64,000 nucleotides of DNA from an uncultured Gemmatimonadaceae bacterium (GCA_963790305.1 CAWBOC010000008.1:1-64000); one strand, 5' to 3'; shown: positions 1 through 64,000, counted from the stretch's first letter. Notes: generated by a model from the letters alone, not told the origin. Program-made: numbers and translations.

Positions 1-143
1 CCCAAGGCAGTGCGCCTTCGAATTGCGCGCCGATTTCTCGCCGCGTTCGGTCATCCCGAGACGCCGAAGCCCAGCGCAATGACCGGATTACTATTGACAA
101 CCGGGACGTGGCGTCTAATGCCTCTCTGTTTCGCGAGGAAACC

Positions 144-1971
144 ATGACGCACGCACCTCATACGAGGATCGTCGGAGTAGCGGGCGCCTGCTGTGCCGTG
201 CTCGCTGTTGTCGCGCCTGCGATCCATGGCCAGACGGCTGGGGACAGCCTCACCGGTATCTGGGTGAGCCACTCACGATTCCGGCCGGCGTCACCGGGCG
301 AGCTGCTTGTCGAGCGCCGCGGAGACTCGTGGCAGGCTACACTGGCGGACGCAAGAGCGCGCCCGGTGGTTCGAGGCGACAGCGTCCACATCGACTTTGG
401 CGCAGGCCGGTTTCGCGGAGCGCTGAGCAAGAACGGCGAGCTTTCCGGTTACTGGCTCCAACCATCCGGCGCGACCCCCGAGCGTCCCAGCCGAGTAGGC
501 TACCGTCAACCGTTCGCGACGAAGCTGGTGCTACCCGCGGTCGCAGCGGGCAGATGGCGCGGCACGGTGCGACAGGTCCCCGAGAGCTTCACGCTGTACC
601 TCAAGATCTATCGCGACACGGCCGGGCAGCTCGTTGGTGCGTTCCGCAATCACGATTTCAATTCGATCGGCGGCGCTTCGCTGTATCACGTCTCGCAGCG
701 CGCCGATTCCGTGTTCCTCACCTTGAAGTTCGACGAGAATCAGCCGGAGATACGGCATGCGGCCGTGCGCCTCCGCTCCCCCGATGCGCTGCGCTTGTTC
801 TGGGATGACGTGGGGACCGTGCTCACCTTGGAGCGCAAGTCGCCGGCCGAGGCGGCGAACTTCTTTCCCCGCCCGCCTGGACGTTCTCGGTATGTGTACC
901 GCCAGCCTCCCAGGCTCGCCGACGGCTGGACGACGGCCCGCGCGCGCAATGTCGGCATCAATGAGGCTGCGCTTACGCGCATGGTCCAGCAGATCATCGA
1001 CACCAACCCTGCTTTACGCGGCGCGCCCCTGATCCATTCCCTGCTCGTCGCGCACAAGGGCAAGCTGGTTCTGGAGGAGTACTTCTACGGGTACGACCGC
1101 GACACGCCACACGATCTGCGCTCCGCCGGAAAGACATTCGCGTCGGTCATGCTGGGCGGAGCGATGCGGAACGGCGCGCCGCTGTCTCCGCAAACGAAGG
1201 TGTACGAGTTGCTCGCCGGGCTGGGGCCCTTCGCCAATCCAGATCCGCGAAAGGCAGAGATTACGCTTGCGCATCTCGATGACGCACAGCTCGGGGCTGG
1301 CCTGCAATGACAACGACGAGAACTCACCCGGCAACGAGGACAAGCTCGACAATGTGAAGGGTGACTGGTGGAAGTACACGCTCGACCTGCCAATGGCGCA
1401 TCCACCAGGTACGCGCTACGCCTACTGCTCGGCGACCATGAGCCTCATGGGGGCGGCACTCACGCATGGCACGCGCACCTGGCTTCCAGAGCTCTTCGAC
1501 CGCACGGTTGCGCGACCGCTTCAATTCGGGCTGTACCACTGGAACCTGACGCCGACGGACGAGGGCCACCTTGCCGGCGGCTCGAGACTCCGTTCCCGGG
1601 ATTTTCTCAAGGTCGGGCAGGCATACCTCGATGGCGGTGTCTGGAACGGGCGCCGCATCGTGGATTCGTCGTGGGTAATAGAATCCACGCGGCCACAGAT
1701 TCAGATCTCCGAGAAGACCACCGGCCTCAGCGCCGAGGATTTTGGCAACAGCTACGGTGGTGGTGGCGCCGACGGTTACGCCTGGCATCTCGGCCGCAGC
1801 CAGTACTCAGCCGGCGGCAATGGCGGTCAGATCCTGATGGTGGCCCCCGAACACCAGCTCGTCGTGGTCTTCACAGGCGCCAATTTTCGGCAGGGCTGGA
1901 TCTGGACACGCTGGGAAGACGCTTTCGTTGGACGTCAAATCATCCCGGCAATCGCTACCCCCCCGCGTTAG
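144..1971 (+). CDS. Secreted serine hydrolase, beta-lactamase class C family (frameshift near 1270, probably a sequencing error)
   Basis: ORFs 108-1310 and 1267-1971 join; signal peptide; SxxK (RSAGKT), YAY and GGNGGQ motifs. Confidence 0.85.
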
Positions 1972-2050
1972 CCTTTGAATCGGCGTGCCAATTTCGAGAG
2001 ACGGACGCGCGCGTCGCGTATCAGCGTTAGACGGCGTGCGACTGCGACTC

Positions 2051-2635
2051 ATGAAGCGGTGGCTGTTCAACCTCGGGGCTGCGCTCTCGCTGCTGCTGTC
2101 GCTCGCGGCCGCTGCGGCATGGGCGATGAGCTACGCGCGGCCGCCCGAGTGGCGTCTGCTCGGGATCGCACACTCAGCGGACTTGACGCGGGTGAACCGG
2201 GAACGGCGCACGGTGCTTTTCACGACGGCGCCAAACTGGTCGAAAGCTCCACACTACGGGTTTTGGGACGCGTGGTGGGCGCTGAGCCAGTCCGGGCGAC
2301 TCACCTTGCTCGCGCAGACCGTCGACTACGACGGCACATTGCGCCGTGTATACGCGTCGCCGCCGTCGTTGATCGTCGACCTGCCGGGCCAGGCGCGCCT
2401 GCAGGCCGTAGTCTTCGGGCGCATGTCCGACTCTCAGCCGTGGGCGAGTCGGCTGGGGTTCGCATTGCACTCAGACGCGCAGCTGGTCGACGACGGCGAC
2501 GAGGTCGGCGGGCCCGTCAGCGCGCGCGGGCGGATGGTGACGTTGCCCTACTGGTTCATTGTCCTACTCGGCTTGCCGATGCCGCTGCTGTGGCTGCGAG
2601 TTACCCGGCGCCGCCGCTACACTTCCCTGCCGTAG
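2051..2635 (+). CDS. Hypothetical membrane protein, probable decayed gene cassette
   Basis: N- and C-terminal hydrophobic helices; GTTAGAC core just upstream (2026-2032); attC relic downstream. Confidence 0.6.
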   Translation: MKRWLFNLGAALSLLLSLAAAAAWAMSYARPPEWRLLGIAHSADLTRVNRERRTVLFTTAPNWSKAPHYGFWDAWWALSQSGRLTLLAQTVDYDGTLRRVYASPPSLIVDLPGQARLQAVVFGRMSDSQPWASRLGFALHSDAQLVDDGDEVGGPVSARGRMVTLPYWFIVLLGLPMPLLWLRVTRRRRYTSLP

Positions 2636-2708
2636 CCCGGCGATTGGCGGCCGCCGGTTCTACTTCTTCCGTTGAGCCCGACGGGCGTGTTGACGGCGGG
2701 CGTTATGC
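2629..2708 (+). mobile_element. Degenerate attC-like site
   Basis: Ends GTTGACGGCGGGCGTTATGC, like the right end of the intact sites (CAGTTGAACGCGGCGTTAGGC); left end decayed. Confidence 0.4.
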
Positions 2709-2975
2709 CGACGACCTAGTTCATTGCAGAAGCTGGCAACATCACACCACCGCACGTCGCCGTGTTCTGCTCGCGCTCCGCGCGCCCCGAGTCTCCGTTG
2801 CCTGCGGTCTCCCTGGTGTTAGCCCAGTGTCGGCGACAAGGATCTCTCTGCCTTCATGAAGCGCTAATCACAGTGTAATCCGCACACCGTATCGGCCCGC
2901 GCTGGCGGCACAAATATTCGGCGCATGGAACGTCCCGCTCGCATCAGGCGGCCAGCGACCACGTCTCGCTTCGTC

Positions 2976-3443
2976 ATGCCCCAAAGCGAGTCGCGCGTGG
3001 TCCTGTGGGTCACGCGCGTCCTGATCGCGCTCGCCTGCGTGCACGTTGTCCTGTCCTGTTGGAGCACCTACCGACGCATCTGGCAGATACAGCGTATCGA
3101 GCTGCGCGTGTCGTCGCCGGTGCTCACTCCCGGGGTTACGGTGTCCTATGACGTGATCACGTCGGGCGAGACGCGGAACCGCATTCTACTCGAGCTCGAG
3201 CAAGCGGGGCACTCGGAGACGTTGATGGAGCAGCGCGCGCGACAGAATGCGGTGAGCGCGTACGATCCGCGTCTTTTCCGCTACACGCCCACCGTCGTGA
3301 TCACCCCGGAGCTGCTTGCGCCATTCGTCCCCGGACCCGCGACGCTCCGTCTCACCGCGTTCGGCGGTCAGAAGCTATTACGTACGCCGCCGCCTCGCGT
3401 GCGTGAGCTTCAGGTCACCGTGACACCCGGTAGTACGCACTGA
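2976..3443 (+). CDS. Hypothetical protein with N-terminal membrane anchor
   Basis: Part of ORF 2925-3443; hydrophobic N-terminus; GCATAAC at 3457-3463 just downstream. Confidence 0.55.
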   Translation: MPQSESRVVLWVTRVLIALACVHVVLSCWSTYRRIWQIQRIELRVSSPVLTPGVTVSYDVITSGETRNRILLELEQAGHSETLMEQRARQNAVSAYDPRLFRYTPTVVITPELLAPFVPGPATLRLTAFGGQKLLRTPPPRVRELQVTVTPGSTH

Positions 3444-3568
3444 TCATGGGAGGTTCGCATAACGCGACCAACCCCCCCTTGCCGTGTACGGGCCGCGCGC
3501 GCCCTGCCGCGTCAATCACCATTCGGTTCCCTCGTCGAGCGGAGTGTCGGTGGCCTCGTCGCACTGTT

Positions 3569-5317
3569 CTAGCGTCGGCGCTGCGTCGCCCGCCAGGCCT
3601 GGAACTCGTCGACGGCATTCAGTTGCCGCAGAATCTTCGACGATGGATCGACCGTGACCCCCGCTCGCGCGCTCGCAGGCGTCTCGCCCATGCCATTCGT
3701 CATTGGCAGCGTGACGATCGTGCCATCGACACGCACGTCGAGCGGCATGGGGAAAGGCAGATTGCCAGGCACCTCCCAGCGGACCTTGAGCATTCCGTTC
3801 TCTCGCGTCGTGACCACCTTCGGCAGTGCGGCCTGGTAGAAATAGACATCGAAGAACCACTTGTAGTCCTTGCCGGTGACGCGATTCACGATCTGTAGGA
3901 AGCCCTGCGTGGTGCCGAACTGCGGCGTGAAGTTGCCTGGCCGCGGATCGGGCCGGCCGTAGACCAGCGTGCGGATCGACGTGAAGAACGCTTCGTCGCC
4001 AATCAGCCTGCGGAGCGTGTGCGCGACCCAGCTGCCCTTCGGGTAGATGTCGCCGCGCGGGCCGCCCGAGTCTGCGTACACCTCTTTCTCCGAACGCTCT
4101 CGCCCCGAAACAAGCGGCTGTTCGTTGCGAATGGTGTTTCGCTGCGACCGCAACTGCGCCATGTAGTCGAGCTCGCCACCCAGGTACTCCGCGATCAACG
4201 GCTGCGCGTACGTGCCGAGTCCTTCGTGCAGCCAGAGATCATCGTAGTTCGCGTTGGACAGCTGGTTGCCGAACCACTCGTGCGCGAACTCGTGATTGAG
4301 CAGCCAGTCCCATCCGAACTCGGTCTTGGTATACGCACCGCTGTGCCCGATCAGCGTCTGGTTCTCGAGTCCGGAGAATGGTACGCGAATCACCCCCATC
4401 TTCTGATCCGCCCACGGATAGGGTCCAATCACGTTCTCCCAGAATTCGAGCGTCTGCGGAAATTCGGCGAACAGGTCGGCCGCTTCCTTCTCCTCTCCGG
4501 GGATGTAGTACAGGCGCATGGGAATCATGTTGCCGAAGCGGCTCTTGTAGTCGCCTTCCAGCACCTTGTACGGCCCGACATTGAGCACCGACCCATAGGT
4601 ATGGATGCTCCGTGCGTGCCAGTTCCACGTCGTCCAGCCATCCTTCTCGATCTTGTTGACGAGAGCGCCGTTGCCCGGCGCCATCAGGCCCGTCGGTACC
4701 GTGTAGTGAAGGTCTGTGGTCGCCGGCTTCAGCATCGGGTGATCGAGGCACGGGTACAGCAGGTCGCAGCCGCCGCCCCACAGCGATGTGTCGATCCACG
4801 GATACTTGCCATCGGGTGTGGTCGTCCACGTCGTTCCGCCTTCCCACGGCGGACGCTTTGCCAGCGGCGGCGTGCCCGAATAGACAACCTGCATCTTGAA
4901 CTTCGCGCCGGCCGCGAACGGCGACGCCAGTGTGATGCGGAGCTGGCCTTCGGGGTTGGAATAACGGGATGGCGGGATCACTTTGCCATCGATGGAGATC
5001 GCGGCAATCGTGTACTTGGGATGGAGATCCAGGATCACCGTACGAATGGGCGCCTTCGTCGTGAGGCTCAGCGTCGTCACGCCCTCGATGCGCTTCTCGG
5101 CCGGGAACACCTTGAGCGCATGATCGAGATGATCGAAGACGAGCGCCATCTGCTCGGCCGGCATAGGGCCGCCCTGCTTGCGGGTGTGCTCGGTAATGAA
5201 CTTCGGGTCATTGCGGTCGGTGATAGACGGGGTCCCCTGGCGCTGAGCGTGCAGCGTGGAAACCTGCGCCAGCAATGCCACACCGTACAGCATCGCCTTG
5301 CTGATCGCGCTTCGCAT
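3569..5317 (-). CDS. M1 family zinc aminopeptidase, secreted
   Basis: Signal peptide; GLEN; HEFAH plus downstream WLHEG; YPKG. Confidence 0.92.
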   Translation of the reverse strand: MRSAISKAMLYGVALLAQVSTLHAQRQGTPSITDRNDPKFITEHTRKQGGPMPAEQMALVFDHLDHALKVFPAEKRIEGVTTLSLTTKAPIRTVILDLHPKYTIAAISIDGKVIPPSRYSNPEGQLRITLASPFAAGAKFKMQVVYSGTPPLAKRPPWEGGTTWTTTPDGKYPWIDTSLWGGGCDLLYPCLDHPMLKPATTDLHYTVPTGLMAPGNGALVNKIEKDGWTTWNWHARSIHTYGSVLNVGPYKVLEGDYKSRFGNMIPMRLYYIPGEEKEAADLFAEFPQTLEFWENVIGPYPWADQKMGVIRVPFSGLENQTLIGHSGAYTKTEFGWDWLLNHEFAHEWFGNQLSNANYDDLWLHEGLGTYAQPLIAEYLGGELDYMAQLRSQRNTIRNEQPLVSGRERSEKEVYADSGGPRGDIYPKGSWVAHTLRRLIGDEAFFTSIRTLVYGRPDPRPGNFTPQFGTTQGFLQIVNRVTGKDYKWFFDVYFYQAALPKVVTTRENGMLKVRWEVPGNLPFPMPLDVRVDGTIVTLPMTNGMGETPASARAGVTVDPSSKILRQLNAVDEFQAWRATQRRR

Positions 5318-5362
5318 CTTGCATCTCCCAGTTCGATCATCAACGTGCGCTGGTCGACAGCA

Positions 5363-5437
5363 TACCTGACCAGGCGGAAGCCTGTCAAACCGGCGCGTTC
5401 GGTCTCACGGAAGCCATCGCAACTCGGCGTATAGCGG
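5363..5437 (+). mobile_element. Highly degenerate attC-like relic
   Basis: TCACGGAAGCCATCGC resembles the internal TCTATGGTAGCCATCGC of the 13900 site; CGGCGTATAGC resembles a decayed core. Confidence 0.3.
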
Positions 5438-5449
5438 ACAACCAATCCT

Positions 5450-5989
5450 ATGTTCTTCTGGCATATCGAGGCCCTTAAGGCTCAGCTTCGCGAAGGTCCG
5501 CTCGCCCAACCTTCCGCGTTCGCGTACCTCTTCGTCGCCTTCTTCCTGATGAGCGCCGTCATGGGCATCCCCGGCCTGTGGAACGCCGCGACCAGCCCTA
5601 CCACCCCCTGGGCCTGGGTCACCTACGTGGTCACGGTCGCCCTCTTTACCGGAGGGACGTATGCCGCCTATCGCGCCAACGGAGGTCCTCAGGGAATCGA
5701 CTTTGTCGCCCGCTATCTCGCCCTCGGGTGGGTCCTCACGATCCGTCTCTTTGTACTGGTCTTCCTCCCACTGCTCCTGCTTGTCCTGGTAGCGGTCGCC
5801 GTGGTAGCCGTGACGCAAGCGGACGCTGCGTCCCCCGCCGCCGCGTCCGAAGAGTTGCCACTCGACTGGCTCGTCGAGATCGCCATCATGGTGTTCGTCG
5901 CCATCTTCTATTGGCGTTTCGTACACCATTTTCGCGAGGTCGCGATGCGGCCAGCGACGACGGCAGGCATCCATTCGCCTGCCGCATAA
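5450..5989 (+). CDS. Hypothetical multi-pass membrane protein (gene cassette)
   Basis: About four hydrophobic helices; TAA stop lies inside the attC inverse core GCATAAC. Confidence 0.8.
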   Translation: MFFWHIEALKAQLREGPLAQPSAFAYLFVAFFLMSAVMGIPGLWNAATSPTTPWAWVTYVVTVALFTGGTYAAYRANGGPQGIDFVARYLALGWVLTIRLFVLVFLPLLLLVLVAVAVVAVTQADAASPAAASEELPLDWLVEIAIMVFVAIFYWRFVHHFREVAMRPATTAGIHSPAA

Positions 5990-6024
5990 CTAGCTGTCGC
6001 ACCTGACGAGCGCGAAGGTTATGG
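5984..6024 (+). mobile_element. Short (41 bp) attC-like site
   Basis: GCATAACTAGCTGTCGCACCTG...GTTATGG; left motif shared with the 12687, 13214 and 13900 sites. Confidence 0.6.
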
Positions 6025-6455
6025 ACTTGAGAGAAGGCTTTCAGCTCGAGCATCCCGATGTGTTCGTGCCGTGGACGGTGAGCGAGGCAGGGCTCCGAGC
6101 CCTCCTCCTCCCGCATGGCCTTCGTAAGGTCACTACGGGTTACTTCACCATCTCTTGCAGTTCGCTCAAGGGTCTCCAGCATGAGCTCGGATTCCACTTT
6201 GAGCCACGTGGTGGCGACCACCTCGATGAGCTGGAATTCTTTCGTCGCGCCTATCCCGACAATGCGGCCTCGTTCCGAAATTTCCAGGAGCACCTGGAGC
6301 GGAGTTTCGGGCCGCCGACACACTCTCGCGACGGGACAGCCGGCTTTGCGTCGTACGAGTGGCATGTCCCGGGGGCGGAGGTCATTCACTTCGTCCACGA
6401 TCGCTTCGGTCTCGAGGAGCATGTGCGGATCAGGCGCCGGTCGCATGACGCATGA
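6021..6455 (+). CDS. Hypothetical protein (gene cassette)
   Basis: Starts in the attC core; TGA stop within GCATGAC of the next attC-like site. Confidence 0.75.
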   Translation: MDLREGFQLEHPDVFVPWTVSEAGLRALLLPHGLRKVTTGYFTISCSSLKGLQHELGFHFEPRGGDHLDELEFFRRAYPDNAASFRNFQEHLERSFGPPTHSRDGTAGFASYEWHVPGAEVIHFVHDRFGLEEHVRIRRRSHDA

Positions 6456-6509
6456 CTAGCTGCTGCAACCGCCGGCGACGCGATCGCCGTTTGAGTTCGA
6501 ACGTGAGCG
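6450..6509 (+). mobile_element. Degenerate attC-like site
   Basis: GCATGACTAGCTGCTGCAACCG left motif, internal CGGCGA..TCGCCG hairpin, decayed core GTGAGCG. Confidence 0.55.
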
Positions 6510-6515
6510 AGAGCG

Positions 6516-6962
6516 ATGAGTGATCGCGTTCCCGTCGTAGAAGACGAGATCCTGAATCGCGCAGCGTTCGACGCGGTTTTCGGAGGCTGGTCAAGCTTTC
6601 ACGATGCGATGGTCGTCGCGGTCCGGCTTGGCGCGGACGGCCCGCATGCGCCCACTGTCGAGGCCGACTTCGACCTCCCGACGGAATTCGAGCAGCAAAG
6701 TGATGGCGCCATGCGTCCCGTCGGGCTTCAGCGCGTTACACTCCAGTTCCACCGAGTGGCGCAGGTGTCGCTCGACGAGTTTTTTCCCACCAACTGGGTC
6801 GGCCAGCTCCACCTCTCGCGCGTCGATCCCGCGCTCCACGAGGGACGCTCACTCCGAGTCACGGTGGAAGGGATTGCCGGGGTTGGCTGCAACCTTGATC
6901 TCGTCTGTCACGCTATCGCGGTGGCGGCGATTACCGATCCAGATTCCCCGGCGGCGGAATAA
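6516..6962 (+). CDS. Imm50-like immunity-family protein (gene cassette)
   Basis: FGGWSSFHDAMVVAVRL matches the FGxWPSFHDAEV-type N-terminus recalled for Imm50; stop inside GAATAAC. Confidence 0.6.
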   Translation: MSDRVPVVEDEILNRAAFDAVFGGWSSFHDAMVVAVRLGADGPHAPTVEADFDLPTEFEQQSDGAMRPVGLQRVTLQFHRVAQVSLDEFFPTNWVGQLHLSRVDPALHEGRSLRVTVEGIAGVGCNLDLVCHAIAVAAITDPDSPAAE

Positions 6963-7040
6963 CAAGCCGTTGCAACTGGCGGGCGCGTGTCTATACACAC
7001 CCGCGGAACCTGAGTCCGCAGCACCGCTCGGCCTTAGCGC
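6957..7040 (+). mobile_element. Degenerate attC-like site
   Basis: GAATAACAAGCCGTTGCAACTGGCGGGCGCG left arm; right end decayed. Confidence 0.55.
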
Positions 7041-7100
7041 CCTTCACTCTGGCACGGCCCGCGCCGAGTGCGTAAGATCGCCTGGCCACTGACCGATACC

Positions 7101-7208
7101 ATGAGCGCCCACGCCCTCGAGCGCCTGAGATCTGCCCTCGCCGACCGCTACGCCATCGAACGCGAGCTCGGAAGCGGCGCGATGGCGTGGCAACATAGCA
7201 TGACGTGA
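7101..7208 (+). pseudogene. N-terminal relic of a Ser/Thr protein kinase
   Basis: MSAHALERLRSALADRYAIERELGSGAMA, compare ALADRYEIECELAHGGMA in the intact kinase at 18309-20432; then an abrupt stop. Confidence 0.7.
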
Positions 7209-7245
7209 GCATTGCGATGCTCCGCGTTTGACCGCACGTTGGGGC

Positions 7246-8805
7246 ATGCTCCTCCGCAGCGTCGCCATCCTCTTCTGGCTCAGCGCCACGATTTCGCGAG
7301 CGGCATACGCTCAGAAGCTCGGCACGATCTCATTCCCAAACTCCGGTGCCGCCGCGGGCCAGGCGCCATTCAGTCGCGGCGTCCTGCTGCTTCACAGCTT
7401 TCAGTACGACGAAGCAGCCGTTGCATTTCGTGAGGCACAGAGCGCAGACCGCGATTTTGCCCTCGCGTACGCCGGGGAGGCGTTGACCTACACGCATCCC
7501 GTATGGAACGAACAGGACAGCTCCGCGGCGCGGGCAGTGCTCATGCGTCTCGCGCCGAGCGCGTCGGTGCGGCGCGAGAAAGCGAAAACGAGTCGCGAAA
7601 AGATGTACATGGACGCCGTCGAGGCATTGTACGGCTCGGGAACGAAGCCCAAACGGGATACGCTCTTTGCCGCCGCGATCGAGCGCATCGTGGCCGAGCA
7701 TCCGGAGGATGACGAGGCGAAGGTGTTTCTCGCGCTCGCGCTCCTCGGGCTCAATCAAGGCGAGCGCGACGTGCCGACCTACATACGCGCTGGCGCGATC
7801 GCCGAGGAGGTTCTCCGTCGGAATCCGGAGCATCCGGGAGCTGCCCATTTCGTCATTCACGCGTTCGACGACCCCGTTCATGCACCGTTAGGCCTCTGGG
7901 CCGCCCGCGCGTACTCCAGGATCGCGCCAGGAGCACTGCACGCGCAGCACATGACGACGCACATCTTCCTCGCGATGGGCATGTGGGACGATGTCGTCGC
8001 GCAAAATGTCATCGCGTCGGGACCTCAGCATGAGCGCTGGCGGGCGGGGCACGCCACTTCATGGCTCGGCTACGGATATCTCCAGCAGGCTCGCTTCGAT
8101 GAGGCGCGCAAGCATCTCCAGCACCTCCGGGCGAATGCCGGCGCCTCGATGCGCCCCGGGGAGAAGTTCCATCTTCCATGGATGCGAGCCGCCTACCTGA
8201 TCGAAAGCGAACGCTGGACGGATTCGGTTGCAGGCTGGTCCTTTGCGCCGATCGAGGCCCCGGCGCTGCGCGCCGTCGATGCCTTTGCGACGGGCTTCGC
8301 CGCACTCAGAGCGGGTGACCGCGCGCGTGCCGAACGAGTGGCCGCCGAGCTGACGCGCGAACGCACGACCGAGTCCGGCGGCTTCGGGCTGAGCAATCCA
8401 GCCGTGATTCGCATCTTTGCCGCCGAGATGCGTGCGGCCTTGCTCGCCGCTGACGGACGCACCGACGATGCGATCGCCTCCATCCGTGCTGCGACGCATA
8501 TGGAAGACTCGCTTCCGGTGGAGTTTGGACCGCCCGCGGTCGTGAAGCCAACGCACGAGCTTGCTGGCGAGATTCTCCTTGCGGCAGGTCGCTTTCCGGA
8601 AGCGCAGCGCGAGTTCACGCGGGCACTCGAGTTGGCACCAGGCCGGTCGAGGTCGCTACTTGGGCTTGCCCGAGCGGCGTCCCGCGCTGGGGATCAGGCG
8701 GTTGCCATGCGGGCCGCACGCGACCTGCTGCGCAACTGGCACTCCGCCGACAAGGGCCTGGTCGAGCGCGCCGATGTAGAGCGCCTCGTCGCCGAGCGCC
8801 AGTAA
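7246..8805 (+). CDS. Secreted tetratricopeptide-repeat protein
   Basis: Signal peptide; HPGAAHFVIHAFD, HAQHMTTHIF and C-terminal TPR-like helices. Confidence 0.8.
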   Translation: MLLRSVAILFWLSATISRAAYAQKLGTISFPNSGAAAGQAPFSRGVLLLHSFQYDEAAVAFREAQSADRDFALAYAGEALTYTHPVWNEQDSSAARAVLMRLAPSASVRREKAKTSREKMYMDAVEALYGSGTKPKRDTLFAAAIERIVAEHPEDDEAKVFLALALLGLNQGERDVPTYIRAGAIAEEVLRRNPEHPGAAHFVIHAFDDPVHAPLGLWAARAYSRIAPGALHAQHMTTHIFLAMGMWDDVVAQNVIASGPQHERWRAGHATSWLGYGYLQQARFDEARKHLQHLRANAGASMRPGEKFHLPWMRAAYLIESERWTDSVAGWSFAPIEAPALRAVDAFATGFAALRAGDRARAERVAAELTRERTTESGGFGLSNPAVIRIFAAEMRAALLAADGRTDDAIASIRAATHMEDSLPVEFGPPAVVKPTHELAGEILLAAGRFPEAQREFTRALELAPGRSRSLLGLARAASRAGDQAVAMRAARDLLRNWHSADKGLVERADVERLVAERQ

Positions 8806-8840
8806 GCCAGCGCCGACATCGCGCGCCCCGCCTCGCCACC

Positions 8841-10121
8841 ATGGAGAACAATCCGGGCGAAGCCTCGATCTACTGCTTCGGCGAGTACGAGCTCGACACG
8901 CGGCTGCACGAGCTTCGCCGCGCCCGCGAACGCCTGCACATCGAGCCTCAGGTATTCGACGTGCTGGCGTATCTGTTCGCGTGTCGTGACAGAGTGGTGA
9001 CGAAAGAGGAGCTCCTCGACCGTGTTTGGGGCCATCGGTACGTGGCACCGACCACGTTGAACAGCCGCATCAAGCACGCGCGTCAGGCGGTCGGCGACGA
9101 TGGCGCCACTCAGCGCGTGATCCGCACCATACACGGGCTCGGTTTCCGCGTCGTCGCGAGCGTCGAGGAGCGCACCGGCGCGCCGATCTCAGGAACACCC
9201 CCACTCCAGCAACGCATCCAGTTTTGCACCGCGGCCGACGGCGTGAACATCGCCTACGCGACGAGCGGCGCTGGCCCGCCGCTGGTCAAGCCAGCCAACT
9301 GGATGACGCATCTGGAGTACGACTGGGAGAGCCCGGTCTGGCGCCATTGGATGCGCGAGCTGTCGCGTGAGCGGACGCTGGTTCGCTATGACGAGAGGGG
9401 GTGCGGACTTTCCGACCGCGACGTCGATGACCTCTCCTTCGAGACGTGGGTGCGCGATCTCGAGTCCGTCGTCGACACAATGGGACTCGAACGGTTCCCA
9501 CTCCTCGGGATCTCGCAGGGATGTGCGGTCGCGATCACCTATGCCGTGCGCCACCCCGAGCGGGTCACGCAGCTCGTGCTCTACGGTGGCTTCGCGGAGG
9601 GCATGATCACGCGGGCGCGGACCCCGCGGGAGCTCGAGGAGAACACGACCGTGATGCGCGCCATCCCGCTCGGCTGGGGACACGACAACCCCGCGTTCCG
9701 CATGTTCTTCGCGGCGAGATTCCTCCCCGAGGGCACACCCGAGCAGTTGCGCTGGTTCAGCGAGCTGCAGCGGGTCACCACGTCGCCGGAGACAGGCGCC
9801 CGACTGCTCTCGACCTCGTCGACGATCGACGTGACCACGATCGCGCCCCAGGTGCGAGCTCCGACGCTCGTGCTCCACGCGACGGGCGATGCCGTCGCGC
9901 CCTTCGATCAAGGGCGCAAGGTCGCGTCGCTCATACCCGGCGCGCGTTTTGTCCCGCTCGAGGGCAAGAACCACATTCTGCTCGAGTCCGAGCCGGCGTG
10001 GACGCGCTTCGTCGACGAGGTAGGCCGTTTCCTGCGCAGCGGCGCCGACGCTCCGCTCACACCAGGATCGACATCACCGCCACGACGATCAGCGCGACGG
10101 CCCAAAGGACGTTCACGTTGA
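8841..10121 (+). CDS. Transcriptional regulator: OmpR/CadC-type winged helix fused to an alpha/beta hydrolase domain
   Basis: EPQVFDVLAYL...RTIHGLGFR wHTH; YDERGCG, GISQG, GKNH hydrolase motifs. Confidence 0.88.
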   Translation: MENNPGEASIYCFGEYELDTRLHELRRARERLHIEPQVFDVLAYLFACRDRVVTKEELLDRVWGHRYVAPTTLNSRIKHARQAVGDDGATQRVIRTIHGLGFRVVASVEERTGAPISGTPPLQQRIQFCTAADGVNIAYATSGAGPPLVKPANWMTHLEYDWESPVWRHWMRELSRERTLVRYDERGCGLSDRDVDDLSFETWVRDLESVVDTMGLERFPLLGISQGCAVAITYAVRHPERVTQLVLYGGFAEGMITRARTPRELEENTTVMRAIPLGWGHDNPAFRMFFAARFLPEGTPEQLRWFSELQRVTTSPETGARLLSTSSTIDVTTIAPQVRAPTLVLHATGDAVAPFDQGRKVASLIPGARFVPLEGKNHILLESEPAWTRFVDEVGRFLRSGADAPLTPGSTSPPRRSARRPKGRSR

Positions 10122-10720
10122 TCCACGCTCGGCGCAGGATGCGCAGTCCCACCTTCTCGTACACGACCACCGCGAGGGCAGCCGTCACCGCGAGGTAGCC
10201 GAGGGTGTGTATGAGCGCCGCCATCACACCGATCGGGTCCACGGCGTTGATTCCCGCCGTCACAGCTTGGTGGTGATGGAGCACGGCCGACGGCCGCGAC
10301 GCGGCAGCGCCGAACATGAACGGAAGCACCATGAGGCCGGCGCCGTGGACGGACGCCATGAGAAAGGACCAGGTAGCGAGCTCGCGTGCATTCACCCGCA
10401 TGCCGCCGAGCCTAACGTGGCGATGGCGGACGAGCCCATCGACGCCCACGGCAAGCAGAGCCGCGGCGACGATCCATCGCAGCCAGCGCATTCGGGAGCA
10501 TTTGTCCCAGCGCCATCGCGAGGAACACGGCCACGGCGACCGCGACGGCGTGACCGAGCGCGAGCGGACCGAGCGCGCGCCATACCGCGCGCCGGTCCCG
10601 CTCCTGCAGCCCCCGGCCCACCGCGAACAGCCACCCCATCGCGGGATTGATTCCGTGTACGGCGCCGAGGGCAAGCAGCGAGAGCCAGGGCAGCGACGAC
10701 CAGCCGGCGTCGGCCATCAT
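10057..10720 (-). CDS. Membrane protein coupled to the SBP56 gene (frameshift near 10490)
   Basis: ORFs 10412-10720 and 10057-10674 join; LGAVHGINPAMGW and SVHGAG His motifs; several TM helices; ATGA overlap with upstream gene. Confidence 0.75.
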
Positions 10721-12124
10721 TCCGCGTAGCAGAACGAATCAGAGGACGCGTCACCGCCCTGTAGCCGCACCTGGTGCGGCCGCAGCCCGTCCTCGAATTC
10801 GACGAAGAAGTCACGATCGAACGCGATTCCACCGGTGGGGTCCGCATCGATCTTCGTCATCCACCCGCGGATGCCGTCCGGATAGAACTGCGCGTCCCAC
10901 GGGGAGTAGAGCGAATTCGTCAGGTAGACTCGCCGGCCGTCGCGGCTGATCTCGACCATCTGCGGTCCACCATTGAGCGCGCGCTTGGCGTCCTTCGGGT
11001 GTGGAGCACGGCGTACGATTCCGCCGATCGTGAGCGTGCCGGTGAGCTTCGGCTCAAACGGATCGGTCACGTCGTACTGACGGAACTCGCCGCTGCCGAA
11101 GCAGCTCACGTACAGGAAGCGGTCGTCGAGCGAGAGATTGATGTCCGTGACCAGCGGCGGAACGGCCTTGAACCCCTGGAGCAGCGGCGGGAGCTGTGAA
11201 GGATCGGCCGGCTCGGCGGGGATCTCGATGACCTTGCGCGTCTCCCAGCGGCCGCTCGCTTCGTCGTGATACCACATCCATATCGAGCTCGACAGGTCCT
11301 TGAGGCTGAGCACCACGCCCGCGAAACCGTAGCTCCGTCTCGGATCGTGTGCTGGTCGCAGCTCCAACACCATCTGCTGCTCGGCGCCGAGCTCGAGCTT
11401 CTGCACGTGTGTGCGGCGCCGGAGATCCCAGACGTGTAGCGCGTTGCCGTACTTGCCGGCGAGGAGCAGCTCCGGGTTGACGCCGCTCGTCACCATGTTC
11501 GGCGTCCCCCACTCGCTGGTGACCATGACATCGTGACCGAGATGCCACGCGAAGTCGTACGCGAGGTACTGTGGCCCGCGGTCGCGCTCCCAGCTGCCTC
11601 GGAGCTCGAACGTCTCGTGGTCGAGCATGAAGATGCCACCAGGTCCGTCCCCGTCCGCACGGCCAAGTGCGTTCATGTAGATGCCGTCGGGACCACAGTG
11701 CACGGTATGCGGTGCGGCATATCCCGTCTTCGCGATCACCTCTTCACCCTCAATGACCTTCACGAGGCGCGGCTTGCGCGGGTCGGGCGCCGTATCGACG
11801 ACATGAATGCGCGAGCTGCCCGTTCCCGGCACGACGAGATATCGCCGTTCCATGTGCGGGTTGGGAGCGTATGCGCAGAGATGTGAGCTGCAGGCGTTCC
11901 AGCCGAAGTGGTGCAGCTCGTTGCCACCGTTCGGGAAGTCCAGCTTGCCCACGAGCCGCCCGTAGTCGGGCGATGTCGGGGTCGGTGTCAATGACACCGA
12001 GGGCGTCCTTCTTTCCGTTCTTCCCGCTCGCGAGCAGCGCGACGTACGCCAGAGTCTCGGTTGGCGCCTCGCTCGCCATTCTGGGCGATGGGTAGAACGT
12101 GGGATCGGGAAGCATGCGTGCCAT
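10717..12124 (-). CDS. Selenium-binding protein SBP56 / methanethiol oxidase family (frameshift near 11985)
   Basis: MARMLPDPTFYPSP N-terminus; ELHHFGWNACSS, PHTVHC, GGPQM, WDAQFYP, GGDASSD. Confidence 0.92.
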
Positions 12125-12289
12125 CGGTCGCGTCCTTGTGCGAAGTCGTCGGGGTGGCCGGAGAGAAATCCCGCCGGAGTACGCGACTACGATGGCTCCG
12201 TACTAGTCCGCGATGCTTGGAGACGGGGTGGAGATCGTCTGGTGCTTTTGTGGAGATTGCTGGGCGTCTCTGCCTTGGGGGAGCTCGCC

Positions 12290-12450
12290 AGGGGCGATAG
12301 GCCGGCCGAACCATAGGGTTAGCGCGTCGACGAGCCCGACTTGGGTTCGGTCTCTCTCACCCAAGCCACATATGCGTCAGGGCGAATCAACACTGTGCTG
12401 GGGGCCGTGACCGCACCGATCGCCGGAAGCTCCCACGTACCAGTGTATCT
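12290..12450 (-). pseudogene. C-terminal relic of a rifampin monooxygenase (Rox)-like FAD monooxygenase
   Basis: YTGTWELPAIGAVTAPSTVLIRPDAYVAWV, then after a frameshift TQVGLVDALTLWFGRP. Confidence 0.65.
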
Positions 12451-12686
12451 GGTGTCTCCGGCCTGAACGCGCTCACGGCATGTCGCGATCGCGATGCCAG
12501 GAGTATTACAAGGCGCTGGCGCGACGGGAGGCGGCGGCGCAGAAGAAGTGAGATTCGGCACCGGGGGCCCGGTGCTCAACGGAAGGTTACGTTTTCTGTC
12601 ATTCCATCGCTGTACGCAGGGTTTCGGTTGGGAATACTTTGATAGGTGAGGGTTACCGTGCGCCGCGGGCGAGATCGCGACCAGCG

Positions 12687-12823
12687 GCATAACTAGCTGC
12701 TGCAACTGTCAGGCACGATGTCTAAGGAAGTCACCACAGTTCGTGTGCTTGAAGTGCAACAGCAAAGCGCGCTGTCGCGCGCTTTCAAGAACACCGCGTC
12801 CAGTTGAACAGTAGGCGTTATGC
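12687..12823 (+). mobile_element. attC site (137 bp)
   Basis: GCATAAC...GTTATGC complementary cores; L boxes CTGCTGCAACTG/CAGTTGAACAG with one extra base; internal hairpin. Confidence 0.85.
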
Positions 12824-12830
12824 CGACACC

Positions 12831-13223
12831 ATGATTCGACGCGGACTGTGGATTCTTAGCGTACGCATCGCGTCGCTTGGACTAGTAGGCGCCTGCGCCT
12901 TCTTCGCGGGCCCATGGCTTGCTGCGGGCCGCCTCGAGCGGGTCGATCCCGAAGCCCAGGCCAATGCCGCGATCGCGCGGGGCGACCTCCGCATCGTCGC
13001 CATCGACGGTCAGCTCCTCTACACTCCGGGCGCGGAGAGCCTGCAAGACGACGCCGTCTCGGGATTTTGCACCATTCGCCTGGTAGGCCCGCGCGGTGAT
13101 ATCATGCTCACGCAGTCGATGTGGCGTTGGGGTGGCACCATCCATTCGTACGCTCGGGCGTACAACCGCCGCCTTCTTGTGCGAGTCCCCCAGGACAGGC
13201 TTTGCCGCCTGCCGCATAACTAG
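12831..13223 (+). CDS. Hypothetical membrane-anchored protein (gene cassette)
   Basis: ATG 7 nt after the attC core; stop immediately after the next inverse core. Confidence 0.75.
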   Translation: MIRRGLWILSVRIASLGLVGACAFFAGPWLAAGRLERVDPEAQANAAIARGDLRIVAIDGQLLYTPGAESLQDDAVSGFCTIRLVGPRGDIMLTQSMWRWGGTIHSYARAYNRRLLVRVPQDRLCRLPHN

Positions 13224-13349
13224 CTGTTGCAACTGTCACGCGCGATGCCCAAGGTATCCATCACGTGTGATCCCCTTTAAGATCAAAAGCAAAGGCGGGC
13301 CGTTGGGCCCGCCTTCTAAAGCCGCGTGCAGTTGGGCGCGGCGTTATGC
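13214..13349 (+). mobile_element. attC site (136 bp)
   Basis: GCATAACTAGCTGTTGCAACTG...CAGTTGGGCGCGGCGTTATGC. Confidence 0.85.
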
Positions 13350-13415
13350 CGGCAACACGCTTCTCGAGGTGTAGGCTATTTGTGCTATAGCGTCATTCGT
13401 CGCTGGAGACTGAGT

Positions 13416-13865
13416 ATGTCGCTATCTCGTGCGCTGCCCCTCTTGATCCTCATCCTCGCGCTTGGCTCAGGCGCTGGGTGCCGCTTGACAACCGACAACG
13501 AGATTCGGCGCGAACGTCAATTGGGGCTCATTCAGTTCTTCCATGATCCGCTCGTCATTCAGAGCCCGGAAACCGTCGCTGTGGCCAGCCCCTTCGAGGT
13601 TACAGTGCGCACGTACGGGGGTGGATGCATCGACCAAGGCGACACCGAAGTCAGCCTGGCGGGCGCCGTTGCAACTGTTCGTCCATACGATGTCTTCGTC
13701 ACGTATTTGCCGCCAAACTACGCGTGTACTGACGACCTTCGACTTTATACGCACCGTGCGCAGCTGCACTTTGATCAGACCGGGCCCGCAACCATTACGA
13801 TCCAGGGTCGTGTTCGCCCGGGCGACAGCACGATTGTCGTACAGCGTGTGGTTCACGTCCGGTGA
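13416..13865 (+). CDS. Hypothetical lipoprotein (gene cassette)
   Basis: GGAG RBS; hydrophobic signal ending GAGC; lies between attC sites. Confidence 0.8.
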   Translation: MSLSRALPLLILILALGSGAGCRLTTDNEIRRERQLGLIQFFHDPLVIQSPETVAVASPFEVTVRTYGGGCIDQGDTEVSLAGAVATVRPYDVFVTYLPPNYACTDDLRLYTHRAQLHFDQTGPATITIQGRVRPGDSTIVVQRVVHVR

Positions 13866-13899
13866 CATACCCGTCCCCCTCAGGACAGAGCGCCCTTCG

Positions 13900-14033
13900 G
13901 CATAACTAGCTGGTACAACTGGCAGGCGCGATGTCTATGGTAGCCATCGCGACTGACCCTCGAGGTGCAACGGCGAAGGCGGGCTAACGCCCGCCTTCTG
14001 ACAAGCCGCCTGCAGTTGAACGCGGCGTTAGGC
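13900..14033 (+). mobile_element. attC site (134 bp)
   Basis: GCATAACTAGCTGGTACAACTG...CAGTTGAACGCGGCGTTAGGC. Confidence 0.85.
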
Positions 14034-14060
14034 AGGCAAGCGGAGGCAAGTCATCGGACC

Positions 14061-15002
14061 ATGAAAGCGTTCTTCCTGGCACTGGGATATGCGGCGCTCA
14101 TGACGCTTATCGCCTTCGGGCCGCTGGCGGTGACTGTTTGGTTTTTCTCCTGGCGTGCCTTCGCCGCTGGTACGCTCGCCATCCTCGCGATAGTCATCTT
14201 TCTCGCGGTCGCTCTGGTTGCCGGCGGATTGGCGTGGAATCCCGGCGGCAATGGAGGGGCGGTCTTCGCAATCGGGATTGTCATCATTGCCGTGGTCATC
14301 GGGGTCGCCTTCTGGGTCGCCGGCAAGCAAACCCGGTCCTCGTCGCGAGCCGCCGCGTTACTCTTGGGGTACGTCTCCCTTGTGTGGGCTATTTGGCGAT
14401 ACGACCGCACGCGAGCTTCGTGGCATCCCGTGAGTCACCCCGAGAACCTTGCGGCATACCTTGCCGCTACCAAGCGACTGGATGCTATCAGGCGCGACGC
14501 GCGCGAGACGAGCGGAGCGAGCGCGCCAACTGCCGTCCCACCGAAACCCGTCGAGACCGCGCAACCCGTTGCGGAATCGACCCCTCGCTCCGCACGGCCG
14601 CTGGTGCTACTCGACCGGGCCGGAAAAGAGCACGTGATCGATGTCAACAACTCTACCGATATCATGTCTCTCGGTGTCCGCAGTACATCCGATCCCGACT
14701 TCAGCAAGACGTTGAGTGTCGTCAACGATCCCGACGTTCTCCTTTACACGACGAACCGAAAACGGATTTATGTGCTCTACCCGGAGCACGAGGAGTTCGT
14801 CCGCGACCCCGGCGGGGACATCATGTTTCGGAACAACAGGATGTATCTGCCCGGCGCCACGGACGTGGCATTCTACAATCGAAGTAGTGGCCGTTTCGAC
14901 GTGACACTGTATGCGTGGCTCGTAAACGTGCTGGGAATGGACCGCGAGAAGGCTCGCGCTATTTACACCAAGCACATGGGTGAGCCGGCGGCGGATCGCT
15001 AG
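14061..15002 (+). CDS. Hypothetical membrane protein with C-terminal soluble domain (gene cassette)
   Basis: Four N-terminal TM segments; follows attC; 3' half visibly more AT-rich. Confidence 0.75.
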   Translation: MKAFFLALGYAALMTLIAFGPLAVTVWFFSWRAFAAGTLAILAIVIFLAVALVAGGLAWNPGGNGGAVFAIGIVIIAVVIGVAFWVAGKQTRSSSRAAALLLGYVSLVWAIWRYDRTRASWHPVSHPENLAAYLAATKRLDAIRRDARETSGASAPTAVPPKPVETAQPVAESTPRSARPLVLLDRAGKEHVIDVNNSTDIMSLGVRSTSDPDFSKTLSVVNDPDVLLYTTNRKRIYVLYPEHEEFVRDPGGDIMFRNNRMYLPGATDVAFYNRSSGRFDVTLYAWLVNVLGMDREKARAIYTKHMGEPAADR

Positions 15003-15219
15003 CAATGCGACCGTGGCGGGATAGCCAAGAATTCGGAAGGGGGATGTCTTGTTGGCCAATGTGTTCTGGCATTGGAAGCAGGCGGAGATAGCAGCCACAG
15101 ACTACGAAAGCCGTCAGCGCGCCTTCCATGCCGCGCTCGGAGCCGCGCCTCCGTCAGGTTTTCTGGGGTCATTCAGCGTGAGCCTCTCGCACGCCCCTAC
15201 AGCGGGCGTGGCCTCAACT

Positions 15220-15275
15220 CGCTAACAAAGGCATGGAGCCGCGCGCTGAAGCGCGGCTCATGCCCAGCGTCATTC
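15220..15275 (+). mobile_element. Short attC site of a different sequence family (59-be type)
   Basis: CGCTAAC-AAAG-GCATGGAGCCGCGC-loop-GCGCGGCTCATGC-CCAGC-GTCATTC; extra G in the left L box; core mutated. Confidence 0.65.
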
Positions 15276-15299
15276 TGAACCCAGCTCTATGCGTACCCC

Positions 15300-15705
15300 A
15301 TGCGCCTCCATCGACTAGCTGGATTCCTCGTGCTCGGCGCTCTCGGCTCCTGCGGCTTCGTCACCGATGGCTGCAGCCTGCACATGGCCGTTGCCCGCCG
15401 CCCGCGCGATCGGGACCGTAACGTTGTCCGGGGGCGGACCAGCGGCAGGGGCCACCGTGGTCGCGTCCACTTGGCGAGTACCATGTGACCCGGTGCCGAG
15501 CCCGCTGTCTTACCGGAGCGAGACGACCACAGACGCTCAAGGCGCGTATCGACTCGTGTTCGGCGCTGCCGCCGAGGGACCTCAATGCGCCCGCCTCACG
15601 GCGCGACTTGGTGTACCGAGGTAAGTCGCGTCGTGACCGTAGAAGCCCGGCTGAGAGGGAAGCGGCTCCCTAGACAGCGTGCGTGTTGACCTAACGCTCC
15701 CCTGA
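15300..15705 (+). pseudogene. Frameshifted lipoprotein gene (gene cassette)
   Basis: Signal MRLHRLAGFLVLGALGSC; continues in other frames through TDAQGAYRL to LDSVRVDLTLP*. Confidence 0.55.
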
Positions 15706-15731
15706 AGCCGATACCATCAGCCACCGTGGCG

Positions 15732-15819
15732 GCATAACTAAGCTGTTGCAACGGGCAGAGGCGATGTCCGTGGTATCCAACGCGATCGAAGCCATGGCAG
15801 TCTGAACCCGGCGTTATGC
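15732..15819 (+). mobile_element. attC site (88 bp, internally deleted family member)
   Basis: GCATAACTAAGCTGTTGCAACG...CAGTCTGAACCCGGCGTTATGC. Confidence 0.75.
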
Positions 15820-15832
15820 GACAACGGAGTTC

Positions 15833-15915
15833 ATGCTGTACCTGAGGATGGCGGCTCTGCTTCTGGCCGGTCTCTTAACAGCGTGCGCGGGCCTTCGTGA
15901 CATTGAAGGCGGCGT
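15833..15915 (+). pseudogene. Truncated cassette lipoprotein (signal peptide only)
   Basis: GGAG RBS, then MLYLRMAALLLAGLLTAC; the frame turns non-coding-like afterwards. Confidence 0.4.
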
Positions 15916-16083
15916 AGCGCGGCGGGCCGGCGCGCTGCATACTGAAGCTCCCGCGGGCCGGTCCAACCGGCGCTCCCGGCGCGCTCGCGGGCGCGGCGCA
16001 TCCGCCGCCCCATGGCCGAGGCCGAGCAACCGGCTCTCGCGCCGGGGCACACCGCCCTGCTCACAGGCAGGGGGGAGGGGAGT

Positions 16084-17124
16084 ATGCGGCACCGCATCGC
16101 ATTCTCGTCCGTGCTCGTCTGTGCTCTCGCCGCGTGCGGCGATCCCCCGTCGCCCGTCGGGCCGGCCGCGAACGAGCCTTCGTTAAAACGCGGCGGGCCA
16201 CCGACGCAAGTCGCGACCACCGCCCAGCTGCTGGTGACGGGACTGGAGGAGCTCCAGGGGAGTGCCGTCGGCCCCGGCGGGGCGTTGTTTGTCACCGCGC
16301 CCCTCACCGGCAGCATCTGGCGCGTTGACCCGAATACTGGTGCCGTGACGCTGTTCGCCAGCGGGCTGCCGGCCCGTAACCCGGACCCGTTCTTCATGGG
16401 CGCCGGCGTGGCCGATGTCGCTTTCATCGGCCGCACTGCGTACGCGCTTGTCACCGGCGTCGGCCCGGATGTGGGCGAGAACGACATCGTCGGCATTTAC
16501 CGCGTGGACGGCCCGAACAGCTCCACCGTGGTCGCAGACATCGGCGCGTGGTCCATCGCCAATCCGCCGGTGCCAGACTTCTTCGTTCCCTCAGGTTTCC
16601 AGTACGCTATCGAACCCTTCCGCGGGGGCTTCGTCGTCACCGACGGACACCATAACCGGGTGCTGCGGGTCACCCTCGATGGCGAGATTACCGAGTTGAT
16701 CGCGTTCGACAACATCGTTCCGACCGGGCTGGCCATCTCGGGCAACTCGATCTACGTCGCCCAGGCCGGACCCATCCCCCACGAGCCGGAGGACGGTAGA
16801 GTCGTCGTGTTCGGACCGAGGTCGACCGCGGAGACAGTGGTCGCTGCCGGCGCGCCGCTGCTCGTCGACGTGGAGTTCGGCATCGGCCGCACGCTCTTCG
16901 CCCTCTCGCAGGGCGACTGGGACGGCCCATTCGAGGGGGCTCCGGCGCTCCCGAACACCGGCGCCCTCGTGAGGGTCAATCGCAACGGAAGCTTCACGGT
17001 CCTTACCACCGGTCTGGACCGCCCGACCTCAGTGGAAATCATCAAAAACACCGCCTACGTCGTGACGCTCGACGGCGAGATCTGGACGATCGACAACATC
17101 GCCGGGCCGCCGTTCGGACACTGA
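16084..17124 (+). CDS. ScyD/ScyE-like beta-propeller lipoprotein
   Basis: LAAC lipobox; repeated TGL..P / VPTGLA / GLDRPTSV blades. Confidence 0.75.
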   Translation: MRHRIAFSSVLVCALAACGDPPSPVGPAANEPSLKRGGPPTQVATTAQLLVTGLEELQGSAVGPGGALFVTAPLTGSIWRVDPNTGAVTLFASGLPARNPDPFFMGAGVADVAFIGRTAYALVTGVGPDVGENDIVGIYRVDGPNSSTVVADIGAWSIANPPVPDFFVPSGFQYAIEPFRGGFVVTDGHHNRVLRVTLDGEITELIAFDNIVPTGLAISGNSIYVAQAGPIPHEPEDGRVVVFGPRSTAETVVAAGAPLLVDVEFGIGRTLFALSQGDWDGPFEGAPALPNTGALVRVNRNGSFTVLTTGLDRPTSVEIIKNTAYVVTLDGEIWTIDNIAGPPFGH

Positions 17125-17273
17125 CACCGAAAGGGTGGAATGGGGCGCGAGCGCCGAGCTACCGCCGGCGTCTCGCGCCTCTCCAGCCGCGCGGTGCCTG
17201 ACGAGCGCGATCGTCAGGGGAGCCATTCGCAGTTCGTGCTTCACGTGCAAGCAACCCGCCGCAACCTCGAGCC

Positions 17274-18294
17274 ATGAGAGCAGCGCTGATCGCCGTCGCC
17301 TGTGTCGTGCCCATCGCGGCCCTTGCGCAACGGACCACCGCACCGGTCATCGACATGCACCTTCACGCCGGCCCCGCCAACGCGCAGGGCCCGCCGCCGC
17401 GGCGCATCTGCGCACCCTGGCACCGCATGGCCGTACGCGATCCTCGTACGTCCGCCGAGGAGTACGCGGCCATGCTTCGCGAGCAGCGCGGCTGCCCCGC
17501 CCCGCTCGTGTCCGCTGCCACTGATGACGAGCTGCTCCAGCAAACGCTGGCCGTGCTTCGGCGGCGAAACGTCTATGCGGTCGCCAGTGGACCGTGGGAA
17601 TGGGTGCAGCGCTGGTACGCGGCAGCTCCGGACCGGATCATTCGTGGGTTGGGCTTTCACGTCCACAATGCTCCCCTCGACTCCGTCCGCCGACTCGTGG
17701 AAAGCGGGGAGCTCGAGGTCATGGGCGAAGTAGTGAATCAGTTCGTCGGCGTGGGACCGGCCGACTCGCTGTTCGAGCCGTACCTCGCCCTGGCCGAGGC
17801 TCACGACGTTCCGGTCGGCATCCACATCGGACCAGGCCCCCAGGGCGCGATTTACCTGGGAGCGAGAGGGTATCGTGCCGCCCTCGCCCATCCGCAGCTG
17901 CTCGAGGAAGCACTCGTGAGGCACCCGAGACTACGCGTCTACGTCATGCACGCGGGCTGGCCAATGCTCGATGAGATGCTCCTCATGCTCTACACGCATC
18001 CGCAGTTGTACGTCGACATCGGGCTGATCAGCTTCGCGCTCCCACGGCCCGAGTTCTACCTGTACCTGCGGCGACTCGTGGAGGCGGGCTTCGGCGAGCG
18101 CGTCATGTTCGGGTCCGATCAGAATGGTGTGGCCGCAGGCAATCGAGCGCGCCCTCGCCGCGGTCGAATCAGCGCCCTTCCTCACCGCGCAGCAGAAGCG
18201 GGACATTCTCTACAACAACGCCGCGCGCTTTCTCCGGTTGAGCAAGGAAGAGATCGCGAAACACCATGCCGCGGGAGCCCGCGCTGCGCCGTAG
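17274..18294 (+). CDS. Amidohydrolase-2 family protein (frameshift near 18125)
   Basis: IDMHLH, VGIHIG, VMHAGW, MFGSD; second frame ends ILYNNAARFL. Confidence 0.85.
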
Positions 18295-18308
18295 GCGCGG
18301 GGATTCGT

Positions 18309-20432
18309 TCAAGGCCCCTGGACGATCACGAACCGCTCCCCGTCGGGTGACACGTCGTACATGGTGTTGGGACCGACCTGATACGACGCCCGGAACAACA
18401 CCGTTCGCTTCAAGACCGCGGGCGGTGCCGCGCGGCCGGCCTTCCCGAGCTGCACCGCCACCAACGCCCCCTCGCTCCAGTAGTACAGCTCTCGACCATC
18501 CCGTCGCCAGACGGGATGCACGCCGCCGCTCGACGAGATGGATATTCGCTGTCGAGGTCGCGGGTAGGAATCGAGGTAGACTTCCGCCCGCCCCGACTCG
18601 TCGGATGTGTACGCGACCCAGCGTCCGTCGGGCGAGACGCGCGCGGCCGTCTCGTCCGCCCGCGTCGCAGCGTACGGCCACGCCGTCGATCCGTTCGCCG
18701 GCTGGACAAGGATGTCGTGCCCGTTGTCCGCGGTTTGCTCGGTGACGAGCAGCGCGCTGTTGTCGCGCACCCAGTCGCTCGCGAACTGGGTTCCTTCGCG
18801 TGCCGCGAGCACGCTCGTCCCGCCGCCGGTGGCTTTCTGCATCAGCAGGTCCTTCCCACCCGGAGCGCTCGCCGAGTAGGCGACCGTTGCGCCGTCCGCG
18901 CTCCACTGGGGGTCGTTGCTGTCGTTCTCGTCATCGGTGAGGCGGCGGGTCGTGCCTCGGTCGAGGACCGTCACCCAGAGATCGCTCGTGTTCCGACCGG
19001 CACCGAACGCGCCATATGCCACCATGCGCCCGTCAGGCGAAAAACGCGGCGTCCATGGCCGGTTCGCCGCGATCGTGCGTTGCGTACGACCGTCGCGGTC
19101 TACCACCGAGAGCGACATGGACTCTGTTGTTGCAGGAGCCGCCTCGGCGCCGGCAGTCCACGTCGAGCTCACTGCGCCCGCCGCGGCGCCGGCGCTGGCC
19201 CAGCGCTCGAGAAATGATGAGCGAGCCAGCGCCCAGCCGCCGACGACGCCGATCGCTACCATCGCGGCGGCGGCGTACATGGCTGCGCGTGCGGAAACCA
19301 TGCGCTTCGAACCGCCCGAGTCGGGTTTCGTGCCACCCCGCCGTGGCACCGCGAGCGCATCCGCGAATGCCGCCGCGCTGGGAAACCGGTCATCGGGGTG
19401 CTTCGCCAGTGCCCGCCACACGGCGGCATCGAGGAAGGAGGGGACGTCGGAGCGCCGTGTAGACAGCGCGACCGCCGGCTCGTGAATGACGCGCATCAGC
19501 ACGGCCTGCTTCGACTCCGCCGCGAACGGCGCTTCGCCCGCGATCATCTCATACAGCACCGCTCCGAGCGCATAGACGTCGGTGCGCGCGTCGACCGCGT
19601 GCTCCCCAGCCGCCTGTTCTGGCGCCATGTATTGCGGAGTGCCGAGCGAGATGCCCGTGCGCGTTAGGCGCTCTCCGCCCGCACGCTCGAGCGCGAGGGC
19701 AATGCCGAAGTCGGCGACCAGCGCGTGTCCGCTCTGCAGCAGGACGTTCTCCGGCTTCACGTCACGATGCACGACGCCATGGTGGTGTGCGTAGTCGAGC
19801 GCATCCGCCATCTCGCAGAAGAATTGCAGAGCGGTGTCCACGGGCAGGCGTCCCTCGCGCGCGAGCCGCGAGCGCAGCGTCTCGCCCTCGACGAAAGGCA
19901 TGACGTACCACAGCAGACCGTCTACGTTCCCCGAGTCGAACAGCGGGAGGATGTGCGGGTGCTGCAGCGACGCCGTGACACGGATCTCCTCGAGGAACCG
20001 CTCTGCGCCGACCGCGGCGGCGAGCTCCTCACGCAGCACCTTGATCGCAACGCGGCGGTCGTGCCGCACGTCTCGAGCGAGGTACACGGTGGCCATCCCG
20101 CCGTGGGCGAGCTCGCACTCGATCTCGTAACGGTCCGCGAGCGCATTCACGAGTCGCGCGACGAGTGGCGACGGCGCGCTCCGTCCCTGTAGTACCTCGG
20201 CGGCGGGGCGCTCGAGGAAGTCGTCGTCAGCGCGGTCATGCGCGTCGAGTAGTGACGCGACCTCACGCCGCAGCGCTTCGTCCTCGCCGCATGCGTGCGC
20301 GACGAACGCGGCCCGTCGCTCGGGCTCGCAGAACAGCGCGCCCCGGAGGACCGCGTCCACCTCGCGCCATCGTTCGGGCGTCATCGGCGAAGACTGACCG
20401 GTCGCCTCCGCCTGCTGCGCAGGGGTGGTCAT
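18309..20432 (-). CDS. Ser/Thr protein kinase with TM helix and C-terminal TolB-like (PD40) repeats
   Basis: VAIK, HRDVKPEN, DFG, GTPQYMAPE; SPDG repeats; ATGA overlap with the ECF gene. Confidence 0.92.
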   Translation of the reverse strand: MTTPAQQAEATGQSSPMTPERWREVDAVLRGALFCEPERRAAFVAHACGEDEALRREVASLLDAHDRADDDFLERPAAEVLQGRSAPSPLVARLVNALADRYEIECELAHGGMATVYLARDVRHDRRVAIKVLREELAAAVGAERFLEEIRVTASLQHPHILPLFDSGNVDGLLWYVMPFVEGETLRSRLAREGRLPVDTALQFFCEMADALDYAHHHGVVHRDVKPENVLLQSGHALVADFGIALALERAGGERLTRTGISLGTPQYMAPEQAAGEHAVDARTDVYALGAVLYEMIAGEAPFAAESKQAVLMRVIHEPAVALSTRRSDVPSFLDAAVWRALAKHPDDRFPSAAAFADALAVPRRGGTKPDSGGSKRMVSARAAMYAAAAMVAIGVVGGWALARSSFLERWASAGAAAGAVSSTWTAGAEAAPATTESMSLSVVDRDGRTQRTIAANRPWTPRFSPDGRMVAYGAFGAGRNTSDLWVTVLDRGTTRRLTDDENDSNDPQWSADGATVAYSASAPGGKDLLMQKATGGGTSVLAAREGTQFASDWVRDNSALLVTEQTADNGHDILVQPANGSTAWPYAATRADETAARVSPDGRWVAYTSDESGRAEVYLDSYPRPRQRISISSSGGVHPVWRRDGRELYYWSEGALVAVQLGKAGRAAPPAVLKRTVLFRASYQVGPNTMYDVSPDGERFVIVQGP

Positions 20433-21085
20433 CTCTCGAGCTCGCGGCGGAGCCACATGCGCGCGATGGCCCACTCGCGGCCGACGGTCGCCGTCGAGAC
20501 GCCAAGTGCCGCCGCCGCTTCTGGGATGCTGAGCCCCGCGAAGTAGCGCAGCTCCACCAGCCTCGCCTTCTGCGGATCGAGTCGCGCGAGGCGCTCGAGC
20601 GCATCGTTGAGTGCGATCAGTTCCACTGCGTCGAGTGACGAGCCTTCGGCTGCCGGTGAGCCAGGGTCGGCCAACGCGCGATCCGCGCCGCCGAGCGAGA
20701 CCTGCACCCCACCGCCGCCGCGCTTGAGCGCATGGCGCGTACGTGCGTGGTCCAGCAGCACGCGCCGCATCATCTGCGCGGCCAGGGCGAAGAACTGCGT
20801 GCGGCTTTCCCAGCGCGCATGGTGCTGGTCGCCGAGCCGCAGCCACGCCTCGTGCACGAGCGCTGTCGGCTGGAGGGTATGCCCCTCGTCCTCGCGGCGG
20901 AGCGCGAGCTGTGCCTGTCGCCGAAGCTCCGCATACACGAGCCTGACGAGCGACTCGGTCGCCTGAGCGTCGCCCCCACCCCACGCTCGTAAGAGCTCAG
21001 TGACCTCGTGCCGGTCGTGGCGCTTCGCCCCCATCGGCGCGGTCGCCGGGGAGGGGCTCAAGTCAGCGGGCGGGGTGTTGGGCAT
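20429..21085 (-). CDS. ECF sigma factor of the kinase-associated type (TIGR02999-like)
   Basis: HTLQPTALVHEAWLRL, MRRVLLDHAR, VELRYFAGLS. Confidence 0.92.
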   Translation of the reverse strand: MPNTPPADLSPSPATAPMGAKRHDRHEVTELLRAWGGGDAQATESLVRLVYAELRRQAQLALRREDEGHTLQPTALVHEAWLRLGDQHHARWESRTQFFALAAQMMRRVLLDHARTRHALKRGGGGVQVSLGGADRALADPGSPAAEGSSLDAVELIALNDALERLARLDPQKARLVELRYFAGLSIPEAAAALGVSTATVGREWAIARMWLRRELER

Positions 21086-21213
21086 GGCTACTCCAGCTGC
21101 TCTGGTGGCTGCCCCGATTGGACAGCACGAGTCGGTGATTGGGTTTACCCCTGTTTTGCGCGCTATGGGAAGAGGCGCTCGGAGCGCCCCGTTCCCCTTC
21201 CTGGAGGCTGATA

Positions 21214-21636
21214 ATGCCTACGTTGCGCAGACGCGCCTTCGTTTCAGTGATCGCCACGATGAGCCTATGGCTCACCGTCGCCGCCTGCTCTCAGGCCGCG
21301 GCGCGGGGTGGGCGGTCACCCGCGGATGATGTTTCGCTCGCGATCCGCTTCGACAACGGCGCGCGCGAGCACGTGCACGTCTACCTGATCGGCGAGAAGC
21401 GCGAGTGGGTACTCGGCCGCGTCGAGGCGGGCGCGATCGCCATGCTACGGATTCCCGAAGAGTCGCTCGCCGGGGACCAGACGTTCGTCCGGCTAGTGGT
21501 GATCCCGGGGGAGGGCCTCACACTTCAGGCGGCGCGTCATGCGGCCGCGACGCCGACGCTCGCACAGCCAGTGTCCGACATCTTGTCGCAGCGATGGAAG
21601 TTCTCGCAGGGCTCGCTCACGTCGCTGCGGCGCTAA
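21214..21636 (+). CDS. Hypothetical lipoprotein
   Basis: GGAGG RBS; VAAC lipobox. Confidence 0.7.
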   Translation: MPTLRRRAFVSVIATMSLWLTVAACSQAAARGGRSPADDVSLAIRFDNGAREHVHVYLIGEKREWVLGRVEAGAIAMLRIPEESLAGDQTFVRLVVIPGEGLTLQAARHAAATPTLAQPVSDILSQRWKFSQGSLTSLRR

Positions 21637-21674
21637 TCGTGTACGCGGGTATTGCCGGGACGGCGACGCCGCTC

Positions 21675-22922
21675 TCACTCGTAGAGCAGATAGGGAGCGC
21701 GTCGCCGTTCGAATGCCTCCACCTCCGCGCGCCACGAGGCGACGATCTCGTCGGGCCGCCTGCCAGCGAGAATCATCTGCTTGAGCCGCGGCGTCGCCGT
21801 TAGGCGGTCGAGCACCGCATCGTTCCACACGATGCGGTCGGGGTGCAGCTGGTTCACGGCCCAGAGCATCGCGATGCCTGCGCGGTAGGGCTGGAAGACG
21901 TTCCGGTCGGTCACACGCAGCTGAATGCCGCGCACGCCCTCGCCGGCGAGCTCCGGCGGACGCCCGTGATAGGGCTTCTGCTCAGGCGTGAACTCCACCG
22001 GCTCGAACACCACGCCCGGCATTCCAAGCGTGTTGAGCAGCGTGGTGGCGCGGCGGTGATCCAGCCACGGCGCGCCGACATACTCGAAGGGATGATCGGT
22101 ACCACGTCCCTCGGAGAGATTCACCGCCTCGAACAGGCACGTGCCCGCGTACGCCAGGACCGAGCGAAGCGTGAGAAGATTCGGCGACGGCTGCCGCCAT
22201 GTCAGGCCCGTCTCGTCGAACCACATGCTGCGCCTCCAACCCGTCATCGGCACGACATGAAGCCGCGCCGTCATTCCACCGCGCAACAGCTTCTCGCCGT
22301 TGTAGAATCGCGCCAGCTCGCCCATGGTCATGCCGTGCAGCACTGGCACTGGCGCATAGGATCCGAAGCGGAACCGCGCCGACGAGTCCGTCACGAATCC
22401 ATCGGGCCGACGTCCCGTGATCGGATTCGGACGATCGAGCACTACCACCTCGATCCCCTGCTCCGCCGCCGCTTCCATCACGAAGCCGAGAATGTTGATG
22501 TGCTCGTAGAAGCGTGCGCCGACCTCCTGAATGTCGAAGACGATGACGTCGACACCCTCGAGCATCGGCGGCGCCGGTTTGTGCCGATCGCCGTAGAGAC
22601 TGTGCTTCGGAAGCTGCGTGACGCGGTCGATGGTCGACTCCGGATCACGTGGCACGGAGTAGTCGTTCGAGCGGATGTCGTACTCCATGCCGAAGAGGAC
22701 CGTCAGCTGCGCGTCACGATACCGATGGAGCGCGTCCGCCAGGTGAGTGCCATCGGCGAGGCGCCCACTGTGGTTCGAGACGAGCGCGATCTTCTTCCCG
22801 CGGATGAGGTGCGCGAACTCGCCGAAGAGGCGGTCGGCGCCGGCGACGACCGGTTGTGCCTCGCCGCGCACGGCAGCCAGCCAAAAGCACGCACCAAGAA
22901 GGAACGGTGTCACCAGTCTCAT
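21675..22922 (-). CDS. namZ: Exo-beta-N-acetylmuramidase NamZ family (DUF1343)
   Basis: FDIQEVGARFY, LDRPNP, HGMTMGELA, PSPN, SEGRGT. Confidence 0.88.
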   Translation of the reverse strand: MRLVTPFLLGACFWLAAVRGEAQPVVAGADRLFGEFAHLIRGKKIALVSNHSGRLADGTHLADALHRYRDAQLTVLFGMEYDIRSNDYSVPRDPESTIDRVTQLPKHSLYGDRHKPAPPMLEGVDVIVFDIQEVGARFYEHINILGFVMEAAAEQGIEVVVLDRPNPITGRRPDGFVTDSSARFRFGSYAPVPVLHGMTMGELARFYNGEKLLRGGMTARLHVVPMTGWRRSMWFDETGLTWRQPSPNLLTLRSVLAYAGTCLFEAVNLSEGRGTDHPFEYVGAPWLDHRRATTLLNTLGMPGVVFEPVEFTPEQKPYHGRPPELAGEGVRGIQLRVTDRNVFQPYRAGIAMLWAVNQLHPDRIVWNDAVLDRLTATPRLKQMILAGRRPDEIVASWRAEVEAFERRRAPYLLYE

Positions 22923-23365
22923 TGCGCTTCCCGTGGCGCTGTGACGTCCGATAGCTCGGTCAGGATATGGCTCCAGCCGCCGTGATGCTTGCCTCGAATC
23001 TCGGCGTCGGCCAGGCCCACGTGTTCGAGCGTCAGCATGGTCTGCCCACGTGGAGCTTCGGCGAAGCGTAACGTGACGCGGCTGCCTTCGCCTGCGAGGT
23101 GCGAGAGCCAGGTAAAGACGATGCGCGTGTACCGCTCGATCTCGAGGTATTCCCCGCGGTGCGGCAGGTCATGGCCTTCAACGTTCATCACGATCAGGAA
23201 TTCGCCGCCGACGCGTGGATCGCATTCGGCGCGCGTCACCCGCACGCCCGGGCCGCCACACATGAAGCGCTGGAGCGCCTCGCGATCCAGCCACGCTTCG
23301 AACACCACCCGCGGCGGGGCTGGAATGAGACGCTCGATAACGACCGACCGCGCAGAGTCATTCAT
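22919..23365 (-). CDS. SRPBCC/AHSA1 domain protein
   Basis: APPRVVFEAW...DPRVGG...HHGGW. Confidence 0.85.
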   Translation of the reverse strand: MNDSARSVVIERLIPAPPRVVFEAWLDREALQRFMCGGPGVRVTRAECDPRVGGEFLIVMNVEGHDLPHRGEYLEIERYTRIVFTWLSHLAGEGSRVTLRFAEAPRGQTMLTLEHVGLADAEIRGKHHGGWSHILTELSDVTAPREAQ

Positions 23366-23733
23366 TGTCCATTCCCTTTTTTCGAGCGCCCCTTCGTTCG
23401 CGCGTAGTCCACCAACGCATCAAGGCGCGTGCTCCAGAAGTGGTGATGGGCGTGCAGAAACTCGTAGGCAACCTGCAACGCCTTCCAATCGACCGAGATC
23501 CAGTGCACCCGACCTTCGATGCGACGTCGCACGACGCCGGCGTGCTCGAGCACTTTGACGTGCTTCGACACGCCGTTGAGCGTCATCGAGAACGCTTCCG
23601 CGACTACGCCGACCGGCAGCTCGCCGGATTCGCGCAGCAGCGCGATGATCCGGCGTCGAGCTGGATCGGCCAGGGCATGAAAGACGCGGCTGAGCCGCTG
23701 CTCTTCGCCGGCCTTGCCGCGCCGCGGGCTCAA
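23362..23733 (-). CDS. ArsR/SmtB family regulator
   Basis: FHALADPARRRII...SKHVKVLEHAGVV. Confidence 0.88.
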   Translation of the reverse strand: MSPRRGKAGEEQRLSRVFHALADPARRRIIALLRESGELPVGVVAEAFSMTLNGVSKHVKVLEHAGVVRRRIEGRVHWISVDWKALQVAYEFLHAHHHFWSTRLDALVDYARTKGRSKKGNGQ

Positions 23734-23769
23734 ACGCGTTCCCGGGCATCGTCCCGCGGCGCGTGATGT

Positions 23770-24228
23770 CTAGTTCCAGTTGTCGATCTTGACATCATTT
23801 GGCGACGGCTTCCCTCGACCCGTTTCGACGAGCTCCTTGAGGCTCAACATGAACGACGCCCACTTCATGCTGCAATGGGCCATGAACTCGACGGGCTCGC
23901 GCCAGTTCCTGTGACCGAACAGCACGATGGTGTAATCGCCGTCCTGGGATAGATCGAAGATCGCGTCCGTTCCGATCCATTCCTCGGGCCCTGTTTTGAA
24001 GCGCCACTGCACCTTCTTGTCGGGCTCCAGCGCGAGCACGTCCATGGTCATGCCGCCGATCTCCTCGCCCGTTGGCCTGAGGAATCGGACGTCGATCGCT
24101 CCGCCCGGCTTCGAGACGCCCGTCGTTTCCTCCGTCCACCAGCCCGCAACGCCTTCGACCGTCGACACCGCCGCATACACCTTCGCAATGGGTGCCTTGA
24201 TGCCGACTCGATGAATGATGTCCGCCAT
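23770..24228 (-). CDS. SRPBCC domain protein
   Basis: MADIIHRVGIKAP...GWW...HCSMKW; GGAGG RBS. Confidence 0.85.
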   Translation of the reverse strand: MADIIHRVGIKAPIAKVYAAVSTVEGVAGWWTEETTGVSKPGGAIDVRFLRPTGEEIGGMTMDVLALEPDKKVQWRFKTGPEEWIGTDAIFDLSQDGDYTIVLFGHRNWREPVEFMAHCSMKWASFMLSLKELVETGRGKPSPNDVKIDNWN

Positions 24229-24254
24229 TGCCGCCTCCACCAGGGAATGATAAT

Positions 24255-24287
24255 TCAACCATTTGGTTGATGAACTACTTGGTTGAA
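24255..24287. promoter_or_regulatory. Putative tandem ArsR-family operator
   Basis: Palindrome TCAACCA-TT-TGGTTGA followed by an imperfect second copy, upstream of the SRPBCC-ArsR operon. Confidence 0.6.
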
Positions 24288-24381
24288 CATTAGCGAGGAG
24301 CCCGGGCGTGTCAAGCCCAGGCCCGGACACGGATGTTCTGGCTCGAGCTGGGCGGGGGCTGCCGACCCGGAGAGCCGTGCC

Positions 24382-24410
24382 TTGACAACCCATAAGTATT
24401 GGCTTATTTG
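24382..24410 (+). promoter_or_regulatory. Sigma70-type promoter with ATAAG-N6-CTTAT operator
   Basis: TTGACA at 24382; TATTTG 17 nt later; ATG at 24417. Confidence 0.6.
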
Positions 24411-24416
24411 TTATCC

Positions 24417-24749
24417 ATGCGGCGGAACGCGGTCGTAGCCGAAAACAAGATCTTTCAGGCGCTCGTGGATCCCAGCCGCCGAGCGATCTTCGTGTCGCTC
24501 ACACGGGGCGAAGCGGCGGTGAAGGACCTCACGGCGCGGTTCGACATCTCGCAGCCGGCGGTCTCGCAGCACCTCGCCGCTTTGAAAGACGCGGGCCTGG
24601 TGAGCGGCCGGCGCGAGGGACGCTGTGTCTACTACCGGGTGGAACCGCGCGGGATGAAGCCGCTCATCGACTGGATCGCACACTACCGCGCCTTCTGGAC
24701 GGAGCACGTCGATCGCCTTGAACAGCTACTGGAGAAAATGGATCAGTGA
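24417..24749 (+). CDS. ArsR/SmtB family regulator
   Basis: FQALVDPSRRAI...ISQPAVSQHLAALKDAGLV. Confidence 0.9.
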   Translation: MRRNAVVAENKIFQALVDPSRRAIFVSLTRGEAAVKDLTARFDISQPAVSQHLAALKDAGLVSGRREGRCVYYRVEPRGMKPLIDWIAHYRAFWTEHVDRLEQLLEKMDQ

Positions 24750-25189
24750 CTCTTACCGACACGACCGCACGATCGCAAACTGAATCCATTGCGTTCGAGT
24801 TCGATCTGCATCACTCGCCCGAGAAGGTGTGGCGCGCGCTCACCGACCCCGTACTGCTCGCCGAGTGGCTCCTGCCCGTCGTCGATCTCGAGCTCGAGCC
24901 GGGGACCGCGTTCGCGTTCAAGACGCAGCCGTACCCCGGGTGGGACGGCATCGTGAATTGCCGGTTCCGCGAGATCGAAGCGCGAAGGAAGCTCAGCTAT
25001 ACGTGGGTCGTCGGCGACATGCTGGACACCGTCGTGACCTTCACGCTCACGCCCACGGCGTCGGGCACGCGCCTGTCCCTCGTGCAGTCGGGCTTCAAGC
25101 CGGAGCAGAAGCAGAACTTCGGCGGTGCGCGTTACGGCTGGAAGATGATGGGTGGGAAGCTCGTCGACCTGCTCGAGAGGATCTCATGA
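24746..25189 (+). CDS. SRPBCC/AHSA1 domain protein
   Basis: SPEKVWRALTDP...GARYGW; GTGA overlap. Confidence 0.88.
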   Translation: MTLTDTTARSQTESIAFEFDLHHSPEKVWRALTDPVLLAEWLLPVVDLELEPGTAFAFKTQPYPGWDGIVNCRFREIEARRKLSYTWVVGDMLDTVVTFTLTPTASGTRLSLVQSGFKPEQKQNFGGARYGWKMMGGKLVDLLERIS

Positions 25190-25425
25190 ACCGGAACCAA
25201 TGGATTCGGCAGATTCACCGATGGCTGTCCATTGCCTTTACGTTGACCGTCATCGCCAACTTCGTTGCCATGACGCAGGGGCAACCTCCGGCGTGGGTGA
25301 CCTACTCGCCGCTGCTTCCGCTCGCTTTCCTCCTGCTCACCGGGCTGTACCTGTTCGTGCTGCCGTACGCCACCAGGTGGCGCGGCGGACGAAGCACGAC
25401 GCCTCACAACACGCTTGGAGAATGA
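25186..25425 (+). CDS. Small two-TM membrane protein
   Basis: MNRNQWIRQIHRWLSIAF...LLTGLYLF; ATGA overlap. Confidence 0.75.
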   Translation: MNRNQWIRQIHRWLSIAFTLTVIANFVAMTQGQPPAWVTYSPLLPLAFLLLTGLYLFVLPYATRWRGGRSTTPHNTLGE

Positions 25426-25428
25426 ACC

Positions 25429-25890
25429 ATGGCGGAAAAACCGAAGGGCACGTCGCGCGCAAGCAAGCCGCGCAAGTCGACCACCAAGGCCAAGTCCCCG
25501 AAGGGAGGCGCGACCGAGACACCCGCTTCCCCGCTCATTGACCAACGAATCCGTGACCTTGAGGGATGGCGTGGAGAGACCCTGGCCCGCATGCGGTCGC
25601 TCATTCTGGAAGCCGACCCCGAGATGACCGAGGAGTGGAAGTGGAATAATCCGGTCTGGTCGCACCACGGGATCGTCTGCACTGGGGAGGCGTACAAGCA
25701 GGTGGTGAAGCTCACGTTCGCCCAGGGGGCGACGATCCCGGACCCATCGCGCCTCTTCAATTCCAGCCTCGAAGGCAATACGCGTAGGGCAATCGATATC
25801 CCCGAAGGGACCCAGGTCGACGCGAGCGCGTTCAAGGCGCTCGTGAAGGCCGCGGTAACCCAGAACGGCCGGCTGGCGAAGAAAGGATAG
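25429..25890 (+). CDS. DUF1801 (YdhG-like) protein
   Basis: WRGETLARMRSLILEADP, KW..PVW, LFNSSLEGNTRRAID. Confidence 0.85.
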   Translation: MAEKPKGTSRASKPRKSTTKAKSPKGGATETPASPLIDQRIRDLEGWRGETLARMRSLILEADPEMTEEWKWNNPVWSHHGIVCTGEAYKQVVKLTFAQGATIPDPSRLFNSSLEGNTRRAIDIPEGTQVDASAFKALVKAAVTQNGRLAKKG

Positions 25891-25905
25891 ATCCTGAGGA
25901 GCCTC

Positions 25906-26439
25906 ATGAGATCTGCCAAGGCGAAGCCGAAGGCAAAGCGCCCGTCGCGCACAGGCAAGAAACGCAAGTCAGCCACCAAGTCCGCGAAGGCCAAGCCGGT
26001 CAAGGGGCGAAAGGGCGAGAAGGCCCCCGTCGTTCTCCTCTCGGGCGGCAACCCGCAGATCGCGAAGGCGGACGGCGACGCCCCGGTGCAGGCGTACATC
26101 GCGGCGATGCCGGGCTGGAAGCGCGACGTCGGGAAGCGCCTCGATGCGCTCATCGTGCGGAGCGTGCCTAACGTGCGCAAGGCCGTGAAGTGGAACTCGC
26201 CGCTGTATGGCATCGAAGGCCAGGGCTGGTTCCTCGGGTGGCACGTCTTCACCCACTACGTCAAGCTGACCTTCTTCCGCGGCACGTCACTGCAACCTCC
26301 CCCGCCCGGGCCCAGCAAGGACAAGAACACGCGCTACCTCGACATCCGCGAACGCGACGAACTCGACGAGGCCCAGCTGATGACGTGGGTGAAGCAGGCG
26401 GCAGCGATACCCGGCTGGATTCCTGGGCGACCGGAATAA
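25906..26439 (+). CDS. DUF1801 (YdhG-like) protein
   Basis: LLSGGNPQIAK, AVKWNSPLYG, KLTFFRG. Confidence 0.85.
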   Translation: MRSAKAKPKAKRPSRTGKKRKSATKSAKAKPVKGRKGEKAPVVLLSGGNPQIAKADGDAPVQAYIAAMPGWKRDVGKRLDALIVRSVPNVRKAVKWNSPLYGIEGQGWFLGWHVFTHYVKLTFFRGTSLQPPPPGPSKDKNTRYLDIRERDELDEAQLMTWVKQAAAIPGWIPGRPE

Positions 26440-26454
26440 CACGTCGGAGATCCC

Positions 26455-26823
26455 ATGCAGATTTCGAGCGTCGTCGCACAATTGCGGACCACCGACCTGG
26501 CAGCATCGATCCGATTCTACACGGCGCTACCTGGTTTCACGCTGGCCTTCCAGTACGAGGATTTCTATGCCGGCATTCGGGCTGGAGCTCAGCTGTTTCA
26601 TTTGAAACTGGTCGATACGAAGGATCCATCGATCGATGTCGTGGCCCGCGACGACCACTTGCACCTGTACTTCGAAACCCCCGACATCATGGCGGCTGCC
26701 GACGCGGTCCGGCGAGCCGGGGTGCGGCTCGCGAAGGAGGTGCACCTGACGCCCTGGGGAACACGGGAGTTCGTGGTCCACGACGACCAAGGTCATACGT
26801 TGTATTTCGGCGGTCCGAAGTAA
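26455..26823 (+). CDS. VOC/glyoxalase family protein
   Basis: DLAASIRFY...TPWGTREFVVHDDQGH. Confidence 0.85.
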   Translation: MQISSVVAQLRTTDLAASIRFYTALPGFTLAFQYEDFYAGIRAGAQLFHLKLVDTKDPSIDVVARDDHLHLYFETPDIMAAADAVRRAGVRLAKEVHLTPWGTREFVVHDDQGHTLYFGGPK

Positions 26824-27204
26824 GTGGGCGCAGGCGAGAGAGGAGTACCAGGCGAGACATCGGCCCGGATCACTCGCCTCGCCACGTACGGGACGCTTTC
26901 CCCCGGTCGGGTCAACCACCATCAGCTCGCGGACCTCGAGGGCCAGTGGCGGCAGGGCACCGTGAGAGGCTGGCTCGGCGCTGCAGGGTGGGCGGCGCCA
27001 CTCGGGTATCCAGGACTGGTCCTCGACTCCGCGGGACCGCTGGTCGACGTACATCTGTTCGAGTCGTCGGAATTGCCCGATCACTGGCGCCGCCTCGACG
27101 AGTTCGAGGGCGCCGAGTATCGGCGCGTCATCGCGCAGGTGTCCACGGCAGATGGTGAAGTGCCCGCGTGGATCTACGTGATTGCCGCGCCGGATTCGCC
27201 TTGA
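26824..27204 (+). CDS. Gamma-glutamylcyclotransferase-like protein
   Basis: ATYGTL...LDEFEGAEYRR. Confidence 0.8.
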   Translation: MGAGERGVPGETSARITRLATYGTLSPGRVNHHQLADLEGQWRQGTVRGWLGAAGWAAPLGYPGLVLDSAGPLVDVHLFESSELPDHWRRLDEFEGAEYRRVIAQVSTADGEVPAWIYVIAAPDSP

Positions 27205-27208
27205 AGGC

Positions 27209-27305
27209 GCGGGAACGAGCCGCTGCACCTGTCGCGCGCGCCTGTTAAGGTTCCAGCTAGTGCAACCGAAGGCGCGCTCCGCGCACCTTTCAGTCCAACT
27301 GCCTC
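27209..27305 (+). mobile_element. Degenerate attC-like relic
   Basis: GGAACGAGCCGCTGCACCTG resembles the left arm; GTGCAACCGAAGGCGCG..CGCGCACCTT resembles the internal hairpin of the 12687 and 13900 sites. Confidence 0.45.
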
Positions 27306-27323
27306 GAAGAATGGTGTCGCGAC

Positions 27324-27995
27324 ATGGTGCGCTATCCGCTCCTCACGTCCCTTTCCGGGGCAAGCCTAACGGTTCGCGCCGCGTTCTTCGTGGCGCTCGC
27401 CGTCCCTGCTTCGCCGATGGCCGCTCAACGGCAGGGCGCTGACTCGACGTACTCCTGTCGCACCGCAGTCTATTACCAGCGCCCCAGCCCGCTCGACAGC
27501 GTCGCCATCATTGATCGCGACGCTGCGTTGCGCTGCACGGGGCTCAAGTCCAGCGCCGATACGCTCACGATCCTCGCCGCCCTCGCCGAACGTGGCGGCG
27601 ACCGGGATCTCATTGCGTACTACGCGCTCGTCATCGCCAACCGACACGTTCGGGCCTCGCGTGCCACACCCGAGCGTCCCGAGCTCGAGCGGGCGCTGCG
27701 CTCGCTGCGCGTGGCCCATCAGATCAAGCCGTCCCGGACCACGGCGTTTCTCCTCGGTTCCGCAGCCGGATCGCTCGCCTTTGCGCTGCAGGAGAGTGAC
27801 CGCTGTACGGATGTCGCCCGCGCGCCGGCCCTCCTGGCCGAAGCCAGGACTGTCTTTCCCGTTGATTCAGTCGTCGTCGCACCCGACGCACCACCGGATT
27901 GGGATGCGTTCGAGCGGAAAGCGAAGGAGCATGTCGCCGTAGTCTGTGGTCGCCAGACCCCGCCGGCGTCGCCCGCGAAGCCGCCGCAGAACTAG
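27324..27995 (+). CDS. Hypothetical secreted helical protein (probable cassette)
   Basis: Signal-like N-terminus; ends in GCAGAACTAG; attC relics on both sides. Confidence 0.65.
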   Translation: MVRYPLLTSLSGASLTVRAAFFVALAVPASPMAAQRQGADSTYSCRTAVYYQRPSPLDSVAIIDRDAALRCTGLKSSADTLTILAALAERGGDRDLIAYYALVIANRHVRASRATPERPELERALRSLRVAHQIKPSRTTAFLLGSAAGSLAFALQESDRCTDVARAPALLAEARTVFPVDSVVVAPDAPPDWDAFERKAKEHVAVVCGRQTPPASPAKPPQN

Positions 27996-28025
27996 CTGCC
28001 AAGCAGTCTCGCACTGGCGTTATGC
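27986..28025 (+). mobile_element. Short (40 bp) attC-like site
   Basis: CGCCGCAGAACTAGCTG...GGCGTTATGCGGCG; extended core inverted repeat with one mismatch. Confidence 0.6.
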
Positions 28026-28138
28026 GGCGCCAATCCGCTTGCCTTGGCCCGCCCTTGACTAGTCAGAGCTTCTCCCCTAGCGTCGGCCTCCCACGCTGTC
28101 TTGCGCGGTAGCCGCGCACCCCCCGCTCGGAGAGACTC

Positions 28139-28558
28139 ATGTCGATGCAGCAGACGGTCCAGGTCACGGATTTCGAGCGCCGATGGGTCGAGGCACTCAA
28201 TCGCGGCGATGTCTCCGCGGCCGACGAGACGTTTACGCCGGACTGCGTCATTCACATTACGGGAAGTCCCGAGCCCGACCTGTCCGTGGAAGGGTTCAAG
28301 CAAATGGTCGCTGGACTCCTGGCTGCCTTCCCCGATCTCCACTTCACGATCGAAGATCAGCTCGTCAGCGGCGACAAAGTCGCCACGCGCTGGATCGCGG
28401 AGGGAACGAATACCGCCCCGCTCGGTGAGGTACCACCGACCGGGCGGCGAATACACGTCGATGGGTTGATTCTCGACCGCGTCGAAAACGGCCGGGTCGT
28501 CGAGCGCTGGGAGCAATGGGATCAAATGGCCATGATGCGTCAGCTCGGGCTGCTTTAG
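28139..28558 (+). CDS. SnoaL-like ester cyclase
   Basis: AAFPDLHFTIED..GDKVATRW..GT..PPTGR. Confidence 0.88.
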   Translation: MSMQQTVQVTDFERRWVEALNRGDVSAADETFTPDCVIHITGSPEPDLSVEGFKQMVAGLLAAFPDLHFTIEDQLVSGDKVATRWIAEGTNTAPLGEVPPTGRRIHVDGLILDRVENGRVVERWEQWDQMAMMRQLGLL

Positions 28559-28591
28559 CGCCATCGCGTTTGCCCACCGTCGCGCGCGCCC

Positions 28592-29446
28592 ATGCGAATG
28601 ACAAATCAAGGACTCGAGCCCTCACCACCCGAAGCTGCGCGCGCGCCGTGGAGGCATCGTCTCCACACAATAATCTTCGAGGCCGATACTCCCGCCGGAC
28701 GCACGTTCGACATCGCGCTGATCTTCGCGATCGTATTGAGCATCGTCCTGGTCGTCGTCGAGACGGTGACGGACCGTCGGACGCCGCTCGGCCGGGCAAT
28801 GTTCACGGCCGAGTGGATCCTGACCATTCTCTTCACCATCGAGTACGTCTCCCGCCTGATCGCCGTGCGTCGCCCTGCCGCATACGCGAAGAGCTTCTTC
28901 GGGATCGTCGATCTGCTCGCAATCCTTCCCGCGTACGTGAGCATCGTGTTCGCCGGCGGCCAGTACTTCCTCGTTCTCCGCGCGCTCCGGCTGCTGCGGG
29001 TCTTCCGCATCTTCAAGCTCGCGCACTTCCTGAGCGGGGCGCAGGTCCTCACCATCGCGATTCGAGCCGCACGCTACAAGATCGCGGTCTTCCTCTTCAC
29101 GGTCGTGACGCTCGTCGTCATCGTCGGTGCCCTCATGTACGTGATCGAGGGCGGCACCAACGGCTTCACGAGCATTCCGGCTTCCATGTACTGGGCGGTC
29201 GTCACGCTGACGACGGTCGGCTACGGCGATGTGGCACCGGTGTCGACGCTCGGCCGTTTCGTGGCCAGTTTGGTGATGATCCTCGGCTATGGCATTATCG
29301 CGGTTCCAACAGGGATCGTGACGACGGAGCTGATCAACGCGGCGCGGCGTCCGGAGGAAATCTCGGGACAGGCATGCCCGAGCTGCTCCGCCGAGGGACA
29401 CCCGGTGGGGGCGCGATACTGCTTCGGCTGCGGGAGTGCCCTGTAA
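28592..29446 (+). CDS. Voltage-gated potassium channel (6TM)
   Basis: S4 RALRLLRVFRIFK; TTVGYGD filter; C-terminal CxxC..CxxC. Confidence 0.92.
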   Translation: MRMTNQGLEPSPPEAARAPWRHRLHTIIFEADTPAGRTFDIALIFAIVLSIVLVVVETVTDRRTPLGRAMFTAEWILTILFTIEYVSRLIAVRRPAAYAKSFFGIVDLLAILPAYVSIVFAGGQYFLVLRALRLLRVFRIFKLAHFLSGAQVLTIAIRAARYKIAVFLFTVVTLVVIVGALMYVIEGGTNGFTSIPASMYWAVVTLTTVGYGDVAPVSTLGRFVASLVMILGYGIIAVPTGIVTTELINAARRPEEISGQACPSCSAEGHPVGARYCFGCGSAL

Positions 29447-29467
29447 GACCACTCGCTCACCGACTTC

Positions 29468-30214
29468 ATGCTTGCCGACGCTTCTGCAACTCGAGGTCGC
29501 ATGCGCAACGAGCCCATTATCCGCGCGGGTGGTCTCGCCCTCATCGGCGGCGCGCTTGCATTTCTCACAGTGTTCACTTTCCTCGCTGCCCGGTTCGACT
29601 ATCCCGACATTCTCGACGGCCAGGCAGCCGAGGTCCTTCCACGACTCCTGGAGATGGGGGCCACCGGACGAGCGGCGTGGGCCCTGTATGGTCTCCTGCC
29701 GCTCATCTGGATTCCCGCCGGCGTCGGAGCGTTCCACGCGTTGCGCGATGTGCGCGAGGGCAGCATGCGCGTGGCGATGCTCTTCGCTACGGTTGCGGCC
29801 GTCAGCATGATGCTTGGGCTCATGCGCTGGCCCAGCATGCACTGGGAACTGGCGCAGGCGTATGTCGCAGCCGATCCGGACACGCGAGTCGCGTTGGCTG
29901 CGGTCTTTGACGGGCTGAATGCATTCCTCGGTAACTACGTCGGGGAGTTCCTCGGTGAGCTCAGCGTCAGTCTCTTCTTCCTCCTCTCGGCGTTCGCCGC
30001 GCTACAGCGAGGGACCGCCTTCCCACGCTGGATGGGAATTCTCGGCGTGGCGACGGCGCTGGCTGGGCTCGTCGGGATGTTTCGCAACGTGACGCCGCTG
30101 GTCGGCCCCGTCGCCGAGGTGAACAATTATCTCCTCCCGTTGTGGATGATCGTCTTCGGTGTCGGGTTGTTGCGGAGTAGATCGGTTCACTCCCACGTTC
30201 AGCCTTCCACATGA
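29468..30214 (+). CDS. DUF4386-like membrane protein
   Basis: FDYPDIL, GLMRW, GEFLGE; several TM helices. Confidence 0.75.
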   Translation: MLADASATRGRMRNEPIIRAGGLALIGGALAFLTVFTFLAARFDYPDILDGQAAEVLPRLLEMGATGRAAWALYGLLPLIWIPAGVGAFHALRDVREGSMRVAMLFATVAAVSMMLGLMRWPSMHWELAQAYVAADPDTRVALAAVFDGLNAFLGNYVGEFLGELSVSLFFLLSAFAALQRGTAFPRWMGILGVATALAGLVGMFRNVTPLVGPVAEVNNYLLPLWMIVFGVGLLRSRSVHSHVQPST

Positions 30215-30741
30215 CACGCTCTTCCCCGCCCGTCGTTCTCCTGCTTGGCTGCCTCGTTCTCACGAGCCCGCGCGTCTTGCAAGCACAGGCCGCCGCTCCG
30301 CCCGGCACGGCTACGGTCCGCATTTCGGTACAGCGGGACACGACGCTCACCGCCACCGATCTCGCTCGTCTCCCGCGATCTCAGATCCGGGTGGCCGCAG
30401 CCGATCACGCCGGCGGTAACGACCACGCCCAGGTCCTCTACGAGGGCGTCGCGGTGGCAGACCTCCTCGCGCTCGTCGGTGCGCCGCTCGGATCCTCGCT
30501 CCGGGGCCGCGCCGTCGCGTCGTATGTCCTCGTCGAGGCCGCTGACGGCTATCGCGTTGTGTTCTCTCTCGAGGAAGCGGACGCACGGGCCTCGGCGCCG
30601 CGGCTCCTGCTCGCCGACCGACGCAATGGCGCGCCGTTGTCGCCTGACGAGGGACCACTGCGCGTGATCGCACCGGACGCTCGCCACAGTCGGTGGATCC
30701 GCCAGGTCGTGCGGATCTCAGTCCGCGACGCTGCACCGTAG
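30211..30741 (+). CDS. Periplasmic molybdopterin-oxidoreductase-like domain protein
   Basis: YEGV, AADGYRVVFSL, GPLRVIAP..SRWIRQV. Confidence 0.75.
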   Translation: MTRSSPPVVLLLGCLVLTSPRVLQAQAAAPPGTATVRISVQRDTTLTATDLARLPRSQIRVAAADHAGGNDHAQVLYEGVAVADLLALVGAPLGSSLRGRAVASYVLVEAADGYRVVFSLEEADARASAPRLLLADRRNGAPLSPDEGPLRVIAPDARHSRWIRQVVRISVRDAAP

Positions 30742-30776
30742 CTTCGTCTGCCCAATCCCCTACCGGAGACCATCAC

Positions 30777-32773
<1,997 letters not shown>

Positions 32774-32796
32774 GACTCAGGACGAGCCGGGACGGT

Positions 32797-33453
32797 ATGT
32801 CGGGAACAATGGATCTCGTACGGCGTCTCGAGGTCACCCGGGACGAAACGCTGAAGCTCTTCTCACTCGGCGACGACGACCTGGCGCGGACGTACGCGCC
32901 GGGGAAATGGCCGGTTCGGTTCATCCTGCTGCACCTCGCTGACGCCGAGACGGTTCTCTTCGATCGCATCCGTCGGGTTTTGAGCGAGCCGAGGCAGGTG
33001 TTGTGGGTGTTCGATCAGGATGCGTGGGCAAAAGGGCTCGACTACTCTCGCGTGCCGCTCGACATCTCCGTCCGGGTGTACGAGGCGGTTCGGAATGCGG
33101 TCATCTACTACGTCCGGCTGTATTACGAGGAGAAGGGGCACCTCGAGTTCGTCCACAGCGTCACCGGCGTGCGAACTCTGAAGGACGAGTTCGACAAAGT
33201 CGCATCCCACAACCAGCATCACCTCGATCAAATCCGCGCGGCGTTACGGGACTCCTCTTCAGTCAGTGATCGCCCTGACGCCCAGCACGATTGCCGCGAG
33301 ACCGAGCACTTTCGCGACGCGCGCCATCCACGAAGTACGGACGGTCGGCGTCGCCGGCTTCGTCCAGATCACGATGCTCCCGCAGATCTGTCCCTCGAGG
33401 CCACGGCCTTCCATTCCCGTGGTGAACTGCGCCGGTACCCCGGGCCGGTGTAG
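32797..33453 (+). CDS. DinB family protein (true end probably near 33260)
   Basis: YAPGKW..ILLHLADAE..HNQHHLDQI; tail overlaps the convergent gene. Confidence 0.8.
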   Translation: MSGTMDLVRRLEVTRDETLKLFSLGDDDLARTYAPGKWPVRFILLHLADAETVLFDRIRRVLSEPRQVLWVFDQDAWAKGLDYSRVPLDISVRVYEAVRNAVIYYVRLYYEEKGHLEFVHSVTGVRTLKDEFDKVASHNQHHLDQIRAALRDSSSVSDRPDAQHDCRETEHFRDARHPRSTDGRRRRLRPDHDAPADLSLEATAFHSRGELRRYPGPV

Positions 33454-34745
33454 ATCTCGATGCCGGCGATCTCGTTAGGGTTCACCCAGCTGTCGATGGC
33501 ATCGGTGTCGAGGTCCCGCATGTAGGCGCCATCAATGTAGACGCCGGGCGCGCAGCTTTCGTCCATGGCCCCGCGCATTTGGATCTCGGTGTCGCCGTAC
33601 GGCGTGCGCTCCACACGAAGGCCCGGCACCATTCGAAACAAGTCGGAGGTGACCGTGGGCCTCTGCCGGGCGACGTCGGCGGGCGTGAGATAATGCCCAA
33701 GGCCGTTGCTCCGGCGCTCGTGAAAGTCCTTGAGATTCCGGTCCCGCACCGTCGAAGCGGTCACCGTGACAGTGTCGAGCACCGACTTCACGGTGTAGAG
33801 CGCGCTGCGCACAGGCGCCGCGCCTGCTATCACATCGACCGCTCGATGCTCGGGGAAGTAGCCCACTGCGCGAACCTCGAGCATCCTGGTGCCTAACGGC
33901 GCGTCGGTGAGCGTCCATTCGCCGCGCTCGTTGGCGCTGGTCTCCGGTCCGTCACGAATGCCTACCCGCGCACCGGCCACGGGCGCGCCTTCCACGGCCG
34001 TGACGACGACACCAGTGAGTCTCCCGTCTCCCGTGCGCCGATCGAGCGCGGGACCAATGTACAGATCACGCCTCGCGAATCGCTCCGCAAACACGTCCAC
34101 CTCGACCAGATCCGTACTGTCTGCGCCGCGGCTGGCCATGAGCGCGATCGTCCCCTTGGTCGGCACGTTACAAATGGCGAACCAGCCATTCTCCGCCGTC
34201 GTGACCGCGAGTCGCGGGATGTGGCGGCTGATTTTCCCCGCCGTGAAAGAAAGCTCGACCCACATCCCGACCACCTCGACTGCAGCCGCCGGCACATGGC
34301 TCCGCGCGCCACGAACCACCCCGATGACGACGGCCGCCGTGTCCGCCGCCCGCACTCCGCAGATGGTGGCGCGCAGGCGTGACGGAGACGGGATGGCGAG
34401 GTCGGCACGCACGGGCTGCTTACCCTCTACGTTTACCTCACGCAGCAGGGGCTCGACGCCAAGCGAATCGAGCATTGGATGGAAGAAGCCGAGCATGTAG
34501 CGGCCGGCCGGTACATCCGCGAGCGCGAATCTGCCTAGCGAGTCGGCGGTCACGGTGCGACCCAGCCGTGCCAGACTGTCGGCGGCGACGAGCTGCACGA
34601 TTGCGCCGGCGAGCGGTGCCCGAGCGATACTGTCGTGCACGACGCCGATGACGGTCGTGCGTAGGGCGTCACGGGTGGTATCGGGCGCCTGCGCGGCGGC
34701 CAGCCGGCCCAGCAAGACGACACCCAGCACGGGACAGAACCGCAT
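33259..34745 (-). CDS. Carboxypeptidase-regulatory-like repeat / TonB-plug domain protein (frameshift near 33440)
   Basis: GVVHDS..PLAGAIV, ADSLGRF repeats; IAGIEIY; second frame CGSIVIWTK. Confidence 0.8.
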
Positions 34746-34896
34746 GGGACGAATCGCCTGGCGGTTGGATAGGAACACCAACATACAGCCGGGGCAGCGA
34801 GGGCGAGAGGCTGGCAATGTGTTTCTTCCCCACCGCCTCCCTGATGGAGCTTTCCGTTCGCATATTGAGCCCCCACACATTTGGAGACCATCCCTC

Positions 34897-35256
34897 ATGC
34901 GCAACCTCAGCAGCGCGGTGCCGCTGGTCGCAGTCGTCCTGGCCGGTTGCGCGGGAACGACTTCGGCACCCACACCATCCCCACAGGCGGCGTCCAACGC
35001 GCGAGGGAGACTGCCGGACGCATCCGCGGCGCCGAAGAACTATGTCTTCTTTTCTCGCGACCACGACCGCATTGCGGAGGCGAGCTTTCTCCAGCACGCA
35101 CAGATCGCCGGGGCGCAGCTCACCTACACGTGGCGGGAGCTGGAACCGCAACGGGATCGCTATGACCTGCAACCGCTCCGCGATCGCCTCGCATTTCTCG
35201 AGCGCCACGGCAAGCGCCTCCGTGCAGCTGCCTCCGCCGGTTGTAAGGTCCCGTGA
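34897..35256 (+). pseudogene. Truncated lipoprotein with a glycoside-hydrolase-like barrel start
   Basis: LAGC lipobox; GAQLTYTWRELEP..YD, then breaks off after about 110 aa. Confidence 0.5.
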
Positions 35257-35323
35257 CCGCCGTTGGCCTGGAGAGGTCTGCTCCGTGACGCCGCCGAGGG
35301 TTGTTATGCTCGCGAACCGTTGG

Positions 35324-35620
35324 ATGCCCCGCGCACTTCTTCTCACGGTTGTTCTGTCCGGTTGCGTAGTCCCGATGCACACGGGCGGTTACCGAAGCCC
35401 GGAGCCAGCAAAGGTGCTGGGGCGAAAGCTCGTCATCAGCAAGGAAGCGCCCCTCGACCTGGTGGCGGAGGACGGAACACGCTGCCAGACGTCGAAGGAC
35501 CGATTCGAGCGAACAAAGATCGGCTCGAAGGTCTGGTGTCTCTGGAGCGGAGATCCCATCCGCGACTCGTCCCGAGAACAGATCGTCTCTCGTGGCCGAA
35601 CGTTCGCCACGGCACATTGA
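35324..35620 (+). CDS. Small hypothetical lipoprotein
   Basis: LSGC lipobox; KxVxxKE..LVAEDGTRC...VWCLW. Confidence 0.65.
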   Translation: MPRALLLTVVLSGCVVPMHTGGYRSPEPAKVLGRKLVISKEAPLDLVAEDGTRCQTSKDRFERTKIGSKVWCLWSGDPIRDSSREQIVSRGRTFATAH

Positions 35621-36555
35621 CCGGACGGTCCGGGACGCGCCTCATCGCCGCGGCGGCGCTGATCGGGCCCGCCTCGCTCGCGGTCGCGCAGACGCCGACG
35701 CCGCCCCCGGCGGCGCAGAATCCGTCGCCCATGGTCGAGGCGACGCGCGCGCACGAACGCCTCACCCAGCAGGAGGTCGCGGGCGTTAGGCGACCATTCC
35801 CGGGTCCGAGTGGCAGGCCGGTCGAGCTCCTGGTGCCCGACGGCGCACGAAGGCGCGACGTCATGGACCTCGTCATTCACTTTCACGGCGCCGCATGGCT
35901 TCCGCAGCAGGCGGTCGCCACGGTCGAGGGGCAGCCGATCTTGGCGGTGGTGAATCTCGGCGCCGGCTCGAGCGCATACCATCGCGCGTTCGCGGATCCG
36001 ACGGCGTTCGACTCCCTCCTGGCCGGTGTGACGCGCGAGGTGTCGCTGACAATCGGCACGGCGACACGCACCGGCCGCCTAACGCTGGTCGGATTCTCCG
36101 CCGGACACGGAGCCATCCGCGCCATCCTGCGCGAGCCTCGGCACTTCGCGGCCGTCAATGCCGTGCTGCTGCTCGACGGCATGCACACGTCCTACGTTCC
36201 CGAAGGCACGGTGCTCGCCGGCGGCGGCACCCTCGACACGACGAACCTCGTGGCGTTCGCCGACTTCGCCCGAGCGGCGATTCGGGGTGAGAAGCGATTC
36301 GTCATCACGCACTCGGAGATCTTTCCCGGCACCTTCGCCAGCACCACCGAAACGGCCGATTGGCTGCTGCGGGCGTTGAGTCTCCAGCGCACTCGCGTGC
36401 TGCGCTGGGGCCCGCGCGGCATGCAGCAGCTCAGCGAGGTCCGTGCAGGCAGGTTCGAGCTGCTCGGCTTCGCCGGCAATTCCGGACCGGACCACATCGA
36501 CCATTTGCACGCGATGCCCGAGCTGCTCGCACACACGCTGAAGCAGTCGAGATAA
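35617..36555 (+). CDS. Secreted alpha/beta-hydrolase-like protein
   Basis: HFHG, GFSAG nucleophile elbow, LLDGMH. Confidence 0.7.
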   Translation: MTGRSGTRLIAAAALIGPASLAVAQTPTPPPAAQNPSPMVEATRAHERLTQQEVAGVRRPFPGPSGRPVELLVPDGARRRDVMDLVIHFHGAAWLPQQAVATVEGQPILAVVNLGAGSSAYHRAFADPTAFDSLLAGVTREVSLTIGTATRTGRLTLVGFSAGHGAIRAILREPRHFAAVNAVLLLDGMHTSYVPEGTVLAGGGTLDTTNLVAFADFARAAIRGEKRFVITHSEIFPGTFASTTETADWLLRALSLQRTRVLRWGPRGMQQLSEVRAGRFELLGFAGNSGPDHIDHLHAMPELLAHTLKQSR

Positions 36556-36556
36556 C

Positions 36557-37078
36557 GTGGACCCAGTCACGCACCAGCACGCTTCGCTCGCCCTCGACAT
36601 CACACCGGAGTCCCTGACGAGCGACGTCGCCGCGACCCTCATCGCGGCGCTCAACGCGGAGCTTGCGGCCGGCTATCCGGAGCCCGGGGCTACCCACTTC
36701 CGTTTGGACCCCACCGACGTTGCTGCGGGCGCGGGCGTGTTCGTTGTCGCGCGATTGTCCGGCCGCCCGGTTGGGTGCGGCGCGCTCCGCTGTCTCCGCG
36801 AGCCCGCGCTCGTGCGCGAGCTGGGACCGGACGTCGGAGAGCTGAAGCGCATGTACGTCGCGCCCGAGGCGCGGGGTCATGGCATCGGGCGAGCACTGCT
36901 GGTCCGACTCGAAGACGAAGGACGCGCGCTCGGCCTCACCCGGCTGGTTCTCGAGACGGGAACCCGACAGGTGGAAGCGCTCGCCCTCTACCGAAATGCG
37001 GGCTTCACCGGGATTCCCCCGTACGGCGAGTACGTCGCCTCGCCGGGGACGAGCGTGTGCATGGCGAAGTCGTTGTAG
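36557..37078 (+). CDS. GNAT acetyltransferase
   Basis: ELKRMYVAPEARGHGIG, LETG..Q..ALALY. Confidence 0.9.
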   Translation: MDPVTHQHASLALDITPESLTSDVAATLIAALNAELAAGYPEPGATHFRLDPTDVAAGAGVFVVARLSGRPVGCGALRCLREPALVRELGPDVGELKRMYVAPEARGHGIGRALLVRLEDEGRALGLTRLVLETGTRQVEALALYRNAGFTGIPPYGEYVASPGTSVCMAKSL

Positions 37079-37099
37079 GGAGTAGGCATCGCAGCGGCA

Positions 37100-37603
37100 C
37101 TAACTCGCGAGCGAGATAGCCACCTGCTCCAGCAGGTCCATGCCCTCCTGCATTCCCCCCTCCATCCCCGAGCGGATGATCATGTCGCGCTCTTGCTGGC
37201 TCGAGCACAGCGCACGAAGCGTGAGGATCGTGCGTCCGTTGTTGCTCTCGGTGAACGTCACCACGTTCAGCACCCCTTCCCCGTCGGGCGCCTCCGCCGT
37301 CTCGTAGACCTCGGTCGTCACGATCCGCTCGTTAGGTACGATCTCGCGGTAGGTCCCATGGAAGGCGACCTCGAACGTCCCGTGTGCCAGCATCACGTAG
37401 CGCCACATGCCGCCGACCCGCAGGTCGATCTGCGCGCTCGTCACCGTGCCGCGCTGGCCGGCCCACCAGCGCTTCACCAGCTCGGGCGTCGTCCACGCCT
37501 TGTAGACCAGGTGCTTCGGAGCCGCGAACTCCCGGGTGATCAGGATCTCGGTATCCGTCGGGAGCGTAATGCGGGCTGCGCCGCTACTCGCCATGGCCAC
37601 CAT
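37100..37603 (-). CDS. SRPBCC/AHSA1 domain protein
   Basis: ITREFAAPKHLVYKAWT..DLRVGG..SGMEGG. Confidence 0.88.
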   Translation of the reverse strand: MVAMASSGAARITLPTDTEILITREFAAPKHLVYKAWTTPELVKRWWAGQRGTVTSAQIDLRVGGMWRYVMLAHGTFEVAFHGTYREIVPNERIVTTEVYETAEAPDGEGVLNVVTFTESNNGRTILTLRALCSSQQERDMIIRSGMEGGMQEGMDLLEQVAISLAS

Positions 37604-37940
37604 GTGCATCCTCCGTGTCGTTGAGCTCGCCCAGTACCTCGTCGATCGCGTCGAAGCGCTCGTTCCATGTCTCCTCGAAGCTCGCGACCCAGTCGCGAAT
37701 CGGTTTGAGCGGCTGCCCATTGAGCCGATACATGCGCTGACGCCCCGCGTCGCGAACATCCACCAGGCCCACCTCTCGAAGAACGCGGAGGTGCTTCGAG
37801 ACCTGCGGCTGCGCCACGTGGAGAAGCTCGACAAGGTCGTTCACGGGCCGCTCCCCGTCGGCGAGGATATTCAGGATCTGCCGCCGTCGAGGTTCTGCCA
37901 CCGCGTTGAACGCGTCCGTGGTCGTCGCCGCTCTCGCCAT
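37584..37940 (-). CDS. ArsR/SmtB family regulator
   Basis: MARAATTTDAFNAVAEPRRRQIL..QPQVSKHL. Confidence 0.9.
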   Translation of the reverse strand: MARAATTTDAFNAVAEPRRRQILNILADGERPVNDLVELLHVAQPQVSKHLRVLREVGLVDVRDAGRQRMYRLNGQPLKPIRDWVASFEETWNERFDAIDEVLGELNDTEDAHGGHGE

Positions 37941-37946
37941 GGGTGT

Positions 37947-37974
37947 AATATATACCCATATCGGTATATGTCAA
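37947..37974 (-). promoter_or_regulatory. Sigma70-type promoter with ATATACC-N6-GGTATAT operator
   Basis: Minus-strand TTGACA (37974-37969) and TATATT (37952-37947); ATG at 37940. Confidence 0.65.
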
Positions 37975-38109
37975 GAGACTCCGCCGGGGCTGCTGGGCCA
38001 CGCGCTCTCAGGTACCTTCGGGGTCCTCCAACTCCTGCGTGCGTATGCGCCTCGCCCTCCGCCGCATCGAGTACGAAAAATCGCAAGCCGGGAGCGGGCG
38101 CGCGTCGCA

Positions 38110-38628
38110 ATGAGCCGCAACCTCCGTCTCGTTCCGTACGATCCGTCCTGGCCGGAACGCTTCCAGCGAGAAGCGGCGCGCTTGCATAAAGCCATCGGCC
38201 AGTGGGCGACGGCGATCGAGCACGTGGGGAGCACGGCGGTCCCCGGCCTCCTGGCGAAGCCCGTCATCGACATCGCGGTGGCAGTGGCGTCAGAGGCAGA
38301 CGCCGATGCCTGCGTTGCGCCGGCCACCGCGTTAGGCTATGAATATCGCGGACTTCATGGGGATGATCCTCGCCGACGCTATTACGTATTGAACGAGGAT
38401 GGCCGCCGTCTCGCGCACCTTCACCTCTACATCCTTCCGGCGCGCGCGTGGACGGAGCTTCTGGCGTTCCGCGACGCACTACGCACGACGCCGCAGCTCG
38501 CGGCTGCATACGCGCGAGAGAAGCGGCGGGTGGCGGATGAGGTCCAATGGGATAAGGCCGCGTATTCACTGGCGAAGGGACCGTTCATCTCGGCCGCGCT
38601 TGCGCGGCTTCGCGTAGAGACGCGGTGA
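38110..38628 (+). CDS. GrpB family (UPF0157) protein
   Basis: PYDPSW, IEHVGSTAVPGLLAKPVIDI, FRDAL, Y..AK. Confidence 0.88.
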   Translation: MSRNLRLVPYDPSWPERFQREAARLHKAIGQWATAIEHVGSTAVPGLLAKPVIDIAVAVASEADADACVAPATALGYEYRGLHGDDPRRRYYVLNEDGRRLAHLHLYILPARAWTELLAFRDALRTTPQLAAAYAREKRRVADEVQWDKAAYSLAKGPFISAALARLRVETR

Positions 38629-40746
38629 GCTCCGTTCCCGCGCTTTGCGTCCTGACCGCGTTACTCGGCGTATTGGGGTGTGCGAAATCCGACGTGCCCC
38701 CTGGTGACTGGCGCGCCACCGGAAACGACGCCGGCAACACACGGTACTCGTCGCTCGATCAGATCAATCGCGACAACGTCGCGCAGCTGCGCGTGGCGTG
38801 GACGTATCGCTCTGGCGACCGGCCCAACGATGCTCGAACCGAGATTCAGGCGACGCCGATCGTCGTCGACGGCGTGCTGTACACGACGACGCCCGCACTC
38901 GCCGTCGTCGCCCTCCGCGCCGACAGCGGCACGCTGATCTGGCGCTTTGATCCCTTCGCGAACCGCGCTCGCGAGTCGCACGTCAACCGGGGCGTGGCGT
39001 GGTGGTCCGAAGGTGACGAGGCGCGAATCTTTTTTTCCGCCGGACGCCGCCTGTATGCGCTCGATGCACGCTCGGGACGTCCCATTCCAACGTTCGGTGA
39101 CTCAGGGTTCGTGGACCTCGCCGTCGGTCTGGGCCGCGACGTCGACGACGCCTTTCTCGTCGCCACGAGCCCGGGTGTCGGTCTACAAGGATCTCCTCAT
39201 TCAGGGGACTCGCGTCGGCGAGGGCGAAGGCTCGGCACCGGGACACGTTCGCGCCTATGACGTCCGCACCGGAGAGATTCGGTGGACCTTTCACACCATT
39301 CCCCGTCCCGGCGAAGTCGGTCACGACACCTGGCCCGCAGATGCGTGGCAGACCGCCGGAGGCGCGAACTCGTGGGCAGGAATGAGCGTGGACGTGGAAC
39401 GAGGCATCGTCTACGTCCCTACCGGCTCGGCCACGCCCGACTTCTACGGTGGCGACCGCATCGGCGCGAATCTGTTCGCCAACACGCTGCTTGCCCTCGA
39501 TGCGGAAACGGGAAGGCGCATCTGGCATTTCCAAACCGTTCATCACGACCTCTGGGATCGTGATCTCCCCGCCGCGCCTCAACTCCTTACGGTCACGCGA
39601 AACGGCTCTCGAGTGGACGCCGTCGCGCAGATCACGAAGAGCGGCTTTGTCTTTCTGTTCGATCGTGCATCGGGAGAGCCGCTCTTCCCGATCGAGGAGC
39701 GGCCGGTGCCTGCGTCGGAGCTGCCGGGGGAGCAGGCGTGGCCCACGCAGCCCGTTCCAGTTGCGCCGGCTCCCTTCGCACGGCAGGCAATGACCGAGAC
39801 GGACCTCGCCGATCTCTCGCCTACCGCCCACGCGGCGGCGCAGAAACGCTTTCGCGGCCTGCGATCGCAGGGTCTGTTCACGCCGCCGAGTCGTGAGGGC
39901 AGCATCGTGCTGCCCGGCTTCGACGGAGGCGGCGAGTGGGGCGGAGCGGCCGTCGACCGCGAGACGGGCGTGCTCTTCGTCAACGCGAGCGACGTTCCAT
40001 GGATCGCCGCAATGCGTGAGTCGGCGAAGCTTCCGCCTCCAGGTAGCCGGCCGCGATCCGGCGCCGCTGTGTACGCTGCCTCGTGCGCGAGCTGCCACGG
40101 CGTCAACCGACGCGGCAACGATCGAACGCCATCACTCATCGGAATCCGTGCACGCTCGTCAGCCGAGCAGATTCGGCAGGTGCTGGAGCGCGGGCAAGGC
40201 TTCATGCCATCGTTCGCGATGCTGTCCGAGGATGAGAAAGCCGGCGTGATCGCCTATGTGTTAGGCGAGCCCGCGCCGTCGCCGACGCCCGCCACGACGC
40301 CGGCGGCATCCCGGACGAGGCGCGCGACGGCCCCATTCGAGTTCGTGGGCTACGAGCGCTGGAGGGACTCGAGTGGGCTGCCGGCGATAAAGCCACCCTG
40401 GGGAACACTGACCGCGATCGATCTCAACACTGGTGAACAGCGCTGGAGAATCACGCTCGGTGAGCACCCAGCGCTCACTGCCTCGGCCAGCGGCACGGAG
40501 CAGTACGGCGGACCGATCGTGACGGCCGGCGGCCTGGTGTTCATCGCCGCTACGCAGGACGCGAAATTCCGCGCCTTCGATACGTCGACGGGAAAGCTAT
40601 TGTGGGAGACAACGTTGCCGGCGGCTGGCTACGCGACTCCCAGTACCTTCAGCGTGCGCGGCAGACAGTACGTCGTGATCGCCGCCGGCGGGGGAAAGCT
40701 CGGAACGCGATCCGACGACGCCTACATCGCGTTCACGCTTCCCTGA
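38625..40746 (+). CDS. PQQ-dependent dehydrogenase with internal cytochrome c domain (frameshift near 39175)
   Basis: RYSSLDQIN, GGANSWAGMS, HHDLWDRD, CASCH heme motif. Confidence 0.9.
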
Positions 40747-40758
40747 TCACGACCCTAA

Positions 40759-41295
40759 CTAGAACCGCTCGCCCCGCGCCTCACGAGCCTGACTCCCTGC
40801 CCGCCGAGACGCCACACCAGCCACGGCAGGGCTGGGCCGCGCGTCGAGCGTACGCCAGAGGTTGTAGGCGAAAGTATAGGCCCCGGCCGCGGCGATCATA
40901 CCACCGCCAGCGAGAACGGGGATCCCGCTGGCACCCCAGTGCACCCGCGCCACGAAGCCGATCGCGAGCGCCGTCAGGCCAACGTTGGCGAGCCACCAGT
41001 GAACCCCTGCCAGCCTGCGGCTATGCAGCGGATTGCCGGTGAAACGCGGTATGACGTGATACGCGACGCCGAAGATCATCATCGCCACGAACCCTAACAG
41101 CGCCATATGCAGGTGCGCAGGTCGGTAGACGAGCCATGCGGGCCGAAGCGCCATGCCGACGCCGAGTGAGACGGCGAGCACCAGCCACCCGAGGCTCGCC
41201 TTGATGAACGCCTTTACGAACCAGTCCATCACTCCACGCCTCCTGGCGCGTGCGACGGCGTCGGCCGCCGCCTGGCGAGGATCAATGACCTTCAT
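40759..41295 (-). CDS. Small membrane protein, heme-copper oxidase subunit I / NnrS-like helices
   Basis: AHLHMALLGFVAMMIFGVAYHVIPRF. Confidence 0.65.
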   Translation of the reverse strand: MKVIDPRQAAADAVARARRRGVMDWFVKAFIKASLGWLVLAVSLGVGMALRPAWLVYRPAHLHMALLGFVAMMIFGVAYHVIPRFTGNPLHSRRLAGVHWWLANVGLTALAIGFVARVHWGASGIPVLAGGGMIAAAGAYTFAYNLWRTLDARPSPAVAGVASRRAGSQAREARGERF

Positions 41296-41504
41296 CTCGC
41301 AACCGTCGCGCCGCTCGTTGCCGCTTCCAGCGCGCAGAGCAGCTCCTCGAGGTCCACGCCGTCGCGACGGGCCGCCTCGCCGAGCGCGGCAGCGCCGCCG
41401 CAGCAGGCATCGATTCCGAACGCATTGAGAACGAATACGGTCGCCGGATACAGGCGCAGCATCTCGTTGACGGTGATGCTGGCGTCGATTGGTCGATTGA
41501 TCAT
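41292..41504 (-). CDS. Stand-alone DUF542 / ScdA(Ric) N-terminal domain protein
   Basis: GIDACCGG motif; 70 aa. Confidence 0.8.
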   Translation of the reverse strand: MINRPIDASITVNEMLRLYPATVFVLNAFGIDACCGGAAALGEAARRDGVDLEELLCALEAATSGATVAR

Positions 41505-41664
41505 CTCAGAGATCCATGTGGGCCAACGTGCAAGTCGCCGGGTCGTTCGTCAGCAATTTGCGTCGGAGCCGTGCACGTCTCGGTCAGGGATGAGTGGAAG
41601 GCTGGTGGGGGGAAAGAGCGTTCCCGGTCGGGGATTTCCCTACCGTGCCGGTATTACGGCGCCG

Positions 41665-43158
41665 TCAGGCCTCCGTACCGCCAGATCCAGCCTCGACGAC
41701 GTGTTTGCGGCGTTCCCCACGCAGCTGCCGCTCTCGACGCAGTCGGTGCGCCTTTACGAGCATCGCGGTGCCGATCCAGGCGATGATGAGCCCGAGGGGA
41801 ATCGTGACGAGCCGCGGCCAGAATAGCATGAGGAGGGCGATGGCCACGCAGATCCCGCCAAGCGCGGCGGCCGCGCGCGCTTCGGCGGCGCCGAGCACGC
41901 GGTGCTCGGTGAGCATCGCGCTGGCGGTGTTTCCGAGGCGCAGCGCTCCGGCGGCGATCCGTCCAGCGCTCCCGACTCGGCGCCGCGGCATCGAGGGCGC
42001 GCGCAGTATCCGGCGCCGATCGGTGACTCGCGCCTCACTCAGGACGATCTCGGTCGAGTTTTCGAGATCGTCGAGATACATCGCGGCCATCTTCTCAGCG
42101 AATCCCTTGTCGTTCACCGCGACGTCCAGCTCCCAGTTGCCGATCCAGCTCGCAATGTTGAGGTTGCTCGAGCCCACCCGCGCCCATTCGTCGTCGCCGA
42201 CGGCGGTCTTCGCGTGCAGCATGGAGCCGCGCCATTCGAAGACGCGGATTCCCGCCTCGAGGAGCGGCCGATATCCGGACCGCGTGAAGGCCTGCATCAC
42301 TGGAATGTCGCTGGTTCCCGGGACGAGAAGGCGCACGTCGACGTCGTCGAGCGCGGCAGCACGCAACGCCTGCACGTACTCCGGCGTGCCGGCGAAGTAC
42401 GCGTCGGTGAGCCACCAGCGCTCGCGCGCCGCCGAGGCCATGAGGTGCGCGAGGCGCACCATGCGCGCGCTCCACGGCTCACTGGCGACGACACGCACCG
42501 CCATGTTGCCCGCGGGGGGCGTATCACGCACTGCCAGAAGGTCCTCGGAATCGCCCAGGCGCCCGGCGACTCTCCACGCCCGGGCGAAGGCCCGCTCGAC
42601 GTCGTCCACCGCCGGCCCGTGAAGCTCGAGCCCCGTGTCACGCCAGGGCGCTATGCCTCGTTGGGGATCTCCCACCCACTGCTGGCCAACGCACAGGCCC
42701 GACACGAAGCCGACGAGTCCATCCACAATGAGAGACTTGCGGTGGTCGCGGTGTACCCAGCCTAACGGGCTCGAGACACGGAGCGGGTTGAAGACACGGA
42801 CCTCCACGCCGGCACGACTCATCGCATCCCAGAATCGGCGGGACGTCTTGCCAACGCCGCCCAGCCAGTCGTAGAGCACCCTGACGCGCACGCCGTCACG
42901 AGCCTTGGCGCTCAGGGCATCGGCAAAGGCTGTCCCCGACGCGTCCTCCCAAATGATGTAGGTCTCGAAGTGGATCGTCCGCTCTGCGGCAGCGATGGCA
43001 TCCAGCCAGGCGGGATAATTCTCCGCGGCATCCCGAAGCAGGCGAACGCTGTTGCCGGTGACGAGCGGGCCGCCCGCCGCCCGGGAGAATGCCTGCTCGA
43101 GCAAGCTCCGCTCGGATGCCACGCGCGAAGCGGCGTCGGCGACCGCGGCGCTGGTCAT
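41665..43158 (-). CDS. cls: Cardiolipin synthase-like phospholipase D
   Basis: Two HKD motifs ([16 protein letters not shown]); WRDT; GSSN. Confidence 0.88.
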
Positions 43159-44044
43159 GCTTCGAGCTCCTCGAGCGTTCGCGGCCAATCCTGCTTGAGC
43201 AGCCGAGACATGGCGCGATCGGCGAGCAGGCGACCGTCCGTCTGACACCGCGCGCAATAGTTCGTCTCGTTGGCCGCGTATCGAATGCGCTGTACCGGTG
43301 TGCCGCAGACGGGACAGGGTTGCTTGAATCGTCCGTGCACCGCCATCCCCTCACGAAATGCGGTCACCTTTTCGGGGAACGCGTTCCGGGCTTCCGCGCC
43401 GAGGCGATCGATCCAGTCGCGGAGGTGTCGATCGAACGCTGGCGAAGAGACGGCTCACCCCTTCGTCGTCGAGCCGCCGCGTAAGCTGAAGCGGCGAAAG
43501 CCTTGCCCGATGAAGGATCTCGTCGGAATAGGCGTTACCGATTCCGTCGAAGAGTCGGGGATCGGTAAGGGCGCGCTTGAGCGTATGGCTCTCCGACCGC
43601 AGACGCTCCGCGAACTGATCCTCCGTGATCTCGAGGACGTTGAGCCCGCCGCGTCTGAATGGCTCGAGCGCCGATGCGCCGCGTACGAGATGCATGGAGG
43701 CGCGACGCTTCGTCCCCGCTTCAGTGAGCGCGAGCGTTCCAGCAGGAAAGTCGAAGGCGGCCAGCGTTATCCGTCCGAACAGCTTCCCGTCGCGCGCGCG
43801 CCAGCGGAGCCGCCCGGCGATCATGAGGTGAATCACGAGATACAGGTCGTCATCGAGCGCGAATAGAATTCGCTTCCCGAGGCGATCGAGCGAGCGCACG
43901 GACTTGCCTTCGATCTCCGCGAAGGGTGGATCGACCGTGCGCAGCACGAATGGGCTGAGCACTCGCGCGATGCTCGATAGACTGGCCCAGGACCCGTGGG
44001 CCGAGCGCTTCGAGATAGGCGAGGATGTCGGGCAGCTCTGGCAT
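43155..44044 (-). CDS. Fpg/Nei family DNA glycosylase (two frameshifts)
   Basis: MPELPD N-terminus, [21 protein letters not shown]...CARCQ zinc finger. Confidence 0.88.
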
Positions 44045-44128
44045 TGGGCAGGTAGATGGCTTGCTGCGAAACTGGCTATTCCACGCCGCCGTACGGTCGA
44101 CCGCCTCCTACCCTCCCGAGGGACCCCG

Positions 44129-44563
44129 ATGTCGTTCCGCTTCCTCGCAGTCGCCGCAACGCTCCTTCTGATGACCGCCACGGCGACGGCTCAATCCTCC
44201 CCGACAATGCCGCCCCCGCCGACGACCGATCTCGTCGTGGCCGGTCGCAAGCTCGCGAACTGGATTCTCTCCAATCAACTCGACAGCGTTGCCGCGAACC
44301 TCGCGCCGAACTCGAACGCCGACACGGTCAGGAAGGAGCTCTCGCGTCAGGTCGAGGAGATCGCCATCCACGGTGGAAACGAGCTCAAGGTGAACGAGGA
44401 GAAGGTGGTGCGCCGGAACGGCCGCTACCAGTACTGGCGGATCTCCGAGTTCGAGAATGCGCCCAGCACGGTGCTTCTGCGAATCGTGCTCACGCCGGAC
44501 GGGAAATACGCGGGAATCGGGATCGGGTTGCTGAACAACGCGCCACCCACGGATCCGGACTAG
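44129..44563 (+). CDS. Hypothetical secreted protein
   Basis: Signal peptide; GAGG RBS. Confidence 0.65.
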   Translation: MSFRFLAVAATLLLMTATATAQSSPTMPPPPTTDLVVAGRKLANWILSNQLDSVAANLAPNSNADTVRKELSRQVEEIAIHGGNELKVNEEKVVRRNGRYQYWRISEFENAPSTVLLRIVLTPDGKYAGIGIGLLNNAPPTDPD

Positions 44564-44578
44564 AGGCCAGGGTGGTCC

Positions 44579-45791
44579 TCATTTCCAGCCAATCTTCCTC
44601 TCCGATCTCAAGGTAAAGCTCGAGTCTCCAACCGCGTCCATTGCGATCGTCGCCACATCCGCCACGTCCGCGCGCACGTCGGCGAGGATGGCCAGCGGAA
44701 CTGGAGATTCGCTCGGCAGTACGTGATTCGTCAGCACGATCACGAAGAGCTCGCGCTCGGGATCGATCCACATTGACGTCCCGGTGAATCCGGTGTGGCC
44801 GAAGGCGCGCTCACCCATGCGTTGACCGCAGCTCGCGCCGCCCGCGCACGTATCCCACCCGAGCGCACGCCATCCGGCGCTGCGCCGCGTGAAGCGCTCG
44901 ACCGCGCTGTCGCTGGCAATGCGGACCTGACCGGTGGTGCCACCGTTGAGCAGAGCGAGGGCAAGCCGCGCGAGATCGTCCGCGGTCGAGAAGAGTCCCG
45001 CATGTCCGGCCACGCCGCCGAGCCGCCGGGCGTTGCCGTCGTGCACGACGCCGGGCGAAAGTGTCAACGAGGTCGGCGCGATGTGCTCCTGGTGAGACGG
45101 GGACGGGCGAAAGCTCGTGTGCCGCATGCCGAGTGGGCGAAAGACGCGTCGCTCGACGAACCGGTCGATTGGCTCGCGCGCGATGGCTTCGACGACCAGC
45201 GCAAGGATGGCCGGTCCGGCATCCGAGTATGTGCCACGCGCGCCAGGCTCGCGGGTCACCGGCGTCGTAAGGATGGCGCGCCGCGCACTTGCCGGCGTTG
45301 CGGCGCCGCCGAACGCCGGGGCGGCAGGCAGCCCCGAGCGGTGGGTCAGTCAGATGCTCGACGGTCACGCGATCACGCCCCTCGCCGCGGAATTCCGGGA
45401 GGTAGCGGGACACCGGCGCGTCGAGCCGCAGGCGTCCTTCATCCCAGAGTATCATCGCCGCCATCGTGGTGGACGCGACCTTCGTGAGCGACGCCACGTC
45501 GTACATCGTTTCCATCGGCGTCACGGGCGGACTCAGCATCGACCACGAGAGACGTCCGAACCCGCGTCGCCACACCACGCCCTCTCGCCGGCCGACCACG
45601 GTGACGATGCCGGGGTAGCCGCCCGCCGCCAGCCCCTCGAGCAACGCTCGATCGATGCGACGGAGCTTCGCCGTCGACATCCCGACGCTCTCCGGGACGA
45701 CGAGCGGCAGCGCGTCACGCGTCTGCTCCACCGGCGGTGCGAGGGCGAGCGTCATGGCGACCACGCCTGCCACGAGCCCCGCACGCCTCAC
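44579..45791 (-). CDS. Serine hydrolase, beta-lactamase family (frameshifted near 45350)
   Basis: ASLTK, YSD, GHAGLFS, GHTGFTG. Confidence 0.85.
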
Positions 45792-45795
45792 GAGA

Positions 45796-46134
45796 CTACG
45801 ACCGGAAGATGAAATAGACGGCCCCGAGGATGCAGAGGCCCGCCCACAGATAATCGAGCTTCACGGGCTCGCGCATGTACAGCACGGCGAAGGGCACGAA
45901 CACGGTAAGGGCAAGAACCTCCTGGAGAATCTTGAGCTGGGAGAGGTTCATCACCTGATACCCAATGCGATTCGCCGGCACCTGCAGCATGTACTCGAAC
46001 AGCGCGATTCCCCAGCTCGCCAGCGCCGCGATCCACCACGGCTTCGCGCTCATGTTCCGGAGATGGGCGTACCACGCGAACGTCATGAAGACGTTCGAGC
46101 AGGCCAGCAGGAGGATCGTGCGAAGGATTATCAG
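45796..46134 (-). CDS. DMT-family membrane protein (DUF486); start uncertain
   Basis: [32 protein letters not shown]. Confidence 0.85.
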
Positions 46135-46532
46135 CCCTTCTCCTTCGCGAGCTTGAGCGACGCCGAGTTGATGCAGTAGCGCATCCCGGTGGGGTTCGGG
46201 CCGTCGTCGAAGATGTGGCCGAGGTGGCCACCGCAATTGGCGCAATGCACCTCCACGCGCCGCATGCCGAAGGCGCGATCCTCCTCGGTCGCCACGTTGC
46301 CGTCCGCGATCGGAGCCCAGAAGCTCGGCCATCCGCTTCCCGAATCGTACTTCGTCTCCGACGAGAAGAGCTCGGTGCCGCAGCCCGCGCACAGATACTT
46401 GCCCGGCTCCTTCGTGTTGACATACGCGCCGGTGAAGGCGCGCTCAGTTCCCTTCTCTCGCAGCACGTGGTACTGCTCGGGCGTGAGCTCCTTCTTCCAG
46501 TCCTTCTCGACCTTGTTCGATGTATCTGTCAT
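46131..46532 (-). CDS. msrB: Peptide-methionine (R)-S-oxide reductase
   Basis: [29 protein letters not shown]. Confidence 0.96.
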
Positions 46533-46550
46533 GGTTCCTCACCTGAGGTG

Positions 46551-46656
46551 CAGGTTGTCAAGGTAGTCGAGGTAGTCGATGTCGAGGTGATCGAGGTGAC
46601 GTCGTTGCCTCTCCTCGATCACCTGGACGTCCTCGACAACCTCGCCCACCTCTGCT
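46551..46656. repeat. Palindrome of 9-nt tandem repeats, TCGAGGTNR family, copy A
   Basis: AGGTAGTCG-type left units, CCTCGATCA-type right units; loop shared with copies B and C (this copy reversed). Confidence 0.85.
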
Positions 46657-48204
46657 TCACGGCGCGGTCGGAGTCTCTTTCGCACGACGCACCATCTCGC
46701 GGACCTCGGCGAGCAGCTGCGGGGCGTCGAAGACGATGCCGTCCTTGATGGTCCAGCGCACGCCGCCGCGGCGCACCGCGCGACCGTTCTCGATTGTCTC
46801 GACGCCGGTGCCATATAGAACCTTGAGATTGTGCAGCGGGTTCCCGTCCACGATGGCGAGGTCCGCCTCGAATCCCTGCCGAATGACACCGGTGTTGGGG
46901 AGCCCGAGCGCCTTCGCGCCATTCGCGCTGGCGTGGCGAATCACCTCGAGGGGATGGAAGCCGGCTTCCTGGTGCAGCTCCATCTCACGAATGGTCGCGA
47001 ACCCGTAGAGATGGTAGATGAAGCCCGCGTCCGACCCGACGGTCACGTTCCCGCCGCGCGCGGCGTACTCGCGAACCCACCGCATCCAGATGCGGTAGTT
47101 GTTCCGCCACATGATCTCGTCGGTCGTCGTCCAGTCGAAGTGATACGACCCATGACGATGGGGATCGGGCTCGAAGAACGCGAGCACGTTCGGCATCGCG
47201 TACTCCGGGAACCAGGGAAGCGTGCGCGCCCGAGCGAGATCGCGATTGGCCTCGTACACCGCGAACGTGGGATCCCACGTCACGTTGTGCGCGAGCATGG
47301 TGTCGAGCACCGCCGAGAGGCGGGCGGAATCCGCCTGCCGCCAGAGATCGCCCGCCCAGCGGAACCGATCGAGCTCGTCGTCGTAGCTGTAATCGACGGG
47401 GAAGTTCTGCGGGCCGGGAATCGCCGCATCGGGCACGCCGTACCAGTGCTCGAGAGAGCGAATGCCGAGGCGCGCGGCGCCCACCGCGTCGAGCTCCTGA
47501 ATCTTGAGATCGGTCGCGATCGGCAGGCCCAGCGCTTTCGCTTCCTCGGCGATCGCGTCCCACACGTCCAGCCGGTTGATGAATACCTTGAGGCCGACGC
47601 CGCCCTTCGCTTTCGCCCGGCGCACCGCCTCGCGCGCGGCAGCCGGCGTCTCGCCCCCCACCGTCACGTAGGGGATGATCGTCGGCGCGGCAATGCGATT
47701 CTCCGAGGATAACCGCGCATGCGCGACGGTCGTGTCCGTGCCCTCGCCGGAGCCGGGCTCGCGAATGGTGGTGATGCCGTGGCCAAGCCAGAGCTTGTAC
47801 ACGTAGTCCTTCGGCATCGCCTGGCGGTTGCGCGAGAAGTGAATGTGCCCGTGCAGGTCGACGATGCCCGGCATTACGTACATGCCGGTGGCATCGATGA
47901 CGCGGTCCGCGGTCGGAGCGCGCGCGCTGTCGCGCCGTCCAGTGCCGAACTCGTCAGGCGCGGTCGTCGGAGCGACGCGGACGATCGTCGACCCTTCGAC
48001 CAGAATGTCCATGGGCCCGCGCGCGGGATTGCCGGTCCCGTCGATGACCATGGCGTTCCGGATGAGGAGACGATTGTAGCGCTGCCCGGTGGACGGCGAC
48101 GGCGCTTGCGCGGAGAGAGTCGCGGCCGTGAGGAGCGCGACGACTGCGACGGCGGAGCGAATGGAGAGCACGAGCAATCCTCGGCGGAGTGTGTTCTCTC
48201 GCAT
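46657..48204 (-). CDS. Secreted amidohydrolase family protein
   Basis: IDATGMYVMPGIVDLHGH, GSDAG, ADLAIVDGNP. Confidence 0.85.
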   Translation of the reverse strand: MRENTLRRGLLVLSIRSAVAVVALLTAATLSAQAPSPSTGQRYNRLLIRNAMVIDGTGNPARGPMDILVEGSTIVRVAPTTAPDEFGTGRRDSARAPTADRVIDATGMYVMPGIVDLHGHIHFSRNRQAMPKDYVYKLWLGHGITTIREPGSGEGTDTTVAHARLSSENRIAAPTIIPYVTVGGETPAAAREAVRRAKAKGGVGLKVFINRLDVWDAIAEEAKALGLPIATDLKIQELDAVGAARLGIRSLEHWYGVPDAAIPGPQNFPVDYSYDDELDRFRWAGDLWRQADSARLSAVLDTMLAHNVTWDPTFAVYEANRDLARARTLPWFPEYAMPNVLAFFEPDPHRHGSYHFDWTTTDEIMWRNNYRIWMRWVREYAARGGNVTVGSDAGFIYHLYGFATIREMELHQEAGFHPLEVIRHASANGAKALGLPNTGVIRQGFEADLAIVDGNPLHNLKVLYGTGVETIENGRAVRRGGVRWTIKDGIVFDAPQLLAEVREMVRRAKETPTAP

Positions 48205-48234
48205 GATGTCGCGGCGACGCTCGGGATTCAATAC

Positions 48235-48326
48235 AGCAGAGGTGATCGAGGTCGTCGAGGTGATCGAGGAGAGGCAGCGACGTTCCCCTTGATCACCTGG
48301 ACGACCTCGACAGCCTCGATCACCTG
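48235..48326. repeat. Palindrome of 9-nt tandem repeats, TCGAGGTNR family, copy B
   Basis: AGCAGAGGTGATCGAGGTCGTCGAGGTGATCGAGG-AGAGGCAGCGACGTT-CCCCTTGATCACCTGGACGACCTCG. Confidence 0.85.
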
Positions 48327-48330
48327 GGCT

Positions 48331-48792
48331 TTACGAAACCTCGAACTCCTCGTGCCCGACGGTCGCATCGTCGAGAAGGATCTCGACCCGATATTTGCCC
48401 TTTTGCCAACCCGCGGGCTGCACCAGGTGGAACTCTGCGATCGTCTCGCCAACGGGGGTGACCGTCCGCACCGTCTCGTCGATGACCTGGCCGGATTCCC
48501 CGGTCCACCGCGCCTTGAGTGTCGCGGCGTTCGCGCGCCCGATCATCACGACAGACGCGTAGATGGTATCGGTTATTCGGAACTCATCCGTCGGCTCGAT
48601 CACGCGGTTGTCGGGGCCAATGGCTCGGCCCAGGTCGATCTCCACGATGCGCAGCGGATCGCTGACCCGCTCGATGACGACGTCTCCCCGGGATTCCTCA
48701 CTTCCTTCGGCGCGGCAGCCGAGGATGACTCCCGAAACCGTCGTGAGTCCCACCACCGTTGCCCTGCGCAACCTGTTCCAACTGGCCGACAT
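48331..48792 (-). CDS. Hypothetical lipoprotein
   Basis: GAGGA RBS; ILGC lipobox; Ig-like C-terminus GKYRVEILLD. Confidence 0.75.
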   Translation of the reverse strand: MSASWNRLRRATVVGLTTVSGVILGCRAEGSEESRGDVVIERVSDPLRIVEIDLGRAIGPDNRVIEPTDEFRITDTIYASVVMIGRANAATLKARWTGESGQVIDETVRTVTPVGETIAEFHLVQPAGWQKGKYRVEILLDDATVGHEEFEVS

Positions 48793-48873
48793 CAGTCCTC
48801 CTGGATGCCTGACGAGGCGGCAGAAAGCGTGCCGGTGAGGGTCGGGCGGTGTCGTCGTGATGCATATCACTAT

Positions 48874-48975
48874 CGGAATGCGGAATTCGGAATGCGGAAG
48901 TTTGCGGGGAACGCCCCTGCAACGATCACTGATCCGCATTCCGTATTCCGCATTCTTACTCCGTGTTCCGCATTC
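48874..48975. repeat. Palindrome of 7-nt tandem repeats (CGGAATG / CCGCATT)
   Basis: Four left units, about five right units, ~33-nt spacer. Confidence 0.85.
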
Positions 48976-48979
48976 TTCC

Positions 48980-51066
48980 TTACGGAACGGCCCCTCCCAG
49001 CAGATATCGCGCAAACCAGCCCTGCACCTCACTCCACCACAACCGCTGGTTCTGCGGCTTGAGGATCCAGTGGCCTTCGTCGGGGAACACCAGCAGGCGG
49101 CTGGGAACGCCGCGGCGCTGGAGAGCGGTGAAGAGCGACAGACCCTCCGTGTAGGGCACGCGGTAGTCGAGCTCGCCATGAATCACCAGCGTCGGCGTCT
49201 CGAAGTTCTGCGCGAAAAGGTGCGGGGAGTACCGTCGATACTGTGTCGCCATCGCCGTCGAGTCCCACCATGGGCCGCCGAATTCCCAGTCGGTGAACCA
49301 GAGCTCCTCGGTCGCGCCATACATCGCTTCGAGATTGAACACGCCGGCATGCGTCACGAGCGCGTCGAATCGATTGGTGTGCCCGGCGATCCAGTTGGTC
49401 ATGTAGCCGCCGAACGACCCTCCCGTGGCGCCAAGCCGGGTGGAGTCCATCCACGTGTTGCGGGAGAGGGCAGTGTTGAGCGCCTGCATGAGGTCCGTGT
49501 ACACCTCATCGCCCCAGTTTTTCGTGACGGAATCGAGAAAGGCCTGACCGTAGCCAGTCGATCCGCGCGGGTTCACGATCACGAGGCCGTAGCCTGGCGC
49601 CGCCAGCATCTGATAGTTCCAGCGCGAATGCCACGTGTCGAGCCAGGCGCCCTGGGGTCCGCCGTGAATCAGGAGCAAAACCGGAAATTTCTTCCCCGCC
49701 TCCCACTGCGGCGGGCGCAGCACGAAGCTGTGCACGCTGTCGCCGAGCGCTCCGCGCGACCACATCTCTTCGACAGGGTGCAGCTGGAGCTGCGCCACGA
49801 GAGAATCGTTGTGGTGCGTGAGCTGACGAACCCCAGTCACCCCCCGATCGGTGACACTCGCGACGAACACCTCATGCGGTCGGTTGGCGGCGTCGCGCAC
49901 CCACGCGATCATATTTGCGTTTCTCGCGAGCGTGAACTGCGTGTTGTTCCCGTCCCCGATGAGCAGCTCCGGTTTCTGAGCGCCCATGCCGTCCATCCGG
50001 AAACGAAACAGCTTGTCACGCCCGTGGTCCTGGGTGACGACGAACAGCCACGGATTGCTGGCGGAGAAGAAGTACGTCTCCACGCTCCGGTCCCAGCTGA
50101 GAGGCGCCTCGAGAGTCTCACCGGTGGTGCGGCGCTGGAGCATGAGCCGCCAGCGATCGGACTCGAAGCCGGCACGCCCCTGGGAGACGTAGGCGATGAA
50201 CGGCGCGTTCGGCGGATAGAGAGGATTTTGATCCGCGCCCTTGTTCGGCGTCGTGATCACCCGCGGAGCGCCACCCGCGATCGGCACGACGTAGATGTTC
50301 GCATCGGTATTCCACGCCTCGTCGCGCGTGGCGTTCTTTCGCGGTGTAGGCGATCTCCCGACCGTCGGGCGACCACGCGTACTGCTCGCTTCCGCCGAAG
50401 GGCGGCACCGGCACGTCGTAGCGCGCGCCGGCCGTAACGTCGCGAAGCCCCGTCCCGTCAACGTGGACGACGAACAGGTGTGAGCGCGTCCCGACGTCCC
50501 ATGCGGTCCAATGCCGGTACAGGAGTCGATCCGCGGTGTACGCCTTGACCTTGCTTTCCTCCCGTGCCTTCTCGCGCGCGCGGTTGCAGGCATCGTCCGC
50601 GCACTCCGGAGTCACCGTCGACACGAACGCGATGTGCGTTCCCGTCGGCGCCCAGACGATGCCGCTCGCACCGCCGACGAGGTTCGTGATGCGCCACGCG
50701 TTCCCGCCGCGCACATCCGACACCCAGAGCTGTCCGCCGGTGATGTAGGCAATGCGCGATCCGTCAGGCGACCACCGCGCTTCGTTGGCTCGCGTGGTAT
50801 CGTTCGGGAACCGCCGAGCGGCCCCGCCCGCCATTGACGGGCGCGAGCATGGTGTACGTGAGGCGTCGGTTCGCCTCTACGTCGGTGGTGCGGAGCGCGT
50901 ACAGGAGCGAGCGGCCGTCGGGGGACAGCTGTGGGTCCGACACCAGCCGCACGGCCGCGAAATCATTGAACGTCAGCGCGCGCTTCGCCTGCTGAGCGTG
51001 GCTCGAAGACGCCAGCGCCGCTAGCGATGTAAGTATGATGTAAGAGGTCTTGGCTACACGGTGCAT
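48980..51066 (-). CDS. S9 family (acylaminoacyl/dipeptidyl) peptidase (frameshifts near 50340 and 50830)
   Basis: SPDG propeller repeats, IHGGPQ, GGSFGG, DYRV, DEGHW. Confidence 0.9.
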
Positions 51067-51082
51067 AGGCGTATCGTGAGAG

Positions 51083-51184
51083 GCCGATTGCGGATTGCTG
51101 ATTGCGGATTGCCGACCTGCGATTCGGACCAGTGTCTCAATCCTCGGTCCTTGTCCCGCAATCCGCAATCCGCAATCCGCAATC
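51083..51184. repeat. Palindrome of 7-nt tandem repeats (GCGGATT / AATCCGC)
   Basis: Four left units and (CCGCAAT)x4, between divergent genes. Confidence 0.85.
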
Positions 51185-51210
51185 TTCCTCTCCCTACCAT
51201 CGGAGCTTCA

Positions 51211-52632
51211 ATGGCATTCCACCGTCCCTTCGCGACGCTCGCGATCGCCGTCGGCGTCGCTGCCTGCGCCAGCGGCAGCACGAGCGCGCCGGCGACCGCA
51301 CCCGCGCCTGCCGCGGCGCGGCAAACCACGCCTGCACGCTTCTCGATTCCGGTCGACTACGACACGCTGGCGAACGGCCTCAAGGTCGTCCTCTCGCGTG
51401 ACACGACCGCGCCCGTCGCCGCCGTCGCCGTGTACTACAACATCGGCTTCCGCATCGAGCCGCGCGACCGCACCGGCTTCGCGCACCTCTTCGAGCACAT
51501 GATGTTCCAGGGCTCGAACAACCTCGGAAAGATGGAGTTCATCAAGCTCGTGCAGTCGAACGGCGGCGTCCTCAACGGATCGACGCGGTTCGACTTCACG
51601 AACTACTTCGAGGTCGTCCCGTCCAACACGCTCGAGACCATGCTGTGGGCCGAGGCCGATCGCATGCGCGGCCTGGCGATCACGCAGGAAAACCTCACCA
51701 ACCAGCAGGGCGTGGTGAAGAACGAGGTCCGCGTGAACGTGCTGAACCAGCCGTACGGCGGATTTCCCTGGCTCGACATGCCGCAGATCGCGAACACGAA
51801 CTGGTACAACGCGCACAACTTCTACGGCGACCTCGAGGATCTCGACGCGGCCACGCTTGCCGACGTGCAGAGCTTCTTCAAGCAGTACTACGCCCCGAAC
51901 AACGCCGTGCTCGTCGTGGTCGGCGATTACGATCCGGCGCGGACCAAGGCGTGGATCGACAAGTACTTTGCGCCCACTCCCGCGCGTGGCGCTCCCGCCG
52001 AAGCCGGACATTACGGAGCCGCGGCAGACCGCCGAAAAGCGGCAAAGCAAGGAAGACCGCCTCGCGCAGCGCCCTGCCCTCGGCGTTCGCGTACCATATG
52101 CCGCCGCGCAATTCGCCCGAGTACTGGGCGATGGGGCTCATCGAGCAGATTCTCGTGCAGGGACGTGACAGCCGCCTCTTCCAGGAGCTCGTGCAGCGCC
52201 GCGGCTACACCGGCGCCGTGAACGGCGGCATCAACTTCGGGCTCGGGAACATGCTGAACTACGACGGCCCGATGCTCATGATCGACCTCGCTCATCCACG
52301 ATGCCGACAAGCCGGCCGATTCGATCATGGCCGCCATCGACGGCGTGATCGAGGATCTGCGCACGCGCCCGGTCGATGCGGCAACCCTCGAGCGCGCTCG
52401 CACGAAGGCTCGCTCGAGCTTCTACTCGTACCTCGAAGCATTGGGCGGCTTCGGGCGCGCCGACCTGCTCGCCGTCTTTGCCCTGTTCGACTCCGATCCG
52501 GCGCGCATCAACCGCCTGGAGGACGAGTTCGCGAAGGTCACACCCGAGCTGATCTTGCGGACCGCTCAGGAGTATCTGCGTCCGACGAATCGCACCATTC
52601 TCACCATTGAGCCAAGGAAGCCAACGCCATGA
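51211..52632 (+). CDS. M16 family zinc peptidase, catalytic subunit (several frameshifts)
   Basis: AAC lipobox; TGFAHLFEHMMFQGS; YYAPNNA. Confidence 0.88.
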
Positions 52633-54020
52633 AGCGGCTCACGCCCTTTTTCGCCTTCGCGACGCTCGCGCTCGCCGCGCTCCCCGCGCGCGCGCAGGCG
52701 CCACGCGAAGCACCGCCCGCACCGGGCGCGCCGAAAGACTTCACCCTTGCCGCGCTCCGCACGTTCGCGCTGCCTAACGGGCTCGAAGTCACCATGGCGC
52801 CGTACGGCAACACGCCCAAAGTCGCCGTCCGCCTCGTGATCCAGACCGGGAACGTCGATGAGACCGCCCAGACCACCTGGCTGGCCGACCTCACGCGCGA
52901 CCTGATGCTCGAGGGAACCACCACCCGCAGCTCGCAACAGATCGCCGAGGAAGCGGCGCAGTACGGGGGAGCCGTCGCGTTCAACGTCGGAATGAACGAA
53001 AGCTCTGTTGGCGCGGACGTGCTCTCGGAATTCGGCCCGAACATGGTGCGGCTCATTGCCGACATCGCACGGAACCCGAAATTCCCGGAGACCGAGCTCG
53101 CGCGCCTCAAGGCGAACCGCCTGCGTCAGATCACCGTGTCGAAGAGCCAGCAGCAGCAGCTCGCGAACGAGAAGTTCCTCGCCGTGCTCTACCCGAATCA
53201 TCCCTACGGGCGCCTCTTCCCCACCGAGTCGCAGGTCCAGGGCTACACGATCGACCAGGTGAAGGCGTTCCACGCCGCGAACTACGGCGCGCGGCGCTCC
53301 CAATTCTACGTCGTCGGCCGCTTCGACCCCGCCGCCATGGAGGCGGCAATTCGCCAGAGCCTCGGAGACTGGCAGCCAGGCACGGCGCCGGTGTTCAACG
53401 CTCCCGCTCCGAAGACGGCGCGCGTCATCCACGTCGTCGATCGGCCAGGCGCGGTGCAGAGCACGATCTACCTCGGCCTGCCCGTGGTCGATCCGTCACA
53501 CCCGGACTACGTCGCCCTCCGCGTCACCGACGCGATCCTCGGCGGCTCCTTCGGCTCGCGCATCACCAGCAACATTCGCGAGCAGAAGGGCTACACGTAC
53601 TCGCCGTTCAGCACGATCAACCCGTTTCTCAAGAACGCCTATTGGGCCGAGATCGCCGACGTGACGACGAACGTGACGGGCCCATCGCTGAAGGAGATCT
53701 TCTTCGAGATCGATCGCCTGCAGTCCGAGGCCCCTTCGGCACAGGAGCTTCAGTCGATTCAGCGATATCTGGCGGGGATCTTCGTACTTCAGAACTCGTC
53801 GCGGAACGGCATCATCAACCAGCTCCAGTTCACCGAGCTGCACGGCCTCGGCGAGAACTACCTGCGCGACCTGGTGCGGAAGATCTACGCGATAACACCA
53901 GCCGACGTGCAGCGCATCGCGCGCGAGTACCTGAAGGACGACACGATGACGATCGTCATCGCCGGCGACCGTCGCGTTATCGAAGAGCAGTTGAAGCCCT
54001 TCGGGTCCATCCTGCAGTAA
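52629..54020 (+). CDS. M16 family peptidase, non-catalytic partner subunit
   Basis: LPNGL, HPYG, GGSFGSRITSNIREQKGYTY; lacks HxxEH; ATGA overlap. Confidence 0.9.
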   Translation: MKRLTPFFAFATLALAALPARAQAPREAPPAPGAPKDFTLAALRTFALPNGLEVTMAPYGNTPKVAVRLVIQTGNVDETAQTTWLADLTRDLMLEGTTTRSSQQIAEEAAQYGGAVAFNVGMNESSVGADVLSEFGPNMVRLIADIARNPKFPETELARLKANRLRQITVSKSQQQQLANEKFLAVLYPNHPYGRLFPTESQVQGYTIDQVKAFHAANYGARRSQFYVVGRFDPAAMEAAIRQSLGDWQPGTAPVFNAPAPKTARVIHVVDRPGAVQSTIYLGLPVVDPSHPDYVALRVTDAILGGSFGSRITSNIREQKGYTYSPFSTINPFLKNAYWAEIADVTTNVTGPSLKEIFFEIDRLQSEAPSAQELQSIQRYLAGIFVLQNSSRNGIINQLQFTELHGLGENYLRDLVRKIYAITPADVQRIAREYLKDDTMTIVIAGDRRVIEEQLKPFGSILQ

Positions 54021-54023
54021 GGC

Positions 54024-54144
54024 GAATGCGGAAGGCGGAATGCGGATTCTTGTAAGACCGTAATTAAGGAGGGCTCCGAAAGACTATTCGGAGCCCTCCT
54101 TAGTTGCGGTCTTACAGGCAATCCGCATTCCGCATTCCGCATTC
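54024..54144. repeat. Long palindrome: 7-nt repeat arms around a 30-bp inner stem; probable bidirectional terminator
   Basis: Inner stem 54051-54080 / 54087-54116, loop AGACTA; between convergent genes. Confidence 0.85.
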
Positions 54145-54154
54145 ATACCCAGCC

Positions 54155-55079
54155 TTACTTCAATCTTTCTCCGCGATAAACCACTTCCCACTCGCGGACC
54201 TCTCCAGGCGCCACCCACTGCGCTCCGTTCCACCCGCCGAGTGCTTCACTGAGCGAGTCGGGAACGCCGATGCGCGGCGCGATCACCAGCGACGACGTGT
54301 TCGCTCCGCCGCCGAACGGGGCCCACCCGCGCCGCTCCACGCTCACCTCGACGTTGGCGATGCGGGACGCGTCGAACTCCACGTGCAGGCGATGCGCACC
54401 TTCCGTGACCGACGCGCGCCCGGCCGCGACGTCCACGAACAGCGTGCAGGAGAACTTCCGCGCGACGGCGTCGGGCTTGGAGAAGTCCACGATCGCCTTT
54501 GCGCTCCGGAGCTTGGGCCATCGGTGCTCCGCGCCGACGCCGAGGAGATCGATGCCCTGCTGCGCGCCGATGCGCGTGCGAGCGGTGTCGGGGAGCTCGA
54601 CCGTCGTGGCCTCGCCGAGTGGTAGAGTGGCGCGCGCACCCCAGAGAAAGGGCAGCTTTTCCTTGCCTTCATTGCTCAGCGAATAGCGCATGATCACCGC
54701 GTCGGACGCCACGCGAAGCTCGCGGGCGTAACGCCACGGGGCGCGCTCACCCGTCCACTCGGTCACCGCCCGAAGCGCAGCGGCGCCTTCCTCGGGATCG
54801 TGCGTCTCCATCGTGAACGAGGGAGCGCGCGCGGCGATCTCTCCGCCGGCGGGGAGCGACTGTCCGCCGAGCGAAGGAATCCCCGACGAGAATGGTGCAT
54901 GCGGCAACGGTGGGAAAGCACTCCGCGATTCCGCCCCGGTCACCGTCAGCCAGCCACTGCCGGCCACCGAGATCGAGGGCGATGATGCGCCCGCCCTGGG
55001 CGGGAACGAAGGCGACGCGCGCATTCTCGGCGCTCAGCTCGACGATGCCCGGCGGCGTTGCGACGTTTGCCCGGCTCAT
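54155..55079 (-). CDS. Galactose mutarotase-like protein (frameshift near 54880)
   Basis: VPAQGGRIIAL, GGIAECFPTV, YSLSN...LPFLWG. Confidence 0.65.
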
Positions 55080-55089
55080 CGCTCCCACC

Positions 55090-56298
55090 TCACCTGATGT
55101 CCGCCCGACCGATGCCGCGCGTAGCAAGTACGCGGGAAACCGCGTCTCCGATCTTGTTGTTCGGTGTGCTCGCCCCGGCAGTGATGCCCACGCGCAGCGC
55201 GCCCGAGGGAGCGAGCCATTCGGAAGTCTCCGTTTCCGCCTTTTGGGTAGCATCCCAATGCCGAACCGTTCCCCGCTCGGGGTCGATGCACGTCGCATCC
55301 TCCACGTGGTACGTCGCTACCTTCGTCGCGCAGATCGCCGCGAGCGAGATCGTGTTGCTCGAGTTGTAGCCGCCAATGACGAGCATCGCGTCGAGTGGCT
55401 CGCGCAGCAGCTCGTCCACCGCATCCTGCCGATCCTGCGTCGCCGAGCAGATCGTGTCGAAGGACCGGAAATGGAAGGCGCGGTGGCTGTCGCCAAAGGC
55501 GCGCGCCATCGCGTCCCCCACGGCCTCCGCGATCGCCAGCGATTCACGCGCGAGCATGGTCGTCTGATTGGCGACGCCGATCCTCGCCAGGTGCTGCTCG
55601 GGATCGAATCCGGGGCCGGCACCCTTGCCGAGCTGCCCCATGAGACCCTCGCGATCCAGCGTTCCTTCAATGTACTGACAGACCAGCCGCGCTTCGGCCA
55701 TGTCACGCACGATCAGATACTGTCCCCCGGAGAACTTGGTCACCTGCGATGCCGTCGCGCGCGTCTCCTCATGGTAGTACTTCCCATGAATGAGGGCGGT
55801 GAACCCGTCTTTCGCGTAGCTCTCGACGCGCTTCCAGACGTTGAGCACCGATCCGCAGGTCGTGTCGACGACGACGCAGCCGATCGCCCGAAGTAGCTCG
55901 AAGTCACGAATGGTGACGCCGAACGCGGGCAGGATGACGACGTCCTGTGGACCGACCGTCGAGTAGTCGAACGCACCCTGCTCCGGCTGCAGGATGGTGA
56001 TTCCCATCGAGCGGAGCTTGGCGTTGACGTGCGGATTGTGGATGATCTCGCCGACGAGGAAGATGCGGCGATCGGGGAACTTGCTGCGGGTCTGGTACGC
56101 GTACTCGACGGCTCGCTCGACCCCGTAGCAGAACCCGAACTCCCTGGCGAGCCTGATGGTGACGTCTCCAATCGAGAGCGTTCCCTCTCGCTCGCGCAGG
56201 AGATCGACGAGCCCCCCGGAGTAGTCCGCGTCGAGCGTTCCCTGCACGGCCGACTTGAGGCCGAATCCTTTGCGGTAGTACGTCTCGGACGAGGACAT
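55090..56298 (-). CDS. ispH: 4-hydroxy-3-methylbut-2-enyl diphosphate reductase
   Basis: FGFCYGVERA, EIIHNP, DTTC, HEET, NQTT, DTICSAT, SSNT, TAGASTP. Confidence 0.95.
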   Translation of the reverse strand: MSSSETYYRKGFGLKSAVQGTLDADYSGGLVDLLREREGTLSIGDVTIRLAREFGFCYGVERAVEYAYQTRSKFPDRRIFLVGEIIHNPHVNAKLRSMGITILQPEQGAFDYSTVGPQDVVILPAFGVTIRDFELLRAIGCVVVDTTCGSVLNVWKRVESYAKDGFTALIHGKYYHEETRATASQVTKFSGGQYLIVRDMAEARLVCQYIEGTLDREGLMGQLGKGAGPGFDPEQHLARIGVANQTTMLARESLAIAEAVGDAMARAFGDSHRAFHFRSFDTICSATQDRQDAVDELLREPLDAMLVIGGYNSSNTISLAAICATKVATYHVEDATCIDPERGTVRHWDATQKAETETSEWLAPSGALRVGITAGASTPNNKIGDAVSRVLATRGIGRADIR

Positions 56299-56387
56299 GA
56301 TCGGAATCTAGTCCTGAGGGGAGGCTTCCCACAGGGACGAGTGAGTCGGGCGAATGTGATGCGTGTCGCTCATCGCGCATCGAGCCG

Positions 56388-56493
56388 AACTGCATCACCA
56401 CGGAGGCACAGAGGACACAGAGGACGCCCAATTCCAAAGGCCCATGGAGTTGGCCGTCCTCTGTGTCCTCTGTGCCTCTGTGGTGATGCAGTT
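56388..56493. repeat. Palindrome with CACAGAGGA-type tandem repeats
   Basis: AACTGCATCACCACGGAGGCACAGAGGACACAGAGGACG / CGTCCTCTGTGTCCTCTGTGCCTCTGTGGTGATGCAGTT; about 49-bp stem, 8-nt loop. Confidence 0.9.
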
Positions 56494-56704
56494 TAGACTC
56501 GTGGTGCGACCGGCCATCGTTAGGCACCCCCCGACTCCCAGCGGAGGTTCCCACCGTACCATCTACGGCCGCTCCGATGGTTAAGCCTCTCAGGATGCCC
56601 AGAACACCCGTTCGACGGCCCCTCTTCGGGCATTTTGACATGCTCCCTCCGAGCCCCCCGGCCGGGTACATTCAAGGGCCTTGTCGCACCCGCCATCCCT
56701 CCCC

Positions 56705-57691
56705 ATGACATCCGAAGTTTCCGAAGGCCTCCCGCCGCTCGTTCGTCCCCCCGCTCTCCAGAAGGGCGACGCGATCGGCGTCGTGGCGCCATCGTACTCA
56801 CCGCGCGAAGGGTGGCTCATGCGCGGCGTGAAAGCGCTCGAGCGCGCGGGATATCCGGTGCTGCTCGATCCCGAGATCAACGAGATCCGACGCTTCCAGC
56901 GCCGCGAGGATGAGCGGCGCGCGGAGAACTTCACCGGGATGTGGCTGGATCCGCGGGTCAAGGCCGTCATCGGTGGAACCGGTGGCTATGGCGCCGTTCG
57001 CATGCTGCCGCATCTCGATCCGGAAGTGTTCCGCCGAAATCCGAAGGCCTTCGTCGGCTACTCGGACATCACCGCGCTGCACCTCTGGCTCATGCGGCGC
57101 GCGGGACTTCGCGTCTTCCACGGTCCCACCGTCGACGATCTCATCCCGAGCACGCGCGATCCCAGCATGGCCGGCCTCATTCAGGCGCTCACCAATCCGC
57201 GCCCCTCCTCGCGGATCGGCCGCGGCATGGCGCGCGCGATGCGGCCTGGACATGCGGTCGGGCGCCTCATCGGCGGAAACCTGTCGCTCGTCCAGCAAAC
57301 CATCGGCACGCCGTATGAGGTCGACACGCGCGACGCAATCCTCTTTCTCGAGGAGACGCGCGACCCCATGTCGGTCACCGACGAGCGGCTCGTGCACCTG
57401 CGCGCCGCTGGGCTGCTGCGCCACGTCCGCGGTATCGTCTTCGGCCAGCTGTCGATCGACCGCTCCGAGGAAGACGAGTTCGAGGACTTCCTCCTCGACC
57501 TCGTCGCGGACTTGAATGTGCCCGTGTTGATGGACTTCCCCGCCGGCCACGAAGTCCCGAACCTCACCCTGCCGCTCGGGACCGACGTCGAGTTGGTCGT
57601 CGAGGACAACACGGGCTGGCTTTCCTATCGCGAAGACGCGCTCGAAGCGAGTGAGGAGACGTCGCCGCTCCTGGTTGGTGCGGCGCCGTGA
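56705..57691 (+). CDS. ldcA: LD-carboxypeptidase (S66)
   Basis: GGYG, GYSDIT, HGP, GGNL, LFLEE, GH. Confidence 0.88.
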   Translation: MTSEVSEGLPPLVRPPALQKGDAIGVVAPSYSPREGWLMRGVKALERAGYPVLLDPEINEIRRFQRREDERRAENFTGMWLDPRVKAVIGGTGGYGAVRMLPHLDPEVFRRNPKAFVGYSDITALHLWLMRRAGLRVFHGPTVDDLIPSTRDPSMAGLIQALTNPRPSSRIGRGMARAMRPGHAVGRLIGGNLSLVQQTIGTPYEVDTRDAILFLEETRDPMSVTDERLVHLRAAGLLRHVRGIVFGQLSIDRSEEDEFEDFLLDLVADLNVPVLMDFPAGHEVPNLTLPLGTDVELVVEDNTGWLSYREDALEASEETSPLLVGAAP

Positions 57692-59404
57692 CTGATCGGC
57701 CCGCAATGCGCCGGCGCGATTTCCTCGCGGCGGCCGGGGCCGCATTGGCATCACTCGGCTGCGGGGGCCGCGTTGGGCTTCCCGGACGCTCGCGATGGGA
57801 TCTCGTCGTTCGAAACGGCACCATCATCGACGGATCGGGCGGCGCACCCTTCGAAGGTGACGTCGCGATCGCCGACGGCCGCATCGCTGCCATCGGTCGA
57901 TCGCTGAGTGGGAGCGCAGGGGAGGAGATCGATGCGCGCGGGCTCGCCGTCGCCCCAGGCTTCATCGACATTCACTCGCACGCCGATGGAACGCTGTTCG
58001 ACGATCCGCGCGCCGAGTCGGTGATCCGCCAGGGCGTGACCACGGTGATCGTCGGGCAGGACGGAGGCTCCCGTGGCCCGTCCCGCGACGACCCCAGCGC
58101 TCGCACGCAGGTTCGGCGCTCGCTCCGCGCCCACGGTCCCTTTTCGTCGTTAGGCGATTTCCTCGCCGCGGTCGACGCGCTGCCCCCCGCCGTGAACGTC
58201 GCGTCGATGGTGGGACTGGGGACGGTGCGCGGGATCGTCGTCGGCAACGACGACCGGCCGGCGACTCCCGCCGAGCTCGCGCGGATGCGGTCGCTGGTGA
58301 GCGCGGCCATCGAGCATGGTGCATGCGGCGCCTCGTCGGGGCTCGAGTACGTGCCCGGCGCGTTCGCGTCGCAGCAAGAGCTCGCCGCGGTGTGCGGGCC
58401 GCTCGCCGCGGCGAGACTCCCGTACGCCACGCACATGCGCAACGAGGACGACCGCCTGCTCGACTCGCTGGACGAGTCCATTGCGGTTGCGCGGGCAGCC
58501 GGCTGTCCACTTCAGGTCTCGCACCTCAAGACGCAGGGACCGCGGAACTGGCCAAAGATCGACGCCGCCCTCGACCGCCTCGAGAAGGCGCGCGCCTCCG
58601 GACTCGATGTGGCGTTCGACCGGTATCCCTACGTCGCGTACCAGACAGGGCTCACCAATCTCTTTCCGGCATGGAGCCGCGATGGAGGGACGCAGCGTTT
58701 CCTCGCCCGGCTTCGTGACTCGGCGACCGCCACCCGCATCCGCGATGAAGCGCTGGCGAAGGTCGAGCTCATCGGCGGCTGGGACAACGTCCAGATCACG
58801 TCGGTGAGCAACGACGCCGATCGCGCGGCTGAAGGCCAGCGGCTCGGCGCCTGGGCCAAGGCGTTCTCGCGCCGATCCCTATCAAGCGGCGGTTGGATTG
58901 CTCGAGCGCAGTGGCGGAGACGTGGGCATGGTCGGGTTCGCGATGAGCGAGGACAACATCGCGCGCTTCCTCGCGCACCCGCTCGGGATGGTGTGCAGCG
59001 ATGGCGGCGCATTCGCGACCGAGGGGCCGGCGCGTCGCGGCCATCCTCACCCGCGCTCACTCGGCTCCTTCCCGCGGGTGTTGGGACACTACGTCCGCGA
59101 GCGACGCGCGCTGCCTCTCGAGGACGCCGTGCGGAAGATGAGCGCCTTTCCGGCGTCGCGAGTGCGACTCACCGATCGCGGGCATGCTGCGACAGGGGCT
59201 TGCGGCGGACGTCGTCGTGTTCGACCCGGCGACAGTCACCGACCGCGCGACCTTCGCCGAGCCGTTTCGTTATGCGGAGGGAATCCGGGTCGTCATCGTC
59301 AACGGAGTGACCGCCCTGCGCGACGGCGAACGCGCCGAGCGACGGGCGGGCCGCGGCTCTACGGCCGGTACAGCAAGGGCGCTAAGGGCGTCGAGCGCCC
59401 CTAG
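57688..59404 (+). CDS. N-acyl-D-amino-acid deacylase family, Tat-exported (frameshifts near 58870 and 59185; end uncertain)
   Basis: RRRDFL signal; PGFIDIHSH, HMRNE, SHLK, HPRSLGSFPR, ADVVVFDP. Confidence 0.85.
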
Positions 59405-59426
59405 CGCCCCTAGCGCCCCTAGCGCC
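59375..59426. repeat. Short palindrome of 9-nt repeats (AAGGGCGCT / TAGCGCCCC)
   Basis: Two left units, three to four right units, at a convergent gene junction. Confidence 0.75.
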
Positions 59427-60030
59427 TCTGCTCTTCGCTGTCCTTCATCTCGACATAGCCCGCGAAGCGAGCCGATACGGTGCTCCGCGCGACGCCGTTC
59501 AGGAGCTGGTAGTCGAAGTCGCCGGTGACGATCGACGCCTGACGAACCTGAATGAGATCGCCAGCACGCCAGGTGTCGGCCTGCGGCCGGTGCGGCAGGT
59601 AGATCTCCCACATCGTCCCGTCGGCCAGCATGATGAAGGTCGATCCATCCATCGACCGCAGCATCTGCGCGCCATTCGGCAGCTTGTGTGGAAGCCACGG
59701 CTTCCCCGTTAGGCTCGGCTGCTCGGCCTGGCGCATGGGCGCCTGACGAGATGGCTCCGCGCGCGGCGCGAGATCGGCGCGCGGGGAATCGGTCTCGCGG
59801 GCGGGCAAGCGGTCGATGCGACGTGCGACCGCGGCCACGGTTCCGGTGTAGCGGGCGAGCCAGCGCTCGAGACTCTGGCGCTGCGCGACGCTGAGGTTGG
59901 CGACCCCCGTCGCCATCTGATCCTGTGCCGACATGACCTCATCGAGCTTGACGTCAGATGCCTGCGCGAGCAGCGCGCATGGCATCGACACGAGAGCTAC
60001 GAGGAGCGCCGACAGAATACGAGTGCGCAT
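59419..60030 (-). CDS. Hypothetical secreted protein
   Basis: AGGAGG RBS; signal peptide MRTRILSALLVAL; last 203 aa of ORF 59419-61920. Confidence 0.75.
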   Translation of the reverse strand: MRTRILSALLVALVSMPCALLAQASDVKLDEVMSAQDQMATGVANLSVAQRQSLERWLARYTGTVAAVARRIDRLPARETDSPRADLAPRAEPSRQAPMRQAEQPSLTGKPWLPHKLPNGAQMLRSMDGSTFIMLADGTMWEIYLPHRPQADTWRAGDLIQVRQASIVTGDFDYQLLNGVARSTVSARFAGYVEMKDSEEQRR

Positions 60031-60087
60031 AACGTCCTCCTCTGGTTGCTGAGGAGAACATGGAGAAGTGTGCCATGGGAAAGCAAT

Positions 60088-60220
60088 GAGGATTGCGGAT
60101 TGCGGAATGCGGAACCTAAGTCCGAGCGCGTATCCGCTGCTCAGCAATTGGGCAGCGCATGACCTTGCTCGGACTTCTTGACGTGCATATCCGCGCTCCG
60201 CATTCCGCGATTCCGCATTC
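60088..60220. repeat. Palindrome of 7-nt repeats with structured spacer
   Basis: GAGGATTGCGGATTGCGGAATGCGGAA ... TCCGCATTCCGCGATTCCGCATTC; inner AAGTCCGAGC/GCTCGGACTT stem. Confidence 0.8.
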
Positions 60221-60221
60221 G

Positions 60222-62215
60222 CTAAGGCGCTTCCCACGTGATTGTTCCGCCGATCCATATCCGGAAACGCGAGCTCCGGATCGATCTCCACCGCGCGCAC
60301 GGTGGCGGCGCTTGCGATGCGGGCCGTCTGCGTGCGGGCGCCGGCCAGCCAGGGGTCGACCGGAAGCTCCAGCCGTTCCGTGCGGCCGTCGGTGCGCGTG
60401 ATGGCGAGCCGGACGGGCATTGGCGCGAGACCGCGGTCCTCGATCGTCACCAGCAGCGTGCCGCCCTCCTCGCGCGCGCCGCTCACCGCCTGGTCGAGCG
60501 TCCAGGTCTCGAACCACCACGTGGTCCAGAACCAGTCGAGGTCGCGGCCCGCGACGTCCTCGACCGTATTCCAGAAGTCGTACGGTGTCGGATGCTTGTT
60601 GATCCACCTCCGCCCGTACTCGCGGTAGGCGCGCAGGAAGAGGTCGTCGCCGAGGAGAGCCCGAAGAGAGCGAAGGTTGATCGCCATCTTGTCGTAGCTG
60701 GCGATGCCGAACGCCGGCGATCCAATGGGATACAGGTCGCCGTGTCGCATGAGCTCGACCTCGGTGCCGGCGCGCGCGAGGCTCAGGTAGTTATCCCGGG
60801 ACAGCCGCTCGCGATCGTAGCCGGGGAAGAATTCCTGCATCCCCTGCGCCTGATTGAAGCGCGTGAGCCCTTCGTCCTGCCAGGAGTACCGCTTCTCGTC
60901 CGAGCCGACCTGCATCGGAAACCACATGTGCGCGATCTCGTGCACCGTCACCGAATACAGGGCGAGCGTGTCGCGCCGCCCGCCGATGCACGTCATCATC
61001 GGATACTCCATCCCGCTGCAGGAGACGACGCCATCGACCGCCGTCATGTGCGGGTACGGATAGGGCCACAGGTAGCGGGACAGAAACTCGATGGAGTGCT
61101 GCGCATAACGAGCCGACTGGTCCCATGCCCATGCTCGGCGCTGCGGACGCCAGAATGTATGAATGGCGGCGGTGTCCGGGCGCCCGTCACCGGTCGCGTC
61201 CCCCGCCACGGCGACGGTGGCGTCCCACAGGTACTTGTCCGAGGTGCCGAAGGCGAAATCGCGAACGTTGGTCGCGTGGAAGCGCCAGGTGAGCTTGCCA
61301 TCCCGCCCGCGCGGCGTCGCCTTCCCCGCGCCACGATCCGCCTCGGCGACGACATGCGTGATGTCGCGTGATCGACGGGCCGAATCGAGCCGGGCGCGCG
61401 TCTGCGCGCTCAGTACCTCGGTGGCGTTGGTCAGCTCTCCGGTCGCGGCGACGAGCCATCCTTCAGGGACAGTGATCGAGACGTCGTAATCGCCGTATCC
61501 CATGTAGAACTCGGCGGTTCCCATGTACGGGTCGGTCTGCCAGCGGCGAGCGACATCGTCGTAGACGGCGAACTGCGGATACCAGTACGCGATGTACGCA
61601 ATCTCTCCATCGTCGCCCCCACGCGGCGCGCCGTCCGGCGGCACGGTGTACTGCCATTCGACATCGAGCTGCACGGTGGCGCCTGGCAGAATGCGAGCCG
61701 GGGGCCGCACGCGAAGGATCGTCGAGGAAACCTCGTATCCCGTGGCGGTGTCGTTAGGTGCTTCCCCGACCGGCCGGCCGTCGATGGCAACGCGCCGCAG
61801 CTCGACGCCGCCAGTCACCGGCACCGCTTCGTTTCGAATCGCGTCGGGAGCGAAGAGATTCGCGTAGAGATGGAGAAAGACGTTTCGGAGCGTGTCCGGC
61901 GAGCGATTGGTGTATCGCATCGTGCCGCGACCGGTCAGACGCTTGGTCGCGGGGTCGTACGTCGCCTCGAGCCGATAGGTGGAATACTGCTGCCAGTAGT
62001 TCGGCCCCGGCCGCCCCGTTCGGGTTCGCGTTCCACGCTCGACCGCGCGGGCGAAGTCACTGGTCTCGAAAACCGGGTACGGACGCGGTCGCCCTGGCGC
62101 CGCGGCGGCCGCACCGCGGATGCGCTACCGGTGGTCGCTCGGCCGTCTGCGGCTTGGTGGCGCAACGCAGGCGAGCCAACAACGCCACGGCCATCCCGCA
62201 ATCCGAAATCCGCAT
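60222..62215 (-). CDS. M1 family aminopeptidase (frameshifts near 62125 and 60240)
   Basis: PGPNYWQQ, GMEYP, HEIAH, WQDEG, YDK. Confidence 0.85.
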
Positions 62216-62227
62216 TCCGCAATCCTC
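62196..62227. repeat. Single arm of 7-nt repeats (CCGCAAT-type x4)
   Basis: CCGCAATCCGAAATCCGCATTCCGCAATCCTC. Confidence 0.75.
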
Positions 62228-62235
62228 GCGTGGAC

Positions 62236-62682
62236 CTACGCCGCCTTCCGAGCCTCTTCCGGCGCCATCACGAACTGCTCCACGGCACGCGCGACCTCGG
62301 CGGGGAGTGGCTTCTTCTGGAACGTTGACCGCGATACGCAGACCAGCACCTGATGCGCCGTGGCATGGAGCACGCCCTCGGCGCTCATGACGTCGAAGTT
62401 GATGGTGAGCGACGTGGTGCCGATGCGGCTGAAGTAGGTGACGACCTTGAGCCGCTCGTCGAGCAGGGCCGGCGAGAAAAACTCGGTGTGCATGATCTTC
62501 CGCGGAAGCCACATGTCGTAGCGGTCGAACATTTCCTTGAAGGGGAGCCCCGCGGCGCGGAAGATCTCGGTCTCCGCCAGCTCGAAGAACCGAATGTACG
62601 CGCCGTAGCAGATGATGCCGGCGAGATCGATGTCGCCCCATCGGACGTACTCGGAGATGATGAAGGGCTTTTTCGGCGGCAT
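62236..62682 (-). CDS. Acyl-CoA thioesterase (4HBT/YbgC hot-dog fold)
   Basis: VRWGDIDLAGII..YIRFFELAE. Confidence 0.88.
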   Translation of the reverse strand: MPPKKPFIISEYVRWGDIDLAGIICYGAYIRFFELAETEIFRAAGLPFKEMFDRYDMWLPRKIMHTEFFSPALLDERLKVVTYFSRIGTTSLTINFDVMSAEGVLHATAHQVLVCVSRSTFQKKPLPAEVARAVEQFVMAPEEARKAA

Positions 62683-62695
62683 GGCTACCTCGACT

Positions 62696-63346
62696 TCAGG
62701 TCGTCGAGGTCGTCAAGGGTGTCGAGGTGATCGAGGAGCAGGCGACGACGTTCCCTCGATCACCTCGACGACCTCGAGCACCCTCGACCACTCTTGCCTT
62801 CTTCCAGTACTCCGGAACGAGGAAGGGCGCCAACGCATACGTAATCAGCGCCTCGTACGCACGCTGCCGGTCGATGAGGCCGAGGGTGAGCAAACCGACG
62901 GCGCCCTGCGCCTGCTTCACGTTCTGCGTTCCGGCCACGCGATCCATCGCGTGGCCGAGCTCGAGGCCGCCGCGCACCAGCTCCGCGACGACCGGCGGGA
63001 GAGGCATGGCAAGCGAGCCTCCTCGTCCCTCGCGATCGCGGCCGTCGACGACGACGGCCCACGCGCAGGTGCGCAGGCCGTCGTCCTCTTCGACCACTCC
63101 GCCCTCGAGCCCGATCCCGAGGTCGGCGCCAAGCGATTCGCGAGCGGCGACCGCGCGAGAGCGGGCGCCGCGGATCGTCTCGTCATCACCCCACGGCTGG
63201 TCGCGCACCGTCGACGGTACCGCGATGCCTTCGACCCGCGCCGCAGGCGTCACCCGCCCGATCACGGCGCGCGCGGCGCCGATCTTCACCGGATTGGTCG
63301 ATCCGACGGCGACGAGGTGGACGCCGGGGAGGAGGTCGGAGGTCAT
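62696..63346 (-). CDS. yjjX: Inosine/xanthosine triphosphatase (DUF84)
   Basis: VGSTNPVK, QPWG..ETIRGA..RA, GLEGG, ELG, GAVGLLT. Confidence 0.88.
   Translation of the reverse strand: MTSDLLPGVHLVAVGSTNPVKIGAARAVIGRVTPAARVEGIAVPSTVRDQPWGDDETIRGARSRAVAARESLGADLGIGLEGGVVEEDDGLRTCAWAVVVDGRDREGRGGSLAMPLPPVVAELVRGGLELGHAMDRVAGTQNVKQAQGAVGLLTLGLIDRQRAYEALITYALAPFLVPEYWKKARVVEGARGRRGDRGNVVACSSITSTPLTTSTT
62697..62793. repeat. Palindrome of 9-nt tandem repeats, TCGAGGTNR family, copy C
   Basis: CAGGTCGTCGAGGTCGTCAAGGGTGTCGAGGTGATCGAGG-AGCAGGCGACGACGTT-CCCTCGATCACCTCGACGACCTCG. Confidence 0.85.
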
Positions 63347-63549
63347 ATGCCGCGGAATGTCGTCGATCGGTCGTCCGTCGTCCAGCGCACCGAGGGAATC
63401 GCGAAGCCTGGCGAGCCTCCGGGGTGCCTAACGACGGCTCCGGATCGCCGGGTGACGAGGGTCACGTCGCGCGCGTCGAGCCCGGATTTTGGCCGCTTGA
63501 TTCGCTCGACCGACCGGGATATGCTTTGTCCCCCGCGCGAAATTACTTC

Positions 63550-64000
63550 ATGTCGCTCCCACTCACAGCCATGCACGACGTCGTTCCGTTCGCCTTCCTG
63601 GGCGAGCGGCTCTGGCTGGACTTCGTCAATACCGACGACGCGCGCCGCGGGAGCCGCGTCGATCTCCTTCGAGATTTCGACGCGCTGGTGCGCTGGCTCG
63701 AAGGTGCCGCGGTACTGGACGGAGAGCGGGGTGGTGGTATTCGCCGGCGCGCACTTCAGCAGCCCGCGGGGGCGACCGCCGCGCTTGCGGACGCGCGGCG
63801 CATTCGAGCGGCGCTGCGATCGCTCGCCGAGCGCGGCATGCACGTGGTCGAGGTGCGCCTGAACGCGGTGAACGAGATCAACCGCGTCCTTGGCCGAAGC
63901 GCCGGCACGCGGCGCCTCGAGGCGCGCGGCGATGGGACGTTCCAGCGTTCCTTCGTTCCGGTGGGCGATGCCTTCGCCGGCCTGATGATCCCGATCGTCG
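63550..64000 (+). CDS. ABATE / CGNR zinc-finger family protein (runs off the window)
   Basis: FLGERLWLDFVNT N-terminal motif; open to the window end. Confidence 0.75.
   Translation, partial: MSLPLTAMHDVVPFAFLGERLWLDFVNTDDARRGSRVDLLRDFDALVRWLEGAAVLDGERGGGIRRRALQQPAGATAALADARRIRAALRSLAERGMHVVEVRLNAVNEINRVLGRSAGTRRLEARGDGTFQRSFVPVGDAFAGLMIPIV

Follow-up and report, generated by a model that had tools for sequence, protein, structure and literature searches.

Results

The window, the whole 64,000-nucleotide stretch analysed here, carries 17 exact copies of the octamer GCCTAACG (hereafter the word), eight on the plus strand and nine on the minus strand, together with variants of it and integron attC sites (Table 1). 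By our own gene calling, 14 of the copies lie within called genes, where they are read in four phases (five TTA-GGC, five CTA-ACG, two CCT-AAC and two GTT-AGG); the other three are the copy at 14026, which sits at the R' end of an attC site, and those at 10410 and 56518, which are intergenic or uncalled. An exact-match check recovered every one of the 17 octamers listed in a sequence-only reading of this DNA, as well as its four additional heptamers at 15690, 33473, 37330 and 61752, and found a fifth at 40260. A looser reading of the word is [G/A/c]C[C/A]TAAC[G/A].

Table 1. Copies of the word, its variants and integron attC sites in the window
Feature	Position	Strand	Context
Word copy	7886..7893	-	In gene 7246-8805 (+), CCG-TTA-GGC (P-L-G)
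Word copy	10410..10417	+	Intergenic or uncalled
Word copy	14026..14033	-	R' core (CGTTAGGC) of attC 13894-14039
Word copy	19662..19669	-	In gene 18309-20432 (-), CGC-CTA-ACG (R-L-T)
Word copy	21798..21805	-	In gene 21675-22871 (-), CGC-CTA-ACG
Word copy	26166..26173	+	In gene 25906-26439 (+), GTG-CCT-AAC-GTG (V-P-N-V)
Word copy	27364..27371	+	In gene 27324-27995 (+), AGC-CTA-ACG
Word copy	33891..33898	+	In gene 33369-34784 (-), CCG-TTA-GGC
Word copy	35784..35791	-	In gene 35617-36555 (+), GGC-GTT-AGG-CGA
Word copy	36077..36084	+	In gene 35617-36555 (+), CGC-CTA-ACG; 293 bp from the copy at 35784
Word copy	38330..38337	-	In gene 38110-38628 (+), GCG-TTA-GGC
Word copy	42760..42767	+	In gene 41665-43158 (-), CCG-TTA-GGC
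Word copy	52772..52779	+	In gene 52629-54020 (+), CTG-CCT-AAC-GGG
Word copy	56518..56525	-	Intergenic, divergent genes on either side
Word copy	58148..58155	-	In gene 57706-59310 (+), TCG-TTA-GGC
Word copy	59707..59714	-	In gene 59419-61920 (-), AGC-CTA-ACG
Word copy	63426..63433	+	In gene 63343-63843 (-), GTC-GTT-AGG-CAC
Tolerated variant ACCTAACG (A at position 1)	15689..15696	+	
Variant	33473..33480	-	CGTTAGGG on + (= CCCTAACG)
Variant	37330..37337	-	CGTTAGGT on + (= ACCTAACG)
Variant	40259..40266	-	TGTTAGGC on + (= GCCTAACA)
Variant	61752..61759	-	CGTTAGGT on + (= ACCTAACG)
Integron attC site	12681..12829	+	R'' GCATAAC, R' CGTTATGC; related to, but distinct from, the dispersed copies
Integron attC site	13208..13355	+	R'' GCATAAC, R' CGTTATGC
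Integron attC site	13894..14039	+	R'' GCATAAC, R' CGTTAGGC; holds the word copy 14026..14033

Dinucleotide shuffling of the window leads to an expectation of 1.35 copies (sd 1.19, maximum 5), and 17 was reached in 0 of 100 shuffles. Nor is the enrichment confined to the window, as the whole source genome (4.31 Mb; its genus is called g1 below) holds 855 copies, 436 on one strand and 419 on the other. The word is the top-ranked 8-mer of this genome at Markov orders 2 and 3, with observed/expected ratios (O/E) of 21 and 19, and the enrichment is kept under a codon-shuffled null, with 690 copies within genes against 40.6 +/- 6.7 after synonymous-codon shuffling, a 17-fold excess. The sequence-only reading had named loss of the signal under a higher-order Markov null as a refutation, and formally that loss occurs, with an O/E of 1.14 at order 5 and 0.97 at order 6. 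It is produced by the null itself and refutes nothing, because at these orders the expectation is computed from parts of the word that are in turn mostly made up of full copies (CCTAAC 1547, CCTAACG 1229, GCCTAAC 1105 and full word 855 in the genome). The order 5 and 6 values are what could be cited for a compositional or protein-coding artefact, the chance of which we consider close to nil; it is rejected by the codon-shuffle result and by the 23 of 41 relatives that have a similar composition and hold just 5-65 copies, and copies in four reading frames plus intergenic DNA also speak against it. The over-representation of the word is thereby confirmed.

The proteins of the source genome permit 8042 synonymous word sites, of which 690 are occupied (22% of P-N, 10% of TTA-GGC, 7.8% of CTA-ACG and 2.7% of GTT-AGG sites), and use of the word peaks at the permitted sites of lowest codon cost. 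A balance of the same kind, between a DNA-level push and codon selection, is known for the USS. As many as 31% of all TTA codons of the genome fall inside the word, and the use of several frames and rare codons bears out the earlier proposal that the signal acts at the DNA level. Orientation is independent of GC skew (163 forward and 174 reverse in bins with skew >0, 264 and 234 in bins with skew <0; p = 0.2), in agreement with the claimed absence of Chi- or KOPS-like polarity. We looked for conservation of the flanks and for a positional preference along genes, and found neither for the copies of this genome; the density is 2.7-fold higher between convergent genes (0.52/kb) than in coding DNA (0.19/kb). 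Seven variants of the word are enriched, the second most enriched being GCATAACG, and ACCTAACG is enriched 9.6-fold across the genome. Depletion is seen for some sequences that differ from the word by one letter, with O/E 0.2-0.5 for changes at positions 2, 6 and 7.

Copies avoid one another in genus g1 at distances below about 600 bp. The source genome has 11 spacings shorter than 300 bp against 49.5 +/- 6.7 expected (minimum 30 in 1000 simulations) and 46 shorter than 600 bp against 96 expected, and in a control set of 60 8-mers with similar counts none has a short-spacing ratio as low as the word's 0.22 (minimum 0.49, median 1.09). The variants GCATAACG, ACCTAACG and GCCTAACA avoid canonical copies as well (ratios 0.41-0.47 within 500 bp), and the seven enriched variants pooled occur near canonical copies 94 times against 169 +/- 12 expected. 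Since variants and canonical copies avoid one another, a single reader seems to recognise both, with one copy in a given region apparently sufficing. The same trend is seen in genomes G003 and G004, and no avoidance was found in the very dense G045, where the spacings of 100 sites in 81 kb follow an exponential distribution. A 54-kb core region has zero copies, and opposite-strand pairs less than 300 bp apart number five in the source genome.

The sites are conserved above background and are turned over by point substitution. G004 retains 31 of 44 sites of the source genome (background 8-column identity 0.289) and G003 27 of 54 (background 0.168), and where a site was lost, point substitution has left a GC-rich synonym or a tolerated variant. 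Local compensatory turnover (4/13 in G004, p = 0.03; 2/27 in G003, p = 0.87) is not reproducible.

The occurrence of enrichment in Gemmatimonadota is patchy: in our first sample it is found in 18 of the 41 relatives, with densities up to 1.25/kb, and in the phylum sample in 16 of 301 genomes. Four Verrucomicrobiota MAGs (mostly Chthoniobacterales) carry 0.6-1.4 copies per kb. Counts within a single genus range from 66 to about 4000, and G297 is non-enriched, whereas each of its two sampled congeners has about 4000 copies. The word is also found in a phage contig with genes for terminase, portal, head protein, holin and repressor (19 copies in 15.8 kb, 1.2 per kb) and in two further viral contigs (0.5-0.8 per kb). 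The patchy, dosage-like distribution fits a reader that can be gained and lost. Literature searches found no paper on the word.

The source genome has 38 attC matches, and the copy at 14026 is the only one of the 855 that lies inside such a site. Its own attC sites mostly have CGTTATGC or CGTTCTGC as R', and the variant GCATAACG equals their main R'. In relatives the word matches the attC R' core and the base preceding it letter for letter; G027 has 23 attC sites in 20 kb with R'' GCCTAAC(A) and R' CGTTAGGC. The resemblance to the integron core GTTRRRY/RYYYAAC noticed earlier amounts to identity with R' and R'' of G027, and also with the R'' of attC(aadB), given as GCCTAAC in an excerpt of PMC12901181. 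The attC architecture (an imperfect inverted repeat R''-L''...L'-R', in arrays) is absent around the dispersed copies, which have no partner arm and unrelated flanks.

Discussion

The best explanation, which we offer tentatively and as possible rather than probable, is that the word could tag DNA as self throughout the genome, as DNA uptake sequences do, and be used in uptake or in transfer. The resemblance to uptake sequences that the sequence-only reading pointed out is borne out. Like the DUS of Neisseriaceae (receptor ComP) and the USS of Pasteurellaceae, the word is short and asymmetric, occurs in hundreds to thousands of copies equally on both strands, is mostly genic and placed at low-cost codons, has enriched one-off variants and is common to related genera. 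USS spacing is more even than random, as is that of the word in genus g1, though not in the dense G045. The density differs, about 1/kb for DUS and USS against 0.2/kb for the word in genus g1. Inverted pairs forming terminators are common among DUS and USS but few here, no ComP-family protein was found, and unlike these sequences the word spans two phyla and phage and equals the attC core of integrons.

According to this proposal, a putative protein would bind the double-stranded word, probably within a pathway that imports DNA or passes it from cell to cell. Because they are bound by such a protein, word-carrying fragments would enter cells, or be passed on, more often, and homologous recombination with them would make copies multiply in the population. 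Losses would come from codon and protein constraints, and the density would reflect the balance of the two. Two points of this scheme we infer, namely a role of the reader in uptake or transfer and a molecular drive behind the accumulation.

In favour of the proposal we count the size and DNA-level nature of the signal, its strand symmetry, the avoidance among copies, the maintenance of sites despite turnover, the higher density between convergent genes and the patchy distribution. Import machinery is encoded as well: the source genome has ComEC and a PilQ-like secretin, and its congeners have ComEA (HHH_3), the copy of the source genome being interrupted by a contig end. All three occur equally in enriched and non-enriched genomes, including G297, and gene content therefore gives no link between enrichment and competence. 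ComP_DUS, the Neisseria receptor family, has no match in the genus g1 genomes, G016, G012 or G040. We know of no natural transformation in these lineages, and a literature search found no paper tying them to uptake sequences. The dense G045 without avoidance, the irreproducible compensatory turnover and the few inverted pairs count against an uptake-type self-tag, an uptake bias would account for the phage contig only if it is a long-resident temperate phage, and the exact integron-core match is left unexplained by it.

The sequence-only reading had advised looking for genes whose presence follows the enrichment. Among the candidates that we tested (Vsr, four methyltransferase families, RecC, extra FtsK gamma domains, a Ddb-like locus and ComP) none does. 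Among other readings, the word might be an intracellular self-tag, Chi-like without polarity, that spares DNA from a nuclease or defence system able to read it; host, plasmid and phage DNA would therefore all be under selection to carry it. The densities in the phage and viral contigs argue for this, as does the spacing of one copy every few kb. E. coli Chi has a density similar to the 0.2/kb of genus g1, and Chi (GCTGGTGG) and KOPS/SRS are likewise asymmetric 8-mers and possible self markers. All known Chi sites are polar, however, whereas the word shows no replication polarity and no orientation bias by GC skew. Our search for a Chi-reading enzyme, which covered RecC, had a match in 1 of 41 relatives, and densities above 1/kb are far beyond a Chi-type need, so that we regard such a tag as rather unlikely. 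KOPS, SRS and TRS are set apart by the same lack of polarity, and no enriched genome has an extra FtsK gamma domain (at most one per genome, in 34 of 41, irrespective of enrichment). It is unlikely, too, that an abundant DNA-binding protein of chromosome structure or regulation occupies the word, with sites selected in place. The mutual avoidance of copies and tolerated variants, site conservation at 2-3 times background and the PWM-like tolerance of an asymmetric 8-bp site are what one would expect of such a protein, but 30-50% of positions differ between congeners, which is a fast turnover, and the count range within one genus, the same word in two phyla, the mostly genic sites without preference along the gene and the copy-free 54-kb core region all disagree with this reading.

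Another reading, modelled on proposals made for HIP1 and very-short-patch repair, is a mutational drive linked to methylation or repair, in which near-cognates are repaired towards the word. It agrees with the depleted one-off neighbours, and it would convert phage DNA too during replication in the cell. HIP1 of cyanobacteria (GCGATCGC), the function of which is still debated, is likewise a hyper-abundant genic octamer conserved beyond background, but it is palindromic and linked to methyltransferases, whereas the word is asymmetric and its enrichment is followed by none of the methyltransferase families tested; neither the HIP1-like signature nor the methyltransferase tie of the sequence-only reading finds support. 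PF00145 (C5) occurs in 3, PF01555 in 16 and PF02384 in 15 of 41 relatives, none of them was found in the source genome, and the D12 class is missing from G016 and G045, the two densest Gemmatimonadaceae genomes tested. Vsr occurs in 3 of 41, all non-enriched, and mutual avoidance is not predicted by a site-by-site drive, which makes this reading very unlikely.

The letters of the word suggest that it may be read by an integron integrase or a relative, as an attG-type or secondary site or a double-stranded IntI binding site. The identity with the attC R' core, the preceding base and the G027 cassettes, the R'' of attC(aadB), the rank of GCATAACG among the variants and the abundance of integrons in both enriched phyla all favour this, and cassette insertion at genomic attG sites is cited in excerpts of PMC12901181 and PMC12614218. 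Against it, IntI does not track enrichment (above cut-off in 12/18 enriched and 16/23 non-enriched relatives), which lends no support to the idea of integrase secondary sites; G016, the densest of the 41 relatives, has it only as frameshifted pieces and none was found in G042. The R' sequences of the source genome mostly differ from the word, and unlike attC (R' GTTAGGC, R'' GCCTAAC) and attG the dispersed copies are solitary, have no hairpin partner and lie inside conserved genes, where insertion would be harmful. We can name no way in which IntI would make its own sites, and consider its involvement quite improbable.

Conclusions

The tentatively favoured self-tag and the integron likeness could meet in one reader, a DNA-import or transfer receptor tuned to the conserved attC R' core, although we regard this as a speculative idea that is improbable in itself. 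If it were true, the cells would favour gene cassettes in what they capture from environmental DNA, and the thousands of solitary genic copies would have arisen as a by-product when this bias acted on DNA from cells like themselves. Many integrons have the attC core in common, and Gemmatimonadaceae and Chthoniobacterales, two unrelated integron-rich soil lineages, could therefore have come to the same word independently or by exchange of the receptor.

Enrichment at the DNA level

The octamer GCCTAACG (reverse complement CGTTAGGC) is enriched beyond the window, throughout the source genome G000 (GCA_963790305.1; 4.31 Mb in 13 contigs, 66% GC; the window corresponds to C8:1-64000), where we count 855 copies, 436 on one strand and 419 on the other, at about 0.2 per kb and on every contig. 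All 17 copies that the sequence-only reading had listed for the window are exact and lie where it placed them, 8 forward and 9 reverse, compared with a mean of 1.35 in dinucleotide-preserving shuffles (the largest value was 5, and none of 100 shuffles reached 17). The four additional 7-mers that it named are present, along with a fifth one at 40260. The 25 bases on each side of the window copies are unrelated, so the word is solitary and not a piece of a longer repeat. It had also been claimed that the copies are mostly genic and in mixed frames, and this holds: 14 of the 17 are in called genes and use four reading phases (five xCG-TTA-GGC, five xGC-CTA-ACG, two CCT-AAC and two GTT-AGG). The gene calls are from our own caller, which gave 3847 genes and 85% coding DNA for G000.

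Markov models of order 2 and 3 predict 39.9 and 44.3 copies in G000 (observed/expected, O/E, 21 and 19), and under both orders GCCTAACG is by far the top 8-mer. Codon shuffling, which had been suggested as a check, leaves 40.6 ± 6.7 copies (at most 51 in 20 shuffles) against 690 observed in genes, an O/E of 17. The sequence-only reading had held that disappearance of the excess under a higher-order null would speak against a signal. The excess is indeed gone at order 5 (750.0 expected, O/E 1.14) and order 6 (877.9 expected, O/E 0.97), but we do not regard this as a refutation, because those nulls derive from sub-words that are themselves largely made of the word (CCTAAC occurs 1547 times, CCTAACG 1229, GCCTAAC 1105 and the full word 855 times). 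The result only says that both end positions add independently to the CCTAAC core. Three further words over-represented in G000 come from tandem arrays: (CCGCATT)n, (GGGGTCA/GGAGTCA)n and (TAGAGGCGC)n, the last with a 9-mer unit, with roughly 140-250 word copies each.

All copies in genes are at places where the protein permits the word synonymously, and 690 of the 8042 such places (8.6%) are used. The use drops with rising codon cost, from 22% for P-N over 10% for TTA-GGC and 7.8% for CTA-ACG to 2.7% for GTT-AGG, and the word accounts for 31% of the TTA codons of G000. The signal is genome-wide and lies at the level of the DNA. Some variation is tolerated among the one-off neighbours in G000: position 1 has an O/E of 21 for G, 9.6 for A, 5.9 for C and 2.0 for T, position 3 of 21 for C and 6.9 for A, and position 8 of 21 for G, 9.3 for A, 3.9 for C and 3.8 for T, while positions 2, 4, 5, 6 and 7 tolerate no substitution. 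The best spelling of the word is therefore [G/A/c]C[C/A]TAAC[G/A].

Placement, spacing and turnover

The strand balance in the window had been taken to argue against a Chi- or KOPS-like polarity, and the whole genome agrees. Bins of positive GC skew hold 163 forward and 174 reverse copies and bins of negative skew 264 and 234, so orientation has no relation to local skew (Fisher p = 0.2), which argues against a signal of the Chi or KOPS type; on contig C5, where the skew switches clearly, the copies are strand-balanced on either side. Genic copies are sense in 294 cases and antisense in 394, and are evenly distributed along the gene length. Their density is 0.19 per kb in coding DNA, 0.25 between tandem genes, 0.19 between divergent genes and 0.52 between convergent genes.

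In the genus of G000, copies of the word avoid each other. Spacings below 300 bp number 11 in G000 against 49.5 ± 6.7 expected (minimum 30 in 1000 simulations), those below 600 bp 46 against 96, and those below 1000 bp 108 against 154. The ratio for the shortest class, 0.22, can be compared with 0.49-3.26 (median 1.09) for 60 control 8-mers of similar count, and no orientation class stands out among the close pairs. The enriched variants take part in this: GCATAACG, ACCTAACG and GCCTAACA occur within 500 bp of canonical copies at ratios of 0.44, 0.47 and 0.41, and the seven enriched variants pooled do so 94 times against 169 ± 12 expected. The abundant but non-enriched neighbours GCCGAACG, GCCTGACG and GCCCAACG show no avoidance (ratios 0.92-1.04); two rarer neighbours, GCCTTACG (0.49) and GCCTCACG (0.69), are likewise low. 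The congeners G003 and G004 (400 kb each) have the same trend, not independently of G000. In the much denser G045, of the same family (1.28 per kb), the first 100 sites fit an exponential and there is no mutual avoidance.

Individual sites are gained and lost between congeners. Over 297 kb aligned with G004 at 84% identity, 31 of 44 sites of G000 are retained, as are 31 of 51 sites of G004 in G000 (background identity over eight columns 0.289); over 282 kb aligned with G003 at 77% identity the figures are 27 of 54 and 27 of 56 (background 0.168). Where a site is missing in one genome the partner differs by a point substitution, with a single indel case, and typically has a GC-rich synonym (GCCTGACG, GCCGAACG or GCCGAGCG) or a tolerated variant (ACCTAACG six times). 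Compensatory relocation within 700 bp was found for 4 of 13 sites with G004 (p = 0.03) and 2 of 27 with G003 (p = 0.87), and we do not claim it.

Codon-atypical genes (the lowest decile) have 0.127 copies per kb, compared with 0.18-0.21 in the other classes. The largest word-free stretch of G000 (54 kb, C6:288265-342699, with five one-off variants inside) turns out not to be foreign. The core housekeeping genes in it include those for RNase E/G, RecQ, an RpoD-like sigma factor, methylmalonyl-CoA mutase, aspartyl-tRNA synthetase, PanB and PanC, its central 20 kb are syntenic in congeners at 78-85% identity, and the congeners carry 2-3 copies per 20 kb there. Judged from gene content and synteny, the stretch is vertically inherited; it is native yet word-free, and absence of the word is therefore no proof of recent acquisition.

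Distribution among bacteria and phages

Among 41 relatives, 18 have 173-6360 copies and 23 have 5-65. All nine genomes of the genus of G000 are enriched (382-1006 copies), and the highest number belongs to G016 (1.25 per kb). Of 301 genomes sampled evenly across the phylum, 16 have at least 150 copies, namely 11 of 70 in family f1 and all five of genus g72 in family f2; none of the 103 sampled genomes of families f4-f12 reaches that number. These tallies take in one genome marked unpublished (G015), on which no claim depends alone. Within genus g44, G245 and G301 have 3896 and 4141 copies and G297 only 66; no other comparison that we saw is as sharp for tracing the gene responsible for the word.

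When one genome per species was scanned for pairs of copies 40-70 bp apart, many of the records that came up, besides Gemmatimonadaceae, were titled Chthoniobacterales, Spartobacteria or Verrucomicrobiae. Four such genomes have 2254, 4562, 2494 and 2918 copies, strand-balanced and at 0.6-1.4 per kb, and one further Gemmatimonadaceae genome has 7821. Many Veillonella or Veillonellaceae records also contain such a pair (L027, L030, L035, L042, L054, L065, L073, L075, L079, L085, L096, L101), probably as a specific repeated element rather than through genome-wide enrichment. The seven soil-metagenome runs listed, all in the form of contigs, each contain 0.05-0.13 of the sampled words; no RNA data set was among the listed runs. 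Three viral contigs are dense in the word: there are 19 copies in the 15.8 kb of L217 (13 of these on a single strand), 13 in the 16.8 kb of L214 and 9 in the 17.9 kb of L205. With genes for a large terminase, portal, major head protein, holin and a repressor-type regulator, L217 is a real phage and probably a temperate one.

Integrons and the search for a reader

The sequence-only reading had pointed to the integron core site, and the word has the same letters as the R' and R'' cores; on this spelling it is the classical attC core. PMC12901181 gives GCCTAAC as the R'' of attC(aadB). The agreement in letters is genuine, and chance is an unlikely explanation. In the non-enriched relatives the few copies are clustered on one strand about 500-600 bp apart; one cluster, on contig C95 of G027, consists of 23 attC sites in 20 kb with R'' GCCTAAC(A) and R' CGTTAGGC. 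G000 has a complete chromosomal integron, with integrase and cassettes in the same direction and R' cores that are mostly CGTTATGC or CGTTCTGC. The window has a cassette cluster of its own, with attC sites of about 140-150 bp (located with an nhmmer profile) and small ORFs between them; it is poorly conserved in congeners, whose arrays match the attC units only.

Locations of integron, word and competence-related features in G000
Feature	Location	Remarks
Integron integrase	C9:694984-695919	449 bits against TIGR02249
Complete chromosomal integron	C9:694984-722335	About 30 attC sites after the integrase, at about 696.6-722 kb, same strand
Cassette cluster	Window 5975-16000 (about 5.9-16 kb)	No integrase
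attC sites of the window cluster	Window 12681-12829, 13208-13355, 13894-14039	
Partial attC units of the window cluster	Window, near 5978, 6450, 6948, 15729	
Word copy	Window 14026	R' end of an integron attC site
Word copies	Window 10410 and 56518	Intergenic or uncalled
D12-class gene (one)	C10:191812-192570	
PilQ-like secretin genes (two)	C3:186339-187694, C11:41993-43348	Near-identical scores, near contig ends
ComEA-like HHH_3 fragment	C11:5-103	Truncated by the start of C11

No gene family that we tested follows the enrichment. A tie to a methyltransferase, once suggested, gets no support from the families tested: PF00145 (C5) was found in 3 of the 41 genomes, PF01555 in 16 and PF02384 in 15, with none of the three matching at E <= 1e-10 in G000 or in seven of its eight congeners, G003 alone having PF01555 and PF02384, and PF02086 (D12) occurs in G000 and G004 and in neither G016 nor G045. 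Vsr is present in 3 of 41 genomes, non-enriched in every case, RecC in one, and FtsK gamma in 34, never more than once per genome and without tracking the word. A locus for an LTD or Ddb-like lipoprotein was rejected as a tracker: it is found in 10 of 41 genomes, which are seven of the nine in the genus, none of the nine other enriched ones and three non-enriched ones. ComP_DUS had no match in the genus, G016, G012 or G040. A PilQ-like secretin, ComEC and ComEA are found in enriched and non-enriched genomes alike, and all three in G245, G301 and G297. Part of contig C11 may be a second copy of the end of C3, or a competence or pilus region may be broken in the assembly.

Interpretation

We tentatively suggest, at somewhat less than even odds, that the word is an uptake-sequence-like self-tag, which biased DNA import or transfer together with recombination would maintain. 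What leads us there is the push at DNA level against codon preference, the strand symmetry, the tolerated variants, the maintenance with turnover, the apparent sufficiency of one copy per region and a distribution that can be gained and lost. Against it stand the families tested, which contain no receptor, and the competence genes, which do not discriminate. A self-tag of this kind is also harder to square with a phage so rich in the word and with sites spaced at random where density is very high. USS spacing, Chi polarity and HIP1 are the known systems behind our comparisons.

The rivals are an apolar self-tag that works inside the cell, a site for a nucleoid protein, a repair drive and an integrase-related site. 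That copies avoid each other suggests a function, or a drive, for which one copy per region suffices; a mutational cause acting site by site would not predict it. An integrase-related site would account for the attC spelling and for the second most enriched variant being the R' core of G000 itself; genomic insertion sites, attG, are reportedly the subject of Loot et al. 2024, and their consensus could bear on this rival. An integrase above the cut-off is, however, found in 12 of the 18 enriched and 16 of the 23 non-enriched relatives, a distribution that lends no support to the integrase secondary sites suggested earlier, and attC sites of G000 hold only 1 of the 855 copies of GCCTAACG (and 13 of the 253 of GCATAACG). 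Of five dense genomes four have an integrase and G042 has none, and G016 has frameshifted pieces only. The presence of an integrase does not explain the abundance of the word.

To our knowledge, experiments have established sequence-specific self-tags in no more than two families of bacteria, both of them host-associated. Our literature search found no work treating GCCTAACG as a genome-wide signal (among the matches listed there were only primers and unrelated items), and none linking uptake sequences to these taxa. The candidate tag occurs in two abundant soil phyla and is spelled exactly like the integron recombination core. For practical purposes the word is a strong marker of lineage in binning and in gauging the residence time of DNA in these hosts. 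If the self-tag reading is true, it would be a third case and a way into the gene flow of abundant but barely cultured organisms; the word would be a sequence handle to fish out its reader, and could link DNA import with cassette capture.
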